Both the position numbers and the translations under genes were made by a program. Positions 1-64,000 of a stretch of DNA of 64,000 nucleotides are shown piece after piece; position 1 is the first letter of the stretch; each line of letters starts with the position of its first letter. The notes beneath the pieces are model-generated. The model had not been told where the DNA came from. It did not search any database and saw only the letters and a list, made by a program, of their open reading frames with translations. The stretch covers positions 160,001-224,000 of the forward strand of contig CAWAGQ010000008.1 in NCBI GenBank assembly GCA_963781585.1, in the 5' to 3' direction. This DNA comes from an uncultured Gemmatimonadaceae bacterium (GTDB lineage Bacteria > Gemmatimonadota > Gemmatimonadetes > Gemmatimonadales > Gemmatimonadaceae).

Positions 1-485
1 GGCACCACACACAGATCCTGGAAAAGCAGGATCGCCACCACCACGCGGCCGTGCGTGGAGTCCAGCTCGCCGCGGTCGGCGTAGATCTTGAGGACGATCG
101 CCGTGGACGACAGGGCGATCAACGCCCCCCAGAGCACCGCGTGATTCACCGGCTCGTGCACCGCCACCGCCACCAGCGCGACGATCAGGATGGTGGCGCC
201 CATCTGGATCGCGCCGCCGCGCAGCACATACTTGCCCAGCCTGACGATGCGCGAGAGGGACAGCTCCAGACCGACCGCGAACAACAGCAGTACTGCTCCG
301 ACCTGCGCGAGCTCGTCTACCGTCTGGAGGTCCCGGATCAGTCCCAGCGCGTGCGGTCCGATCACGATGCCGGTGAGCAGGAAGCCCACCAGCGTCGGGA
401 CCTTCAGCCGATGCGCGACGATGACGACCGGAATCGCGACCGCGACCAGGATGACGAGGTCGCGGAGGAGGGGGATCTGCTCCAT
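1..485 (-). CDS. Monovalent cation:proton antiporter-2 (CPA2, KefB/KefC-like), N-terminal part; runs off the window edge
   Basis: Manual minus-strand translation from ATG at 485: MEQIPLLRDLVILVAVAIPVVIVAHRLKVPTLVGFLLTGIVIGPHALGLI...SSTAIVLKIYADRGELDSTHGRVVVAILLFQDLCVVP. SSTAIV and LLFQD are CPA2 motifs. Confidence 0.85.
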   Translation of the reverse strand, partial: MEQIPLLRDLVILVAVAIPVVIVAHRLKVPTLVGFLLTGIVIGPHALGLIRDLQTVDELAQVGAVLLLFAVGLELSLSRIVRLGKYVLRGGAIQMGATILIVALVAVAVHEPVNHAVLWGALIALSSTAIVLKIYADRGELDSTHGRVVVAILLFQDLCVV

Positions 486-499
486 GCGGGAAAGCTATC

Positions 500-628
500 A
501 GCGGACAGGCCGACAGCTAACAAGTAGAGCGGGCAGCTACCAGCGACAGACCGTCAGCTGACAAATAGAGCGGTCAGCCGCCAGCGGTCAGCAGTCCGGG
601 GTTGCCGAGTGCTGACCGCTGATCGCTG
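500..628. repeat. Degenerate heptamer repeats (AGCGGTC/AGCCGCC type) in direct and inverted orientation
   Basis: agcggtc-agccgcc-agcggtc-agcagtc at 569-596, inverted copies gctgaccgctgatcgctg at 611-628, and an imperfect ~32-nt duplication at 514 and 555. Confidence 0.6.
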
Positions 629-637
629 CCAAACCGT

Positions 638-670
638 CCGCCCCGGCCCCCGTTGCGGGAACCGGGGCGG
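638..670 (-). terminator. GC-rich hairpin, probable terminator of the LytTR gene
   Basis: Minus strand CCGCCCCGG-TTCCCG-CAA-CGGGGG-CCGGGGCGG followed by ACGGTTT, about 30 nt after the stop codon. Confidence 0.55.
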
Positions 671-702
671 CGAAGACCCCGAACGACGACCCGAGCCGGC
701 GA

Positions 703-1245
703 CTACGACGCCAGCAGCTTCCGAATCTCCGGAACCCGGTTCCGGAAATTCCTCGAGAGCGTCAGGCGCTCGCCGTTCCGCGTGATGATCGTGAAATCGC
801 CGGTGCGGCGCGAATGCAGCTCGCGCACCACGTCGACGTTCACGATCACCGAACGATGGATCCGCACGAAGCGGCTCGGATCGAGGCGCGCTTCGAACGA
901 CGTCAGTGTCCCCCGTACCGTGTGCACGGAATCGGCGCCGACTCCGCCGGTCACCGCCTCGCGCAGATGAAAGCGCACGTAGTTCCCGTACGCTTCCAGC
1001 CAGGCGACCTCACTGGTGTCGAGAAACAGGATCCGGTTGCGCGAGCGGACCGCGATCCGCTCGAGGGGCGCGCCTCCCCGCTCCGCGGGGGAAGGCTCGG
1101 GCATCGCCGCGAGCGCGGCACCCCGTCCATTGGGCTCGTTCACCAGCGAGAGCGGCATCCGGACGTCGTAATCGCCCGTGACTGTCGCTATCCCACCGGC
1201 CCTCAAATACGGAGCTCCAGATATCGACCGACCATTCAGGCTCAT
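703..1245 (-). CDS. Stand-alone LytTR DNA-binding domain protein
   Basis: WLEAYGNYVRFH...FEARLDPSRFVRIHRSVIVN...LSRNF LytTR signature; ATG at 1245 preceded by AGGAGGA; no receiver domain. Confidence 0.85.
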   Translation of the reverse strand: MSLNGRSISGAPYLRAGGIATVTGDYDVRMPLSLVNEPNGRGAALAAMPEPSPAERGGAPLERIAVRSRNRILFLDTSEVAWLEAYGNYVRFHLREAVTGGVGADSVHTVRGTLTSFEARLDPSRFVRIHRSVIVNVDVVRELHSRRTGDFTIITRNGERLTLSRNFRNRVPEIRKLLAS

Positions 1246-1541
1246 GAGTCCTCCTAACGAGTAGTGGGGTGCGACGTAGCGGAACGGGCTGTCCCATTCC
1301 GGTGGTGTACCCTCCCGGCACGGACGCGGGTCCGAGGCCGGTGAGGGCAAAGAGAGGATGTATGCGCGGTTGAAAAGTCATGGGCGAACGGTTCGACCCA
1401 TTCACGATAATTCCAATCAGTCGCATGGAGAGCGCCGGGGGGGGAGGGCGCGCACCATCACAACCATCGGACGGACTCGGCTGGGGCGAAACGACGCACC
1501 CCTCCTTCGGCACCGAAACCTGCTGCCGAAGACTGTGCAAT

Positions 1542-4500
1542 CTATCGCAAAATGTCCACCAGCTGACGCTCGGCCGCCGCCAGCGCTGCCCGCACCTGGC
1601 CCACCTGCGCCCGCTGGGTACTGGTCGGAGGATACAGGCTGCCTTGCTGCTCACCACTCCCGTTGAAGGCGTTGGCAATGCCGCCGAGCCGCCCCGCGGC
1701 GCCGCCGCGTCCACCGGCCACTTCGCGCGCGACACTCGTTAGGCGCTGGAGCATCGAGTCGGCGGCGGCCCGCTCAGCGCTCCCCTCGGCCGCCGCGTCG
1801 CGGCGCGCTGCCGCGTCGCGGGTCGCGGTCGCCACCCGCCGGCTGAACGCCTGCAGCCGCTGCTGCAGCGCGGCAACATCCATCAGGAATGTCTCCCGTT
1901 CCTTGTACTGCTGCAGCGTGAGCGGCAGCAGCGGATCGGGCCCGACCCGCACCGATGTGCGCGCCTGCGCTCCTTCGGCCGTCACCGTGACGGTGTACGT
2001 CCCCGGCGAAACGAACGGTCCGCGGGGACCGATGTCGTGCGGCAGCGCCGCGCGCTGCTCTGCTGCCAGACGTGCTGCTTCCGGATCGACCGCCCCGCGC
2101 CCGCCACCGCCCCCGCCCCCACCACCCCCACGTCCACCCCGGCCACCTCGACCACCACGTCCTCCTCCCACCTCGATATCGGCACCAGCCGCTCCACCCG
2201 TCTCTTCTGCCGCAACGAATCCACCGCTGAATCCCGCCGCAGCCGGCGGCTCATGACGCAGATCCCAGTTCACCCGGAGGAGCGTTCCCCCCACCCCCGG
2301 ACCGGTCAGCGTGCGCACCGACTGGCCATTGGCGTCGCTGATTGCTACCGAAACCGACTTCGCCGGCTCCTTGAGTACGTAGGTGATCAGCGCTCCCTCG
2401 GCCGGATTCTCGGCAGCGTACTCGCCCTGCCCCCAGTTGGAGTAGTCCGCCCAGTACTGCATGAGCGTGGCGGCACGCACCGGAAACAGGTGCACCCGTT
2501 CCGCGGCGACTGACGGGGTCCACGCCGCGAGCGGACTCGCGTCATCGAGGATCCAGATGCTTCGCCCGTGCGTCCCCAGGATCAGGTCCTTGGTGCGTGG
2601 ATGCACCAGGATGTCATCGTAGCGCGTGGTGGGCAGGTTGGCCGCGAGCTTCGACCACGACCGCGCCGTGTCGGTCGACAGGTACAGGCCGAACTCCGTG
2701 CCGGCGAACACCACCCGCGGCTGGCCCGGGTATTCGCGAACCGAACGTACCGACTGCGCCTCGGGCAGCCCCGCAACGACTTTCTTCCAGGTGCGCCCGA
2801 AGTCGGTGGTGCGGAAGATGTACGGTGCGAAGTCGCCCGACCGATGCCCATCGAACGACGCGTACGCCACGCCGCGACCGGCCGACGAACCCGCCACGCG
2901 GCTCAGGCTCGTCCCGTCAGGCACACCGCTCACGTTGTGCGAGACCTCGGTCCAGGTCGCTCCGCCGTCGCGCGACACCTGCACGTTGCCGTCATCGGTG
3001 CCCACCCACACGATCTGCCCATCCAGCGGAGACTCGGCGATCGTCGTGATCTCGCTGAACGACGATTCCCCGTCGTTCTTCGACAGCATCGCCTCGCGAC
3101 CGGACACCCCCATGATGCTGAGCGTATCGCGATTCACGCGCCGCGTAAGGTCCTTCGTTGGCGTCCAGCTGGAACCGTGGTCGTGTGAGATGAACAACCG
3201 GTTGCCACCCGCATACACCACGCCTTTGGTGTGGCGTGAGGCGAGGATCGGCGCCGCCCAGTCGAATCGATAGGCCGAGTCTCCGATCGCCGGCGTCGGC
3301 TTGATGTCGAGACGATCGCCGGTCTCGATGTCGACGCGCTGGAGATTCTGCTCGTCGCTGTTGCTGTACACCCACCGCGGCATGAACGGATCGGGCTGCT
3401 GATAGACGCCGTCGCTGAATCCGATCTGCTTCCAATCGGTGTTCACGATGCCGAGCCAGTGCCGGGTGGCGCTGGGTCCCATCCACGAGTGGTTGTCCTG
3501 CATGCCGCCGTACACCCAGTATGGATCCCGGTCGTCGGCGCCGATCGCGTAGAACTGGCCGATCGGAATGTTGTTCAGGCGGATGAAGCTGTTGGCGGCA
3601 TCCCACGACTCGAACAGTCCACCATCGCCTCCGAGATAGAGATGCTGCGGGTTCGTCGGATCGATCCACAGCGCGTGGTGATCGGTCTTGAGCCCCACGT
3701 CGTAGGTGGGCTGGGTCGGCGAATTCCGGAACGTGCGGCCGCCATCGTCGCTGATCTGGACGCCATTACCGAGGATGTAGACGCGCGCATCGTTGGTTGG
3801 GTCGATGTAGATCGCGCTGTAGTACATCGGCCGGGGATTGACCCGGCTCACGCGTGTCCAGCTCTCACCTCCGTTGTCGGTGCGATACGTGCCCGTCTCG
3901 GTGGCGTGCTCGATGGTGGCGAGGATGTAGTTGCTGTTGGTCGCCGACATCGCGAGGCCGATGCGACCCAGGGCACCCGCCGGAATCCCGTTGGTGAGAC
4001 GGTGCCAGGTGGTGCCCCCGTCGGTGGTCTTGTAGATCCCGCTTCCCGGTCCGCCGCCGTTGAATCCCCACGGCGTGCGCAACCTTTGATATGTGGCAGC
4101 GACGAGCGAGTTGGGATTGTTGGGGTCCATCACCAGGTCGGTCACCCCGGTGAGCGTGTCGACGAACAGGGATTTCGTCCACGTGCGTCCGCCGTCGGTG
4201 GTCTTGAAGACACCGCGTTCCGCACTCGGCTTCCAGAGATTCCCGAGCGCCGCGACGTACGCGACGTTGGGATCGGATGGGTGGAGCCGGATCCGCCCGA
4301 TCGCGCGGGTCTGTTCCAGGCCGACATGCGTCCAGGTAGCGCCGCCGTCGGTGGAGCGGTAGACGCCATCACCCCACGACGAGCTCTGTCGATTGTTCTG
4401 CTCGCCCGTTCCGACCCAGACGACGTTCGGATCGTGAGCAAAGATCGCCACGACTCCGAACGTGGCCGTTCCCTCATGATCGAAGACGGGGGTCCAGGTG

Positions 4501-4730
4501 GTTGCCTTGTTGGTCGACTTCCACAGTCCGCCTGACGCCGCGGCGATGTAGACGGTCGATGGGTCCCTCGGGAGCGCTTCGATGTCGTGGATGCGCCCGC
4601 CGAGCGCCGCGGGTCCAATGGATCGGAAGTGAAGGGAGTCGAAAGGCGATTGCGCGCCGACCGGGCGAGTGCCGGCCAGGCAGACACTCAGCGCGAGTGT
4701 CGAGCGGAGGCGAAAGGTGGCAGGACTCAT
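1542..4730 (-). CDS. Secreted BNR/Asp-box (sortilin/VPS10-like) beta-propeller protein, putative glycosyl hydrolase
   Basis: Signal peptide (MSPATFRLRSTLALSVCLA), FRSIGPAALGGRIHDI, and many S/T-x-D-G-G-x-T-W Asp boxes. Start taken at ATG 4730 because the upstream ORF extension is only the heptamer repeat. Confidence 0.85.
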   Translation of the reverse strand: MSPATFRLRSTLALSVCLAGTRPVGAQSPFDSLHFRSIGPAALGGRIHDIEALPRDPSTVYIAAASGGLWKSTNKATTWTPVFDHEGTATFGVVAIFAHDPNVVWVGTGEQNNRQSSSWGDGVYRSTDGGATWTHVGLEQTRAIGRIRLHPSDPNVAYVAALGNLWKPSAERGVFKTTDGGRTWTKSLFVDTLTGVTDLVMDPNNPNSLVAATYQRLRTPWGFNGGGPGSGIYKTTDGGTTWHRLTNGIPAGALGRIGLAMSATNSNYILATIEHATETGTYRTDNGGESWTRVSRVNPRPMYYSAIYIDPTNDARVYILGNGVQISDDGGRTFRNSPTQPTYDVGLKTDHHALWIDPTNPQHLYLGGDGGLFESWDAANSFIRLNNIPIGQFYAIGADDRDPYWVYGGMQDNHSWMGPSATRHWLGIVNTDWKQIGFSDGVYQQPDPFMPRWVYSNSDEQNLQRVDIETGDRLDIKPTPAIGDSAYRFDWAAPILASRHTKGVVYAGGNRLFISHDHGSSWTPTKDLTRRVNRDTLSIMGVSGREAMLSKNDGESSFSEITTIAESPLDGQIVWVGTDDGNVQVSRDGGATWTEVSHNVSGVPDGTSLSRVAGSSAGRGVAYASFDGHRSGDFAPYIFRTTDFGRTWKKVVAGLPEAQSVRSVREYPGQPRVVFAGTEFGLYLSTDTARSWSKLAANLPTTRYDDILVHPRTKDLILGTHGRSIWILDDASPLAAWTPSVAAERVHLFPVRAATLMQYWADYSNWGQGEYAAENPAEGALITYVLKEPAKSVSVAISDANGQSVRTLTGPGVGGTLLRVNWDLRHEPPAAAGFSGGFVAAEETGGAAGADIEVGGGRGGRGGRGGRGGGGGGGGGGRGAVDPEAARLAAEQRAALPHDIGPRGPFVSPGTYTVTVTAEGAQARTSVRVGPDPLLPLTLQQYKERETFLMDVAALQQRLQAFSRRVATATRDAAARRDAAAEGSAERAAADSMLQRLTSVAREVAGGRGGAAGRLGGIANAFNGSGEQQGSLYPPTSTQRAQVGQVRAALAAAERQLVDILR

Positions 4731-4823
4731 CTGTGCGAGTGGAGAAGGAGGGGTGGGGTCCTTGACGCTCGACGACGTGTCGGGGGGAGGCGGGGGCGAT
4801 AGTGCCGGAGATAGCACGAAAAG

Positions 4824-4909
4824 AGGCCGGAGGCCATAGGGCATGGGCCATAGGCCGAAAAGGCCAAAGGCCAAAGGCCAAAGGCCAAAGGCCAAAGGCC
4901 AAAGGCCAA
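4824..4909. repeat. Heptamer tandem repeat (AGGCCAA)7 with degenerate flanking units
   Basis: Seven perfect units at 4861-4909 abutting the nhaA stop codon; degenerate aggccat/agggcat/gggccat units to the left. Confidence 0.9.
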
Positions 4910-6259
4910 TCAAGGTGCGATCGTCGAAGCCGCGCGCCTCACCAGCCACCATCCGACCACGCCGGCGATGGACGAGGCCACAATGACGCCCGCCTTGGCG
5001 GCATCGAGCATCCGGCCCTCGCCAAAGGCAAGGTCGGCCACGAACAGCGACATGGTGAATCCGATGCCGCCCAGCCAGGCCGCGCCGTGCAGCATCGACC
5101 AGCTCACCCGCTCGGGCAGACGGGCCAGACCGGTGCGCAGCGCCAGCCAGCTGACGGTCAGGATGCCAAGCGGCTTGCCCACCACCAGGCCCAGTCCCGC
5201 GCCTAACGTGACCTGGCTGGTGACAAACTCGCCCGCCCCGGTCAGGGCCACACCGGCGTTAGCGACCGCGAACAGCGGCATGATTCCGTACGACACCACG
5301 CCGTGCAGCGCGTGCTCGAGGCGCAGCAGCGACCCCTGCACGCTCTCGCTGGCGATGCGCAGCGCGTGGATGGCTTCCTGTTGGCCCTTGCTGCTGAGCA
5401 CCAGCAGATCTCCCGTCTCGGAGCGATCGAACCCGTCCATCAGGCGCCGCACTCGCGTCGAGAATTCCGCCGCGTTGATCTCGGTGCGGGTGGGGATGGT
5501 GAGGGCGAGCAGCACACCGGCGATCGTGGCGTGCACGCCCGAGGACAGCAGGGCCAGCCAGAGCCCGACTCCCACCAGCAGGTAGGGGCCCAGCTGGCGC
5601 ACGCCGAAGACATTGAGCAGCACGAGGACGGCCAGCGCCAAGGCGGCAGCGGCGAGCGACAGCCAGTGGATGGCGGCGGTGTAGAAGATCGCGATCACCA
5701 GGACGGCGCCCATGTCGTCCACGATCGCCAGCGCGGTGAGGAAGACCTTGAGGCCCACCGGCACCCGCGCGCCGAGGATGGCCAGGACGCCGAGGGCAAA
5801 GGCGATGTCAGTGGCCATCGGGATGCCCCACCCCGCCGCGCCTGCGCCCCGCGCGTTCACCAGCGCGTACACCAGTGCCGGAACCACCATCCCGCCTAAC
5901 GCGGCGGCGATCGGCAGGGCCGCCTGGCGCGGAGAAGACAGCTCGCCGACCAGGAGTTCGCGCTTGATCTCGAGCCCCATCAGCAGGAAGAAGAGGGACA
6001 TCAGGCCGTCGTTGATCCAGTGTCGGAGGGTGCCGGTGAACGGGTCCCGTACCAGTCCGATCGCGAGCTCAGCATGCCAGACGCGGAAGTAGCTGTCGCG
6101 CCACGGCGAGTTCGCCCAGGCCAGGGCCAGCGCGGTACACACGAGCAGCAGGACGCCGCTGGTGGCACCGACCCGCGTGAATTCCTGGAACGGACGCAGG
6201 GCGTTCACCAGCAGACGCGCCGGGATGCGGGCCGCGGACCTTTTGCTCGGCTCGGTCAT
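4910..6259 (-). CDS. nhaA: Na+/H+ antiporter NhaA
   Basis: WINDGLM, GLEIKRE, GWGIPMATDIAFALG, LAIVDD and GIGFTMSLF motifs. Confidence 0.95.
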   Translation of the reverse strand: MTEPSKRSAARIPARLLVNALRPFQEFTRVGATSGVLLLVCTALALAWANSPWRDSYFRVWHAELAIGLVRDPFTGTLRHWINDGLMSLFFLLMGLEIKRELLVGELSSPRQAALPIAAALGGMVVPALVYALVNARGAGAAGWGIPMATDIAFALGVLAILGARVPVGLKVFLTALAIVDDMGAVLVIAIFYTAAIHWLSLAAAALALAVLVLLNVFGVRQLGPYLLVGVGLWLALLSSGVHATIAGVLLALTIPTRTEINAAEFSTRVRRLMDGFDRSETGDLLVLSSKGQQEAIHALRIASESVQGSLLRLEHALHGVVSYGIMPLFAVANAGVALTGAGEFVTSQVTLGAGLGLVVGKPLGILTVSWLALRTGLARLPERVSWSMLHGAAWLGGIGFTMSLFVADLAFGEGRMLDAAKAGVIVASSIAGVVGWWLVRRAASTIAP

Positions 6260-6279
6260 TCCGGCAACCTATCGCGCCA

Positions 6280-6355
6280 GCGCCCGAAATTGGCGCCCGA
6301 AATTGGGGTCAGACTCGAGTTACCGCACAATTCGAGTCTGACCCCAATTTCGGGC
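6280..6355. repeat. REP-like palindromic element (24-bp perfect inverted repeat)
   Basis: gcccgaaattggggtcagactcga (6295-6318) and its reverse complement (6332-6355), overlapped by a 13-bp tandem duplication gcgcccgaaattg at 6280 and 6293. Confidence 0.8.
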
Positions 6356-6415
6356 CAGTTTCGCCGGCTCTCGCTCTCGCCGGCTGATCGAACGTCACTG
6401 TGCCGGGTGCCGGCG

Positions 6416-6952
6416 CTAGTGCCTGTCCGGCGCTCCCTTGGACGACTTCGCGCTCGATGCCGCCTGACGATTGGCGGTCAGGAAGTTGAGGTCGAAGACG
6501 TCTCCCTGATACATGGCCTTCTCGCTCGAGGGGGTGCCACCGAACCACCGGATCAACGCCACCTCGAACTCCCGCGACGGATGGTCGTGGGGCAGCTTGG
6601 GCATCTCGCGCAGACCACTGCGGGAAAGGGTAGGGAGCAGCACGATGTCATCCTTGGCATCGATGCGGGCCCTCCCCACGGGCACCAGCACGTCCCACGC
6701 CACGGTCACGTCGGGGCCAACGGCTTGGGGATCGATCTTCACGTCGAGGTAGCGCAGTTCGTGCGCCGAGCAGTCCATGAACAGGCGGTCGACTTTCCCG
6801 ATCTCCGTCCCGTCACTGGACCGGACCCTCCAACCACGCACGTCAGGCGCGTCGTGCAGCTGGACGTCCTTCATTTCGCGGAGGGGGGCCACATTGGATG
6901 ACGAAGATGATTCGGATCCCGGGGTGTTCGGCGTTCGCGCGTTCTGGGTCAT
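6416..6952 (-). CDS. PRC-barrel domain protein
   Basis: PDVRGWRVRSSDGTEIGKVDRLFMD...LRYLDV...VLVPVG; AAGGAG upstream of ATG 6952. Confidence 0.85.
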   Translation of the reverse strand: MTQNARTPNTPGSESSSSSNVAPLREMKDVQLHDAPDVRGWRVRSSDGTEIGKVDRLFMDCSAHELRYLDVKIDPQAVGPDVTVAWDVLVPVGRARIDAKDDIVLLPTLSRSGLREMPKLPHDHPSREFEVALIRWFGGTPSSEKAMYQGDVFDLNFLTANRQAASSAKSSKGAPDRH

Positions 6953-7502
6953 CGCGGATCTCCTTTTGGCAAGGGAATAGGCCAAAGGCCATAGGCCTTA
7001 CGTGCGATGGCGCGTTCCGCGGCCAGCTGACCGACGGCAACCGTCGTCGACGCGCTACCTCGCGGATTCCACCACGCGCGCACTCAAGACAGGGTGCGCG
7101 AAGCCAAGGGGTGCTGCCGCGGACCTTCTCTGCCTTCGTCTGGAGACATCAGCGCACTGCTGCAGAGAAGCGACCGCGATTCGCGGGGAGCGCTGCGACC
7201 AGGGCTCGGACCATCGCACGAACGGGGTCTACTCGCACAGTACCGCGACGGGACATCATTGTCAACACATTCACCAACAATGAGTTAGCGTACCATTGAC
7301 GCCGCCGGCACGCGAGCGGATGAGCTGGGTGTGAATATGCGGCCGCGAGTGTGCCCGCCTGGCTGGCTCGCGCCATGTTCGCGACGCAGCTCGGCGGCGA
7401 CCTGGTCCAATCGCATCGATCTTGATGATCCGTGATCCCACCGATAACGTCGCCTTGCACGTTGCACCCCGGATCCCGTTGAATTCTGCCGGAGGCCTCT
7501 GC

Positions 7503-8963
7503 ATGCGACGATCCTCTCTCGCTGCGCGGCTGCTTGCCGCGACGGTGACCTCACTCGCGCCTCCCGTCCTGCTCGCCCAGAGCATGTCGGTGGACGTCGA
7601 GAGCGGGACGTGGGCGCTCACCAACGCGCGGATCGAGACTGTCACCAAGGGCACGATTGCGAAGGGCACCATCGTCATTCGGAATGGTGTGATCGACGCG
7701 GTCGGTGACAATATCACGCCACCGCCCGATGCCCGGGTGATGGATCTCTCCGGCAAGACTGTGTATCCGGGTTTCATCGATCTCACGTCGACGATGGGGC
7801 TGACGGCGGAGACGCCGGCTGGTGGACGGGGTGGCCGAGGGGGGGGCGGGTTGAACCTCCCTCCCGGTGTGACCCCCGAGATGGTGGCGGCCTTTCTCGG
7901 TCAGGCACCAACGCAGCAGGAGGGCCCGCGGAATGTGGGACTCGAGCCAGGGCGCGAGGTGGCCACCGAGATCAATCCGTCGGCGAACGATGTGCGCGCG
8001 GCGCGTGACCAGGGAGTGACTGCGGTGCTGGTGGCGCCGGGGCGCGGACTGTTCCGCGGCCGGTCGGCACTGGTCCCGATGCGGGACGACACCGCGTCGC
8101 ACTGGATCGTGAAGACCCCGGTGTCGCTGAGCGTGGGTTATCAGGGCGTACCGGGCCAGTACCCGGGGACGCTGCTGGGTGTGATCGCCTATCAACGGCA
8201 GTCTCTCTACGACGCCCGCCGGCACGCCATGGTCCTGGACCGGTACAAGGCGAACCCGCGCGGCATGCCGAGGGAGGAGTACAATCCCGATCTCGACGCG
8301 CTGGTGCCGGTGGTGCGTGGCGAGCTGCCGATGTTCATCGCGGCCAGCAACGAGAATGAGATCCGCCGCGCGCTGGCCCTGGCGAAGGAGTTCGACATCA
8401 AGGCGACGGTGGTGGGCGCCACCGAGGGATTCGAGGCGATCGATGCGCTCAAGTCGGCGCGGCCGCCGGTGGTCTCGGTGAACTTTCCCGATCCGCAGCA
8501 GGTGACCGGATGGGACTATGCTTTCGCCACGCGCCCCGGGTTTGCGATGGACAGCGCGGCGCGGGTGGCGGCGGTCCGGAAGGACGTGGAAGGAAACGCC
8601 GCGGCGCTGAACTCGGCCGGCATCAGATTCGCGCTCGCCTCGGGCGGCCTCGCGCCTAACGCATTCATGACCAATGTGAGGAAGGCGATCGCGGCGGGGC
8701 TGCCCCGCCAGACGGCGCTCGAAGCGCTCACCATCCGTCCGGCGGAGATCGCGGGGGTGGACCAGCAGCTCGGGAGCATCGAGCCCGGCAAGATCGCTGA
8801 CCTGGTCATCACCGAGGGAGACGCATTGACCGACGGCGGGCACGTTCGCACCGTCTTCGTCGACGGGATCGACTACACCGTGGTACCGGCGCCGGCTGCT
8901 GGCGGTCGGGGCGGCCGCGCCGGCGGCAATTCCATACCTCCGAATCCACAGGAGAGACCATGA
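7503..8963 (+). CDS. Secreted amidohydrolase-family protein lacking metal ligands (triad subunit 1)
   Basis: ALTNARI...VYPGFID (no HxH) and GSIEPGKIADLV; signal peptide; GGAGG RBS. Confidence 0.8.
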   Translation: MRRSSLAARLLAATVTSLAPPVLLAQSMSVDVESGTWALTNARIETVTKGTIAKGTIVIRNGVIDAVGDNITPPPDARVMDLSGKTVYPGFIDLTSTMGLTAETPAGGRGGRGGGGLNLPPGVTPEMVAAFLGQAPTQQEGPRNVGLEPGREVATEINPSANDVRAARDQGVTAVLVAPGRGLFRGRSALVPMRDDTASHWIVKTPVSLSVGYQGVPGQYPGTLLGVIAYQRQSLYDARRHAMVLDRYKANPRGMPREEYNPDLDALVPVVRGELPMFIAASNENEIRRALALAKEFDIKATVVGATEGFEAIDALKSARPPVVSVNFPDPQQVTGWDYAFATRPGFAMDSAARVAAVRKDVEGNAAALNSAGIRFALASGGLAPNAFMTNVRKAIAAGLPRQTALEALTIRPAEIAGVDQQLGSIEPGKIADLVITEGDALTDGGHVRTVFVDGIDYTVVPAPAAGGRGGRAGGNSIPPNPQERP

Positions 8964-10402
8964 CGCCGATGAGCATGTCTGACGGCCGGGGCGGCGTCCG
9001 TTGGGGATCGCGCCCGATATCCTGTTTCACCTCCCGCGCGGTGGCGACGGCGTTCCTGTTCGGCGCGTCGGTCGGATGGGCGCAGGATGCGCCGCAGGCG
9101 GCCGGCGGCTTCGATCCCCTGACGCTGCCGACGCCGGCGGCCGGGACCCTGGTGGCGATCACCCACGCCAACATCATGACCGCGAGCCATGGCAACATTA
9201 TGAACGGCACGATCCTGATCCGGAACGGCAAGATCGCCGAGGTCGGGACCAACGTGCAGGTGCCGGCGGGCGCGAAGATCATCGACGCCACCAACAAGTG
9301 GGTCACGCCGGGTATCATCGACGAGCATTCGCACACCGGCCCGGAATCGATCAACGAGGGCACGCAATCGATCACCGCCGAAGTCCGCATCGGCGACGTG
9401 CTCAAGGAGGATGGGATTTCCTTCTACCGCCAGCTCGCCGGCGGCACCACGACCATCAACGTGCTCCACGGGTCGGCCAACACCATCGGCGGGCAGAACC
9501 AGGTGATCAAGCTGCGGTTCGGCCTCCCGGTGGACAGCATGCGGCTGGCCGGCGCACCCCCAGGCATCAAGTTCGCGTTAGGCGAAAACGTGCGGCAGAC
9601 CACCCGCGCCGACAATACCCGGTACCCGCGCTCTCGCATGGGACAGGAAGACGTGCTTCGCGAAGCCTTCACCCGGGCCCGCGAATACCAGCACGAGTGG
9701 CAGGCCTACGACAAGGCCAAAGCTGATTACGACAAGACGAAGAAGGGAGCGGCACCCATCCCGCCGCACAAGGACCTGGAGCTCGACGCCCTGGTGGAGG
9801 TGCTCGAAGGGAAGCGGCTGGTCCACGCGCACTCGTACCGCGCCGACGAGATCCTGATGCTGCTGCGGGTGGCGAAGGATTTCGGGTTCCGGGTCGCGTC
9901 GCTGCAGCACGTGCTGGAGGGCTACAAGATCGCCGACGAGATCGCGGCAGCCGGGACCGGCGCCAGCACGTTCGCCGACATGTGGGGCTACAAGGCCGAG
10001 GCCTGGGACGCCATTCCCTACAACGCGGCCCTGATGGCCGAGCGCGGCGTAAACGTGACCGTCAACTCCGACAGCGATGAGCGGGCCCGCCGGCTGAATC
10101 AGGAGGCAGCCAAGGCGATGCGGTTCGGCGGCGCGTCGGAGGAAACGGCGCTCCGCATGATCACCCTCAACGCCGCGATGCAGCTCGGCATCGACAAGAT
10201 GGTCGGGTCTATCGACGTGGGGAAAGACGCCGACATCGCGATCTTCAGCGCGCATCCGTTCTCGCCGATGGCGCGGGTGGACATGACGCTGATCGATGGC
10301 CGGGTCTTCTTCGACCGCAACACGGCACCGACACTCGAGTGGCTGATGCAGCAGATGAAGGCGAAGGGCAAGATCGCGTCCGATCTGGAGGGTGGGCGAT
10401 GA
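8960..10402 (+). CDS. Secreted amidohydrolase with intact metal-binding motifs (triad subunit 2)
   Basis: PGIIDEHSH, KFALGEN, HAHSYRADE, QHVLEGY, NSDS, GSIDVGKDAD; ATGA overlap with the upstream gene. Confidence 0.88.
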   Translation: MTPMSMSDGRGGVRWGSRPISCFTSRAVATAFLFGASVGWAQDAPQAAGGFDPLTLPTPAAGTLVAITHANIMTASHGNIMNGTILIRNGKIAEVGTNVQVPAGAKIIDATNKWVTPGIIDEHSHTGPESINEGTQSITAEVRIGDVLKEDGISFYRQLAGGTTTINVLHGSANTIGGQNQVIKLRFGLPVDSMRLAGAPPGIKFALGENVRQTTRADNTRYPRSRMGQEDVLREAFTRAREYQHEWQAYDKAKADYDKTKKGAAPIPPHKDLELDALVEVLEGKRLVHAHSYRADEILMLLRVAKDFGFRVASLQHVLEGYKIADEIAAAGTGASTFADMWGYKAEAWDAIPYNAALMAERGVNVTVNSDSDERARRLNQEAAKAMRFGGASEETALRMITLNAAMQLGIDKMVGSIDVGKDADIAIFSAHPFSPMARVDMTLIDGRVFFDRNTAPTLEWLMQQMKAKGKIASDLEGGR

Positions 10403-11772
10403 TTCCTTCAGGCCACAGTCCGCAGGCCACAGGTCAGCGCGCTTGGGGCTCGATGCTACTGGCCGGATTCGTGGTCGCTCTGGTCAGCAGGCTGGCTCTG
10501 GCGCAGGGTCCGGTCGTCATCCGCAACGCCACCGTGATCCCGGTCTCCGGTCCGCGGATGCAGAACGCATCGGTAGTGATGCAGGACGGGAAGATCGCGG
10601 CGGTCGGGGCGAACGTGCAGGTGCCGGCCGGCGCACAGGTCATCGACGCCACCGGGATGTTCGTCTATCCGGGCCTGATCAACGCCGGCACCAATCTGGG
10701 ACTGGTGGAGATCGGCGGGGTGCCGGGCCCGGTCGACACGCGCGAACTGGGCGACTTCAATCCGCAGGACGTGGTCATGACGGCGGTGAACGCGCAGTCG
10801 GAGCACATCGCCATCACCCGGGCGAACGGCATCACCAGCGCGGTCACGGTGGCCGGCGGATCGGTCATGTCGGGACTCGCCGCCCTGATCAACCTGTACG
10901 GGTACACGAACCGCGACATGATCGCGAAGGAGAAGCTGGCGCTCCTCCTCTCGTGGCCTAACGCGGGCGGCGGAGGGGGGCGCGGACGGGGCGGGGGGGG
11001 AGGCCGGTTCGGGGGCCTGGGGGGCGGCGGGAGCGCGGCCGAGCGAATGGCCGCCTACCAGCGTCAGGTGCGCCAGATCTACGACTGGTTCGGTGATGCC
11101 AAAGCGTATGCCGACGTGAAGTCGCGCATGACCGCCAACGGGGCGCAGCTGCCGATCTCGTTCCACGAGAACCTGAAGTACGATGCCATGACACCGGCGA
11201 TCCGTGGCCAGATGCCGGTGCTGGTGGATGCCAACACCGTCGAGCAGATGCGGGACGTGATCCGGTTCGCGGACAGCCTGAACGTAAAGGTCGTCATCCA
11301 CGGCGCGCGCGAAGGGTGGAAGTATGCGGACACGCTGGCCATGAAGCACATTCCGGTGGTCGTGCCGCCGCTCACCTCCGAACCGCCGAGCGACGATCCC
11401 TACGACGAGGTGTACGCCAATCCGGGCGTGATGGCCAAGGCCGGGGTGATGCTCGCCTTCGAGACCGGCGGTGCGTCGAGCGCGCGGGACCTGCCCTACG
11501 AAGTGGGGCTCGCAGAAGCGTACGGACTCGACCCGGAAGAAGCGCTGAGGGGGATCACCATCAACCCGGCGAAGATGTTCGGTGTGGACAACGAGTACGG
11601 ATCGATCGAGGTCGGGAAAGTGGCGAACGTCATCGTGACCACGGGCGATCCGATCGATATCCGCTCGCTGATCAAGGAGATCTTCATTCGAGGGGAGCGT
11701 ATGAAGTTCGATGACCGGCATACGCTGGAATACGAGAAGTTCCGGGCGCGGCCGAAGCCGAAGAAGCCGTAA
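10399..11772 (+). CDS. Secreted amidohydrolase-family protein lacking metal ligands (triad subunit 3)
   Basis: VVIRNATV...YPGLINAGTNLG (no HxH) and GSIEVGKVANV; ATGA overlap at 10399-10402. Confidence 0.8.
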   Translation: MIPSGHSPQATGQRAWGSMLLAGFVVALVSRLALAQGPVVIRNATVIPVSGPRMQNASVVMQDGKIAAVGANVQVPAGAQVIDATGMFVYPGLINAGTNLGLVEIGGVPGPVDTRELGDFNPQDVVMTAVNAQSEHIAITRANGITSAVTVAGGSVMSGLAALINLYGYTNRDMIAKEKLALLLSWPNAGGGGGRGRGGGGGRFGGLGGGGSAAERMAAYQRQVRQIYDWFGDAKAYADVKSRMTANGAQLPISFHENLKYDAMTPAIRGQMPVLVDANTVEQMRDVIRFADSLNVKVVIHGAREGWKYADTLAMKHIPVVVPPLTSEPPSDDPYDEVYANPGVMAKAGVMLAFETGGASSARDLPYEVGLAEAYGLDPEEALRGITINPAKMFGVDNEYGSIEVGKVANVIVTTGDPIDIRSLIKEIFIRGERMKFDDRHTLEYEKFRARPKPKKP

Positions 11773-11819
11773 CCGCAGAGGTGGCGCTCGAAGCGCCGAA
11801 CAAGGGTTGTTTTCGCACT

Positions 11820-11860
11820 CGAAGGCCCACCGGTTCGCACGGCGAATCGGAGGGCCTTCG
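11820..11860 (+). terminator. Hairpin after the amidohydrolase operon, probable terminator
   Basis: cgaaggccc-a-ccggttcgc-acg-gcgaatcgg-a-gggccttcg. Confidence 0.55.
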
Positions 11861-12042
11861 TGTGTATCCGCGGCTGACGCCCGCTCCTCGTGGATCGCAG
11901 AGAACCCTGCCAACCGCGCCACCGGACCCCCCTTCCCTGAGACGTGTCCTCCGCCAACTTCCCTGAATCCCGGAGCCGCACGAGGCTGCTGTTGCCGCAG
12001 CCCGGTCGTCTTTCGCCATCCCGAATTACCGTGGAGCACGGA

Positions 12043-15000
12043 ATGACTCGCCTGACCGCCTCCATCCGCCAATCCGCCATCACGGTGGCATTCCTCCCTG
12101 CGGTTCTCCTCGCACAGGGCAGACCACGTCCCGCGTCGTCACCGGCCACCAGACCGGCTGCGGATTCCACGCCCGCGTACAAAGGACCGTTCACCAGCGA
12201 CGTCTTCGCGGGCCTGCACGCGCGATCGATCGGGCCTGCGGTGACTTCGGGACGGATCATGTCCGTTGCCGTGCATCCCACGAATCACGCCATCATCTAC
12301 GTCGGATCGGCGAGCGGCGGCGTGTGGAAGACGGTGAACGGCGGTGCGAGCTGGCAGCCGCTCTTCGACCATCAGGGCTCGTACTCCATCGGCTGGGTCA
12401 CGCTCGATCCCACCAACCCGAATGTGGTCTGGGTCGGCACTGGAGAGGGCGACTCGCAGCGCTCGGTGAGCTACGGCGACGGCGTCTACAAGAGCGAAGA
12501 CGGCGGGAAGACCTGGAAGAACATGGGGCTGAAAGAGAGTGAGCACATCAGCCGGATCGCCGTCAACCCGAAAGATCCGAACATCGTCTACGTCGCCGCG
12601 CAGGGACCGCTGTGGGGACCGGGGGGCGACCGCGGCCTCTACAAGACCACCGACGGCGGAAAGACGTGGGAGCAGGTGCTCAAGATCAGCGAGAACACCG
12701 GCGTCAGCGACGTCGTCCTCGACCCACGCAATCCCGACATCGTTCTCGCCACCGCCTATCAGCGACGCCGCCATCAGTGGACGATGGTAGACGGCGGCCC
12801 CGAAAGCTCGGTCCAGCGGTCCACCGACGGCGGCAAGACCTGGACCAAACTGAGTGGCTTCCCTAACGAGGAGCTGGGCCGGATCGGCCTCGCCATCTCG
12901 CCGGTGAATCCGGACGTCGTGTATGCGATTGTGGAAGCGGCCAACGACAAGGGTGGCATCTACCGTTCCGCCGACAACGGTGTCACCTGGGAGCGCCGCT
13001 CGGACTACAACCAGGGCGCCATGTACTACGGCTCCATCTTCGCCGACCCGTTCGACGTGGACCGCATCTATATAATGGATGTGGTCATCCAGATCTCCGA
13101 CGACGGCGGCCGGACCCTGCACTCCATCGGCAGCCGCTACATGCACGTGGACATGCACGTCATCTGGGTCGATCCCACCAACCGCGACCACTATCTGGTT
13201 GGCAATGACGGCGGCCTCTATCAGTCGTGGGACGGCGCCGCGACCTGGACGTTCTTCGCCAATCTTCCGGTCACGCAGTTCTACGATGTGGACGTGGACA
13301 GCGACGTGCCGTTCTACCACGTCATGGGCGGCACCCAGGACAACTACTCGCTGCGCGGGCCCGCGCGCACACGTTCCGGTCACGGGATCCTCAACCAGGA
13401 CTGGATGGTGACCCAGGGTGGCGACGGATTCACCTCGCACCCCGATCCGAAGGAGCCCAACATCGTCTACGCCGAATCCCAGAATGGCGGGATCGCGCGC
13501 AACGATCTGCGCACCGGTGAGCGCCTGGGCGTGCAGCCGCGCGAGGACCGGGGCGATCCGGCAGCCCGCTGGAACTGGGACGCTCCGTTCATTGTCTCGT
13601 CGCACAACAACAACCGCCTGTACATGGGATCGCAATTCCTGTATCGCAGCGACGATCGCGCGGCCAGCTGGAAGAAGATTTCTCCCGACCTGACGCGGAA
13701 GATCGACGTCAACACCCTTCCCCTCATGGGAAAGCTCTGGGGTCCCGACGCGGTGGCCAAGAACACGTCCACCGCGCTGTATTCAAACATCTCCGCGGTC
13801 GCCGAATCACCGAAGAACGAACGGCTCCTCTACGTCGGAACCGACGATGGGCTGATCGAGGTGACCGAGGACGGCGGCACCACCTGGCGCAAGGTCGAGA
13901 ACTTTCCGGGCGTTACCAGCGACCGGCCGTACGTGAGCCGGATCAAGGCGAGTGTGAACGACGAACGTTCGGTCTACACCACGCTCGAGAACCACCAGAG
14001 CGCCGACTTCGCTCCCTACGTGTTCAAGAGCACCGACGCCGGCCGTACGTGGACGTCCATTGTCGGAGACCTGCCGAAGAAGGGCTCGGTGTATGCGTTC
14101 GCCGAGGACCATGTCGATCCGTCGCTGCTGTTCGTGGGAACCGAGTCCGGCGCGTACTTCACCAAAGACGGCGGTTCGCATTGGGTGAAGATCGCGGGAC
14201 TGCCGACGATCGCGGTGCGTGACCTGGCCATTCAGCGGGAGGAGAACGATCTGGCGATGGCCACCTTCGGCCGGGGCTTCTACGTCCTCGATGACTACTC
14301 GCCGCTGCGCGCGACAACCGCCGCGACCGTGGCCAACGCCGCGACGCTCTATCCGGTCCGCGACGCGATGTTGTACGTCCAGACGCAGCAGTATGGAGGC
14401 GGCGGGAATGCCTTCCAGGGCGAGGCGTTGTACTCAGCGAACAATCCACCGTACGGGGCGGAAATCACCTGGTATATGAAGGATGGACTGAAGACCCTCA
14501 AGGAGAAGCGTGTCGAGGCGGAGAAGGCGGCCGAGAAGGCCGGAAAGCCTATTCAGTATCCGACGGCGGACCAGCTGCGGGCAGAGGAGGAGGAAGAAGC
14601 GCCGGCCGTGCTGGTGACGATCGCGGACGCGTCGGGCAAGGAGATCCGCACCATGACCGGACCGGTTGGCAAGGGAATGCAGCGGGTATCGTGGGATCTT
14701 CGCGGGACCGGCGCGAGCATCCCGCTAGGCGGTGGCAGCGGCGGACGGGGAGGTGGGGGAGGTGGCGGCGGGGGCGGAGGCGGAGGACGCGGTGGTGGCC
14801 CCCCGGGCCCGTACGTGGTACCGGGGACGTACAGCGCCACCCTCTCGACGCGCGTGCAAGGAGTGGAGAAGCAGATCGCCGGACCGGTGACGTTCAACGT
14901 CGTCGGTGATCCGGCAAACCCTGTCACCATCGCGGACCAGCAGTCACGGTGGGAGTTTCAGCACAAGGCAACGGTGCTGGGGCGTCAGGTCAACGCGGCG

Positions 15001-15402
15001 CTCGATGTGGCCACTCTGAACAGTACGAAGCTCGACCAGATGCGCCGTGCCCTCGACGCCACGCCGAACGCACCAAAGGCGCTGCGCGACCAGGTGGTGG
15101 GGTACGACAAACGGCTCTCGGCGATTCTGTTCGCGCTGCGCGGGGACGTGGTGCTGGGAGCACGGAGCGACCCCGATCCGATGTCGATCCAGCAGCGGGC
15201 CGGGGCGGCCGGCGCGTTCGGTTCCTGGTTAGGCAGGCCGACCGGGGCGATGGAGGAGCAGTACGCGATCGCAACCGAACTGTTCGGGGCGCAGCTGCCG
15301 AAACTCAAGCAACTCGTAGAGACGGACATTCCAGCGCTCGAGCGCGAGCTCGAACGGATCGGAGCGCCGTACACGAGCGGGAGGCTGCCGGGCCCGCCGT
15401 AG
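12043..15402 (+). CDS. Secreted BNR/Asp-box (sortilin/VPS10-like) beta-propeller protein, putative glycosyl hydrolase
   Basis: ARSIGPAVTSGRI, repeated TxDGGKTW boxes, and a signal peptide; paralog of 1542-4730. Confidence 0.87.
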   Translation: MTRLTASIRQSAITVAFLPAVLLAQGRPRPASSPATRPAADSTPAYKGPFTSDVFAGLHARSIGPAVTSGRIMSVAVHPTNHAIIYVGSASGGVWKTVNGGASWQPLFDHQGSYSIGWVTLDPTNPNVVWVGTGEGDSQRSVSYGDGVYKSEDGGKTWKNMGLKESEHISRIAVNPKDPNIVYVAAQGPLWGPGGDRGLYKTTDGGKTWEQVLKISENTGVSDVVLDPRNPDIVLATAYQRRRHQWTMVDGGPESSVQRSTDGGKTWTKLSGFPNEELGRIGLAISPVNPDVVYAIVEAANDKGGIYRSADNGVTWERRSDYNQGAMYYGSIFADPFDVDRIYIMDVVIQISDDGGRTLHSIGSRYMHVDMHVIWVDPTNRDHYLVGNDGGLYQSWDGAATWTFFANLPVTQFYDVDVDSDVPFYHVMGGTQDNYSLRGPARTRSGHGILNQDWMVTQGGDGFTSHPDPKEPNIVYAESQNGGIARNDLRTGERLGVQPREDRGDPAARWNWDAPFIVSSHNNNRLYMGSQFLYRSDDRAASWKKISPDLTRKIDVNTLPLMGKLWGPDAVAKNTSTALYSNISAVAESPKNERLLYVGTDDGLIEVTEDGGTTWRKVENFPGVTSDRPYVSRIKASVNDERSVYTTLENHQSADFAPYVFKSTDAGRTWTSIVGDLPKKGSVYAFAEDHVDPSLLFVGTESGAYFTKDGGSHWVKIAGLPTIAVRDLAIQREENDLAMATFGRGFYVLDDYSPLRATTAATVANAATLYPVRDAMLYVQTQQYGGGGNAFQGEALYSANNPPYGAEITWYMKDGLKTLKEKRVEAEKAAEKAGKPIQYPTADQLRAEEEEEAPAVLVTIADASGKEIRTMTGPVGKGMQRVSWDLRGTGASIPLGGGSGGRGGGGGGGGGGGGGRGGGPPGPYVVPGTYSATLSTRVQGVEKQIAGPVTFNVVGDPANPVTIADQQSRWEFQHKATVLGRQVNAALDVATLNSTKLDQMRRALDATPNAPKALRDQVVGYDKRLSAILFALRGDVVLGARSDPDPMSIQQRAGAAGAFGSWLGRPTGAMEEQYAIATELFGAQLPKLKQLVETDIPALERELERIGAPYTSGRLPGPP

Positions 15403-15650
15403 CCTGGTCACGAAGTCGTGGTGATAGTCGTCCGGCACGCGCGCCACTCACCCGTCCGGCGCCGCGACCTCTCCTCGCCACGGCTGGGTCCCCAGCCGGG
15501 AACGACGGCATGGGGTTCAGTTCGGTCGCCTTGCCGATCGGACCGAACCGCCCTAGCATGGATTCGCAGCGTTGCGCGTGAACCGGGGTAGCAGCTGATC
15601 ACGCCGTACCCAGGTCCGACGCCGCGACAACGTCCTCTGGGACCGATATC

Positions 15651-16118
15651 ATGTTCAACCTCTCGCGCTGGCGACCACGGCATCTGGTTCTCGCGTGGAG
15701 CGCCTACTGGGTATCGCTCGGACTGATCACGCTCGGCCCGGCCCTCGCTGCGATCCTGCGGATGACTGCGCCCGGCGGCAAGGGCAGCGTCAACGGAAGC
15801 ATTACGGATGGCGTGTTCAGCCTGAGTGTTTTGCGTGACGGCGTGAATCTCTGGAACGGCTCGGCAGGTTTGCTCTCGATCGCGGCCTGGGTTGCCGGCC
15901 CACCGATCGCCCTCTTCCTCCTCTGGCTTGCCCGGCGGCCATCCCCAGGCGGGGCCTTGTTGCACGCTGACGTGGAGCAGGTCAACGCCGCCGAGCCAGG
16001 CAGCCCGGCGGCGGGACTCCTGAAAGAACCGACGCCCGGAGTCGCGGGGTTGAGGCGTCCCCGCGAGCGTGCGGCTCCGGACCAGGGCACCGGCGGGCGG
16101 CACGTCACACCGCTGTAG
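15651..16118 (+). CDS. Hypothetical membrane protein (two hydrophobic segments)
   Basis: LVLAWSAYWVSLGLITLGPALAAIL and LLSIAAWVAGPPIALFLLWLA; fills the gap between flanking genes. Confidence 0.6.
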   Translation: MFNLSRWRPRHLVLAWSAYWVSLGLITLGPALAAILRMTAPGGKGSVNGSITDGVFSLSVLRDGVNLWNGSAGLLSIAAWVAGPPIALFLLWLARRPSPGGALLHADVEQVNAAEPGSPAAGLLKEPTPGVAGLRRPRERAAPDQGTGGRHVTPL

Positions 16119-16370
16119 CGTTAGGCCGGTGACCCCGCGGACCTGTCGCGGTCAGCAGGGGCGGAGGCATCCCGCTTCTGCCGTATCACCGGCGGCCCCG
16201 ACGATTGAGCGCCTGACTATTGACGAGTCCGCCCGGGCGCACGCATCATCTCGTGCCGAGCCGTTTGATCCGCGCTCCGGATCACTCCGCCGCTGCATGA
16301 TCGCCGGCCCGGTGGAAGGCCGGTGCAGCCTGTCGGCGCCGTCTTCACTCACACACCGATCCTCGAAACG

Positions 16371-18137
16371 ATGAAGCGCATCCCGATTCTTCCGCTCGCG
16401 TTAGGTCTCTGCGGCGTGCTCCTTGCGCGCGCTCCACTCGCCGCTCAGAACCCCCGGCGCACGGCCACTCCCCGGTCGGCGGCGGCGCCGGCGTTCTCGG
16501 TCGTGGAGGCGACCATCGCCGACATGCGGACGGCGCTCGCGCAGAAGCGAACCACGTCGCACGAGATCGTCGTGCAGTCGCTCACGCGCATCGCGCTGTA
16601 CGAGGACCGGCTGCACGCGGTGATCACCGTGAATCCGAGGGCGCTCGCGATCGCCGACTCGCTCGACCGTCTGCGCGCTGCCGGGCGGATTGTCGGTCCT
16701 TTGCATGGCATCCCGGTCGCACTCAAGGACAACATCCAGACCACGGATATGCCCACCACTGGCGGCGCGCTGGCCTTCGACGGCCTGGTGCCGCCCTACG
16801 AAGCCACCCTGGCGAGGAACCTCGAAGCGGCAGGTGCCATCATCCTCGCCAAGACGCAGCTCACCGAGCTCGCCAACTGGGTGGCGAGCGGCATGCCGGG
16901 GAACTACAACGCGCTCAACGGCTACGGGATGAACCCCTGGGACCCGCGGCGCGACCCACGTCCCAACTCCTTCGACGGACGTCCGGTGCTCTCGACCGGG
17001 GGCTCGAGCTCGGGGGTGGGCACGAACGTGAGCTTCTGGGCGGCGAACGTCGGCACCGAGACCTCGGGCTCGATCCTCAGTCCTTCGAATCAGAACATGC
17101 TCGTGGGCATCAAGCCCACGGTGGGCCGCGTGAGTCGCTACGGCGTCATTCCCATCACCGCCGATCAGGACACGCCGGGACCGATGGCCCGCACGGTCTC
17201 CGACGCGGCGATCATGCTCGGAGCCCTCGAAGGTGCCCAGCCGGATCCTAACGATCCTGCAACCACCAGGTGCCCTCCGCCCGCCGGCCGGGACTACACG
17301 CGATTCCTCAACGCGAAGGGGCTGCAGGGCGCGCGCATCGGGATTCCCCGGGCGTTCTTCTACGAGCGCACGCCGGTGCCGGGGAGCACCAACCCGCGCG
17401 GCGGGCTGAACGACGCGCAGCGGAAGATCATGGACGATGCGATCGCCGCCCTGAAGGCGCAGGGCGCGGTCATTGTGGATCCGGCCGACATCCCGAGCGT
17501 GGTCGACACGAACGCGACCGGCAACTTCCTCAACTGGAACCCGTGCAGCGGGCTGGGAGAGGGCAAGGGGCTCGACGCCGACTGCTCGATCGCCTTCAAG
17601 TACGGAATGAAGCGCGATTTCAACGCCTGGCTCAGATCGTTAGGCGACCGGGCGCCGGTCAGCACCCTGACCGAGCTCCGGGAGTGGAATATCGCGCACC
17701 AGCGGGCCGGCGCCATCAAGTACGGTCAGGCGGAGCTCGACATCTCGGATGAGATGAACGTCCAGGCGGATCGCGAGCGGTACGAAGCCGACCGGCGCAA
17801 GGACATCCTCCTCTCGGCCACCAACGGCATCGACGCCGCGCTCAAGGCCAACCGGCTGGACGCCCTGCTCTTCCCCGGTGTGAGCAGCGCCAACATCGGC
17901 GCACGCCCGGGTTATCCCACCGTCACGGTGCCGTTCGGCTTCGTGCCCGTGGGGGCAGGCGCCGGGACCGGGCGTGGTGGTGGCGGTGCCGCGTTCCCGC
18001 CCGGTTTCGACCCCAAGCCGTCCCCGTTCAACGTGAGCTTCACCGGGACCGCGTGCAGCGAACCGAAGCTGATCGAGATCGCCTACGCGTTCGAGCAGGC
18101 GACGAAGAAGCGGATGGCGCCACCCGAGTTTCCCTGA
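16371..18137 (+). CDS. Amidase signature family protein, secreted
   Basis: GPLHGIPVALKDNI, TGGSSSG, GTETSGSILSPS, GIKPTVGRVSR; signal peptide. Confidence 0.92.
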   Translation: MKRIPILPLALGLCGVLLARAPLAAQNPRRTATPRSAAAPAFSVVEATIADMRTALAQKRTTSHEIVVQSLTRIALYEDRLHAVITVNPRALAIADSLDRLRAAGRIVGPLHGIPVALKDNIQTTDMPTTGGALAFDGLVPPYEATLARNLEAAGAIILAKTQLTELANWVASGMPGNYNALNGYGMNPWDPRRDPRPNSFDGRPVLSTGGSSSGVGTNVSFWAANVGTETSGSILSPSNQNMLVGIKPTVGRVSRYGVIPITADQDTPGPMARTVSDAAIMLGALEGAQPDPNDPATTRCPPPAGRDYTRFLNAKGLQGARIGIPRAFFYERTPVPGSTNPRGGLNDAQRKIMDDAIAALKAQGAVIVDPADIPSVVDTNATGNFLNWNPCSGLGEGKGLDADCSIAFKYGMKRDFNAWLRSLGDRAPVSTLTELREWNIAHQRAGAIKYGQAELDISDEMNVQADRERYEADRRKDILLSATNGIDAALKANRLDALLFPGVSSANIGARPGYPTVTVPFGFVPVGAGAGTGRGGGGAAFPPGFDPKPSPFNVSFTGTACSEPKLIEIAYAFEQATKKRMAPPEFP

Positions 18138-18209
18138 GACCGCGAGCATGGTAACATGCGGTCCACGAGACGGCTTGCGCCGTCCAAAAAACCATGGGAG
18201 GTATCCCTC

Positions 18210-18377
18210 ATGTCGAAGAGACGAAAGGCGAACATACCGCAGTTCGGCAGGTCGCGGACGCCCGGTGGTCCCGTCAAACCGGGACAGGCCATCGCTCCGC
18301 ACCCCGCGAAACCGCCTGTTCCTCAAGTCAAGCCTCACTCCAATCCGGTGAAGTCGTCGGGTCACCGCGGCGCGTAG
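18210..18377 (+). CDS. Small basic Pro/Lys-rich protein (55 aa)
   Basis: GGGAGG RBS 8 nt before ATG; MSKRRKANIPQFGRSRTPGGPVKPGQAIAPHPAKPPVPQVKPHSNPVKSSGHRGA. Confidence 0.55.
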   Translation: MSKRRKANIPQFGRSRTPGGPVKPGQAIAPHPAKPPVPQVKPHSNPVKSSGHRGA

Positions 18378-18517
18378 GACCAGCCGCGCGTCGCGCGGTG
18401 GCTCACGCCGGGGAGCGCAGACGACGGGAGCCTGGCAGGCCGTGGGCGCCCGTGCCGGTCTCCCGGTGGGGATCGCGCCCGACCAGGGACCGGAGTCCGG
18501 CAGCGAGCCTGCGGCGG

Positions 18518-19189
18518 GTGTGGGCGCTGGCGCTCCTGTTCGTTCCCGGCTGCGTGCACACCGTCAGGACTGACGAGCCTGGCGCCAATCCGGATCGTCT
18601 GGCACTGCTGCTCGATCCGTCCGATCCGGAGTGGCGCAGTCCCGCACCGGCGGTCTCACACCTGCGCTTCGAGACGTCAAGAGGCGTCTTCGTACTTGAG
18701 CTGATTCGCGCGTGGGGGCCGATCGGCGCCGATCGCCTCTACAACCTGGCACGCCTCGGCTACTACGACGATACACGGTTCCACCGCGTCCGGGCACACT
18801 ACATCGCGCAATTCGGACTGCACGGCAATCCCGCCGTGAACGCAGCGTGGAGGGATCAATATCTCCCGGACGACCCACCGAGATCGGACAACCAACGGGG
18901 CACGTTTGCCTTCGCCTACAAGGCGGAGCCCAACACACGGAACACCCAGATCTACATCAACCTTGCCGATAATGCGCGCAACGACGCGGAGCCCTTCACC
19001 GTCCTCGGCACGGTGGTCGAAGGGATGGCGGTGGTCGACAGCCTCTACGCGGGATACGGCGAGAATTCCGGCAGCGGGATGCGCCAGGGACGTCAGGGGC
19101 CGCTTGCCGATGGCGGTAACGCCTACATGGACCGCGAGTTCCCCTTGCTCGATCGCATCCTGCGCGTCACGGTGACGGCGGTGCGGTAG
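18518..19189 (+). CDS. Cyclophilin-type peptidyl-prolyl cis-trans isomerase, probable lipoprotein (start uncertain)
   Basis: FETSRGVFVLEL, YYDDTRFHRV, IAQFG, RGTFAFA, RNTQIYINL; lipobox-like LFVPGC. Confidence 0.85.
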   Translation: MWALALLFVPGCVHTVRTDEPGANPDRLALLLDPSDPEWRSPAPAVSHLRFETSRGVFVLELIRAWGPIGADRLYNLARLGYYDDTRFHRVRAHYIAQFGLHGNPAVNAAWRDQYLPDDPPRSDNQRGTFAFAYKAEPNTRNTQIYINLADNARNDAEPFTVLGTVVEGMAVVDSLYAGYGENSGSGMRQGRQGPLADGGNAYMDREFPLLDRILRVTVTAVR

Positions 19190-20363
19190 CTGTTGTCACG
19201 CGCCGGAACACATCCCGCAGCCAATCCACGTGGTGCGTCAAATCGTGCCGGGCCAGAACGGCCTTGCTGTACTCGTCAGGCACCCCTGCCTTCAGCTGGC
19301 GCCCGGTGGCCACGTCGACGAGGCACCCCGCCAGCGCGCCGGCATCGCCATTGGGAAAGAGTAGCCCGGTCACACCATTCTCTACGCTCCCGGCCAACCC
19401 CCCTGTCGCACTCGCGATCACCGGCACTCCGCGTACGATCGCCTCGAGGGCATTGAGGCCGAGCGGCTCCGCCCAGCGCGACGGCGCAACGAGCGCCCAG
19501 GCGTCGGCCATCCGCCCTTCGACCTGCTCGAAGGGAACCCACCCGGTGAACTCGACCGCGTCGCCCAGAGCGAGTGCCGCCGCCGTCTGCTCCAGCGACG
19601 ATCGGAGGGGGCCATCGCCCACCACGCGCAGGCGAATTCCCGGCATCTGCCCGCGCGCGAGCGACAGTGCGTGCAAGAGCGTTCCCACCCCTTTCTCCCG
19701 CGCCAGTCGTCCCGTGAACACAAACAGCGGATCCTGAGAGGGGGCGCGGCGGAAGGTCGCCGCCGGTGGCGCGATCGGCATCGGCGACCAGCTCGACGCG
19801 ATGCCGGCATCGGCCAGCGCACGTTGCATCCACCCGCTGCAGGTGACGACGGCTGCCGCCCGGTGCACTGCATGGCGGATGCGCGCATAACGAGGGCGGT
19901 CGCGCAGCCAGTGCGCCAGGGGAAAACATCCGCCACGCCAGCACACGAGACCGGCCGGTGACGTGCAGAGCGAGTCGTCAGGCAGGAGCTTGAGCCCGTT
20001 CGGACAGATCGGTTTGTAGTACAGGATGCTGTGCACCATGGGCACGGCGCCGACGGCGGCCACCACCGACGGCGACAGGTGCATCTCGAACATGGTCACG
20101 TGTACCACATCGGGCCTGAAGGCGGCCACCGCGCGGCGCATCGTGCGGGCCGCTGCCGGATTCACGATCTGGAGCACGCTCTGAAACACCGGACTGCGCG
20201 ATCCGGCGGCGACGTAATCGGCAACCGCCGCGCCACTCCCGACGCTGCTGGTGAGCAAGCGCACCTCCTCGCCTGCGGCTTCCAACCCTCGCATCAGGAG
20301 CGTCAGGTACGTCTCCACTCCCCCTCCCTCACCGCCCCAGTCGGTCACGAACAGAATCCGCAT
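19167..20363 (-). CDS. Glycosyltransferase family 4 (GT-B fold)
   Basis: MRILFV..GGVETY, FTGRLAREKG, PSRWAEPLGLNALEA, VENGVTGLLF. Confidence 0.92.
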   Translation of the reverse strand: MRILFVTDWGGEGGGVETYLTLLMRGLEAAGEEVRLLTSSVGSGAAVADYVAAGSRSPVFQSVLQIVNPAAARTMRRAVAAFRPDVVHVTMFEMHLSPSVVAAVGAVPMVHSILYYKPICPNGLKLLPDDSLCTSPAGLVCWRGGCFPLAHWLRDRPRYARIRHAVHRAAAVVTCSGWMQRALADAGIASSWSPMPIAPPAATFRRAPSQDPLFVFTGRLAREKGVGTLLHALSLARGQMPGIRLRVVGDGPLRSSLEQTAAALALGDAVEFTGWVPFEQVEGRMADAWALVAPSRWAEPLGLNALEAIVRGVPVIASATGGLAGSVENGVTGLLFPNGDAGALAGCLVDVATGRQLKAGVPDEYSKAVLARHDLTHHVDWLRDVFRRVTTATAPPSP

Positions 20364-21346
20364 CAATCGACTCCGGCGGCGCGTTCACAGTTCGCAACGA
20401 TCTCCAGGCTGCGGAGCCCGTCATCGAAGGTGGGCAACTCGACGTCATGCCCCCGAATGCGGCGAACGAAAGCGTGAAACGCGTACTTCCAGGAGGGCTC
20501 GGTCTGAGGACGAATGAGCGCGCGGGCACGCCAGGCCAATACCGGCATCGTGATGGTCCGGGCACGCGCGCCCCGCACCACCAGCGAACGCGCGTATCGA
20601 TCGACCCGAAGGGCACCGCGGTCGCCGGTCAGTTCGATCCAATCGGCGCGGCCGGCGCGAAGCGAGAAGAATGACGACGCCACACAGCCACCATCGAAGT
20701 GAAGGCGCACCGATGCCGAGTCGTGTTCGGTGGCTTCGGAACGAATCGTCGCCTCGGTCCGGCACACTTCCTCACCCAGGAGCCAGCGCGCGAGATCGAA
20801 GTGGTGCGAACCCAGATCGAGCAACACGCCACCCCCCTGGTCGCGCCGCGCTTTCCAATCGGGTACTGGCGCGGGCTCCGAGAACTCGGACGACATGGTG
20901 TGCACCGTGCCGATCACACCATCCCGGATCAACTGGCGGGCTCGCGCAATCAGCGGTTGGAATCGCCAGTTGAATCCGATCATCGTCACGCGATTTGTGG
21001 TTCGCGCGACTGCTGCCAGGTGTTGGCCCTGCTCCAGGGTGGACGCGATCGGCTTCTCGAGGTACAGATGGCGTCGGCGCTGGAGCGCCGCCAGCGCGAG
21101 CCCGGCGTGGAGCCCGCTCGGCACTGCTACCACCACCGCATCCACGTCGTCGCGATCGAGCAGGCTCTCGGCGTCGGCGAGAGCCGCAGCCTGTGGCACC
21201 ATCCGCCGCGCGCGGTCGCGTGCATCGGACTCCGGATCGGCGATTGCCGTGACCCGCACGCCCGGCATGGCGCGGAGGACACGGAGATGGACCGCAGTGA
21301 CGATCGCGCCGCAGCCGATCACGCCGACACGCAGCGGCGGCGCCAT
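20363..21346 (-). CDS. Gfo/Idh/MocA family NAD(P)-dependent oxidoreductase
   Basis: LRVGVIGCGAI, HLYLEKPIA, IGFNWRF, GGGVLLDLGSHHFD; TGATG coupling on both sides. Confidence 0.92.
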   Translation of the reverse strand: MAPPLRVGVIGCGAIVTAVHLRVLRAMPGVRVTAIADPESDARDRARRMVPQAAALADAESLLDRDDVDAVVVAVPSGLHAGLALAALQRRRHLYLEKPIASTLEQGQHLAAVARTTNRVTMIGFNWRFQPLIARARQLIRDGVIGTVHTMSSEFSEPAPVPDWKARRDQGGGVLLDLGSHHFDLARWLLGEEVCRTEATIRSEATEHDSASVRLHFDGGCVASSFFSLRAGRADWIELTGDRGALRVDRYARSLVVRGARARTITMPVLAWRARALIRPQTEPSWKYAFHAFVRRIRGHDVELPTFDDGLRSLEIVANCERAAGVD

Positions 21347-22278
21347 CAGATATATCGCGATCGGTGGACTTCGTATTCCGCGAGCTGCAGCGCCGCTTTG
21401 CCGCCGCCGGCCAGGTACCCCGTGGCCTCGCCAGCGGCCGTCACCATCGCGCTGAGAAGAATGAGCGCCAGTGTTCCCGCGGGCGCTCGCGATTTCTGAT
21501 ACGCCCACTGGACCGAACGCAGGGGCTTGCCAGCGATCAGGACGGCGGCGATCGGCGTGGCGAGGAAATACAGCAGGCGGCGCGAAGCGGACCATCCTCG
21601 CGAGCGGGCCGTTCCCCAGAATCTCCCCGTCAGAAAACGCTCCGGCAGCCAGCCGCGGAACGTTGCCACATTGAGGTGCGCCAGGCGTGCCGCGGGCTCG
21701 ATCAGAAAGCGCCCGCCGCGGTCACGAAGCAGCGCGTCCAACCCACTGCCATAGTCGAGCATTTCTGCCAGGCGCTCCCCGAGATCCACCAGTGCCTGAC
21801 GACGGAAGCATCCGTTGTAGGTGGCGATGGTCTCGATCTCCGTGCGGACTGCCGGATCTATCCAGTGCCGGTACGTCAACATCAGCAGCGCCCAGCTCAG
21901 CGCCTTTGTCGGATTGCCGTTTTCGATCACCGGCATGACCACGGCGTAGTCGCCGCCGGCGTGCGCGGCGAGCAGCGCCTGGAGACAGTCGGGCGCCGGA
22001 TAGGAGTGGGTCTCGCCGATGAAGACCAGTGGACACGAGGCCGCTCGGACACCCGCGGCGCGTGCTGGAGAGAGCGGCATGATCGCTTCAGCCTCGACCA
22101 CCCGGACTGCGCCGATTCCCGCGGTCTCCCGCGGGTCGAGCTCCAACTCCGCTCCTGACCGGCAGACGATGACGAGCTCGATGGCTGGAGAGATGGACTG
22201 CGCCCGCACCGCACGCACCACGTCGCGGATCGTGGCGAAGGTATCGGTCACTACCACGAAGGAGAGCTCGAGGCTCAC
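21346..22278 (-). CDS. Glycosyltransferase family 2-like protein
   Basis: LSFVVVTD...ARAAGVRAASCPLVFIGETHSYP...YNGCFRR; C-terminal hydrophobic helices; GTGA overlap with the upstream paralog. Confidence 0.78.
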   Translation of the reverse strand: MSLELSFVVVTDTFATIRDVVRAVRAQSISPAIELVIVCRSGAELELDPRETAGIGAVRVVEAEAIMPLSPARAAGVRAASCPLVFIGETHSYPAPDCLQALLAAHAGGDYAVVMPVIENGNPTKALSWALLMLTYRHWIDPAVRTEIETIATYNGCFRRQALVDLGERLAEMLDYGSGLDALLRDRGGRFLIEPAARLAHLNVATFRGWLPERFLTGRFWGTARSRGWSASRRLLYFLATPIAAVLIAGKPLRSVQWAYQKSRAPAGTLALILLSAMVTAAGEATGYLAGGGKAALQLAEYEVHRSRYI

Positions 22279-23204
22279 GCGTACCGCTCCTTGTGCAGCT
22301 CGTACTCGAGCATTCTCGCCTCGGACCGGCCCTCTCCCACCAGGTATCCTGCCGCCTCGCCGATCCCCCAGAGTACGCTTCCACCGGCCACCGCCACCAG
22401 CGTGCCCCTCGGGAGGCGGTTGTCGCTGCCGGCCAGCGCGACCGCCGGACGCGTCCTCGCGAAGCGGATCAGGGGAACCAGCGCCGAGCCGCAGAAGTAG
22501 ACCACTCTCCGGGCGAGCGACCACTCCCGGCTTCGGTGCGACCCGAACAGCCGGCCGCCCCAATAGCGTTCGGCCGCCCACGCGAACCAGGGCGCAACAT
22601 TCAGGTGCGCCACACGCGCGTCGGGCACGTGACAGAACCGCGCGCCGCGTGCAGCCAGCGCTGCATCCAGCGGTCCACCCGGCTCCAGCATGTGCGTGAG
22701 TCCGTCGCCCGCGCTCAGCAGCAGGTCGCGCTTCCAGGCGGCGTTGTAGGCCGGCGGCTCGGCGATCGGTCCCGCTGGACGTTCGGCGAGAAAGCGGCCG
22801 TAATCCATGACCAGTCCACTCCAGCTTCGCGCAGTACGCGGATTCCCGTTCGCCATTCCCGGCGCCACCGCATCCCACGGTCCCTCGAGCGCCTGGAGGA
22901 ACTTTTCGGCCCACGCGGGCGCCGGGAATGCGTGCGTCTCGCCAAGGACGACGACCGGCGCGTGCGCGGCGCGAACGCCCGCTGCCCGCGCCACGCCCAT
23001 CGGCACGAGCGGGCTTTCGACGAGTGTAACGCCGGAAAGCGCAGCAGCCACTTCCGCTGGTACCTCGCAGTTCGTCGCTGACGGGCACACCGCCACCAGC
23101 TCGATCTCACGCGCGAGCGTCTGGGCGCACAGATGGCTCGTCACGCGATGGATCGTCGCGTAGTCGTCGGTGAGGATGACGATCGAGAGCCGGGGGGCAG
23201 GCAT
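22275..23204 (-). CDS. Glycosyltransferase family 2-like protein (paralog of 21346-22278)
   Basis: PRLSIVILTDD...ARAAGVRAAHAPVVVLGETHAFP...YNAAWKR...EYELHKERY. Confidence 0.78.
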   Translation of the reverse strand: MPAPRLSIVILTDDYATIHRVTSHLCAQTLAREIELVAVCPSATNCEVPAEVAAALSGVTLVESPLVPMGVARAAGVRAAHAPVVVLGETHAFPAPAWAEKFLQALEGPWDAVAPGMANGNPRTARSWSGLVMDYGRFLAERPAGPIAEPPAYNAAWKRDLLLSAGDGLTHMLEPGGPLDAALAARGARFCHVPDARVAHLNVAPWFAWAAERYWGGRLFGSHRSREWSLARRVVYFCGSALVPLIRFARTRPAVALAGSDNRLPRGTLVAVAGGSVLWGIGEAAGYLVGEGRSEARMLEYELHKERYA

Positions 23205-23221
23205 AGGCGGGAGGAGTCCAG

Positions 23222-23347
23222 AGGCCAAAGGCCAAAGGCCAAGGGCCAAAGGCCAAAGGCCAAAGGCCAAAGGCCAAAGGCCAAAGGCCAAAGGCCAAAG
23301 GCCAAAGGCCAAAGGCCAAAGGCCAAAGGCCAAAGGCCAAAGGCCAA
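23222..23347. repeat. Heptamer tandem repeat (AGGCCAA)18 with one variant unit
   Basis: 126 bp = 18 units; unit 4 is GGGCCAA; lies 17 nt upstream of the glycosyltransferase operon start codon. Confidence 0.95.
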
Positions 23348-23569
23348 AGTACGTCGGAAGATGCGCCAAACCATGGCTTTGCCGCCACTTGGTTGGCCAC
23401 GGGGCGCACCGCGAAAGGACTGCCTCACGTGCGCCACGGTCATCGCCGGCTCATTCGCAAACGCAAGGATCGTGCGCACCGCGCCTGACTCGCGGTAGCC
23501 GGGCGCACCTCTTTGCGTTGGGAACCGATTCGGGTCGCGCTCCGCACCCCCGACCACGACCTGCCGGAC

Positions 23570-23974
23570 CTACAGCAGCAGCAGGCCGCGCCTCACACCC
23601 GCCGCAACCGCTTCGGCACGAGACGAGACCGAGAGCTTCTCGAAGAGCAGCTCCAGGTGCGTCTTCACCGTGTTGGTGGAGATGCCGAGTCGTGCCGCGA
23701 TCTGCTTGTTTCCAAGTCCCTCGGCCAGGTAGCCGAGAATCTCGCGCTCCCGATTGGTGAGCACCGGTCCCACGATGGTGTCGGCGCGAGGGCGCGCCGT
23801 CACGAGCCGTTGATCATCAGGCGCGTGCGCCACGAGAACCAGGTCGGTCGTTTCGGACACCTCCTCCTCGGACGCCACGGCGCCTACGACATCAAAGGCG
23901 GCGTCGGCCCGGAGTGCGGCCGCCAGTTCCGCGCGCAGCCTCTCGGGCGAGGCCACGATGACGACCCGTGTCAC
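23570..23974 (-). CDS. LuxR-type HTH regulator with truncated pseudo-receiver N-terminus
   Basis: LTNREREILGYLAEGLGNKQIAARLGISTNTVKTH; N-terminal region is only ~70 aa, and DLVLVAH lacks the phosphoacceptor Asp. Confidence 0.88.
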   Translation of the reverse strand: MTRVVIVASPERLRAELAAALRADAAFDVVGAVASEEEVSETTDLVLVAHAPDDQRLVTARPRADTIVGPVLTNREREILGYLAEGLGNKQIAARLGISTNTVKTHLELLFEKLSVSSRAEAVAAGVRRGLLLL

Positions 23975-23989
23975 GGGCAGGCCCGCGCG

Positions 23990-24589
23990 TCAGGCGGCGC
24001 GCCGCGACAGTGCGCGTTCCACAAAACGCCGCACCAGCCTGGCCGGAATGGCCACACCCAGGCCATTGACGACCATGCTGTTGACGCCCACCAGGCGCCC
24101 TTCGGCGTCCACCAGCGGGCCACCGGAGTTGCCCGGCGCCAGACGCACGTCCGCCACCACCCAGCGCGGTTCGTCGGTGCGTGGGTCGCGCGCGACCGCG
24201 TGCACCACGCCCATCGCCAGGGCGTCAGGGATCCCGAGCGGATGGCCATGAGCGAACACCAACTCGCCCACCCGTAACGAGCCGGTGTCCCGGACCTCGA
24301 GCAGAGGCCCGGCCACCGATGGCGCGGCGAGAAGCGCGAGATCATGATCCGGATGGTACGCGATGGCGGTGGCGTCGCGCCACGTGGTACCGACGCGTAC
24401 CGCGAGACGAGTCCGGCGCGGCACACAGTGCGCATTCGTCACGACGAGTCCGGCGCCACCCCAGATGATCCCGGTGCCGCTGCCGGTATCGCCGCTGCGA
24501 ACCTCCACCACCGCCTGACGCAGGAGCTCGCTCAGCCCAACGAGGCCGGAGGCCACCGCGCGCGCCGGACCTGACGATGTCGCGATCAT
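23990..24589 (-). CDS. Trypsin-like (S1C/HtrA-type) serine protease without PDZ domain
   Basis: VVTNAH, DLALL and PGNSGGPL catalytic triad motifs. Confidence 0.88.
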   Translation of the reverse strand: MIATSSGPARAVASGLVGLSELLRQAVVEVRSGDTGSGTGIIWGGAGLVVTNAHCVPRRTRLAVRVGTTWRDATAIAYHPDHDLALLAAPSVAGPLLEVRDTGSLRVGELVFAHGHPLGIPDALAMGVVHAVARDPRTDEPRWVVADVRLAPGNSGGPLVDAEGRLVGVNSMVVNGLGVAIPARLVRRFVERALSRRAA

Positions 24590-25536
24590 GATCGCCCCCC
24601 GCGGTCGATCGGCACGATCGAGACCTCCTTCACGGCGCCGCCGCGCAGCACCTTGAGCGCGACTGTCGAACCATCGTTCACGCCGGCGAGGACGTCGAGC
24701 AGGTCGGTGGGATGGCGCAGGACGTGCCCATTCGCCTCGACCAGGGCATCTCCGACGAACAGCCCTCCGCGCTCGGCTGGAGACCCGTCGCCAACTGACA
24801 GGATCAGCAGAGCGGTGTCGTTCGCGAGCTGATGCTGCCTGACGAGGGCGGAGGGAAGCATCACGGGCTGGACCGCGACCCCGATGAACGGGCGCGGTAC
24901 GTGACCCCGCGTGATGAGTTCGTCGATCACGCGATCGACGGCGAACGCCGGCAACGCCATGGGCATTCCGCGTCCCAGGGCGGAATTGTCGATGCCGAGC
25001 AGCGCGCCGCTGGCGTCCAGCAGCGGACCGCCGGAGAACCCGTCGTAGATCGCGAGGTCGAGTCGCAGCACCCTGTCAATCCGTGCGCCTCCACCACCAC
25101 CCTGCCAGGTACGCCATCCCTCGCGAATGGCGCTGATGACACCGAAGCTCGCGGTGACGTCGCGGCCGGGCCGGCCCGCGGCGATCACCAGCGCGCCTAC
25201 TCGCGTGGTTTCGGAGCCGCCCGGGGACGCCAGCAATGGCTTTGCACTTCCCGCCGCAATGCGGAGCGCGATCAGGTCCGTTGCAGCGTCCCGGCCGATG
25301 ACGGTCGACGTGGTGGACGCGCCGTCGGGAAGGGTGATGCCGATGTCGTCATCCTTGCGTACGGTATGGCTCGCGCTCACGATCACGCCGTCCCGCCAGA
25401 CGATTCCGCTTGATGGAATGCGCCGGCGTGCGTGAATGGCAACGATGGAGCCGGACGCAGCCTGGACCGCGTCAGCAAGCTCTGTTGAAAGCTGACTGAG
25501 CGTGCTCCCGGTCCTTCCCGTCTTCGATGGTGTCAT
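24586..25536 (-). CDS. Trypsin-like (S1C/HtrA-type) serine protease with C-terminal PDZ domain
   Basis: IVSASH, TDLIAL, GFSGGPL; PDZ RPFIGV...GSPAERGGL..GD; AGGAG RBS; ATGA overlap with the next gene. Confidence 0.88.
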   Translation of the reverse strand: MTPSKTGRTGSTLSQLSTELADAVQAASGSIVAIHARRRIPSSGIVWRDGVIVSASHTVRKDDDIGITLPDGASTTSTVIGRDAATDLIALRIAAGSAKPLLASPGGSETTRVGALVIAAGRPGRDVTASFGVISAIREGWRTWQGGGGGARIDRVLRLDLAIYDGFSGGPLLDASGALLGIDNSALGRGMPMALPAFAVDRVIDELITRGHVPRPFIGVAVQPVMLPSALVRQHQLANDTALLILSVGDGSPAERGGLFVGDALVEANGHVLRHPTDLLDVLAGVNDGSTVALKVLRGGAVKEVSIVPIDRGGRS

Positions 25537-25791
25537 GTCGCTCCTGCTGCGCAATGGGTTCGTCTGCAGTCAAACCCAATCGCAGCATCCGCACCATCGG
25601 ACAAATGGGGGAGGCAGGACCGGCGAGGATTGGTCGCGAACCGCAGACCGCATGCTGCCTCTGTTCAGGCTTCCGGAACGCCGAAGACAACGTCGGCGGG
25701 GTCGCTCAGGCAGCGACACCGCCGACGCATCCACGCCCGATCCGCGCGTCCTCCCGGGAGCGGAGAACCGGCGCGGAATTACGGTAACGGA

Positions 25792-26313
25792 CTACTGCTT
25801 CTTCGCCGTTGGAGGAAGCTGGCCGTTGAGCCGCAGGTAGATCGCGGCCTGGCTGTAATGGTCAGCCCAGTCTCCGGTCGTCATCGTCATCACAGCAGCA
25901 CGAGACATGGTGCTGCCGAACATCGACAGCTGTTCGGAGAGCTTGGAGTCGTCCAGGCTCGCCAGCACCTTGTCGCAGAAATCGAACGTCTCCTTCAGCC
26001 GGGCAACCAGGATGGCCTTGCTGTCAGTCGGTGCGACCTTCGAGCGTGTCGGCGCTTTCGTGCTGCTGATCGCGCCGCAGAAGAGGTCGTTGCCGCCAGC
26101 CAGGTGCGTCACTACCTGGCCGAAGGTCATTTGGGCATCGGTCGGCTTGAATCCATATTTGTCGGCGGGCATCGCCTCCGCCGCCGCCACGAGGATCTTC
26201 CCCTCGTGCATGGCGTCGTCACGAAACGCCTGAGCCACGGGCGACGACTGGGCAAGGGAGAGCGAGGGGACGAGGGCCGTGGCGAGCACGGCGGTGTAGA
26301 CGCGAATGTTCAT
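25792..26313 (-). CDS. DinB-family protein, secreted
   Basis: AAEAMPADKYGFKPT...TFGQVVTHLA...DHYSQAAIYLRLNGQLPP; signal peptide. Confidence 0.85.
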   Translation of the reverse strand: MNIRVYTAVLATALVPSLSLAQSSPVAQAFRDDAMHEGKILVAAAEAMPADKYGFKPTDAQMTFGQVVTHLAGGNDLFCGAISSTKAPTRSKVAPTDSKAILVARLKETFDFCDKVLASLDDSKLSEQLSMFGSTMSRAAVMTMTTGDWADHYSQAAIYLRLNGQLPPTAKKQ

Positions 26314-26396
26314 GGGAGCTGCTCGGGGTTAGTGATACATCCATACTGTATTTGATCGGGCTCGGCGTCCAGACCGGCAGGAGCGGGCCCTTGGCA

Positions 26397-26447
26397 GGAA
26401 ATTGGAGTCAGACTCGTCGGAAATTGGGCTCAGACTCGAATTTCCGA
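26397..26447. repeat. Two degenerate copies of the REP-like arm seen at 6295-6355
   Basis: ggaaattggagtcagactcg (26397-26416) and ggaaattgggctcagactcg (26419-26438), followed by aatttccga. Confidence 0.7.
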
Positions 26448-26449
26448 GC

Positions 26450-28153
26450 CTACTGCGTGACTCGCATGAACGGCAGGTCGCGCATCCGTGATGCGCCGAC
26501 GTGCAGCGTTGTCACGCGTCCCGAGGCGTCGCGGGTGAACCATATCACCCGCCCGCCACCCTGCCGCGGACCGAAGTGATCGCGATACAGGGGCCGGAGC
26601 GGCAGCTTCGTATCGGGACGCTGTTCGATCTCGAGTCCCCCATCCACGACCGCGAGTGTGAACGTCGCATCGGCCTCGTCGCTATGCCAGACGCCGGCGA
26701 ATTCGGCGAGCTGTGACGCCGTCGGCATCCACGGCGTTTCCGCCACGAGGTGGTCCTCGCCGTCCGGACGATAGCGTGTCGCGTGGGCCGGCTTGCCGCC
26801 GGCGGCGGGCTCGAATCGCCACCGGATCGGTCCTTGTGCGGCGAGAAACTCGCCGTCGCGGAGAGGATGCAGTACGGCACCGGCTCGGAGGGATCCGTTC
26901 TCCACCGTGATCTGTATGGGCATGTGGGTGGCAACGTCCCGCCAGAGGCCCGCCCACTTCTGGAGTTCCTGCGCCGGCAGTGACACGGTGTCGGGGGCGG
27001 CCGGGGCCGGGAGCGGACCGGCGATCTCGTCGACCAGCCGCATGGCGAGTTGGCCCGGATTCGGCGAGGGGGCGTTGCACATCACTGCGATCGACAGGGC
27101 GGGCCCCGGGAATCGGGTGAGAAACGTCGTGTATCCGGCGGTCGAGCCGCTATGTGCCACCTGACGCAGACCTTTGTAGGTCGTGACCTCCAGTCCCAGT
27201 GCGTAGGCGATCTCGCGTCCGTCGTTGAGCCGGCCCTGCCGTTCCAGCGAATCCACCAGCGCGCCGACGTTCTTCCCGCCGAGGGTGCGCGTGTCGAGCA
27301 TGGCGTTCCACTTCAACCAGTCGCCCACCGTGGTGAGCAGACCACCGTTGCCGTAGACGTTCATGAACGGCATGTCCAGTTTCCAGGCCCCCTGACCGGC
27401 ACGCGCGTACGCCTGGGCGCGTCCGGGGACCAGCGTGGTGTAGTCGGTGCGCCATTGCGAGTGCGTCATGCCTAACGGCTTGAAGAACCGCTCGGCGGTG
27501 AATGCCGGCAGGCTCTGCTTCGAGACGCGTTCGACGATCGTCGACAGCAGCGTATAGCCGCTGTTGGAGTACGAGTACTCGGCGCCCGGGGTGAAATCGA
27601 GGCCGTGCTGGTGCACGATCACATCAAGGGCCAGCGCCTGCGACACGACGCGATCGCCGCGTCCGTAGCCGGTGAGCCCAAGCACCGAGCCCCAATCGCG
27701 GATTCCGCTGGTGTGGTTGAGGAGATTCCGGATGGTGAGCGGGGCGCCATAGTCGGGAAGCTCGGGGATGTACTTCTTCACCGGATCGTCGAGCCGCAAC
27801 TTCCCTTCGAGGGCCAGCAGCACGATCGAGGCGGCGGTGAATTGCTTGGCCACCGATCCCGACTCGAAGATCGTCTGTGGCGTATTGGCGATGCCGAATT
27901 CCAGATCGGCCATTCCGAATGCCCGTTCATAGACCGGCCGATTGTCGTGCGCGATACCCACCGCGCACCCGGGGGCGGGGGCGGTCCCCGACGCCGACGT
28001 GACCGCCGAGAGCACTTGATCGGCCCGCGCGGCGATCGTGGCGGAGTCGGGCATCTGCGCCCCGGTCCGGAGCGGAACGGCGCACGCCAACGTGAGGCCC
28101 GCGAACGCGAGGCCGAGGGATGCGAACACCCGCTCTGTTCTGGCAATCTGCAT
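26450..28153 (-). CDS. Serine hydrolase, beta-lactamase class C / PBP-related family, secreted
   Basis: FESGSVAKQF (SxxK), LLNHTSG, YSYSNSGY (YxN), HSGSTAGY. Confidence 0.9.
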   Translation of the reverse strand: MQIARTERVFASLGLAFAGLTLACAVPLRTGAQMPDSATIAARADQVLSAVTSASGTAPAPGCAVGIAHDNRPVYERAFGMADLEFGIANTPQTIFESGSVAKQFTAASIVLLALEGKLRLDDPVKKYIPELPDYGAPLTIRNLLNHTSGIRDWGSVLGLTGYGRGDRVVSQALALDVIVHQHGLDFTPGAEYSYSNSGYTLLSTIVERVSKQSLPAFTAERFFKPLGMTHSQWRTDYTTLVPGRAQAYARAGQGAWKLDMPFMNVYGNGGLLTTVGDWLKWNAMLDTRTLGGKNVGALVDSLERQGRLNDGREIAYALGLEVTTYKGLRQVAHSGSTAGYTTFLTRFPGPALSIAVMCNAPSPNPGQLAMRLVDEIAGPLPAPAAPDTVSLPAQELQKWAGLWRDVATHMPIQITVENGSLRAGAVLHPLRDGEFLAAQGPIRWRFEPAAGGKPAHATRYRPDGEDHLVAETPWMPTASQLAEFAGVWHSDEADATFTLAVVDGGLEIEQRPDTKLPLRPLYRDHFGPRQGGGRVIWFTRDASGRVTTLHVGASRMRDLPFMRVTQ

Positions 28154-28264
28154 TTTCGACCACGCCTGTGGTGATGGGTTTTCGACTGTTCGTGCCTAGT
28201 GTGGACCGGCGTACCGGCCGCGTCAAGCGCCGGTGCTCGACAGGAACATCAACCTGCGCGTTCG

Positions 28265-28460
28265 TTAGGCGTCCAGCACCTCGCGGACGTCGGCGTACGT
28301 CTGATCGAGGTCCGCCGTGGCAGTCTCGATGGTGAGACGGCCTCCCGCGGCCATCGCATCACGGGCGTTGACCACCAGGTTCAGCAGCACCTGCTCGAGT
28401 TGTCCCGGATCGGCCTTTATCCGGGAAGCCCGGCATCCAGCGTCGTGGTCAGGATGAGCC
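28265..28460 (-). pseudogene. Fragment of a hybrid sensor histidine kinase (HATPase N-box region)
   Basis: [35 protein letters not shown]; no H-box upstream and no G-boxes downstream. Confidence 0.7.
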
Positions 28461-28809
28461 ATCCGGGCATCGATTCCACACCGATGTTCGACCGACTGCG
28501 CCGGTGCATGGAGCAGCGCACGGACGCGCGAACGCATGCCCGCGCTCGCGTGAACTTCGTGCAACCGGGCCCAGGGGAATCCGGCGTCGCTGAGGCCGCG
28601 TAATCGCAGGCGACACGGGCACCTTCGTTCACGAGGCTGGCACTAAAATCCGTTTGAAACGGCTCAGTGCAGGCCGGAGACCATCCGGGTACTAGTGCCT
28701 GCGAGACACGGTGGTCACGCCGGCAACCTGGCGGACTTGTCATTGCGGGTTCGCTTCGACCGACCGCGAAGCACCGGTCCCGCATTACGACGCAAATCAC
28801 GGAGGAGCT

Positions 28810-29577
28810 ATGTGGCGATACCGATTCAAGGGCACCTCGGCCACGCTTCTTGTTGCCGGCCTGCTGGCAGGCGCCGGCGCACAGCCGGCGGAGGCCCAGA
28901 ACAACAGCCGGCCGCTCTTCGAATGGAGCGGACGGGTGGATCGCGAGATCCAGCTCACGATGCGGGGACGCAACGTGTGGACGCGGGCGTACGGTCAGGC
29001 TGATGACCGTCTCCCCGGTCCGGACATCATCTCCGCGCTCCCGCAGGACGACGGCGTCGTCCGGGTTCTGCTCGAGCGCGGATTGGGAGAGGTTCAGGTG
29101 GTCCAGCAACCCACCAGCGAGAACGACTACACAACCATTGTCCGCGTTCGTGATCGCAGCAACAGCGGTGAGCCCAACCGGATCATGGTGTCGTGGCTGC
29201 CGTATGCCTCGAGCGGCGGCGAAGTGGTTGAACGGAGCGACGCGGCGTCTCCACGAGGCCGGTATCCCGGTGAGCGTACGGTGCTGCACTGGACCGGACG
29301 GGTGGACGACGCGCTGGAGATCCGCATCCGCGGGCAGCAGATCGACTATCGCACGCTGAGCGGCGACGAGCCTGAGGACATCCACTCCAACCTGGCGCCG
29401 TATGGCCTGCCGATGGACTACGCCAGTGTCCGCCTCCATCAACTCGAGGGGCGCGGTACGGTGACCCTGGTGCAGCAGCCAAGTGCGGAGAACAACTTCA
29501 TGGCCGTCCTGCGGATCTACGATCCACAGCCGCGAGCCGGCTTCTACGACTTCGACCTCACGGTCCCGAACCGGTAG
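28810..29577 (+). CDS. Secreted hypothetical protein with two copies of an uncharacterised beta-rich domain
   Basis: GGAGG RBS; signal peptide; FEWSGRVD..VQQPTSENDY and LHWTGRVD..VQQPSAENNF repeats. Confidence 0.8.
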   Translation: MWRYRFKGTSATLLVAGLLAGAGAQPAEAQNNSRPLFEWSGRVDREIQLTMRGRNVWTRAYGQADDRLPGPDIISALPQDDGVVRVLLERGLGEVQVVQQPTSENDYTTIVRVRDRSNSGEPNRIMVSWLPYASSGGEVVERSDAASPRGRYPGERTVLHWTGRVDDALEIRIRGQQIDYRTLSGDEPEDIHSNLAPYGLPMDYASVRLHQLEGRGTVTLVQQPSAENNFMAVLRIYDPQPRAGFYDFDLTVPNR

Positions 29578-29788
29578 CGGTGTTCGACTCGCGCAGGTCG
29601 AGAGGCCTGCGTGGTACGTGAAAGACGCGCGCCGTCGGGGAGCAATCTCCGGCGGCGCCTGTCATCCTGCTGGAGCGCGACGCATTCCGGAACCGTGCGA
29701 TGCCGACCCCGCGGGACGCTACGGTGCAGGGTGACGAGCTGACGGGCCGCGGCTTGACGCGATGCCCGGGGTGAGCCATAGGTAGCAG

Positions 29789-30355
29789 ATGGTTCCTCGA
29801 CTCAATCTCTTCACCGTCATCGCGGCCGGTCTCTGCGCTGCCTGTGCTTCGGCGTCACGCACCGCGCCGCGCGTTCCAACCACCGCGTACGACGCCTCCG
29901 TCACCTCCGATCTGCAGCGCCTGCGCGCGGCCACTGACAGGTTTCACTCGCTCGACTCCGCCGTCGCCGCCGGGTATGTGCGCGATGTACCGGCGTGCCT
30001 CGTGCACGAGCGGCACGGTGCGATGGGCTACCACCACACCAATGCCGCGTACATGGACGCCAGGGTCGACGTGGAGCGTCCGGAGATTCTGCTGTACGAA
30101 CGGATGCCCGACGGCGCCTATCGTCTGAACGGCGTGGAGTTCATCGTCCCCTATCGGGCCTGGTCACGCGACTCCATAGCTCCGGTCATCATGGGACAGC
30201 GCCTCAGGTACGAGGACAACCTCAAACTCTGGTATCTCCATGTGTGGGCGTGGCGGACCAATCCCGACGGGCTGTTCGCCGACTTCCACCCGGACGTGCA
30301 GTGCCCGGACAGCGCCCGCAAGGTGTTCATGCCCTACGTGCAGCCGCCGCGGTGA
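29789..30355 (+). CDS. Conserved hypothetical lipoprotein (His/Met-containing motifs)
   Basis: Lipobox LCAAC; GAMGYHH, PEILLYE, GVEFIVP, YLHVWAWRTNPDGLFADFHP. Confidence 0.75.
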   Translation: MVPRLNLFTVIAAGLCAACASASRTAPRVPTTAYDASVTSDLQRLRAATDRFHSLDSAVAAGYVRDVPACLVHERHGAMGYHHTNAAYMDARVDVERPEILLYERMPDGAYRLNGVEFIVPYRAWSRDSIAPVIMGQRLRYEDNLKLWYLHVWAWRTNPDGLFADFHPDVQCPDSARKVFMPYVQPPR

Positions 30356-30506
30356 CCTGCCGATCGCCCGGGGTACAATCGCCGAGGTCCGCAGTCGGTG
30401 GGTGACGGTCGGTGGTGTCAGGTGCATCTCGGGCGATCGCCGCAGCAGCGCCGAGCCTAACGAGGCGATCCGGACGCGGCGGTAGCGGATCGCTGCTCCC
30501 TGATCG

Positions 30507-31172
30507 TCAGAGCAGATTCTCGCGCACCGCCCTCGCCACCGCCCCGCTGCGATTGTTCACGTGCAGCTTCGCGTAGATGTTGCGCACGTGACCGTCGATG
30601 GTGTGCGGGCTCAGGCGCAGCTCCGCCGCGATGTCGTTCTTCGTCAGCCCATCCACCAGCCGCTGGAGGATCTGCCGCTCGCGCTCGGAGAGCCCGTAGT
30701 CAGCCTGCGGCGTCACCATCCGCGCGAACATCTCGAGCACCCGGCGCGCGATCTGCGCGTCCATCGCCGCACCGCCATCAAGCACTTTCTCGATCCCGCC
30801 CATGATCTCGTCCCGGGGCGACGACTTGAGCAGGTACCCGGACGCACCCGCGCACACGGCCTCGAAGATCTTCTCGTTGCTCTGGTGCACGGTGAGCATG
30901 ACCACCGGGATCGAAGGATTGGTCTTCCGGATGGATCGCACGCAGTCGGTCCCGCTCATGCCCGGCAGGGCCAGATCCATCAGGATCAGGCGGGGCAGTT
31001 CCTTCCCGTCGCCTAACGCATCGAGCGCGGACTCGGCATCGGCGAACAGCTCGGTGCAGGTGAACCGGTCACTCTGGTCGAGCAGCTCGCCCAGGGTGCG
31101 CCGATACATCGCACTGTCCTCCACCACCCAGATGGGCGCCCGATGATTCGCAGTACGACCGACCCCGCTCAT
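30507..31172 (-). CDS. NarL/FixJ-family response regulator (REC + LuxR HTH)
   Basis: WVVEDS, LILMDLALPGMSG, GASGYLLK, LSERERQIL...HTIDGHVRNIYAKL. Confidence 0.93.
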   Translation of the reverse strand: MSGVGRTANHRAPIWVVEDSAMYRRTLGELLDQSDRFTCTELFADAESALDALGDGKELPRLILMDLALPGMSGTDCVRSIRKTNPSIPVVMLTVHQSNEKIFEAVCAGASGYLLKSSPRDEIMGGIEKVLDGGAAMDAQIARRVLEMFARMVTPQADYGLSERERQILQRLVDGLTKNDIAAELRLSPHTIDGHVRNIYAKLHVNNRSGAVARAVRENLL

Positions 31173-31215
31173 GTCGCCCAAGGTAGACCCCGGGCCCGGT
31201 GCGCGCACGACGCGT

Positions 31216-34188
31216 TCACGTCGTCTTCACCGTGACCCGCGCCGTCGTCCCCCCTCCCGGCTGGCTGGTCAGTTCCAGATCCCCGCCCAGTCGCGCCGCC
31301 CGCTCGCGTACGCTCTTCAGGCCGGTGCCGGAACGCGTCCCGTTCGGACTCAATCCCACGCCATTGTCCGACACCGTCAACTCGATCCCGCGCCCGCGGG
31401 GCGCCACCGCGATGTGCACTTCGGTCGCCCGGGCATGCCTGACGATGTTGTGCAGCAGCTCCTTGTACAACAGCAGGAGGTCGCGCCGATCCGCCATCCC
31501 AACGTGCTCCGGGAGCGCGCCCACCACCGGCGCGTCGAACGTCACCCGGATATCCCGCAGCAGTCCGGCAGCGACGTCCTTCATGCGAGTGACGACGTCA
31601 TCGAGCCGGTCGGCATCCGGATCAATCGCCCACACGATGTCGCGCAGGTCGTCCACCATCTCACGCGCCGACTGGCCGATCCGCTGGAGCTGCAGACGCT
31701 CGGGCCCGGCCGCCGAGCCGCCGCGTTCCCGGGAATCGGACAACAGGGCGATGCTGCTCAGCCCCGCGCCGATCTCGTCATGCAGATCGCGGGAAATGCG
31801 GAGCCGGAGCCGTTCGGTCGCGACCGCCTGACGCAGACGAACCCGGTGCGCCCCCCACAACAACGCGGCGAACAGCAGGAGGATCAGGCCACGAAACCAC
31901 GCCGTGCGCCAGACCGGCGGCACCACCTGAAGCCGAATCGCGCCGCCTGGCGTGCTCCACCCTCCGTCCGAACCACCCGCCACCTGTACCTGGAACGTGT
32001 ACGTTCCGGGCGATGGCGTGGAGTAGGTCACAATGTGGTCGCTGGATTCGATCCACCCGTCGCTCAGTCCTTCCAGCCGGTAGCGATACCGCGGCGCCGG
32101 TCCGGCGGCGAAGGTCAGGGCGGCGAAATCGATCGTGAACGCGCGGTCGCCCGGCGCGAGTCGCAGTGGCGAGGCGGCGGCGATCGGCACGTCGGTGATC
32201 GCCTGCTGCGCGACCGTGCGCAGGCGCGTGAAGACGATCGGCGGTGCATCGGGGCCGCCGGTCGCGGCCTCCGGACGGAATCGCGTCAATCCCTCGACCC
32301 CGCCGAATACCATCTCGCCGTCCCGCAGCCGCAGCGCGGCCCGCCGATTGAACTCGCCGCTCAGCACCCCGTCCTGCCGGCGATAGCGACGCGCCTCTCC
32401 GGTCGCGGGCGAGTAGTGCACCAGTCCCTGCGACGTGCCTAACCAGAGCCGGCCGGCGCCATCGTCCTGCACCGAGAAGACGGTCGTGTTCCGAAGTTCC
32501 GGGACATCGATCGGCGTGAATCCGCGGCGCGCCGGGTCCCATCGCTGGAGCCCGTTGTGACTGGCCAGCCACAGCACGCCGTGCGCGTCGCGACGGATAT
32601 CATAGATGCGCGCAGTCTCGGACGCGACCGCCTCAACGCGTTCCAGTGCGCCGATCACCCGGCCGCGCGCCACCCGCGCGCGAAACAGCGCGCCGCCGCC
32701 GATCCAGAGCAACCCCGAATCGGGATCCGCGTAGACCGAAACGAGCTTCGCCGACGCCGGCACCGGCGGTCCGGTTGCGCCGCTCGCGGGATCGAAGCTC
32801 ACAACATCGGACTCGGATACGAGCCAGAACCACCCGTCCTGATCCCGCGCAATCCCGAACGCCCCATGAGCCAGAGGGAAGCACGAGAAGCGACCTCCGC
32901 GGAACATGCACAGCCCGTCGTTGGTCGCGACCCACAGGCGACCAGCACGATCCTCCTCGAGGCCCCACACCTCATCGGACAGGAGGCTTGTCGACACCCC
33001 CCTTTCATGGCGGAATGTCTCCACGCGACGTCCATCGGCACCGACGCGCGACACCCCTCCCCGCAGGGTTCCGATCCACAGGCTGCCGTCGTCCTGCTCG
33101 GCGAGCGCGGTCACGAAATCGCTCGCCAGGGCAAGCGACGGGCTCGAGCGATGTGACTGCCAGACGAAGGCCGGCGTGCGCGGATCGAGGCGGAGCGCTC
33201 CCGAAGCCAACGTCGCGAGCCAGATGCCACCTTCGCGATCGACCGCGATGTCCTGCGCCAGCAGACCGGTACCGAAAATCTCGGGAGAATCCCAGCGCTC
33301 GATGACCCGCCCGTGCTCATCAACGCGCGACAGCGCGCCATCGGTTGGCACCAGCACGCCGATGGAGTCGCCGAGCGCCAAAGTCCTGACCGTCTGGCTG
33401 CGAAACGCCTCGACGCTGCGGAATCGATCATGACCCGGTTCGAGCACCTCCACGCCGGCCTCGCCGGCTACCCAGATCGCGCCCGTCCGGTCCTCGAGCA
33501 TCGCGCGTGGCGTGGCGAGCGAGGCCAGTGTATACCGCCTGATCCCGCCCGTGGAAGGATCCACGCGCACCACACGGCCCACCCGCCGTCCGGTGCCGGC
33601 CAGCCAGACCGCGCCCGCGCGGCTGGTGGCGAGTACGCCGAAAGTGGCCAACGAACTGTCCGCGGCGACCGCGCGGAGGCGCGGCGCCCCGCCACCCGAC
33701 TCGATGTCTCGCAACGTGTCGCCGTCCATCAGCCACAGCCGGCCCTCCGAGTCCGGGGCCCACGCATCGCCCGGCCGGAGTGGGGTCCCGTGCGGCGCGA
33801 CGAGAACGAACCGGAGCGATCCGGCATCGCGCCTGAACAGCGCTCCCGCGGCCTGCACCCAGAGCGTCCCGCGGGGATCGAGACGCAAGCCGTCAATCAG
33901 TCCGCTGAGCTCATCCGGTGCGCCGGGATCGAGCGACGAATATCGGACGAAGGAATAGCCGTCGAATCGCTGCAGACCGCGGTCGCCCCCCAGCCAGATG
34001 AAGCCCGCCGCATCCTGCACCACCGCCGTCAGCAGATTCTGCGAGAGGCCGTCGTCCACCGTGAAGTGGTCCGCGTGCAGCGGGTGCGGCTGTGCACCGA
34101 GAGTCGCTGCGGTGCCGGGCGCCGCGAGCGTGAACCACGTGAGCAGCAGCGCACGACGCTGTGTGAGGCAACGCGCGAACGGTCGCAT
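31216..34188 (-). CDS. Sensor histidine kinase with periplasmic beta-propeller and Y_Y_Y domain (HisKA_3 type)
   Basis: DDGLSQN..QDAAGFIWLG propeller repeats, YRYRLEG..PGTYTFQV, TM PPVWRTAWF, RISRDLHDEIG, DNGVG..GTGL. Confidence 0.92.
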   Translation of the reverse strand: MRPFARCLTQRRALLLTWFTLAAPGTAATLGAQPHPLHADHFTVDDGLSQNLLTAVVQDAAGFIWLGGDRGLQRFDGYSFVRYSSLDPGAPDELSGLIDGLRLDPRGTLWVQAAGALFRRDAGSLRFVLVAPHGTPLRPGDAWAPDSEGRLWLMDGDTLRDIESGGGAPRLRAVAADSSLATFGVLATSRAGAVWLAGTGRRVGRVVRVDPSTGGIRRYTLASLATPRAMLEDRTGAIWVAGEAGVEVLEPGHDRFRSVEAFRSQTVRTLALGDSIGVLVPTDGALSRVDEHGRVIERWDSPEIFGTGLLAQDIAVDREGGIWLATLASGALRLDPRTPAFVWQSHRSSPSLALASDFVTALAEQDDGSLWIGTLRGGVSRVGADGRRVETFRHERGVSTSLLSDEVWGLEEDRAGRLWVATNDGLCMFRGGRFSCFPLAHGAFGIARDQDGWFWLVSESDVVSFDPASGATGPPVPASAKLVSVYADPDSGLLWIGGGALFRARVARGRVIGALERVEAVASETARIYDIRRDAHGVLWLASHNGLQRWDPARRGFTPIDVPELRNTTVFSVQDDGAGRLWLGTSQGLVHYSPATGEARRYRRQDGVLSGEFNRRAALRLRDGEMVFGGVEGLTRFRPEAATGGPDAPPIVFTRLRTVAQQAITDVPIAAASPLRLAPGDRAFTIDFAALTFAAGPAPRYRYRLEGLSDGWIESSDHIVTYSTPSPGTYTFQVQVAGGSDGGWSTPGGAIRLQVVPPVWRTAWFRGLILLLFAALLWGAHRVRLRQAVATERLRLRISRDLHDEIGAGLSSIALLSDSRERGGSAAGPERLQLQRIGQSAREMVDDLRDIVWAIDPDADRLDDVVTRMKDVAAGLLRDIRVTFDAPVVGALPEHVGMADRRDLLLLYKELLHNIVRHARATEVHIAVAPRGRGIELTVSDNGVGLSPNGTRSGTGLKSVRERAARLGGDLELTSQPGGGTTARVTVKTT

Positions 34189-34409
34189 GATGGGCCGGGC
34201 GAAGATGACCACCGCATCATCGCCCGGCAAGCGTGCGGGAAATTCTCCCGGCTGCGGCATCCGGGCAACACCCTGCGTCGGTGCGGCAGCAACGCGAACG
34301 CGTCATGCGCCACCTGCCGTACGTCCACACCTTGGCAGGCGGGCGACGAGCGGGGACCGAAGGCGCCGGTCGTCGCGGCCTCCAGTCCGACCGACGAGGA
34401 ACGCGCACC

Positions 34410-36635
34410 ATGGCAGCCTGCCGATCCCATTCCGTGGCACTCTGTTGTTTCCTGCTCGTCGTAGGGGCGACCGGCGGTTGCGGCGGCGGGGACAGCGGCG
34501 GGCCGGCGGCCCCCGCGACCGTCGCCGCGGTGATCGTGTCGCCCGGGTCGGCGACCTTGCTTCCGGACGACACGCTGCGCCTGACCGCGAGCCCCGTGGA
34601 CTCCCACGGATCGGCCGTCAGCGGGAAGAATCCGACCTGGTCGTCGAACGCCACGGCGGTGGCGACGGTTTCGTCGTCAGGCACCGTGACGGCTCTCGCG
34701 CCCGGCGTGGCCTCGATCAGCGCGACCGTCGATGGCAAAAGCGGCAGTGCGACGATCACGGTGAATGACCCCGGCCCGCGGATTGTCCTGGACGCCGCCT
34801 CGGCATCGGAAACCATCGGGTCGGCGGGCGGCACCGTGAGCGTCACGTCCGCCGACGGCGTGCACTACACGCTCACTGTTCCACCGGGCGCGCTGCTCAC
34901 ATCGCAGCAGATCACCATGACGCCCGTTGTGAGTGTCCGGAAGCTGGGCCTCACCGGCGGCCTGGTGGGGGGCGTGGACTTTCAGCCCAGCGGACTGCAC
35001 TTCGCGAAGGCGGCGCAGCTGCGCATCGAGATCCGGCAGCGTCCGCCAGCGGGACTTCGACTGATCGGGTTGACCTTCGAGGGAGACGCGAACCCACCCG
35101 ATCTCTCACCCGCGGCCGATAGCGGCACGGTCGCGCTGTTGCCGATCGCCCATTTCAGCGTTGGGGTCGCCGGCTTCGGCACGACCGCTGACGTCCGGGC
35201 GATCGCCGCCGCCGGTGCTGCTTTGACATCATCGGGCAAGTTCTACACCGACTCTCTGATCGTGCTCTCGGGCGACTCGACGACCAGCCAGCAAGCGTAC
35301 ACCGATGTTCTTCGGGCATGGTTCACCAACGTCGTGCTCCCACTCTTCCAGAACGCGACCACCGACGCGCAGCTCGTCCTCGCGCTGAGCGAACTCCACT
35401 GGTGGGGGACCGACACCCCGCTCGCGATCGGAATCGCTTCTCCCACGCCGGCTACGTATCCCAACGAATTCGCGCAGCTCGAACCCATCGTTGCCGCGAA
35501 GATCGGAGACGCGATCGACGGGAACAACACGGTCTGTCGCGACAACCAGAGCTTCTCAGCGTTGGCCAACGTCCTCTTCTGGGCCGATCAGGCAACCGCC
35601 CTCGGCGTCGCCACTCCCGCCTTCAATCTGGACTGGGCATCGATTCGCGCGGGACTGTGTGTCGACATCGTCCTCGTGGCCGACACCCTGCCCGACCCGC
35701 TGGTGGTCGGTACGCCGTACAGCCTGGTCACCGTGTTCGGCGTGCAGTTCCTGCAGAACGGCACGCCACAGGACGCCGCGTTCGCGATGTCGCTCCCAAC
35801 GACGTCCAACGTGCTCGACATCGCGAACCCCTCCGGCAACACCAACCTGCAGGGTCTCTATACGACCGTGGTCACGCCGCTTGCCGCCGGCGACGCGTCC
35901 ATCGTGCCCACCGCCTGCCTCATCATGCCCGGCACCCTAACGCCGACCAGCATTTGTGGGTCCCGGGAGTTGACCCGCACGTCGGTCGACGAGCTGAAAC
36001 TCCCTGGGACGTTGCCCGATGGCAAGCTCGGTGTCGCCTACTCGGCGGCGCTGTTTCCCACCGGCGGCAATGGCACCTACGCCTTCAGCCTCGCCTCAGG
36101 CCAGCTTCCGCCCGGTGTGAACATCTCGCCGTCCGGAGTGTTCTCGGGAACGCCAACGCTGCTTGGGCCCTTCTTCTTCACGGTGCGCGTGACGAGCGGC
36201 GGCCAGACTATTGAGAAGAGCTTCTCGATCACCATCGCCTCCCCACCGCCAGCTCCGCTGCACGCGGGCGCCTGGGAGAAGGACTCGCATATCTGGCTCG
36301 TGCATTGCTGCGGGGTAGTGGTCCCGCAGATGCGAGGCATCCGGCTGGAGATCTATTTCCCCGGCGACGGCACCACGCATCTCCGGGCTTTCCAGCCACC
36401 GGTGAGCCCCGGTGACACTCCAGCCTGGGACGTTGAGATCACGTCGACCAACGGCACGGATTTCACTGGAGCGAGCGCTTCCATCCCCGCGCCATTCGCC
36501 TGGGAGGGAGCGAGCCTGACGGTGCAGGGGTCGGAGCTGAGCGATGGGACGCTCTCGATATCGTGGACGCTCACGATCCCGGGTGTGGGCTTCGCCGAGG
36601 GGAGCCCGTCGCCGGACATCATTCCGCCCGGGTAG
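34410..36635 (+). CDS. Surface lipoprotein with Ig-like (Big_2) and putative Ig (He_PIG-like) domains
   Basis: Lipobox-like ATGGC; TWSSNATAVATVSSSGTVTA; LPDGKLGVAYSAAL..GGNGTY..GQLPPG; GAGGA RBS. Confidence 0.8.
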   Translation: MAACRSHSVALCCFLLVVGATGGCGGGDSGGPAAPATVAAVIVSPGSATLLPDDTLRLTASPVDSHGSAVSGKNPTWSSNATAVATVSSSGTVTALAPGVASISATVDGKSGSATITVNDPGPRIVLDAASASETIGSAGGTVSVTSADGVHYTLTVPPGALLTSQQITMTPVVSVRKLGLTGGLVGGVDFQPSGLHFAKAAQLRIEIRQRPPAGLRLIGLTFEGDANPPDLSPAADSGTVALLPIAHFSVGVAGFGTTADVRAIAAAGAALTSSGKFYTDSLIVLSGDSTTSQQAYTDVLRAWFTNVVLPLFQNATTDAQLVLALSELHWWGTDTPLAIGIASPTPATYPNEFAQLEPIVAAKIGDAIDGNNTVCRDNQSFSALANVLFWADQATALGVATPAFNLDWASIRAGLCVDIVLVADTLPDPLVVGTPYSLVTVFGVQFLQNGTPQDAAFAMSLPTTSNVLDIANPSGNTNLQGLYTTVVTPLAAGDASIVPTACLIMPGTLTPTSICGSRELTRTSVDELKLPGTLPDGKLGVAYSAALFPTGGNGTYAFSLASGQLPPGVNISPSGVFSGTPTLLGPFFFTVRVTSGGQTIEKSFSITIASPPPAPLHAGAWEKDSHIWLVHCCGVVVPQMRGIRLEIYFPGDGTTHLRAFQPPVSPGDTPAWDVEITSTNGTDFTGASASIPAPFAWEGASLTVQGSELSDGTLSISWTLTIPGVGFAEGSPSPDIIPPG

Positions 36636-36805
36636 ACGTCGGCCCGGACTGCAGCGGAAGGCCTGCAAGTAGAGCCAGCACGATCCGAGTGCTGTTCGCT
36701 GCGAGCGGCGGACTGCCAGCTTAACTTGTTCGCTGAGAGCTGATCGACCGTCCGTCCCGGGACGCGCCGCACCATGCTCCCCTCAGCCTCGGCGAACGCG
36801 CCGCA

Positions 36806-38467
36806 TTGCGACTCACTGGCACCGACCTCGTCCTCTCGGCAACCGACCTCTCCAACTTCCTCGGCTGCCGCCATCGTACCGCGCTCGACCTGGCGGCGGC
36901 GATGGGAGCTCGGGACCGCCCCTACCGCCATGATCCGCTCCTCGTCCTCCTCCGGAAGCTGGGTGAGGAGCACGAGGCCGCGCATCTCCGGTCCGTCGAG
37001 CACGACGGCCTGCCGGTCGTCCGCCTCGGCGACGTCCAGGATCGCGACGAGCGGCTGGCGCGCACGCTCGACGCGATGCGCGCCGGTGCGCCGGTCATCG
37101 CCCAGGGCGCGTTAGGCGATGACCGCTGGTTCGGATACGCCGACATTCTCCGGCGGGTGGAACGTCGCAGCGACCTTGGCGAGTGGTCGTACGAGGTCGC
37201 GGACACCAAGCTGGCGCGCGACACCCGCGCCGGGACGATTCTGCAGCTCGGTCTCTACTCGGCGATGCTGGCGGCCATCCAGGGGTCCCGCCCCGAGTAC
37301 TTCCACGTCATCACGCCCGACCCGGTCACGCCCGCCCACACGTTTCGCGTGGATGACTTCGCGGCCTACTTCCGCTTCGTCCGCCGCCAGATGATCGATG
37401 CTGTCGCCGATGAATACCCGGCGATGCTCGCCGCCAACTACCCCGATCCCGTCGAGCACTGCGAGGTGTGCCCGTGGGATCCGGAGTGCCGGGAGAAGCG
37501 TCGCGCCGACGATCATCTCTCGCTCGTAGCCGGGATCACGCGGCTGCAACGGCGGGAACTGGAGAGCAGGAGCGTCTCCACGCTCACGCAGCTCGCCGGC
37601 CTGCCGGTGCCGCTCCCGTTCAGGCCGCGTCGTGGATCCGTGGAGACCTACGTTCGCGTGCGCGAGCAGGCGAGGGTGCAGCTCGACTCACGCGGACGGA
37701 CGCCGCCACTGCACGAGTTGCGTGAGGTCACGATCGGAGAAGGGTTGTGCCGTCTTCCCGAGCCGTCGCCGGGCGATCTGTTTCTCGACCTCGAAGGCGA
37801 CCACTTCGCAATCAGCAGCGACTCCGACGCCGGGCCAGATCAACGGCGCGGACGCGAGTACCTCTTCGGTCTGGTCCGCGCCGGTGCCGATCGGAACCCT
37901 GACTACCTCAGGTGGTGGGCGTTCGACGAGCGCGAGGAGCGTGCCGCGTTCGAAGAGGTCATTGACCTGATCATAGCGGCTTTGCGCGACAACCCGTCGA
38001 TGCACGTCTACCACTACGCACCGTACGAGCCGTCGGCATTCAAGCGGCTGATGGGTCGCTATGCGACGCGCGCCGAGGAACTGGATCGTTTGCTGCGCGG
38101 TGGTCGCTTTGTCGATCTCTACGCCATCGTCCGACAGGCGATGTGGGCCGGCGTGGAGAGTTACTCGATCAAGCGACTGGAGCCGCTTTACGGCTTCACC
38201 CGCGACGTCGACCTCGGCCGCGCCAACCAAAGCCTTGCGGCGATGGAGCAGGCTCTGTGGCTGGGGCAGGCGAGGGAGCTCCCTCGTGAGGCGCGCGACG
38301 TGGTGGAGGGATACAATCGCGACGACTGCGTCTCGACGCTTCGCCTTCGCGAGTGGCTGGAGCGCGTGCGGGAGGAAGCAGTCGCCGGCGGCGCGGAGGT
38401 GCCCCGCCCGGTGGCCTCGGGCGATGCGGCCGAGCGAGCGAGGTCACCGCCCGCGATGCGCGTGTGA
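36806..38467 (+). CDS. TM0106-family RecB-like nuclease plus RNase H-like domain (N-terminal half of a split nuclease-helicase)
   Basis: SATDLSNFLGC, GYADIL..YEVADTKLA (PD-(D/E)xK), HCEVCPWDPEC, LFLDLEGD, YHYAPYE, YSIKRLE, YNRDDC. Confidence 0.88.
   Translation: MRLTGTDLVLSATDLSNFLGCRHRTALDLAAAMGARDRPYRHDPLLVLLRKLGEEHEAAHLRSVEHDGLPVVRLGDVQDRDERLARTLDAMRAGAPVIAQGALGDDRWFGYADILRRVERRSDLGEWSYEVADTKLARDTRAGTILQLGLYSAMLAAIQGSRPEYFHVITPDPVTPAHTFRVDDFAAYFRFVRRQMIDAVADEYPAMLAANYPDPVEHCEVCPWDPECREKRRADDHLSLVAGITRLQRRELESRSVSTLTQLAGLPVPLPFRPRRGSVETYVRVREQARVQLDSRGRTPPLHELREVTIGEGLCRLPEPSPGDLFLDLEGDHFAISSDSDAGPDQRRGREYLFGLVRAGADRNPDYLRWWAFDEREERAAFEEVIDLIIAALRDNPSMHVYHYAPYEPSAFKRLMGRYATRAEELDRLLRGGRFVDLYAIVRQAMWAGVESYSIKRLEPLYGFTRDVDLGRANQSLAAMEQALWLGQARELPREARDVVEGYNRDDCVSTLRLREWLERVREEAVAGGAEVPRPVASGDAAERARSPPAMRV
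38431..38442. repeat. (CGAG)3 tract at the frame switch of the nuclease-helicase
   Basis: cgagcgagcgag; 1 or 4 units would fuse the two ORFs in frame. Confidence 0.7.
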
Positions 38468-40377
38468 CTGGGTTGCGCGCGCGACTGCTTGCGGACGTTC
38501 CGGAGACGCCGAGCGAACGCACCGAGGAGCAGCATGCACGATACATCCTGGCGTACCTGCTCGACTGGCATCGGCGCGAGGACAAGGCAACCTGGTGGGA
38601 GTACTTTCGCCTGCGTGATCTGGCGGAAGAGGATCTGTTCGACGAGCCGCAGGCCGTGGCCGGGATGCGCTTCGTGGAGCGGGTCGAGGTGGTGCGGCGC
38701 AAGAAGGGCGGACGGCCGACCGGCTCGGTGATCGATCGCTACGAGTTTCCGTCACAGGAAATGGAGATACGGCGAGGAGCGGAACTCCACCTGCTCACCG
38801 CTGACGCTGAGAACGCGGATACCGACGAAGGGTCCCGCGGCAGGTCCCGCACCAGCGGGACCAGGTTTGGCGAGGTCGTGAAAGTCGATCGGGCCGCGCA
38901 AACGATCGACGTGAAGAAGGGCCCCACGCAGGCGGAGAATCATCCATCGGCCGTCTTCGCGCATAAACACATCTCGGCCCAGATCCTTGAGGACGCGATC
39001 TTCCGCATCGGCGAGCGCAGCGCCCAGGACGGGCGAGTGGACGCCGGATCGTCATCGGCCGCGCGCGATCTCTTGCTCGCACGCACACCGCGACTCCATG
39101 GCGCCACCTTCGCATCGCGCGACGGCGAGCCCGTCACCGACTGCGCCGTCCGACTCGCCGGCGATCTCGACCACACGGTGCTGGCCATCCAGGGGCCGCC
39201 TGGTTCCGGGAAGACGTACACGGGTGCACGGATGATCTGTGCCCTGGTGACGAAGGGGAGGAAAGTCGGCGTCACTGCGAACAGCCACAAGGTGATCCGC
39301 AATCTGCTCGATGCGGTCGCGGAGGAAGCGGCACGGCAGAGCATTAATGTTCGGCCCTCGCACAAGGTGAATGATGGCGCCGATGACGACGACGATCGCG
39401 CTGACGGCGACGACGGTCACGCGATGACCGTTCGCGAAGTGGGTGACAATGGCGAAGCGCTTCGCCAGCTGGAGTCGGGCGATGCCAACGTGCTCGGTGG
39501 CACTGCCTGGCTCTGGTCACGGTCGGAATTCGCAGGCTCGGTGGACGTGCTGTTCGTCGATGAGGCCGCGCAGATGTCGCTCGCGAACGCCGTCGCCGCC
39601 TCGCACGCCGCGAACAGCGTCGTCCTGCTGGGCGATCCCCAGCAGCTCGCGCAGCCAATCAAGGGCAGTCACCCCGACGGCGCCGGCGTCTCGGCGCTCG
39701 AACACATGCTGGGCGGGCACAAGACCATGCCGCCGGATCGCGGCCTCTTCCTGCCCGTCACCTGGCGGCTCGCGCCGAGCATCTGCGCGTTCACGTCCGA
39801 GCTGTTCTATGAATCGCGTCTCCAGTCGAAAGCCGGATTGGAGCTACAGCGGCTCGTGGGCGCGTTCGAGGGCGCGGGCCTCTGGCTGGCGGAGGTGGAT
39901 CACGACGGGAACCGCAACTCCTCGCAGGAGGAAATCGACATCGTCGCTGATCTCGTGCAGCGCCTGACGTCGCCCGGCGTGCAATGGGTGAACGAGAAGG
40001 GCGAGGCCGCACAACTGAAAGGCGAGAACATCCTGGTGGTGGCGCCGTACAACGCACAGGTAAGTCGCCTCGCCGAGCAGCTCGCGGGTACCGGTGCGCG
40101 GGTCGGGACCGTGGACAGGTTCCAGGGGCAAGAGGCGCCGGTCGTCATCTATTCGATGGCCACGTCGCGACCCGAGGATGCCCCACGCGGAATGGAGTTT
40201 CTGTACAGCCTCAACCGGCTCAACGTGGCGACGTCACGGGCGCGGTGCGCGGCCATCCTCGTGGCGAGTCCCCGGTTGTTCGAGCCGGAGTGCGGGACTC
40301 CGCGCCAGATGAAGCTGGCCAATGCACTGTGCCGGTTCCGGGAGCTGGCGCGGCAGGTGCAGGAAGCCGCGACATGA
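38464..40377 (+). CDS. Superfamily 1 (Upf1/Dna2-like) helicase (C-terminal half of a split TM0106 nuclease-helicase)
   Basis: LLDWHRREDKATWWEYF, QGPPGSGKT, LFVDEAAQ, LLGDPQQL, APYNAQ, GTVDRFQGQE, NRLNVATSRAR; GTG at 38464 overlaps the upstream TGA (frame open from 38353). Confidence 0.88.
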   Translation: MTGLRARLLADVPETPSERTEEQHARYILAYLLDWHRREDKATWWEYFRLRDLAEEDLFDEPQAVAGMRFVERVEVVRRKKGGRPTGSVIDRYEFPSQEMEIRRGAELHLLTADAENADTDEGSRGRSRTSGTRFGEVVKVDRAAQTIDVKKGPTQAENHPSAVFAHKHISAQILEDAIFRIGERSAQDGRVDAGSSSAARDLLLARTPRLHGATFASRDGEPVTDCAVRLAGDLDHTVLAIQGPPGSGKTYTGARMICALVTKGRKVGVTANSHKVIRNLLDAVAEEAARQSINVRPSHKVNDGADDDDDRADGDDGHAMTVREVGDNGEALRQLESGDANVLGGTAWLWSRSEFAGSVDVLFVDEAAQMSLANAVAASHAANSVVLLGDPQQLAQPIKGSHPDGAGVSALEHMLGGHKTMPPDRGLFLPVTWRLAPSICAFTSELFYESRLQSKAGLELQRLVGAFEGAGLWLAEVDHDGNRNSSQEEIDIVADLVQRLTSPGVQWVNEKGEAAQLKGENILVVAPYNAQVSRLAEQLAGTGARVGTVDRFQGQEAPVVIYSMATSRPEDAPRGMEFLYSLNRLNVATSRARCAAILVASPRLFEPECGTPRQMKLANALCRFRELARQVQEAAT

Positions 40378-41236
40378 TCCGGCACGAACAGCTTGCGGTA
40401 TTTCGACAGGTCGCCGCGAACGACTCCGGAACGAGGCTCGATGGGCCCTTCCCACCGTCCTGGTTGCGCTCATGATGCTCGCCGCAACGGCGGTGGCGCG
40501 GGGAGATGGCGGACCTGGACGCGCGCGATCGCAGGCCGGCATCAACGCGCAGCTTCTCGTCGGCCCGCTGCAGGTCCACCCGTATCGAGGTCAGCACGTT
40601 GCGCACCTCGTGGGACAGCGACGCCAGTCGCCAAGTCGATGCTGCCGACCGATGTTGGAGTGCGGGCGGCGACAACGAAGTGCTGCTTCGTGCCGCCGAC
40701 CGGTCGATCCTGCCCCACGTTCCCGCCGGGAGCCCGAACTGCCCGGTCTCCCCCGCCGGACCTCGATAGCTGCTGTGGCCTAACGCGGCGTCGCCAGCTG
40801 CGGCAGAGAATAGCGTAAACTCACCGTCGTAGGCCGCCCGCCGCCCTGGCGCGGCAGGAACCGAGAAGAGCGTCTCGGGCTTCCCACCGTCGATCGGCAC
40901 GCGCTGAACCACCGAGCCCGCCGCTGCCGTCGCAGGCAGATGCGTGTACAGATACCTCCCGTCCGCGGTCCAGTCCACGTACGACAGACTCAGATCGTAA
41001 TGGGCGACAACGCGCTCGGGGCCCCCGCTCACGGGAACGATCGCCAGGTCATGGCTCTGCGACGTACCAAGCCCCGTTTCTCTCCCGATGGCAAGCTGAT
41101 CGCCTTTGTGGTTGTCCCAGACTTCGACGCCGGGTAGCGAGGCCACCTCACGCAGCACGGGCTTCTGCGCGCCTGCGGCGAGGGGGATCATCGCGCACGC
41201 AATCATGAGGGTGCGATTCATGGCTCCGGGCTTCAT
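40220..41236 (-). pseudogene. Chimeric or degenerate ORF: truncated secreted TolB/WD40-like protein joined to a HisKA fragment
   Basis: Signal peptide; LAIVPVSGGPERVV..VDWTADGRYLY..VPIDGGKPE; later LASLSHEVRNVLTSIRVDLQRA; tail overlaps the helicase 3' end on the opposite strand. Confidence 0.5.
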
Positions 41237-41455
41237 GGGGCGGCCTCCGGGAGGATTGAGCGCCCGGGGTTGAGCGCGTCGCTCCCTTCTCCCAATCACG
41301 CCGCGTACCACGGTGGGGGCGCCACGTAACTTGCGGCCGGAACGCGAGTTGGAAAATGGGGACGGCTGTCCTTCGCAGCGGCGAGCGTCACGGTTCGTGC
41401 CGTCCGCTCGCGTCGCTCGTTACGCCGCCATGGCCGGCGCCTGCGCGCCTTGCGC

Positions 41456-43543
41456 CTACTGGATCACCCGCGTCGGCACCGTCCGGTTGGTGAACGTCCC
41501 GTCCCCCACAAACCCCTGCTCGTTGTCGCCCCAACAGTAGATCGCACCCGCCGTCGTCAGGCCGCACACTCCGAGCGCACCGGCCAGGATGCTCGCCCAC
41601 GTGGCTCCCGGCGGCGCCGCCACCGGAATGGGCACGTTAGTGTTGGCACCGCCGCCGTTGCCCAGCTCTCCGTCGACGTTTCGTCCCCAGCAGTATCCCT
41701 GTCCGCCGCTGACTCCGCAGCCGACGGATATGCCGGCCGACATCATGCTCCATACCGCAACCCCAGTCACCTGGACAGGCACACTGCTTCCGCCACCCGG
41801 CGGGCTTCCATCCCCCAGCTGTCCGTACAGATCGCTCCCCCAGCAGTACGCCACCATTCCCGACGTGAGCCCGCACATGGTCGAGAACATCGACGTCAGG
41901 CTCGCGAACTGCAGCGGCGCCACCCCGGTCCCTTGCGTCTTCACGACCGCGAGTGAGCCGCTCTGCGTGCCGTCGCCCAGAATGCCGCCGGAGTTGTCGC
42001 CCCAGCAGTACACAGCACGTGTGACGTTCACGATCCCGCAGGTGGCCAGATCGGTCGCTTCGACCGCGACAAAGAGCAACGGGGCCACTCCGCTCCCCAC
42101 CACTTTCGTCGGAGTGCCGCGATCGGTGGTCGTGCCGTCCCCGAGCTGGCCGAAATCGTTCCGCCCCCAGCAGTAGATCGCCTGATCGGTCGCCAGTCCG
42201 CAGGTGTGATCACCCCCGGCGCTGATCCGCGTGATCACCAGGCCGCCCGGCCCGGTGCCCGGCACCTTCGTAGGATTCGCCACGATCTGCACGCCCGGCA
42301 CCCCGGTCTCGCCGTTGAAGTTCGCGCCCCAGCAGTACACCGAGCCGTCGTTCACGCGGCCGCACCCGTGGGCTTTCCCAAGATCCACCTGGATGTAGCG
42401 CTCGGTCTCATTCACCATGTATGGCGCGGTCTCCACGTTCGCCGCTGCCGATGACCCGAGCTGGCCGTTGTAGTTCGGCCCCCAGCAGTACCACGCATGC
42501 ACCGAGCGACCGCACGCGAACGGGATGCCGTACGTGTTGCTGCCCCCCACGACCACCGCGTCGAACACCGCATGCGCGTCGAACGCCGCGCTCTCGGCGT
42601 TCACCGTCCCGGCGGTCGCCTTGAGCGTGTACCCCGGTCCCGGATGCCGCACCTTCACGTTGGTGAACGTGGCAACCCCGTCGGGAAGCAACGCCGTCGA
42701 GTTGATGTCGGCATCGAGCGTTCGCCCGTCGTCGAAGCTGTGTCCGATGCTGACCGTGACCGTGGCGCCGCCGGCCGGATTGTCGTACGTGTCCAGCGCC
42801 TTGACCTTCACGTCGGGCATCGGATCCAGGACCTGCACGTCCACGGGCTGCGTGACCCACGAGAGTTTCGCCACGGGTCCGGCGATGATGTCGAACGCCT
42901 GGCTGCTGGCGTCCTGAAGCCCCGATGACGTGGCCGCCAGTGTATAGCCGGTCGCCGCCTTTGTCATCGAGAGGCCCGAAAACGTCGCCACGCCACCCAC
43001 TGCCTGCTGGCTCACGCCTCCTGTCAACGTTGTGCTTCCGGGATTGGCCCCGAGCGCCAGTGCCACAGTCGCCGTCGACGCCGTCACAAGCAGATTCTGT
43101 GCATCGCGTACCTCGACCTTCACCGCCGGTGCAATGCCTTGTCCGGCGGCGGTGGTCGATGGCTGTACCGAAAACACCAGATGCGTCCCGTCCTGTCGTA
43201 CCGTGATCTCCGCGGACCCGCTCTTGCTGTCGACCGTGGCGGTGATCGTCGCCGTCCCGGCCGACACCGCCGTCGCCAGTCCGCCTGACGACACCGTGGC
43301 AACGCCGTTGGCCGAGGAACTCCACGAAAAAGTCTTCCCGCTCAGCACGGTGCCCTGGGAGTTCCTCGCCGAGGCGCTCAACTGCTGCGTGCCGCCGATC
43401 GTCGTGATCGTTGCCTGCGATGGCGAGACCTCCACCGTGGCCACCGCATTCTTGTCGGGACCCGAGCCACCGTCGCCGTGTGAACAGGCAGCGCCACACA
43501 CCAGGACAGCCGCAGTGACGATACGGGCGGAAAACCGAATCAT
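41456..43543 (-). CDS. Lipoprotein with Ig-like (Big_2) domains and an RCC1-like beta-propeller
   Basis: Lipobox GAAC; FSWSSSANGVATVSSGG; repeated CG...YCWGxNxxGQLG RCC1 units. Confidence 0.9.
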   Translation of the reverse strand: MIRFSARIVTAAVLVCGAACSHGDGGSGPDKNAVATVEVSPSQATITTIGGTQQLSASARNSQGTVLSGKTFSWSSSANGVATVSSGGLATAVSAGTATITATVDSKSGSAEITVRQDGTHLVFSVQPSTTAAGQGIAPAVKVEVRDAQNLLVTASTATVALALGANPGSTTLTGGVSQQAVGGVATFSGLSMTKAATGYTLAATSSGLQDASSQAFDIIAGPVAKLSWVTQPVDVQVLDPMPDVKVKALDTYDNPAGGATVTVSIGHSFDDGRTLDADINSTALLPDGVATFTNVKVRHPGPGYTLKATAGTVNAESAAFDAHAVFDAVVVGGSNTYGIPFACGRSVHAWYCWGPNYNGQLGSSAAANVETAPYMVNETERYIQVDLGKAHGCGRVNDGSVYCWGANFNGETGVPGVQIVANPTKVPGTGPGGLVITRISAGGDHTCGLATDQAIYCWGRNDFGQLGDGTTTDRGTPTKVVGSGVAPLLFVAVEATDLATCGIVNVTRAVYCWGDNSGGILGDGTQSGSLAVVKTQGTGVAPLQFASLTSMFSTMCGLTSGMVAYCWGSDLYGQLGDGSPPGGGSSVPVQVTGVAVWSMMSAGISVGCGVSGGQGYCWGRNVDGELGNGGGANTNVPIPVAAPPGATWASILAGALGVCGLTTAGAIYCWGDNEQGFVGDGTFTNRTVPTRVIQ

Positions 43544-44190
43544 GGCATGATCTCCACTCGAAATACCGCGTCAAAGTTGATTGAGCCCGCGGCAATGATC
43601 AGTGTGCCCGGTCACCGCTCCGGCCCGTCCCCGCCCTCCCAATCACCACTCGTTCTTCACCTCAGGATGCCGTGTCGCCGCGATCCCGGCACCGGCTTGC
43701 TTTCCAGTATATGGTCCGCTGTCCCGTCGCAAGCCCCGACGTTGACCCGGAGCCGGCGGCGTCCCACTCTGGGGACGTGCCCGAACCGGATTTGCCATGC
43801 CACGCGTCGCCAATTCTCTGCGCTCCCTGCGTGCCGCCACGCCGTCAGCAATCGTGCGGGAGCCTGGCGGGCAGTTCTTCTCACAGGTCGCACGCTCGAC
43901 GCTGCTCGCCGCTCTCGGGTGGACGGCCGCCTGTGCCCCGTCGACTTCGGCGCGAGGAACCGACAGCACGGATCGCAGCGATTCCGGCACCTTGGCGCAG
44001 GCGGCGACTCGTGTTCCCGCCGATGTGCGCGCGGTCTGCGATTCGGTCACGGCGAGCTGGCGCCTGATTCCATCCGCGAAGGTGGCGCGCACGGATTCGA
44101 CTGTCTCGCCGCGACCCACCCGTCACCGTTCTGGGCGGAGTCCACCCACTGCTGGCGCCATCCCCGTCCGCTCAGCGTCAGCGACACCGC

Positions 44191-44430
44191 TCATCCGTTA
44201 GACACAGCGCCAACCCCTGCCGGAGCCGTCACCGGCGCAACCATCCGGTCCGAGCCACCGAAGAAACCTCCAGACTCGAGTCGCTGGTGAATGGCGTGGA
44301 CCGGAGTCCCTGAGTCCACCCATGACCAGAACGGCACGAGGGCAAACGTCCCGAGGAATGTCACGGGAACGGCGCCGGCGAGAATCCCGACGACGCCGAC
44401 GACAAACGCGAGGATCGTCCGGCGCGACAT
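44191..44430 (-). CDS. Possible small membrane protein or gene remnant
   Basis: MSRRTILAFVVGVVGILAGAVPVTFLGTFALVPFWSW hydrophobic N-terminus; no recognisable motif. Confidence 0.3.
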   Translation of the reverse strand: MSRRTILAFVVGVVGILAGAVPVTFLGTFALVPFWSWVDSGTPVHAIHQRLESGGFFGGSDRMVAPVTAPAGVGAVSNG

Positions 44431-44583
44431 CCGACAATGATACGTCGCCAGCCCCCGATTCCCGCAGGTTGAGGGGGCAACCGCCGAATGACGGTCGGGC
44501 CTCGGGTCGTCCCCCGCGGCTTGTACTTGCCCGACGGCCGGTGCCATGTTGGTGTCGTCTTCCACAACCCGAAGGAGCGGAAC

Positions 44584-47500
44584 GTGTTGAAACTCCCCCT
44601 GGCGCACCGCCCAACCGGTCGCCCGTTCGCCTGGCGTACCCTCGCCCTCCTGCCCGCATTCCCCATCCTCTTCCCGTTGGCCTCCGCGCCCGCCCAAGGC
44701 GGCGCGACCGCCGGTGGGCAGACCGCGCCGCTCACCGCCGCGAACGGCAAGAAGGTCCTGACGGTGAACGATTACGCCCGGTGGCGCAACATCGAGGGCG
44801 CAGAGATCTCCAGCGACGGCAACTGGGTGGCGTACGTCCTCCGGTTGACCAATACGCTACCTAACGATTCGAAGCCGGTCCTCCACATCCTCAACCTCGC
44901 CTCCAACCAGGATGTGGCGATCGCGAACGCCAGCGACGGGACGTTTTCTCCGGACGCCCGCTGGATCGTCTACCAGGTGGATTCCATGCCGGCACGCGCG
45001 GGACGCGGCGGACGCGGAGCCGGCGCTCCCGGCGGGAATCCGCCCGGAGACACCTCCGGCGTCACGCCGCCCACCGCTCCTCCCGCTCCCCAGCCCACTC
45101 CCGGAGCATCGTCCGCCCAGGGGCGCGCTGGCGGCGCGGCCGCACCCCAGCCGATCCACCGCATGGAGCTGCGCGAGCTCGCCACCGGCCGCACGCAGCG
45201 ATGGCAGGAGATGCAGTCCGCGACCTTTTCGGCGGCGTCCACGCACCTGCTCCTGCGGCGCCGGCCCGGAGGACCGACCGGCGGCCGCGGCGGACGCGGC
45301 GGTGGACCGGGCGGTCCCGGCGGCGCCGGAGGCGGCGCGGGGAATGAGACCAACACGCCCGCCGGCACCGACGCCGTGCTGCACAACCTCACGACCGGAC
45401 GCAGCCAGTTCCTGGGCAGCGTGGGCGATGCATCCTTCAATAGAAAGGGCGACCTGCTCGCCTACACCGTCGACGCGAGCGTGAGGGACGGGAACGGCGT
45501 CTTCGTGGTCGATCTCCACAGCGGCGGCACCTTTCCGCTCGACAACGACGACCGGACCTACAACCGTCTCGCCTGGAGCGACGACGGCTCGGGTCTGGCC
45601 GTGCTCAAGGGCAAGGAAACCGACAAGATGCGCGAGCGCCAGAACGTCCTGATGGTGTTCTCCGACGTTCGTGGCTCGTTAGGCGAGCCGGAACTCACCC
45701 CGGCCGTCCTCGATCCGGCAGCTGCACCCGGTTTCCCGAAGGGATTCGTGGTGAGCGATCGCGCCCCCCTCGCCTGGAGCGAAGACAACAAGCGCGTCTT
45801 CTTCGGCACCATCCCGGAGTCGCCGGCCCAGGACACCGCCCGTCGCCGCAGTACCGATTCGATCCCGGATGTGGACGTCTGGCGCACGGCTGATGAACGC
45901 ATCCAGTCGGTCCAGATGATCCGCGCCAACGCCGACCGGAACTTCTCCTTCCGCGAGGCGTTCGACCTGGCGGCGGCGAAGTTCGTGCCGCTCTCCGATT
46001 CCACCATGCGCGACCTCGAGGTCGCACCCGACGGCCGCTGGGCGGTGGGCCGTGATCCGCGCGCCTACGTCTCCGACTACCAGGCGCCCGCGGCGGACAT
46101 TTATCGGGTGAATACCTCCACCGGCGAGCGCACGCTGATGCTGAAGGATCAGCTCATCGGACAGCACGTCTTCGGCATCTCGCCGGACGGAAAGGAGTTC
46201 CTCTACTGGAAGGACAGCAAGTTCCAGGCGTACGATCTCGATGCCGGCACATCCAGAACGCTGGGAACCGGCGCGCCCAGCTTCGTGGACGAGGACTACG
46301 ACCATCCGGGCCCCAGGCCGTCCTATGGCCTCGAAGGCTATGCCAAGGATGGCAGTGGACTCGTGGTCGCGCACAAGTATGACCTCTGGCTCCTCCCGCT
46401 CGACGGCGCCGCGCCGGCACGCAATCTCACCAACGGCGTCGGCAGCCGGGGAGAGATCCGGTTCCGCTACGTCCGCACCGAACCGATCGACTCGATGGCC
46501 CCGCGACGCGTGCGTACGGGCGACGAGATCGACCTGTCGAAACCGGTCACCCTCTCCGCCTACGGCGAGTACACCAAGAAGGCCGGCTTCTACCAGCTCG
46601 ACCACGGCCAACTGAGGGAGATCGTCTACGACGACGCGGCCTTCAGCACGCCGAATCGCGCCACCCACGCCGACAAGTTCCTGTTCACCCGGCAGACGTT
46701 CGTCGAATTCCCCGACCTCCGCGTCTCGGGGCCGGACTTCAAGGATTCGAAAAAGATCACCGACGCCAATCCTCAGCAGGCCGAATACAATTGGGGCCAC
46801 CGAATCCTGTTCGACTTCAGGAACAAGGACGGCCGCCGGTTGCAGGGCATTCTGGCACTGCCTGACGACTACAAGCCCGGTGAAAAGCGGCCGATGATCG
46901 TCAACTTCTACGAGAAGAACTCGCAGAACCTCCACCGCTACTCGGCGCCGTCGTTCCTCGCCAGCATGGGATCGTCGCCGATCGAGGCCGTGAGCCGTGG
47001 ATACATCACGATGCTCCCCGACGTCTACTTCCACACCGGCATGTCCCACAGCGACATGCTCGATTGTGTCGAGGCGGCCACCCGGAAGGTGATCGAGATG
47101 GGGTACGTCGATCCGAAGCATATCGGCATCAACGGCCACAGCTACGGCGGCGAGGGCGTGGCGTTCATCGGGACGCGCTCGCGGCTGTTCGCCGCGGTCG
47201 GCATGGGCGCCGGTGTGACCGACCTCTTCACCGACTTCAGCCAGAGTTGGGGATGGTCGTACCAGGTCACCGGTGGGAGCGGCGCCAACGGCAACCAGTA
47301 CTATCTCTATGGGCAGGGGCGGTGGGGGGTGTCACCGTGGGACAAGCCCGAGCTGTACCACTTCGAATCCGCCCTCACCCACGTCCGCGAAGTCACCGCG
47401 CCGTTCCTCATCATGCACGGCACGGCTGATCCCACCGTGTCGTTCAGCGAAGGGATGAATTTCTACAACGCCCTCCGCTACAACGGAAAGAACGCCATCC

Positions 47501-47673
47501 TGCTCGCCTACCCGGGCGAGGGACACGGACTCCGCGGACTCGCGAACCGGAGAGATCTCACCATTCGGTTCTTCGAGTTCTTCGACCACTACCTCAAGGG
47601 TGCGCCCGCGCCGAAGTGGATGACCGACGAAGTGCCGTTCCTCAAGAAGGACATGACCAAGGACCCCGGATAG
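44584..47673 (+). CDS. S9-family (prolyl oligopeptidase/acylaminoacyl peptidase-like) secreted peptidase
   Basis: INGHSYGG nucleophile, MHGTADPTV, YPGEGHGL; AAGGAG upstream of GTG 44584. Confidence 0.9.
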   Translation: MLKLPLAHRPTGRPFAWRTLALLPAFPILFPLASAPAQGGATAGGQTAPLTAANGKKVLTVNDYARWRNIEGAEISSDGNWVAYVLRLTNTLPNDSKPVLHILNLASNQDVAIANASDGTFSPDARWIVYQVDSMPARAGRGGRGAGAPGGNPPGDTSGVTPPTAPPAPQPTPGASSAQGRAGGAAAPQPIHRMELRELATGRTQRWQEMQSATFSAASTHLLLRRRPGGPTGGRGGRGGGPGGPGGAGGGAGNETNTPAGTDAVLHNLTTGRSQFLGSVGDASFNRKGDLLAYTVDASVRDGNGVFVVDLHSGGTFPLDNDDRTYNRLAWSDDGSGLAVLKGKETDKMRERQNVLMVFSDVRGSLGEPELTPAVLDPAAAPGFPKGFVVSDRAPLAWSEDNKRVFFGTIPESPAQDTARRRSTDSIPDVDVWRTADERIQSVQMIRANADRNFSFREAFDLAAAKFVPLSDSTMRDLEVAPDGRWAVGRDPRAYVSDYQAPAADIYRVNTSTGERTLMLKDQLIGQHVFGISPDGKEFLYWKDSKFQAYDLDAGTSRTLGTGAPSFVDEDYDHPGPRPSYGLEGYAKDGSGLVVAHKYDLWLLPLDGAAPARNLTNGVGSRGEIRFRYVRTEPIDSMAPRRVRTGDEIDLSKPVTLSAYGEYTKKAGFYQLDHGQLREIVYDDAAFSTPNRATHADKFLFTRQTFVEFPDLRVSGPDFKDSKKITDANPQQAEYNWGHRILFDFRNKDGRRLQGILALPDDYKPGEKRPMIVNFYEKNSQNLHRYSAPSFLASMGSSPIEAVSRGYITMLPDVYFHTGMSHSDMLDCVEAATRKVIEMGYVDPKHIGINGHSYGGEGVAFIGTRSRLFAAVGMGAGVTDLFTDFSQSWGWSYQVTGGSGANGNQYYLYGQGRWGVSPWDKPELYHFESALTHVREVTAPFLIMHGTADPTVSFSEGMNFYNALRYNGKNAILLAYPGEGHGLRGLANRRDLTIRFFEFFDHYLKGAPAPKWMTDEVPFLKKDMTKDPG

Positions 47674-47743
47674 GACACGACACCGGGGCCATGAACGCGG
47701 GGGCGGGTGGATGTCCCACTCGCCCCGCTGTCCGGGAGGCTCC

Positions 47744-50700
47744 ATGACCGGCACACCGGCCGTCCCGCGAATCAGCTGGGTCACCCGAAGCGCCGACGCG
47801 CTGCGCCGGCGCTTCGATGCCATCCCGTTCAAGCCGGTGGTCACGGTCGGAGTGCTCGGCGCGCTCGCCGCCGGAGCTGCCTGGCTCACGCAACATCAGG
47901 CGCGCGGCTCATGCGACGCGCTCCCGTTCTCCTTCATCGACTTCGAGCTCACGTTCTCCCGCCAGTCCTTCCTCGCCCTGCTCCACGCGGCCGAGCCGTG
48001 CGGTCCTGGTGCGGTGAACAGTCTGGTTTCTTCCGATCTCCTGTTCGCCCTCACCTACTCGGTGTTCCTGAGCGCCCTGTATCTCTGGGGCGAGCGCTTC
48101 AGGCGGTGTTCACCGAATAACGAGCCACTCGCCTGTTCGCCCTCGTTCTCCTCCTCGGCGTTGGTGATTCTTCCATTCGCCGTCGCCCTGCTGGACGGGG
48201 TCGCGGAAAACATCCCGCTGTGGGTCGCCGCCCACCCGCCGGATGCGCCGGGTGCGCCGCAGTGGCTGGTGGAGCTCGGCTCGATCGGCGCCGCGCTCAA
48301 GTGGACCACGCTCGGCATCTTCATCCTGGGATTCATGGGAATTATCGCGCGCGGGCCTCGCGGTCGTGTTCTCTGGCGGCTCCGCTACAGCGTGATCGCC
48401 GTCGCCGGCGGCGCCCTGGCGCTGCTGGCCGTGTCGCAGGGGCAGGACATGCTGCAGCGGCTCGTGGAAGGCCTCCATCCCCTTCCGCGCGTCGTCTTCG
48501 CGGTCGCCAGTCTCTTCGTGACCGCCATCGTGGTCTGGTACAGCGCCCGGGTGATCACGCTCGTGCGGTTGGCGCGCGAGTCCGGCAGCGATGCCCGGTA
48601 TCGCGACGCCGAAGCGCGCGCGATCGATCCCTGGGAGCGCTTCTTCGACATTCACCTGCCCCGAATGCTCGGGGTCGCCGTGCTGGTGCTGACCGGCGTC
48701 GCGTTTGCGAGAGCGGCGCTGGCGCCCGCTCGATTCGTCGGTGTGGCATTGCTCTCGTACTTCATTCCCACGGGAATCCACCTGGCGCGCCGCATCCAGT
48801 CTCTGCGCCGCCGATCACTCGACACCCCGGGGGATGGCGCCCCCGCTGCGGAGCGCACAGGCGCACCCGACCGGCCGCCCGAGACCACCCCGGCTTCTCC
48901 CCGCCGGCTGGACGCCGACCACCGGGACCGCGCGACCGAGCTCCGCAGCCGCGCCGGCATCGCTGCGGCCGGAGCAGCGTTAGGCGTGCTGGTGGTCTGG
49001 CCGAACCATCTCTGGCCCTGGAGCTGGCAGTACGAAGCACTCGATTTGATAACGCTGCGCCTCGGCGCCTGGTTCGCACTCATCGCCGCCTGGCTGCTGT
49101 ATTTCCTGGTCTACTACCGGCGCGATCTCCTGGCTCGCTTCCTTCCCCGCCCGGGCAGGGACGAGACGCTGCAGCGGCAGCTGGTGAATGGATACGCCAC
49201 CGACTACGTCCCCAGCTCGGTGAAGACGGTCACCGCGGTCGCGGCCGTGGTCAGCGCCATTCTGCTGGTGGCGGCCACCTCGGCGGCGGTGCCATTCGGC
49301 CGCACCCTCGGACCGTTGCCGGTGGTGGGACTTGCTGTCGCGAATGCGGTGTTCATCGGCAGCATCCTCGCCTACGCCGGACGCAGGTACCGTGTTCCGC
49401 TGGTACCGCTGTTCATCGCCCTCGCTGCGTTGTTCAGTCGGTGGAACGACAACCATGCGATGCGCAGGATCGCCGACAGTGCGCCGCCGGACACGGTGCA
49501 TCGCTCCGGTCATCTCCGCGCGCGCTTTGACGCGTGGTTGAGCGCGCGCGCCGCCGAAGACCCGGCCAACGACACGATCCCCGTGATCCTCGTGGCTGCC
49601 GCCGGTGGCGGCCTTCGCGCCGCCTACTGGACGGCGCTCACGCTCGCCACGCTGCAGGACCGCGATACCACCAATCGCTTCGCGCATCATGTCTTCGCCA
49701 TTTCCTCGGTCTCGGGCGGCAGCCTGGGCGGCGCGCTGTACACGGCGATGGTGCACGACATGCACGGCCGGCCGGCGAGCCTCTGCCTGGCAGGCGACAG
49801 CCTGCCCCATCGGATGATGCGGCCGCGCACTGCACCCGCGGCGCGTGTCGGACCCGCCGTACGCTGCGTGCACCGTTACATGAATGGCGACTTCCTTTCG
49901 CCGGTGCTGCTCAAGTTCGTCGCGCCCGACTTCGTTCAGGCCTTTCTCCCGGTCCCCATCGAGGCGCTCGACCGGGCGAGGGCGCTGGAGCAATCGTGGG
50001 AGCAGTCGTACGCGGATCTCACCCGGGATTCCACGTTCGCGCAGGGTTACCTCGCGCTCTATGCACAGGACAGTACCGAGACCCCGCTGTTGCTGCTCAA
50101 CACGACCCATGTGCAGACCGGCCGGCGATACGTGACCGCCCCCTTTGTGGACGATGGACTCTTTCTCGATGCGCGCAGCGTGCACCAGGCGCTGGGTGCG
50201 GATCTCCCTTTGTCCACGGCAGTCCACAACAGCGCACGCTTTCCGTTCGTGAGCCCGGCCGGACGCATCGAACGGGGCGATGGCCGGAGCTATGGCGCCC
50301 TGGTGGATGGCGGATACTTCGAGAACTCCGGCCTTACCACGCTGGCTGACGTCCGGCGCGAGGTCGATTCACTGCTGCGGGAGCACAGCGCCGCGGCCGG
50401 TGACGTGCTCGCCCCGGCGGCGAAGCGCGCGCGCGTGCTGGTGCTGTACCTCTGTAACGATCCGCTCGCCTGTCGGCGCGACCTCGCGGCCGACACGTCC
50501 TTCTCCACCGGTCGAAGCGTGGCGGCCGAGTGGCTGTCCCCCTTGCTCACACTCCTCAACACGCGGGATGCCCGAGGAACGCTTGCCCGGGCACAGATGG
50601 AGCATGGACGGGGGGAAGATTTCCTCCAGATCAACGTGTGCGACAGCATTCCCCTGGCGTCCGAACCGTCGTCACCCACCGAGGCGGAGCGGCTGAAGGT

Positions 50701-50884
50701 CGGACGCAACCGGGTGGTGAACCCGCCGCTGGGCTGGCTCCTGTCGCGCATGGCGCGTGACTGGATGGATTCATCCCTCGCCCCGGGCGCCATGCAGGAC
50801 ACCGCGCGATCGCCGGTGCTGAGCTGCCGGCGACGCAACGCGAATGAACTCGCGACGGTGCTGTCCCTGCTGAAGCGGGAGTAG
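47744..50884 (+). CDS. Multi-pass membrane protein with C-terminal patatin/cPLA2-like phospholipase domain
   Basis: AAAGGGLRAAYW, ISSVSGGSLG, LVDGGYFENSG; many hydrophobic segments N-terminally; GGAGG RBS. Confidence 0.8.
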   Translation: MTGTPAVPRISWVTRSADALRRRFDAIPFKPVVTVGVLGALAAGAAWLTQHQARGSCDALPFSFIDFELTFSRQSFLALLHAAEPCGPGAVNSLVSSDLLFALTYSVFLSALYLWGERFRRCSPNNEPLACSPSFSSSALVILPFAVALLDGVAENIPLWVAAHPPDAPGAPQWLVELGSIGAALKWTTLGIFILGFMGIIARGPRGRVLWRLRYSVIAVAGGALALLAVSQGQDMLQRLVEGLHPLPRVVFAVASLFVTAIVVWYSARVITLVRLARESGSDARYRDAEARAIDPWERFFDIHLPRMLGVAVLVLTGVAFARAALAPARFVGVALLSYFIPTGIHLARRIQSLRRRSLDTPGDGAPAAERTGAPDRPPETTPASPRRLDADHRDRATELRSRAGIAAAGAALGVLVVWPNHLWPWSWQYEALDLITLRLGAWFALIAAWLLYFLVYYRRDLLARFLPRPGRDETLQRQLVNGYATDYVPSSVKTVTAVAAVVSAILLVAATSAAVPFGRTLGPLPVVGLAVANAVFIGSILAYAGRRYRVPLVPLFIALAALFSRWNDNHAMRRIADSAPPDTVHRSGHLRARFDAWLSARAAEDPANDTIPVILVAAAGGGLRAAYWTALTLATLQDRDTTNRFAHHVFAISSVSGGSLGGALYTAMVHDMHGRPASLCLAGDSLPHRMMRPRTAPAARVGPAVRCVHRYMNGDFLSPVLLKFVAPDFVQAFLPVPIEALDRARALEQSWEQSYADLTRDSTFAQGYLALYAQDSTETPLLLLNTTHVQTGRRYVTAPFVDDGLFLDARSVHQALGADLPLSTAVHNSARFPFVSPAGRIERGDGRSYGALVDGGYFENSGLTTLADVRREVDSLLREHSAAAGDVLAPAAKRARVLVLYLCNDPLACRRDLAADTSFSTGRSVAAEWLSPLLTLLNTRDARGTLARAQMEHGRGEDFLQINVCDSIPLASEPSSPTEAERLKVGRNRVVNPPLGWLLSRMARDWMDSSLAPGAMQDTARSPVLSCRRRNANELATVLSLLKRE

Positions 50885-51013
50885 GGGGCGCTGACCGCTG
50901 ATAGCTGCACTTCAGTAATGGCGGCCCGCCCAGTCGCGCGTTAGCGTCAAACGAAGAGGCGTGCCGCCCGCCGACCGGCCTCCACCGTTCTTGAACGATC
51001 ATCCCCTGCATCC

Positions 51014-51436
51014 ATGCGTCGCCCCCGCGGCTTCACTCTGATCGAGCTGCTGATCGTTCTCGCCGTCATGTCGATTCTGGCCGCGATCGCCTTCGGGTCG
51101 TATCGCAACGCCAAGGCGAAAGCGTACATGGCGACGATGGAGGCTGACCTCAACCGTCTGCGCACCGCGGAGGAGAGCTGGTTCATCGAGAACCACGCTT
51201 ATTCGATGAGCACCACCACGCTCGGCTTCACGCCGTCGGCGGGGGTCAACATCGTCCTGGCCAGTTCCAACCCGGCCATGGGGTACGCCGCCATCGCGAC
51301 GGTGCCCTCGTTCGGCGCCGGACAGTGCGGATTGTTCGTCGGCGAAGAAGCGGTGACCTCCGCGTCGGGTACGACCGTGTGCACTCAGGAGACCACCGGG
51401 TCGCAGGGCGTCGGTGCATCGGGGGCGAAGAAGTGA
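51014..51436 (+). CDS. Type IV pilin-like protein (prepilin N-methyl-Phe cleavage site)
   Basis: RPRG/FTLIELLIVLAVMSILAAIA. Confidence 0.9.
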   Translation: MRRPRGFTLIELLIVLAVMSILAAIAFGSYRNAKAKAYMATMEADLNRLRTAEESWFIENHAYSMSTTTLGFTPSAGVNIVLASSNPAMGYAAIATVPSFGAGQCGLFVGEEAVTSASGTTVCTQETTGSQGVGASGAKK

Positions 51437-51523
51437 GACCACGCCTCTCCTCGGCGATGGCCGCCGCCCGCCGTACCGCCGCTGCGCGGCCTTGCGACGC
51501 GCGGCCTCACGCATAGCGGGAAC

Positions 51524-51865
51524 ATGGGGAGACGCCGCTCCGCCGCTGGTCCGGTTTCCCGGATGCCGAATCCGCTCGACCCCCTCGACGGCACCCCTGA
51601 CAGTACGCTCGACCTCCACGGACTCGGCGCGACCGAGGCTGCCGCCGCCTTCGAGCAGTTCGTGTTGCGGGAGCTGCAGCGCCTGCCGGGCGCCCTCCTC
51701 CATGTCATAACGGGGAAGGGACGCAACTCTCCCAACGGCCCGGTGCTGCAACGCGTCATCCGGCGCACCATCCTCGCCGACCGCACTCGCCGCATCGTCG
51801 CATGGAGCCGCGACGATGACGAAGGCGGCTACCTGGTGCGCCTCAGCCGCGGCCGCTCACGGTGA
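51524..51865 (+). CDS. Smr/MutS2 C-terminal domain protein
   Basis: TLDLHG...LHVITGKGRNS..GPVL...GGYLVRL. Confidence 0.88.
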   Translation: MGRRRSAAGPVSRMPNPLDPLDGTPDSTLDLHGLGATEAAAAFEQFVLRELQRLPGALLHVITGKGRNSPNGPVLQRVIRRTILADRTRRIVAWSRDDDEGGYLVRLSRGRSR

Positions 51866-51925
51866 GGGAGGCTGGCTGTCAGCAGATCCGTCCGCGGGTG
51901 GTCGAAATCCGGATCGGTCACTGAC

Positions 51926-53683
51926 GTGACCACCAAGGTCCGCGGTCTCCACCGATCCGTGCACCGGGTGAGGCCGGCACGCGCGATCAGCACACTGGCG
52001 CGCCTGACGATCGTGGCCGCGGTGCTGGTGGGGAGCGCGTGCACGCAATCGCGGTCGGGGCCGGATCTCGTGCTCCATCACGCCGTGGTACGCACCATGG
52101 ACGCCCGCCAGCCCCTGGCCGAGGCGGTGGCGATTGCCGACGGGCGCATCACGTTCGTCGGCTCCGACAGCGACGCCTTGAAGCTGGTGTCACGCAACAC
52201 ACGGGTCATCGATGCGGGGGGTCGCCTGCTGCTCCCCGGATTCATCGACACCCACGTCCATCCGGTGCAAGGGGGGCTGAGGCTGGGCGAGTGCGATCTG
52301 CACGACATCATGACGCGCGACTCGCTGGTCCGCGCGATCGTGGAATGCGCCCACCGAAATCCCACCGCCGCCTGGGTGCGGGGCGGCGGATTCGAGCTCC
52401 CGCTCTTCCTCGATGGGAATCCCTCGCGCCTGCTGCTCGACTCGCTCGTCCCCGACCGGCCGGCGTTTCTCACCTCCACCGACGAGCACAACGCCTGGGC
52501 GAACTCGCGCGCGTTGGCGCTCTCCGGCGTCACGCGTGACACGAAGGATCCGCCTAACGGGCGCATCGAGCGCGACGCCGCCGGGAATCCGTCGGGCACG
52601 CTGCGCGAGGCGGCCCAGGGTCTGGTCGCGAGCCACCTGCCCGCCTACACCGACGCCGACGACGATGCGGCGCTCGCGCAGGCCTTGGCGCTGGCCGGTC
52701 GGTTCGGCATCACCACCTGGCATGAGGCCAATGCCGACGATGCGATCCTCCGCGCCTACCATCGCGCCGACTCGTCAGGCACCCTCACCGTGCGGACGGT
52801 CGTCGCCCTCCACGTCGATCCCGAGTTCGGCACCAGGCAGATACCCGGCCTCGACTCCCTCCGGCGCCGGTACAGCACGCCGCTCGTGCAGGTGACGGCG
52901 GCCAAGATCTTCGTCGATGGCGTCATCGAGGGACACACCGCCGCGCTGCTCCAGCCGTATCTCGACCGACCCGGGTTTCGCGGTCAGCTCAAGGTGTCCC
53001 CCCCTCTGCTGGACACGCTCGTGCACGCCCTCGACTCCGCGGGATTCAAGGTGCACGTGCACGCCATCGGCGACCGGGCCATTCGCGTCACGCTCGACGC
53101 ATTCGAGAAACAGCACGCCATCGACGGCGGCGCCGGACCGCGCCACATCATCGCGCATCTTCAGCTGTTCGACCCCGCCGACATTCCGCGGCTCGCTGCG
53201 CTGGGCGTGGCCGGGTCGTTTCAGCCGCTCTGGGCGTTTCGCGACACGTACATGCGTGATCTCACCGAGCCGCGTCTCGGACCACGCCGCTCGCGATGGC
53301 AGTATCCCATCGCCAGCGTCGTGCGGACCGGCGCGATCGTCGCCGCGGGGAGCGACTGGCCCGTCACGTCGATGGATCCGCTCCAGGCGATTCAGGTGGC
53401 GGTCACTCGGCAGCGCCCCACCGATTCGACCGACGCACCGTTCTTCCCCGAGGAGCGCGTGGACGTTGCCACGGCCGTCGGTATGTACACCAGCGCGGCG
53501 GCGATGGCGGTCGATCAGGACTCGCTCACCGGGACGATCACGGTGGGCAAGGCCGCTGACCTCATCGTGCTGTCGGAGAATGTCTTCACCGAGTCCGTGT
53601 ATCGCATCGCGCGGACACACGTGGTCCTGACGCTGATGGGTGGGCGCGAGGTGTTTCGGGATTCGGTGCAGGTCCGCCCCTGA
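51926..53683 (+). CDS. Amidohydrolase 3 family (YtcJ-like) lipoprotein (start uncertain)
   Basis: LLPGFIDTHVH, KIFVDGV, HVHAIGDRA, IAHLQL, AGSDWPV, GTITVGKAAD. Confidence 0.9.
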   Translation: MTTKVRGLHRSVHRVRPARAISTLARLTIVAAVLVGSACTQSRSGPDLVLHHAVVRTMDARQPLAEAVAIADGRITFVGSDSDALKLVSRNTRVIDAGGRLLLPGFIDTHVHPVQGGLRLGECDLHDIMTRDSLVRAIVECAHRNPTAAWVRGGGFELPLFLDGNPSRLLLDSLVPDRPAFLTSTDEHNAWANSRALALSGVTRDTKDPPNGRIERDAAGNPSGTLREAAQGLVASHLPAYTDADDDAALAQALALAGRFGITTWHEANADDAILRAYHRADSSGTLTVRTVVALHVDPEFGTRQIPGLDSLRRRYSTPLVQVTAAKIFVDGVIEGHTAALLQPYLDRPGFRGQLKVSPPLLDTLVHALDSAGFKVHVHAIGDRAIRVTLDAFEKQHAIDGGAGPRHIIAHLQLFDPADIPRLAALGVAGSFQPLWAFRDTYMRDLTEPRLGPRRSRWQYPIASVVRTGAIVAAGSDWPVTSMDPLQAIQVAVTRQRPTDSTDAPFFPEERVDVATAVGMYTSAAAMAVDQDSLTGTITVGKAADLIVLSENVFTESVYRIARTHVVLTLMGGREVFRDSVQVRP

Positions 53684-53793
53684 GTCGGAAGTGACCGGAC
53701 GACGCGGGCCCCGTCGTGCGGGTGTCGCCGCTCGGGCGTGTCTGTAGCATTGACGTTCAGCGGCGATTCGCACGCGCCAGCCGAGAGGGACAC

Positions 53794-55311
53794 ATGAGAA
53801 CACTTGCGTTGAGTCGAGTCGCGGCGGCACGAGGCAGCTCTATGTCACACGCGATCGTCGCTGCGGCCGTGCTGCTTGCCGCGGCGGCCAAGGCCTCGGG
53901 CGCCCAGCTCATTACCCCAAAGACGGTGCCCGTTCGTCAGGCGCAGCAGTTCGAGATCTTCCCGTCCGATCGCGCGGGCATGGCCGGCGTCTCGATCGCT
54001 CTGGACGACACGGTGCTCGATCCGTTCGTGAATCCCGCGAAGAGCGTTCGCGCCTCCGCAGGACTGATCCAGATCTCCCCGTTTGTCCATTCTGTCTCGC
54101 TCTCGGGGGGAGGGGGGCGCACCATCCCGCTCAGCGCCTTCGCATCATCTGGCGGGTGGTCGGGCGGGGGGCTGTTTTCGCTGCAGGAGCTGGACCGGCC
54201 CACGCAGAACGTCGGCGCCCCGCTGAGCGAGCAGCACGGGACCAACGAATACCTGGCCGGGACCGTGTCGCGCCGGGTTTCACGTGGACTCTCCGTCGGC
54301 CTCGGCGTCTACTGGGCCGACCTGAGCGCGGTCGACGGCGTCGACAAGCTGTACAGCGGGAGCGACAGCCTGCGCGAGGCGGGCCACCAGCTCGATCTTC
54401 GGTTCGGTCTGCTCAGACAGTGGGGCGTTGGACGTTCGTTCGAGCTGCTGGTGCTCCGAAACACCTATGACATGCGCCACGATGTGCACTACCCGGCTCT
54501 CTATCAGTACACGCCGTGCTGCCCGGGGCCGCCCCCGGAGATCTTCCCGGAGCACGAAGAGCACAACGCGGACCGTACCAATACGTGGGGCGTGCACACG
54601 GCGTACTCGCAGCCGGTGGGCGCTCATGGCTGGCGTGTGGGCTGGTTGGTCACCATGAACAAGCTCACCCATCCCCGCATCCCCAACTACACGCTGGTGA
54701 GCCTGCCCCGCGATCCGGGCTTCACCAACGCCTTCAATGCCGGCGCCGGGATCGCCCGCCTCTCCGGCGGAACCACGTTAGGCATCGATGTGGTGTTCGA
54801 GCCGATGTGGAGTCACACCTGGGCAACCGCCGCGCACGACACCATGACCGCGGTGGACGGTATCATTCACGCGGGCGAACGGACGGTCGACAATCACTTC
54901 CGCTTTTCGAATACGCTGCTGCGGGTGGGGTTCGGGCAGGACATCCCTCTTGCCCCCGATTCCGCGACCACGTTCGGTCTCCAGGCCGGGCTCGGCCTCT
55001 ACTCCATCAGGTACCGTCTGAACCAGCAGAACTACGTGTCGTACGTCTCGCGAACCCAGGATGAGAACTGGATCGAGTGGACGCCCACCCTCGGCGCGCG
55101 CGTCCGCAGCCGGAATGTCGAGGTGGCGTATACGTTCAGCCTGACCTGCGGCCCCGATTGTGGCCGGAATCGCGAGTCCGTGTTCTACCTGCCGCCCGGT
55201 CCGCTCGAAGGAGATGGTGGCGGCGTCATCGCCGTGCCGAATGCACCGCTCACCTTCGACGGCGGCCGCGCCACCACGCATCGGATCACCGTCTCGTTCC
55301 GGATGCGCTGA
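53794..55311 (+). CDS. Probable outer-membrane beta-barrel protein of unknown function
   Basis: Signal peptide; AGMAGVSIALDD..DPFVNPA (reminiscent of FadL/PorV N-termini); amphipathic strands; C-terminal ITVSFRMR. Confidence 0.65.
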   Translation: MRTLALSRVAAARGSSMSHAIVAAAVLLAAAAKASGAQLITPKTVPVRQAQQFEIFPSDRAGMAGVSIALDDTVLDPFVNPAKSVRASAGLIQISPFVHSVSLSGGGGRTIPLSAFASSGGWSGGGLFSLQELDRPTQNVGAPLSEQHGTNEYLAGTVSRRVSRGLSVGLGVYWADLSAVDGVDKLYSGSDSLREAGHQLDLRFGLLRQWGVGRSFELLVLRNTYDMRHDVHYPALYQYTPCCPGPPPEIFPEHEEHNADRTNTWGVHTAYSQPVGAHGWRVGWLVTMNKLTHPRIPNYTLVSLPRDPGFTNAFNAGAGIARLSGGTTLGIDVVFEPMWSHTWATAAHDTMTAVDGIIHAGERTVDNHFRFSNTLLRVGFGQDIPLAPDSATTFGLQAGLGLYSIRYRLNQQNYVSYVSRTQDENWIEWTPTLGARVRSRNVEVAYTFSLTCGPDCGRNRESVFYLPPGPLEGDGGGVIAVPNAPLTFDGGRATTHRITVSFRMR

Positions 55312-55404
55312 CGGGCGCAGGGGTGGCGAAGACCGGGCCGAAGCGAGCGACAATTCCTTCGCTGAAGCAAGACCTGGCCGCCTGACCAGGAGCGAGCGGA
55401 TCGG

Positions 55405-57546
55405 TTACCTCCCCGCTTTCCCTCCAATCGTCGCCTGGGTCTCGAGCCGGATCGGCAGCCGCCGCACGCGCGTTCCCGTCAGGCGGAAGATCGCGTTGGC
55501 CACCGCGGGAGCGATCTGCGGCACCCCGGGCTCGCCGGCTCCTCCGGGCTCTTCCTCGCTATCGACAAGGAAGATGTCGTACTCCGGCGCCTCGGTGATC
55601 CGCACCATCCGGTAGTCGTTGAAGTTCGCTTGCTTCACCCGTCCGTTCTCGATCGTGATCTCACCATACAGCGCCGCGGTGAGACCGCCGATGATTGCCC
55701 CCATCAGCTGCGCTTCGACGATTCCCGGGTGCATGACGCGGCCACAGTCGGCCACGCACCACACCTTGTGTACGCGCACGCGGTTGTTCTGTACCGAGAC
55801 CTCCGCGACTTCGGCGACGTACGAGCCATCCAGCTCGGCGATCGCCAGCCCGCGTGCCCGGCCGGCCGGCGCCGGGGTCTTCCATGCCGAGCGCTGCGCC
55901 GCCACCTCCAGCACGTGCTTCATCCGCGGTGCGCCCGACAGCAGTTCGAGCCGCACGTCGAGCGGGTCGCGATTGGCCGCATGGGCCAGCTCGTCCATGA
56001 AGCTCTCGATGAAGAACGCGTTCTGCGACGGACCCACCGACCGCCAGTAACCCACCGGCACCGCGATGTCTGGCTTGCTGTAATCGACGTGGAGGTTGGG
56101 AATGCCGTACGGCGTGTTCGAGATCGCGTCCACCGCGGGGCCGTCCACGCCGCCGCGTGCGCCGGAAATCGGCGGCGTGGCAACGCGTGCGCGCAGCGCC
56201 ACCACCTTCCCCTGACCGTCCACTCCGCCCTGGAACTCCACGTGGGCCGCCGGCCGGTACTGGTCGTGCTGCATGTCCTCCTCGCGTGTCCACAGCACCT
56301 GCACCGGTGCACCGATCTTCTTCGACGTCTCGACCGCGTCCTCGACGAAATCGGTCCGCGAGCGACGTCCCCATCCGCATCCCAGGTACTGCACGTGCAC
56401 CGTGACCTTGTCGATCGGCAGTCCGGTGATCTGCGCCGCCGCGCTCTGGCTGCCTTGCGGATTCTGTGTCGGCACCCAGATCTCGCACCGGTCGGCACGC
56501 ACATCGGCCGTGCAGTTCATCGGCTCCATGGTCGCATGGGCGAGATACGGCGCGAGGTAGGTAGCTTCGACACGGTGCGCTGCGCCCGACAGCGCCGAGT
56601 CGGCATTGCCTTCACTCCGCGCCTGCGCACCGGGCTGCTGGACGAGTTGCGCGAGATTGCTGAAGATGTCGTCGCTGTTCATCGCGAAGCCGCCGCTCTG
56701 CCACTGCACGCTCAGGGCGCGGGCGCCCTTGATGGCCGCCCAGGTGTTCTCGGCCACCACCGCCACACCCTGCGAGACCTGCACGACCTGCTTCACGCCG
56801 GGCACCGCGCGCGTCTTCGTGTCGTCGAACGACCGGACGGAATCGCCGAACACCGGCGGATGCACCACGGTGGCGAACAGCATGCCGGGAACGCGCGCGT
56901 CGATTCCGTAGGCGGCACGCCCGGAGACCTTCTCCTTCGTATCGACGAGTGGGATGCGCTTCCCAATGAGCTTGAAGTTCTTCGGATCCTTGAGCTGCGG
57001 CTGTGACGGCACCGCCATGGTCGACGCGGCGTCGGCGACCTCGCCGTATCCGACCGACCGCTTCGACGCGTCATGGAAGACACGGCCGTTTTCCGTGCGA
57101 CAATCGGACGCGTTCACACTCCACTTGGCGGCGGCGGCGGCGACCAGCATCGCCCGGGCGGTGGCACCCGCCTGACGAAGGCCCATCCACGCATTCCCGC
57201 GCACACTGGAGCTCCCGACCGTCATCATACGGCCGTATTTCCGTGGGTCCGCATCCGCCTGCAGGATGCGCACCCTGCTCCAGTCCGCGTCGAGCTCCTC
57301 GGCCACGATCATCGGCATCGCAGTCCGGACGCCCTGTCCCATATCGGAGCGCGCGGACCAGATCGTCACTGACCCGTCGGTATCGACCCGCACGAAGGCG
57401 TTAGGCTGAAGCGGCGCCGCGGTACGCCTACTGCGTTCCGGCCGTCGCGCCATATCGGGGAAATAGACGCCGAGGAACAGGCCGCCACCGGCGACCGCGC
57501 CCAGCCTGAGGAAATCGCGGCGGTCGAGCCTGGAGATCGTTGTCAT
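55405..57546 (-). CDS. iorB: Xanthine dehydrogenase family molybdopterin-binding subunit (isoquinoline 1-oxidoreductase beta-like), Tat substrate
   Basis: DRRDFLR Tat motif; RSDMGQG..IVAEEL; HATMEPMNC; WTREED; GYWRSV; GGAGEPG. Confidence 0.9.
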   Translation of the reverse strand: MTTISRLDRRDFLRLGAVAGGGLFLGVYFPDMARRPERSRRTAAPLQPNAFVRVDTDGSVTIWSARSDMGQGVRTAMPMIVAEELDADWSRVRILQADADPRKYGRMMTVGSSSVRGNAWMGLRQAGATARAMLVAAAAAKWSVNASDCRTENGRVFHDASKRSVGYGEVADAASTMAVPSQPQLKDPKNFKLIGKRIPLVDTKEKVSGRAAYGIDARVPGMLFATVVHPPVFGDSVRSFDDTKTRAVPGVKQVVQVSQGVAVVAENTWAAIKGARALSVQWQSGGFAMNSDDIFSNLAQLVQQPGAQARSEGNADSALSGAAHRVEATYLAPYLAHATMEPMNCTADVRADRCEIWVPTQNPQGSQSAAAQITGLPIDKVTVHVQYLGCGWGRRSRTDFVEDAVETSKKIGAPVQVLWTREEDMQHDQYRPAAHVEFQGGVDGQGKVVALRARVATPPISGARGGVDGPAVDAISNTPYGIPNLHVDYSKPDIAVPVGYWRSVGPSQNAFFIESFMDELAHAANRDPLDVRLELLSGAPRMKHVLEVAAQRSAWKTPAPAGRARGLAIAELDGSYVAEVAEVSVQNNRVRVHKVWCVADCGRVMHPGIVEAQLMGAIIGGLTAALYGEITIENGRVKQANFNDYRMVRITEAPEYDIFLVDSEEEPGGAGEPGVPQIAPAVANAIFRLTGTRVRRLPIRLETQATIGGKAGR

Positions 57547-57549
57547 CGC

Positions 57550-58008
57550 TTAGCCCTCCCGCACGGCACGGTGAATCGCGCGCCGGATCCGATCATAGGT
57601 ACCGCAGCGACAGATGTTGCCCGACATGGCACGATCGATGTCGGCATCGGTCGGACTCTTGTTCGCCGCCAGCAGCGCCGCGGCCGACATGATCTGTCCC
57701 GACTGGCAGTAGCCGCACTGCGAGACCTCCTCGGCGATCCAGGCCTTCTGGACCGCGTGCGTCACGTCGGACGACAGTCCTTCTATTGTAGTGATCGCGC
57801 GATCACCGACGTCGGACACCGGCGTGCGGCAGGAATGCACCGCCTTGCCGTCGAGGTGGACCGTGCAGGCGCCGCACTGTCCGATGCCGCAGCCGTACTT
57901 GGTGCCGGTGAGGCCGGCGGCGTCGCGGAGTACCCAGAGCAATGGCGTATCGGGCTCGACATTGAGCTGCTGGGAGCGCCCGTTGATGTGCAGGGTGATC
58001 GCTGCCAT
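57550..58008 (-). CDS. iorA: 2Fe-2S binding subunit (isoquinoline 1-oxidoreductase alpha-like)
   Basis: [32 protein letters not shown]. Confidence 0.93.
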
Positions 58009-58039
58009 GTGTCTCTCCCTTTGAGACGGGATCAGATCT

Positions 58040-58542
58040 CCACGCTACATCGAGAGCGGCGTGAGGTCCAGAGCTGGAGATATTCGCCCGCTTTTGGACG
58101 TACTCACCCAGCGCGTCTACGACACCGACGTACAGGACGGCTACGACGTCGGCCACCCGGCGCAGGCCGCTATGGATGCCATCGCCGACACCCTCGTCGC
58201 CGTGGTCCTGAGCGACGCGTCGCTTTTCGGCGAGACGCACTGCGGTCCCTACTCTGAGATTGTCTTCCAAGCCAGAACAGGGTACGCCGTTATGCAGGTG
58301 CCGCCGAGCGCATGTATCGCATCGCGATGAGTGGCGTGGAATACGCCGCCAGTATGGTTGGAGGCCTGGAGGATTTGCCCGACACCACGCAAGCGCTCCA
58401 TTACCTGCGCCTCATTGCCACCTCGGACGCGCAGGTTGCGCACTGGGCTGTGCAGGGTCTCGGCACCGAGATGGGCCCCAGAGGCCTGAGTGTCGCCCGA
58501 GAACTGTTCGACCAGGACCTCGTGCACGAGCGGAACGCCTAG
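58040..58542 (+). pseudogene. Possible frameshifted remnant of an unknown gene
   Basis: Protein-like stretches in successive frames (RPLLDVLTQRVYD..MDAIADTLVAVVL / YAGAAERMYRIAMSG..ALHYLRLIATS) with no intact ORF. Confidence 0.3.
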
Positions 58543-58837
58543 GTAGTGATGAATACCCTTGCTGAAACCCACGGGTGGAAGCGCCCGGGGCGCCCTTCGC
58601 TCCATCACACCGGATCGCGGTGAGGGTGGGCGCGCGTTCCGTGGCCAGCGGCGACGCGCGACGTCGTAGCTACGGAATGATCACCCCCTCCGCGAAGCCT
58701 AACGTGAGCAAGTGTTGCAACTCGGCACGGGACGCCACGTGCCGTGGAGAAGGGCGCGTGCCCGCCTGCACCTGGACCGGCGTTCGCTATCCACCGCGAT
58801 GACCGGGGTTCCCGGTCGACGCCCGCCCGCCAGCGCG

Positions 58838-59251
58838 TCAGGGGCGCAGCACGAATGACCGGACATGCTTCGGACGCACAGTGCCAAAGTGCCGTCGATC
58901 GGTCGTGAGCAGTTCGCGCGCCTCCAGCCGTTCGGCAGTGGCCACGACCACGGCATCGACGAATCCGATGGGGAAATCCGCGTATTGACGCATGACGTCG
59001 GCCGCGCGAATCACATCGTCCATCTCCAGATCCTCGAGCACGAATTCGCCCTCGGCCGCGGCTCGCACGAAGGCCTCCTCCGCCATGGGACCGATGCGCG
59101 TCTCCAGGAGATAGGCGACCTCCGGCAGGACGACGACAGGTACCACAACCGAAGCCCCGTGATCCGCCCACCAATTCAGCGTCCGCTCGTGCCACGCGTC
59201 GCTCCTGTCGGCGAGCGCGTAGAGGGCGCCCGAGTCCGCGATGATGGTCAC
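58838..59251 (-). CDS. vapC: PIN-domain toxin (VapC family)
   Basis: IIADSGALYA, VLPEVAYL, IGFVDA, LLTTDRRHF acidic PIN residues. Confidence 0.92.
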   Translation of the reverse strand: MTIIADSGALYALADRSDAWHERTLNWWADHGASVVVPVVVLPEVAYLLETRIGPMAEEAFVRAAAEGEFVLEDLEMDDVIRAADVMRQYADFPIGFVDAVVVATAERLEARELLTTDRRHFGTVRPKHVRSFVLRP

Positions 59252-59257
59252 CGCCTG

Positions 59258-59488
59258 CTACGCGTGCGGATCCCGCCAGAGGAGTTCGTCGACGCGTGCC
59301 GATGTATCGTGCTCGCCGCTCGCGAAACGCCCGGCTATCGACGGCAGCGTGCCGGAGCCGCCGGGCCGCGCCACGTACTGGGCGAGCGCCTCGCGCACGA
59401 GGTGCGCAAAGCTCGTCCCGCGTCGTGCGGCCAGACGCTGCAGGCGGCGCCGAAGTTTGTCGTCAAGGAAGATGGTCGTGCGCTTCAT
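59258..59488 (-). CDS. Ribbon-helix-helix (CopG-like) antitoxin, VapB-type
   Basis: MKRTTIFLDDKLRRRLQRLAARRGTSFAHLVREAL, directly upstream of the PIN gene. Confidence 0.9.
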   Translation of the reverse strand: MKRTTIFLDDKLRRRLQRLAARRGTSFAHLVREALAQYVARPGGSGTLPSIAGRFASGEHDTSARVDELLWRDPHA

Positions 59489-59523
59489 GACATATATATT
59501 ACATACGGTGTATGCTACGTCAA
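59489..59523 (-). promoter_or_regulatory. Sigma70-type promoter with operator palindrome for the toxin-antitoxin operon
   Basis: TTGACG-16 nt-TAATAT-7 nt-ATG; CATAC-N3-GTATG palindrome (59502-59514) in the spacer. Confidence 0.7.
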
Positions 59524-59678
59524 CCCACCTCCATGGGCGAGGATGAGCAACACCTCGGAGCGCTTCATGACTGGCCAGGCGCTCCTGACTCACGCGCGCT
59601 CCTCGTGCTGCACACCAGAGGTCGGAGACCGATGACCAGCGGCCCGCCGCCGGCAATACCCGCGAGCGGGCGACCCGC

Positions 59679-61127
59679 TCAGCTGATCGGCTTCCTCTCG
59701 CCCGTCACGCTCCGCACCAGCCGGTACATGAACTCCAGGCTCTCGTAGAACGCGCGCACCGGGATCCGCTCGTTCATGCCGTGCGCGTTCGTCTCCCCAT
59801 AGAACTGGCCGGCCACTCCATACGTCGCGATCCCGCCCAGCCGGAGCGATACCCCGTCCGTCGCCCCCGTGCTCATCGTCGGAATCACCGGCACACCGGG
59901 CCACATCTCGTTCGTGATCCGCTCGATCTGCGCCATCAGCTCGGGCGTGAGCGGCGACGGCGGCGAGTTGCGCGCCGACCCCCGCGCCACCACGTGCACA
60001 CCGGTGTCCCCCACCACCTTCTCGAGCACACCCTTCACGTACTCCGGCGTCTCGTCAGGCAGGATGCGGCAGTTGACCGTGGCCCGCGCCCGCTGCGGCA
60101 GCGCGTTGCTCGCGTGGCCGCCTTCCAGCAGCGTCGCCACGCAGGTCGTGCGCAGCTGCGAATTGTACCGCGGATCCTCCGACAGCACCGCCGCCGCCTT
60201 GGCGTCGTTCGGATTGGCCACGATCGCTGTCATCGCCGCGGCCTGGTCCGGCGCCTCGGACTTGAGCGTGGGCGCCAGCCGGGTGAAGTACGCGCGCGTG
60301 ACGTCGTTCAGGTGCACCGGAAAGATCGACGGCGTGACCCTCACCAGCGCCGCTGCCAGCTCGGTGATCGCGTTGTCGGGCCGCGGCACCGAGCTGTGCC
60401 CGCCCGGGTTGAACGACTCCAGATAGAACGTCTGCACCTTCTTCTCGCTCGCCTGCACATCGTGCGACACCTTGACCGTATCGCGCAGCCGCCCTCCCCC
60501 ACCTTCGTTGAACGCGAACTCGGCGTCGATCAGATCGCGATGCTCGCGCATCAGCCACCCCGCGCCGTTCGCCCCACCACCCTCCTCGTCCGTGGTCGCC
60601 GCCATGACGATGTCACGGTCCGGCGAATACCCCTCGGCCCTGAGCCGCAAGAGAATCGTGAGATCGATCGCAGCGTCATCCTTGTTGTCCGACACACCGC
60701 GCCCGTAGAACGTCCCGTCCTTCTCGATGAACTGGAACGGCGGAAGCGTCCAGTCGGCGGGCTTTGCTTCCACCACATCGATGTGTGAGAGAAGCAGGAT
60801 CGGCTTCTTCCCCGTCTTTCTGCCGTGCAGCCGCGCCACGATGTTCCCCTTGCGCGGCGCGTTCGATAACACGACCACGTCGGAATCGGGGAATCCCGCC
60901 GCCTTGAGCCGGGCCGCCATCGCCTCCGCTACCTTCAGCGTCGAGCCGTCGCTGTCCTCGGAATTGATCTCGATCAGTTCCTGAAAGACATCGCGCGCAA
61001 CGGAGTCCCAGTGGGCGGTCGTGCTCACCTGAGCGCGCACGCGCACAGGAGTGGCGGCGATGCACATCGCGGTGACCACCGCGGCCAGGCGCGCGAAGAA
61101 TGGCGGACAGAGCATCGAGGAACGCAT
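59679..61127 (-). CDS. M20/M25/M40 family metallopeptidase, secreted
   Basis: LLSHIDVV, YGRGVSDNK, TDEEGG, FNEGGG, GGHSSVP, GATDG, AHGMNER. Confidence 0.92.
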   Translation of the reverse strand: MRSSMLCPPFFARLAAVVTAMCIAATPVRVRAQVSTTAHWDSVARDVFQELIEINSEDSDGSTLKVAEAMAARLKAAGFPDSDVVVLSNAPRKGNIVARLHGRKTGKKPILLLSHIDVVEAKPADWTLPPFQFIEKDGTFYGRGVSDNKDDAAIDLTILLRLRAEGYSPDRDIVMAATTDEEGGGANGAGWLMREHRDLIDAEFAFNEGGGGRLRDTVKVSHDVQASEKKVQTFYLESFNPGGHSSVPRPDNAITELAAALVRVTPSIFPVHLNDVTRAYFTRLAPTLKSEAPDQAAAMTAIVANPNDAKAAAVLSEDPRYNSQLRTTCVATLLEGGHASNALPQRARATVNCRILPDETPEYVKGVLEKVVGDTGVHVVARGSARNSPPSPLTPELMAQIERITNEMWPGVPVIPTMSTGATDGVSLRLGGIATYGVAGQFYGETNAHGMNERIPVRAFYESLEFMYRLVRSVTGERKPIS

Positions 61128-61335
61128 CGGTGTGTTCAGCAGGGGTTTGGGTGGATGGCAGGATCGTGCGCCGCCGCCCGCACGGTGTCAACGGGCCCCG
61201 TCGCTGGTAGGGTTCTGGCCTTGACCTCTGGCCTCCGACCGCTGGCCTCTGCCTTCCTGCCTCTGGCGCGCAGCCCGGCAAGCACGTTGACTAGAGCCAG
61301 CCGAACGTCTCTACACACTCCCGACGCCGCTTCCC

Positions 61336-62265
61336 ATGGATCCCAATTCGGGCAATTCCCTCGCCAAGGTCCTCCTCCTCGTCGCGCTGGGAGGGTTCAC
61401 CCTCTACTACGTGGTGATCTTCGTCCGGGCGATCGCCAAGAAGCGGCACGAAGCGGCCGGCGAGAGCAGCACCCCGACTCCCATCGGGCTCGGAACAGGA
61501 TTCATCACCAATTTCTTCGATACGCTCGGGATCGGCTCCTATGCCCCTACCACCTCCATCTTCCGCTTTCTCAAGATGGTGCCTGACGAGTGGATCCCCG
61601 GTACGCTCACCATCGGTCACACCCTTCCAACGATCGCCGAAGCCTACATCTTCACCCGGATCGTTCCCGTGGATCCCACCACGCTGGTGGCCATGATCGG
61701 TGCCTCGATTCTGGGCGCCTGGCTCGGGGCCGGCGTGGTCTCGAAATGGCCGCGGCGGATGGTCCAGCTCGGAATGGGCTTCTGCCTGCTGGCCGCCGCC
61801 GGCCTGATGGCGGCCTATGCACTTCGTGGCCAGCCCGTGGGAGGACAGGCAATCGGGGTCACCGGAGTTTTGCTTGGCGTCGCAATCGCCGGCAATTTCG
61901 TCCTCGGCGCCCTGATGACAATCGGCATCGGGCTGTACGCGCCATGCATGATCCTCATCAGTCTGGTTGGCATGAACGTGAAGGCCGCCTTCCCGATCAT
62001 GATGTGCTCGTGCGCATTCCTGATGCCTGTCGCCAGCGCGCGCTTTGCCCGCACCGGCGCCTTCCACCTCAAGACCGCGCTTGGCCTGGCAATCGGTGGG
62101 GTGCCAGCGGTCCTGATCGCTGCACTCATCGTGAAGTCGCTTCCCCTCACCGCGGTGCAGTGGCTGGTTGTCGTCGTCGTGCTGTACACGGCGTGGTCGC
62201 TGCTGCGGGCGGCACAGCGCGAACGCGCCTCGGTCTCCGCCCCAGCGACCGAGACCGTCACATGA
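61336..62265 (+). CDS. Sulfite exporter TauE/SafE family membrane protein
   Basis: GFITNFFDTLGIGSYA and GALMTIGIGLYAPCM internal repeat; multi-pass. Confidence 0.82.
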   Translation: MDPNSGNSLAKVLLLVALGGFTLYYVVIFVRAIAKKRHEAAGESSTPTPIGLGTGFITNFFDTLGIGSYAPTTSIFRFLKMVPDEWIPGTLTIGHTLPTIAEAYIFTRIVPVDPTTLVAMIGASILGAWLGAGVVSKWPRRMVQLGMGFCLLAAAGLMAAYALRGQPVGGQAIGVTGVLLGVAIAGNFVLGALMTIGIGLYAPCMILISLVGMNVKAAFPIMMCSCAFLMPVASARFARTGAFHLKTALGLAIGGVPAVLIAALIVKSLPLTAVQWLVVVVVLYTAWSLLRAAQRERASVSAPATETVT

Positions 62266-62456
62266 TTCACTGCGTCGCGGGTCGCCGATTACCAGCCGCG
62301 GCTGCCACGCTGCTGGCGGGCACATCCGCAGTGTTGCGGTTCGGCCACACGGTTGGTGCGAAACGCCATCCGCAATGAGGTTGTTGACGAACACGCCAGC
62401 CAGAGGTAAGTAGGTATGCTCTTCGACTTGACCACCCGTACATAAGGAGCTGCACC

Positions 62457-62918
62457 ATGCGCCTTTTCGCTCTCCTCGCTTCCGCCGCGCTGCTCGTAGC
62501 CTGCGCGAAGTCGGAGCAGCAGCCCGCCGCCGATTCCGGCATGGCCGCCGCCATGATGCCGGCATCGATTTCAGTCGCTGACGTCGCCGGTACCTGGGAC
62601 GTGAAGGGACTCAATGAAGCGGGCGACAGCACGCTCGCGACCTACGTCCTGACCGCCACCGCTGACACCACGTCGTGGATGGCGAAATTCCCCGATCGTG
62701 ACGCGATACCGGTGAAGATCATGTCGGTGAGCGGGGACAGCATCGTCACCCAGATGGGACCCTACGAGAGCGTGCTTCGCAAAGGCGTGATGGTCACCAC
62801 GAACGCCGTGATGCGGCTGCAGGACGGGAAGCTCGTCGGCAACTTCGACGCGCACTACACGACGACCGGCCCCGACTCCGTGCTGCACGGGAAAGTCGAC
62901 GCGACAAAGCAGCCCTGA
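62457..62918 (+). CDS. Hypothetical lipoprotein
   Basis: TAAGGAG RBS; lipobox LLVAC; VAGTW beta-rich body. Confidence 0.8.
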   Translation: MRLFALLASAALLVACAKSEQQPAADSGMAAAMMPASISVADVAGTWDVKGLNEAGDSTLATYVLTATADTTSWMAKFPDRDAIPVKIMSVSGDSIVTQMGPYESVLRKGVMVTTNAVMRLQDGKLVGNFDAHYTTTGPDSVLHGKVDATKQP

Positions 62919-62960
62919 CGAGCCATGGTTACCGGTGCCCGCGTCGAATGCCGGGCGTGA

Positions 62961-63004
62961 CAACGCAAACGGGGAGCGAGGCAACTCGCTCCCCGTTTGC
63001 GTTG
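62961..63004 (+). terminator. Perfect 20-bp stem hairpin with GCAA tetraloop
   Basis: caacgcaaacggggagcgag-gcaa-ctcgctccccgtttgcgttg. Confidence 0.75.
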
Positions 63005-63084
63005 CCCTTCAGTCCCCAGCGCCTGTGGCCTGTGGCCTTCCCCCCTATAGCTTGTCATGGGGTACCCACGCCTGTTGCACAGCC

Positions 63085-64000
63085 ATGCCGACCATCCCGT
63101 CGACCCGTCCCCGTCCCCGCCATGGCCGCGTCATCGCGGCCATCGCCGTCTGCATCACCGCTGCCTGCGCCGGCAAGGCAAACGACCGCGCCGGAGCCGT
63201 CTCCGACTACCGCGGCGTCGTCCTGAGCGCCCCGCTCAGCAAGCCGTCCTTCACGCTCACCGACTTCGACGGCCATCCGTACGACTTCGTGCGGGCAACC
63301 CAGGGCAAGGTGGCGCTGTTGTTCTTCGGCTACACGCATTGCCCGGACGTCTGCCCGCTGCACATGGCGAACATCGCGGCCGTGATGAAGCAGATGTCAT
63401 GGGAGGAACGCGGAGTCATTCAGGTGGTCTTCGTCACCACCGATCCCGATCGCGACACGCCGCAGCGGCTCAAGGAGTGGCTGGGGAACTTCGATCCGTC
63501 CTTCGTGGGGCTCACCGGCACGAAGGACGAGCTGAGAAAGGTGCAGCTGATGCTTGGCGTTGCCCCCGCCCAGCGTGAGGACGCCCCGGGCGACAGCGCA
63601 GGCTACTTCGTGGGACACGCGGCCCAGGTGTTCGCCTTCGCCCGCGATGGATACGGCTACCTCGAGTATCCCTTCGGCATCCGTCAGGAAGACTGGGCGA
63701 ACGATCTCCCGAAGCTGGCGCGCGACTCGACCGGCGCGACCATTCGCCGGGAGCTGGCGGCGGTCGCGCGCGCGAACAGCGTCGCCGTGGCTCCCCCTCC
63801 AGGTGCGGCCCCTGAAGTGAAAATGGGCGGCATGATCGTGACCCTTGCGGTGATTCCCGAACCCGCGGCGCAGAGTGAAGCGGCGCTCTACCTCACGATC
63901 AGGAATGACACGCCTCAGGAAGACACGCTCGTCGCTGTGGCCACCGAGGTCGCCATGCGCGCCGAATTGCACGAGACGATGCAGACCGGTTCGATGGAGA
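63085..64000 (+). CDS. SCO1/SenC copper chaperone fused to a PCuAC-like domain; runs off the window edge
   Basis: Manual translation: lipobox ITAAC, FFGYTHCPDVCP, VTTDPDRDTP, YFVGH; then with no stop AALYLTIRN...DTLVAV...AELHETM. Confidence 0.85.
   Translation, partial: MPTIPSTRPRPRHGRVIAAIAVCITAACAGKANDRAGAVSDYRGVVLSAPLSKPSFTLTDFDGHPYDFVRATQGKVALLFFGYTHCPDVCPLHMANIAAVMKQMSWEERGVIQVVFVTTDPDRDTPQRLKEWLGNFDPSFVGLTGTKDELRKVQLMLGVAPAQREDAPGDSAGYFVGHAAQVFAFARDGYGYLEYPFGIRQEDWANDLPKLARDSTGATIRRELAAVARANSVAVAPPPGAAPEVKMGGMIVTLAVIPEPAAQSEAALYLTIRNDTPQEDTLVAVATEVAMRAELHETMQTGSME

What the first reader, a model, noticed from the sequence alone, without database searches (positions are those of the whole stretch)
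1253..58704. Dispersed, over-represented non-palindromic heptamer CCTAACG/CGTTAGG embedded in genes
Seen: 26 copies counted by eye. CCTAACG at 1253, 5202, 5895, 8655, 10957, 12862, 17247, 27471, 30456, 31012, 35936, 40779, 44860, 52553, 58698. CGTTAGG at 1737, 9576, 16119, 16399, 17638, 28263, 37110, 45677, 48978, 54776, 57399. I found only two CCTAAC hexamers lacking the final G. A zero-order estimate at ~69% GC gives about 7, and TA-containing words are visibly scarce here. Most copies sit inside coding regions and often impose a TTA Leu codon that is otherwise rare. Known analogues: cyanobacterial HIP1, DNA uptake sequences, Chi, KOPS, matS. Inference: a lineage-specific chromosomal signal (nucleoid protein site, methylation or repair motif, or uptake sequence). 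The 15:11 orientation split argues against a strictly polar Chi/KOPS role.
Basis: partly seen in the sequence, partly recalled or inferred. Interest (0 to 1): 0.72.

Follow-up and report, generated by a model that had tools for sequence, protein, structure and literature searches.

The report
Integron-core word written across bacterial genomes
A Gemmatimonadaceae bacterium, scattered relatives and some viral contigs carry one eight-letter DNA word, identical to the core box of integron gene-cassette sites, written through ordinary genes against codon habits, and the DNA around each copy bears a footprint that likely marks it as a tag favouring recombination of incoming DNA, read by a protein not yet identified.

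Summary
Confirmed. All 26 copies are where stated. The real word is the octamer GCCTAACG/CGTTAGGC: 1,442 copies genome-wide, 11.6-fold over a codon-shuffled null, holding 874 of 1,269 TTA codons. It is kept at 82% of sites between sister-species contigs (average 8-mer 45%), changes by point substitution, and is not replichore-polar. It equals the attC core box used in this phylum, but dispersed copies lack the hairpin. The scan already noted this word on other windows and genomes. Added here: copies repel each other (decay 443±86 bp) and sit in a two-sided GC-rich halo (390±42 bp) with mirror-symmetric strand skew; the halo recurs in other genera; positions are independent between genera; one genome of the Acidobacteriota sample shows the same in-gene word; AddAB/RecBCD is not found. 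Best reading (0.45): an uptake-sequence-like tag that biases recombination toward incoming DNA carrying it. Rival (0.25): a non-polar Chi substitute acting inside the cell, helped by enrichment in phage. No reader was found: IntI, ComP, four methylase families, AddAB, TM0106 and one minor pilin all failed to track the word. Not found in the paper searches.

The parts
1253..1259 (+). heptamer (TCCTAACG), intergenic; kept in sister contig
1737..1744 (-). octamer in gene 1542-4730(-), read CGC CTA ACG; kept
5201..5208 (+). octamer in nhaA (-), read ACG TTA GGC; kept
5894..5901 (+). octamer in nhaA (-), read GCG TTA GGC; kept
8654..8661 (+). octamer in amidohydrolase gene, read CCT AAC GCA; kept
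9576..9583 (-). octamer, read GCG TTA GGC; kept
10956..10963 (+). octamer, read CCT AAC GCG; kept
12862..12868 (+). heptamer (CCCTAACG), read CCT AAC GAG; kept
16119..16126 (-). octamer directly after the stop of 15651-16118; not aligned to sister contig
16399..16406 (-). ACCTAACG variant, read GCG TTA GGT; changed in sister contig
17247..17253 (+). heptamer (TCCTAACG), read CCT AAC GAT; changed in sister contig
17638..17645 (-). octamer in amidase gene, read TCG TTA GGC; kept
27470..27477 (+). octamer in gene 26450-28153(-), read CCG TTA GGC; kept
28263..28270 (-). octamer, intergenic; not aligned
30455..30462 (+). octamer, intergenic; not aligned
31011..31018 (+). octamer in gene 30507-31127(-), read GCG TTA GGC; kept
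35936..35942 (+). heptamer (CCCTAACG), read ACC CTA ACG; changed in sister contig
37110..37117 (-). octamer in the TM0106-family nuclease gene, read GCG TTA GGC; kept
40778..40785 (+). octamer, intergenic; not aligned
44859..44866 (+). ACCTAACG variant, read CCT AAC GAT; heptamer kept (sister has GCCTAACG)
45677..45684 (-). octamer, read TCG TTA GGC; heptamer kept
48978..48985 (-). octamer, read GCG TTA GGC; kept
52552..52559 (+). octamer, read CCT AAC GGG; changed in sister contig
54776..54783 (-). octamer, read ACG TTA GGC; kept
57399..57406 (-). octamer in gene 55405-57546(-), read CCT AAC GCC; kept
58697..58704 (+). octamer, intergenic; not aligned
239..61588 (.). 28 dispersed GCCTGACG copies, a weaker variant (4-fold commoner than in poor relatives, and repelled by the main word); some are background

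Best explanation
GCCTAACG is a dispersed, non-polar DNA word that is likely read by an unidentified protein on incoming (transforming) DNA, so that pieces carrying it would be taken up or spared and recombined into the chromosome more often than pieces without it. Shown: the word, its graded variants, its conservation, point-substitution turnover, short-range repulsion, and a two-sided GC-rich, strand-symmetric halo on the same ~0.4-kb scale. Inferred: the halo is GC-biased repair of heteroduplex in short recombination tracts around the word; one copy per tract is enough, hence the repulsion; donor bias (molecular drive) writes the word into any codon context that tolerates it, even the rarest Leu codon.
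For: Enrichment 11.6-fold over a codon-aware null; TTA is 37.9% of Leu in CG-Leu-GGC against 0.2% in other contexts. 264 of 323 site-observations are identical between sister contigs, rank 2 of 3,032 8-mers. Repulsion decay 443±86 bp and GC halo decay 390±42 bp; none of 150 control 7-mers shows such repulsion (minimum ratio 0.87); unoccupied compatible sites show no halo. The halo recurs in G009 and G231 and more weakly in G202, G236 and G156+G005. Variants ACCTAACG, GCCTGACG and GCCTAACA are repelled by the main word, non-variants are not. No polarity. ComEC and DprA are present in 5 of 5 rich genomes each; G000 has ComEA and type IV pilus operons. Neisserial DUS are similarly conserved and tied to conversion-tract length (PMC2397512, passages); GC content tracks recombination in bacteria (PMC4450053, abstract); integrases recruit cassettes from transforming single-stranded DNA (PMC12614218, passages).
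Against: No reader found. No ComP over cut-off in 5 of 5 rich genomes; the one minor pilin tested does not track the word. ComEA and pilins also occur in poor genomes, so the machinery does not explain the patchiness; ComEC and DprA were tested only in rich genomes. Only 3 inverted pairs under 100 bp, so no terminator hairpins. The commonest frame uses a rare codon, unlike DUS/USS (PMC2817400, passages). DNA unique to one sister contig is not clearly depleted. Divergence at four-fold sites is flat around the word. Viral contigs reach equal or higher density, which a reader inside the cell explains more simply. The sign reversal of skew within ~60 bp is unexplained. No recombination was measured directly.
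Confidence: 0.45

Rival explanations
1. A non-polar substitute for Chi: a cytoplasmic helicase-nuclease or nicking protein reads the word on any DNA in the cell, stops degradation or starts repair there, and resects or resynthesises a few hundred bases on both sides; phages copy the word to be treated as self.
For: No AddAB/RecB-type pair in G000, G009, G231 or G202; the order mostly lacks it (33 of 151, against 67 of 69 in other orders). Mirror-symmetric skew fits processing centred on the site. 14 GC-rich viral loci from 13 contigs carry dispersed copies at 0.6-2 per kb; one is a tailed phage with 32 GCCTAAC in 20.4 kb against 0.93 shuffled. Phages lacking recombinases over-represent Chi (PMC3784561, abstract).
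Against: Loss of AddAB does not separate rich from poor genomes (2 of 12 against 31 of 139). The TM0106 nuclease-helicase lead failed on the larger set (2 of 12 against 20 of 139). Breaks at a word tend to erase it rather than create it (general reasoning). Repulsion ends near 1 kb although mean spacing is 3.3 kb. The viral loci were pre-selected for two copies, and two of three scanned gave no structural phage genes.
Confidence: 0.25
2. The integron integrase (or a derivative) acts on genomic near-matches and, through aborted attC exchanges, converts them to the attC core sequence; repair of those events leaves the halo.
For: The word equals the R'' box plus the next base in attC arrays of G021, G019 and G235. 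G294 shows the plain R-box heptamer GCCTAAC as its top 7-mer, 74 against 5.7 expected. IntI is found in 10 of 13 rich genomes; the IntI of G294 is sister to that of rich G014.
Against: IntI is as common in poor genomes, 26 of 38, p 0.73; no diagnostic residue. The genomic target of IntI is GWT (bioRxiv 2022.09.11.507474, passages), which fits neither the GCCTGACG variant nor the lack of GCCTATCG enrichment. Flanks show no hairpin. Conversion alone does not explain redundancy between neighbouring copies.
Confidence: 0.13
3. A HIP1-like mark: a methyltransferase modifies the word and methyl-directed repair or uptake spreads it.
For: HIP1 is a dispersed octamer that raises transformation in a methylation-dependent way (bioRxiv 2024.09.10.611283, abstract). 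A conserved Eco57I-type adenine methylase is present in 29 of 31 genomes searched.
Against: That methylase follows host families, rich genomes are scattered on its tree (7 changes for 8 rows) and no residue separates them. C5, N6/N4 and Dam-type methylases are not shared by rich genomes; G231 has only one Eco57I-family hit, the conserved enzyme. The Gemmatirosa methylome lists three other motifs (PMC3974934, whole text). Divergence does not drop near sites. Type I methylases were not tested.
Confidence: 0.07
4. A binding site for a nucleoid-organising protein, selected site by site for chromosome architecture.
For: Graded variant spectrum and weak flanking preferences at -6, -1 and +9 to +13; no polarity.
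Against: Positions are independent between genera; density varies about 10-fold among rich genomes; phage copies and the 0.4-kb halo are not expected. matS, parS and SlmA sites are palindromic, few and regional (recalled).
Confidence: 0.05

Closest known systems
DNA uptake sequences: DUS of Neisseriaceae (ComP receptor) and USS of Pasteurellaceae
   Same: Short non-palindromic word, thousands of copies on both strands, inside genes, conserved above its surroundings, evenly spaced at short range, no replichore bias, competence genes present.
   Different: Different sequence and phylum; no ComP; no terminator pairs; written with the rarest codon; scattered across genera, families and a second phylum; identical to the attC core box; uptake untested.
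Integron attC site, core boxes R'' (RYYYAAC) and R' (GTTRRRY)
   Same: GCCTAACG is the R'' box plus one base in arrays of this phylum and of an Acidobacteriota genome.
   Different: Dispersed copies have no partner box, L boxes or hairpin, lie in reading frames, and exclude the GTTAGAC variant that attC sites use.
Chi (RecBCD/AddAB)
   Same: Non-palindromic octamer every few kb, conserved, enriched in some phages, linked to a local recombination footprint.
   Different: Not polar, footprint two-sided, and no AddAB/RecBCD found in the host.
Cyanobacterial HIP1 (GCGATCGC)
   Same: Hyper-abundant octamer in genes, linked to transformation.
   Different: Not a palindrome; no cognate methylase found; patchy rather than phylum-wide.
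NTS/Ssn system of Neisseria
   Same: Repeated word affecting transformation.
   Different: NTS are hairpins and rarely in genes (PMC11893778, passages); a rough motif search found no small GIY-YIG protein in G000.

Membership tests
DUS/USS | Short non-palindromic word, over 1,000 copies, both strands | tested here: met
   1,442 octamers, 718/724
DUS/USS | Conserved above flanking DNA | tested here: met
   82% against 45%
DUS/USS | More evenly spaced than random | tested here: met
   pairs under 100 bp 0.16 of expectation, reaching 1 near 1 kb
DUS/USS | Competence machinery in the host | tested here: met
   ComEC, ComEA, DprA, type IV pilus genes
DUS/USS | ComP-family receptor | tested here: not met
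   0 of 5 rich genomes over the PF16732 cut-off
DUS/USS | Inverted pairs forming terminators | tested here: not met
   3 inverted pairs under 100 bp among 1,689 gaps
DUS/USS | Frames chosen for preferred codons | tested here: not met
   commonest frame uses TTA, 0.8% of Leu
DUS/USS | Depleted in recently acquired DNA | tested here: inconclusive
   0.10 per kb in low-GC3 genes against 0.49 in high-GC3 genes, but unaligned sister-contig DNA is not clearly depleted
DUS/USS | Raises DNA uptake | not testable with these tools
   needs an uptake assay
Chi | Replichore polarity | tested here: not met
   OR 1.36, p 0.18 on three contigs
Chi | RecBCD or AddAB in the host | tested here: not met
   not found in G000, G009, G231, G202
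Chi | Over-represented in some phages | tested here: met
   orientation follows gene strand
attC | Core box sequence | tested here: met
attC | R''-L''-L'-R' hairpin at cassette ends | tested here: not met
   31 candidate rows on both strands (most sites twice) in the whole genome, only a few near intI or cassette-like; no flank complementarity
attC | Dependence on IntI | tested here: inconclusive
   IntI in 10 of 13 rich and 26 of 38 poor genomes
HIP1 | Palindrome | tested here: not met
   sequence
HIP1 | Cognate methylase shared by rich genomes | tested here: not met
   four families tested; Type I not tested
HIP1 | Site methylated in vivo | not testable with these tools
   needs modification calls

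The most novel reading that the evidence does not exclude
A mobile or repeatedly evolved reader of the integron core box lets soil bacteria of at least two phyla pick cassette-bearing DNA out of the environment; as a by-product it has turned the cassette core into a genome-wide self-tag that rewrites codons, sets local recombination and GC content, and is mimicked by their phages. This would be a third independent uptake-sequence system and the first with an identifiable origin.
Probability: 0.25. Interest if true: 0.9.

Novelty: new variant of a known kind. Interest (0 to 1): 0.75.

Why it matters
Sequence-specific uptake tags are described for two bacterial families (PMC1939737), HIP1 is only now being explained, and how such words begin is open. 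Here the word matches a known functional site, has been gained or lost repeatedly, and comes with a measurable footprint, so origin and mechanism can be tested by comparing rich with poor genomes. The halo is also a rare base-resolution sign of recombination-linked GC bias in bacteria. If the integron link holds, it ties natural transformation to cassette traffic in soil communities.

Tried and rejected
Codon-pair artefact: rejected. Insertion scar or repeat family: flanks are unique and differences are substitutions, with 16 of 323 flanks gapped. Polarity: an apparent 60% leading-strand bias on C4 vanished after allowing for gene strand. Flanking hairpin: none. Lower mutation rate near sites: four-fold divergence flat at about 0.25. 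Candidate readers that failed: IntI presence and sequence; conserved Eco57I-type methylase; C5, N6/N4, Dam-type methylases; ComP (83); a FimT-like pilin (62); ComEA (54, in rich and poor); loss of AddAB (65, 67, 68); the TM0106 nuclease-helicase of this window, promising in 31 genomes (85) and not in 221 (87); genes beside intI (108); small GIY-YIG nucleases by rough motif search (105); clusters of sites marking a reader gene (63). A recalled Gemmatimonas type IIG specificity could not be verified. Rfam found nothing in two arrays. Planctomycetota sample: 0 of 151 rich, maximum 77 copies (129). PMC2954483 was not held. One search crashed after printing G009 and G231; G000 was rerun. No structure, complex, atlas or read-mapping job was sent, since no candidate protein survived.
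Full report
OBSERVATION. All 26 sites are at the stated coordinates (shuffle mean 2.66). The window is G000:C8:160001-224000; its RecA is 87-89% identical to the three best hits, titled Gemmatimonadaceae or Gemmatimonadetes. Genome-wide there are 1,706 CCTAACG, 1,442 preceded by G, evenly over 17 contigs; CCTAACG is the top 7-mer by maximal-order Markov z-score and second to the overlapping GCCTAAC at orders 2 and 3. With my own gene calls (4,405 genes, 82% coding), 1,288 copies lie in genes against 110 after synonymous shuffling; 874 read xCG TTA GGx and hold 874 of 1,269 TTA codons, 308 read CCT AAC G. TTA is 37.9% of Leu in CG-Leu-GGC and 0.2% in other contexts; CCT is 53.5% of Pro in G-Pro-AACG and about 5% elsewhere. 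51 of 326 TAA and 81 of 1,340 TAG stops also lie in the word.

IT IS MAINTAINED. The assembly holds duplicate contigs about 88% identical, most likely from a sister species (C5/C8, C2/C6, C11/C17). Over 620 kb aligned, 264 of 323 site-observations are identical (shared sites count from both sides), against 45% for the average 8-mer and 30% for other TTA/TAA 8-mers; most differences are one or two substitutions. In the window 17 of 21 alignable heptamers are kept. At amino-acid-compatible orthologous positions occupancy is shared within the genus (6 of 6 against 0 of 18) but independent of G009 (16 of 24 against 33 of 54, p 0.80) and G156 (3 of 15 against 4 of 19); poor genomes have the word at 0 of 36 site-alignments while keeping the amino acids at 14.

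NOT POLAR. The origin is placed by the GC-skew minimum at C8:334.6 kb beside a dnaA-like gene. On C4, C5 and C8, allowing for gene strand, the odds ratio is 1.36 (p 0.18; median of 1,755 7-mers 1.24); KOPS gives 4.0, and 15 on C4.

FOOTPRINT. Copies avoid each other: 0.16 of expectation under 100 bp, rising to 1 near 1 kb; the lowest of 150 control 7-mers is 0.87 under 500 bp. ACCTAACG, GCCTGACG and GCCTAACA are also scarce near the main word, GCCGAACG and GCC[CG]AGCG are not, so the variants act as substitutes. GC at four-fold sites falls from 0.90 beside a copy to 0.855, with a within-gene excess of +0.02; control words and 1,941 unoccupied compatible sites are flat beyond the site itself. 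The fitted decays agree: 443±86 bp for repulsion, 390±42 bp for the halo. G-minus-C skew is mirror-symmetric about the asymmetric word: -0.02 to -0.04 on the 3' side and +0.01 to +0.025 on the 5' side at 60-450 bp, reversed (±0.08) at 10-30 bp, zero beyond 1 kb. The halo recurs in 421 kb of G009 (0.78 to 0.72) and 237 kb of G231 (0.94 to 0.86-0.89), the far skew in G231 but only faintly in G009; smaller samples of G202, G236 and G156+G005 agree within larger errors. Against a repair-rate reading, four-fold divergence is flat near 0.25. The GC odds near a site rise only about 1.5-fold, too little to cause a 6-fold depletion by itself (my arithmetic), so redundancy is needed.

DISTRIBUTION. Among 30 relatives, G009 has 6,360 copies, G001 915, G005 605, G015 516, G014 460, G030 345, G013 194, G016 173, the other 22 at most 65. 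In an even sample of 220 other genomes of the phylum, 12 of 151 in the order have 150 or more (up to 3,896; all 5 of genus g68) and 0 of 69 in other orders; this is by count, and dispersal was checked only in those sampled. On a tree of a core methylase, rich genomes need 7 changes for 8 rows (quick tree; G018 left out as frameshifted). Among 201 genomes of the phylum of G235 (record titled Acidobacteriota), one, G294, has 299 balanced copies, dispersed, in reading frames as xCG TTA GGC and CCT AAC G; its proteins are about 45% identical to those of G000, and GCCTAAC is its top 7-mer in 400 kb (74 against 5.7). A Planctomycetota sample gave 0 of 151. Unpublished G008 (one poor genome) and G262 (one row) enter only these tallies; no conclusion depends on them.

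INTEGRON LINK. In the poor genomes examined, the listed clusters are one-strand arrays about 550 bp apart where the word is the R'' box of attC hairpins (G021, G019; G235). G000 has one full intI and a few attC-like sites. But IntI does not track richness (10 of 13 against 26 of 38) and has no diagnostic residue (6 changes for 10 rows, 25 of 500 shuffles as low, three rows from one genome). The attC variant GTTAGAC (3 of about 18 R' boxes in L001, 3-4 of about 11 in L002) is excluded from the dispersed set (14 GTCTAACG). The word therefore matches the commonest attC core but is read more strictly than IntI reads attC.

VIRUSES. Many rich ones are attC arrays; 14 loci from 13 contigs of 60-73% GC have dispersed copies at 0.6-2 per kb. 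L327 is a tailed phage (terminase, portal, capsid) with 32 GCCTAAC against 0.93 and no short-gap deficit (7 against 6.5). L554 and L484 gave no structural hits. Lopsided cases follow gene strand (L554: 23 to 2, genes 16.2 against 1.3 kb), so I do not read them as polarity.

READER. ComEC and DprA occur in 5 of 5 rich genomes each, pilus operons in G000. No candidate separated rich from poor (see Tried and rejected). AddAB/RecBCD is not found in the four rich genomes tested, which excludes classical Chi, but most of the order lacks it.

MECHANISM. Shown: a word under strong site-level maintenance with a local, symmetric ~0.4-kb footprint and redundancy at that scale. Inferred: short recombination tracts around the word with GC-biased heteroduplex repair. 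A word that is gained rather than erased must favour the donor, which points to incoming DNA (0.45). The phage copies, the missing AddAB and the symmetric skew keep an intracellular Chi substitute alive (0.25). It works like an uptake sequence; it is not a member of the DUS/USS families as defined (no ComP, no terminator pairs, rare codons).

LITERATURE. Searches for the words and for integron, uptake or Gemmatimonad combinations listed no description; the library lacks most subscription journals. Seen: whole text PMC3974934; passages of PMC1939737, PMC2397512, PMC2817400, PMC12614218, PMC11893778, bioRxiv 2022.09.11.507474; abstracts of PMC13756078, PMC4450053, PMC3784561, bioRxiv 2024.09.10.611283; six supplements of PMC4752239 searched without a hit. 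bioRxiv supplements were not seen. The attC box names, the KOPS word and the protein motifs used to find genes are recalled; PMC12614218 confirms the AAC cleavage triplet and the R/L boxes. The scan had found the word before: at least 6 other windows of this genome and 5 notes from other genomes; my look-ups for the halo and for an Acidobacteriota case returned none.

VERDICT. Real, apparently undescribed in print, new variant of the hyper-abundant recombination/uptake words; interest 0.75.

Noticed in passing
window 36806-40377: TM0106-family RecB-like nuclease and helicase lie in two frames; relatives have one ~1,150-1,200 aa frame and the sister contig breaks at another place, so probably an assembly indel.
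   Followed up: partly
G000 C5/C8, C2/C6, C11/C17: About 630 kb of the assembly is duplicated at ~88% identity, most likely contamination from a sister species.
   Followed up: yes
G000:C7:172173-174746 and 182755-185345; C13:309021-309851: Three copies of a tyrosine-recombinase gene; the two on C7 are followed by a transposase-like gene and bracketed by an R''-like and an R'-like box, as if inserted inside attC.
   Followed up: no
G000:C2:157766-160996 (L015): Single-copy Eco57I-type adenine methylase of ~1,075 aa found in 29 of 31 genomes searched, with a tree that follows host families; target unknown.
   Followed up: partly
order of G000: AddAB/RecB-type nuclease domain found in only 33 of 151 genomes of the order against 67 of 69 in other orders; how breaks are resected is open.
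   Followed up: partly
G000:C7:477213-478676 (L018): C5 cytosine methylase fused to a Vsr endonuclease.
   Followed up: no
G000 genome-wide: Other enriched words: TTTGGCCT/AGGCCAAAG, AAGGAATCA and GAGAATC.
   Followed up: no
window 51014-51436: Type IV pilin-like gene, one of at least 15 pilin-like genes in G000.
   Followed up: no
G294 (L263-L282): A second family of enriched words (ACTCAGTA, TGCTGAGT, TAGCGGGT), probably intergenic repeats.
   Followed up: no
G402, G302, G274; viral loci such as L301, L595: Strongly one-sided counts (6/168, 9/73, 58/6) suggest large cassette arrays; several viral contigs hold attC arrays.
   Followed up: no
G000:C8:280000-360000: The origin region is lower in GC (0.62-0.63) and poor in the word, with a 24.5-kb free stretch across the dnaA-like gene.
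   Followed up: partly
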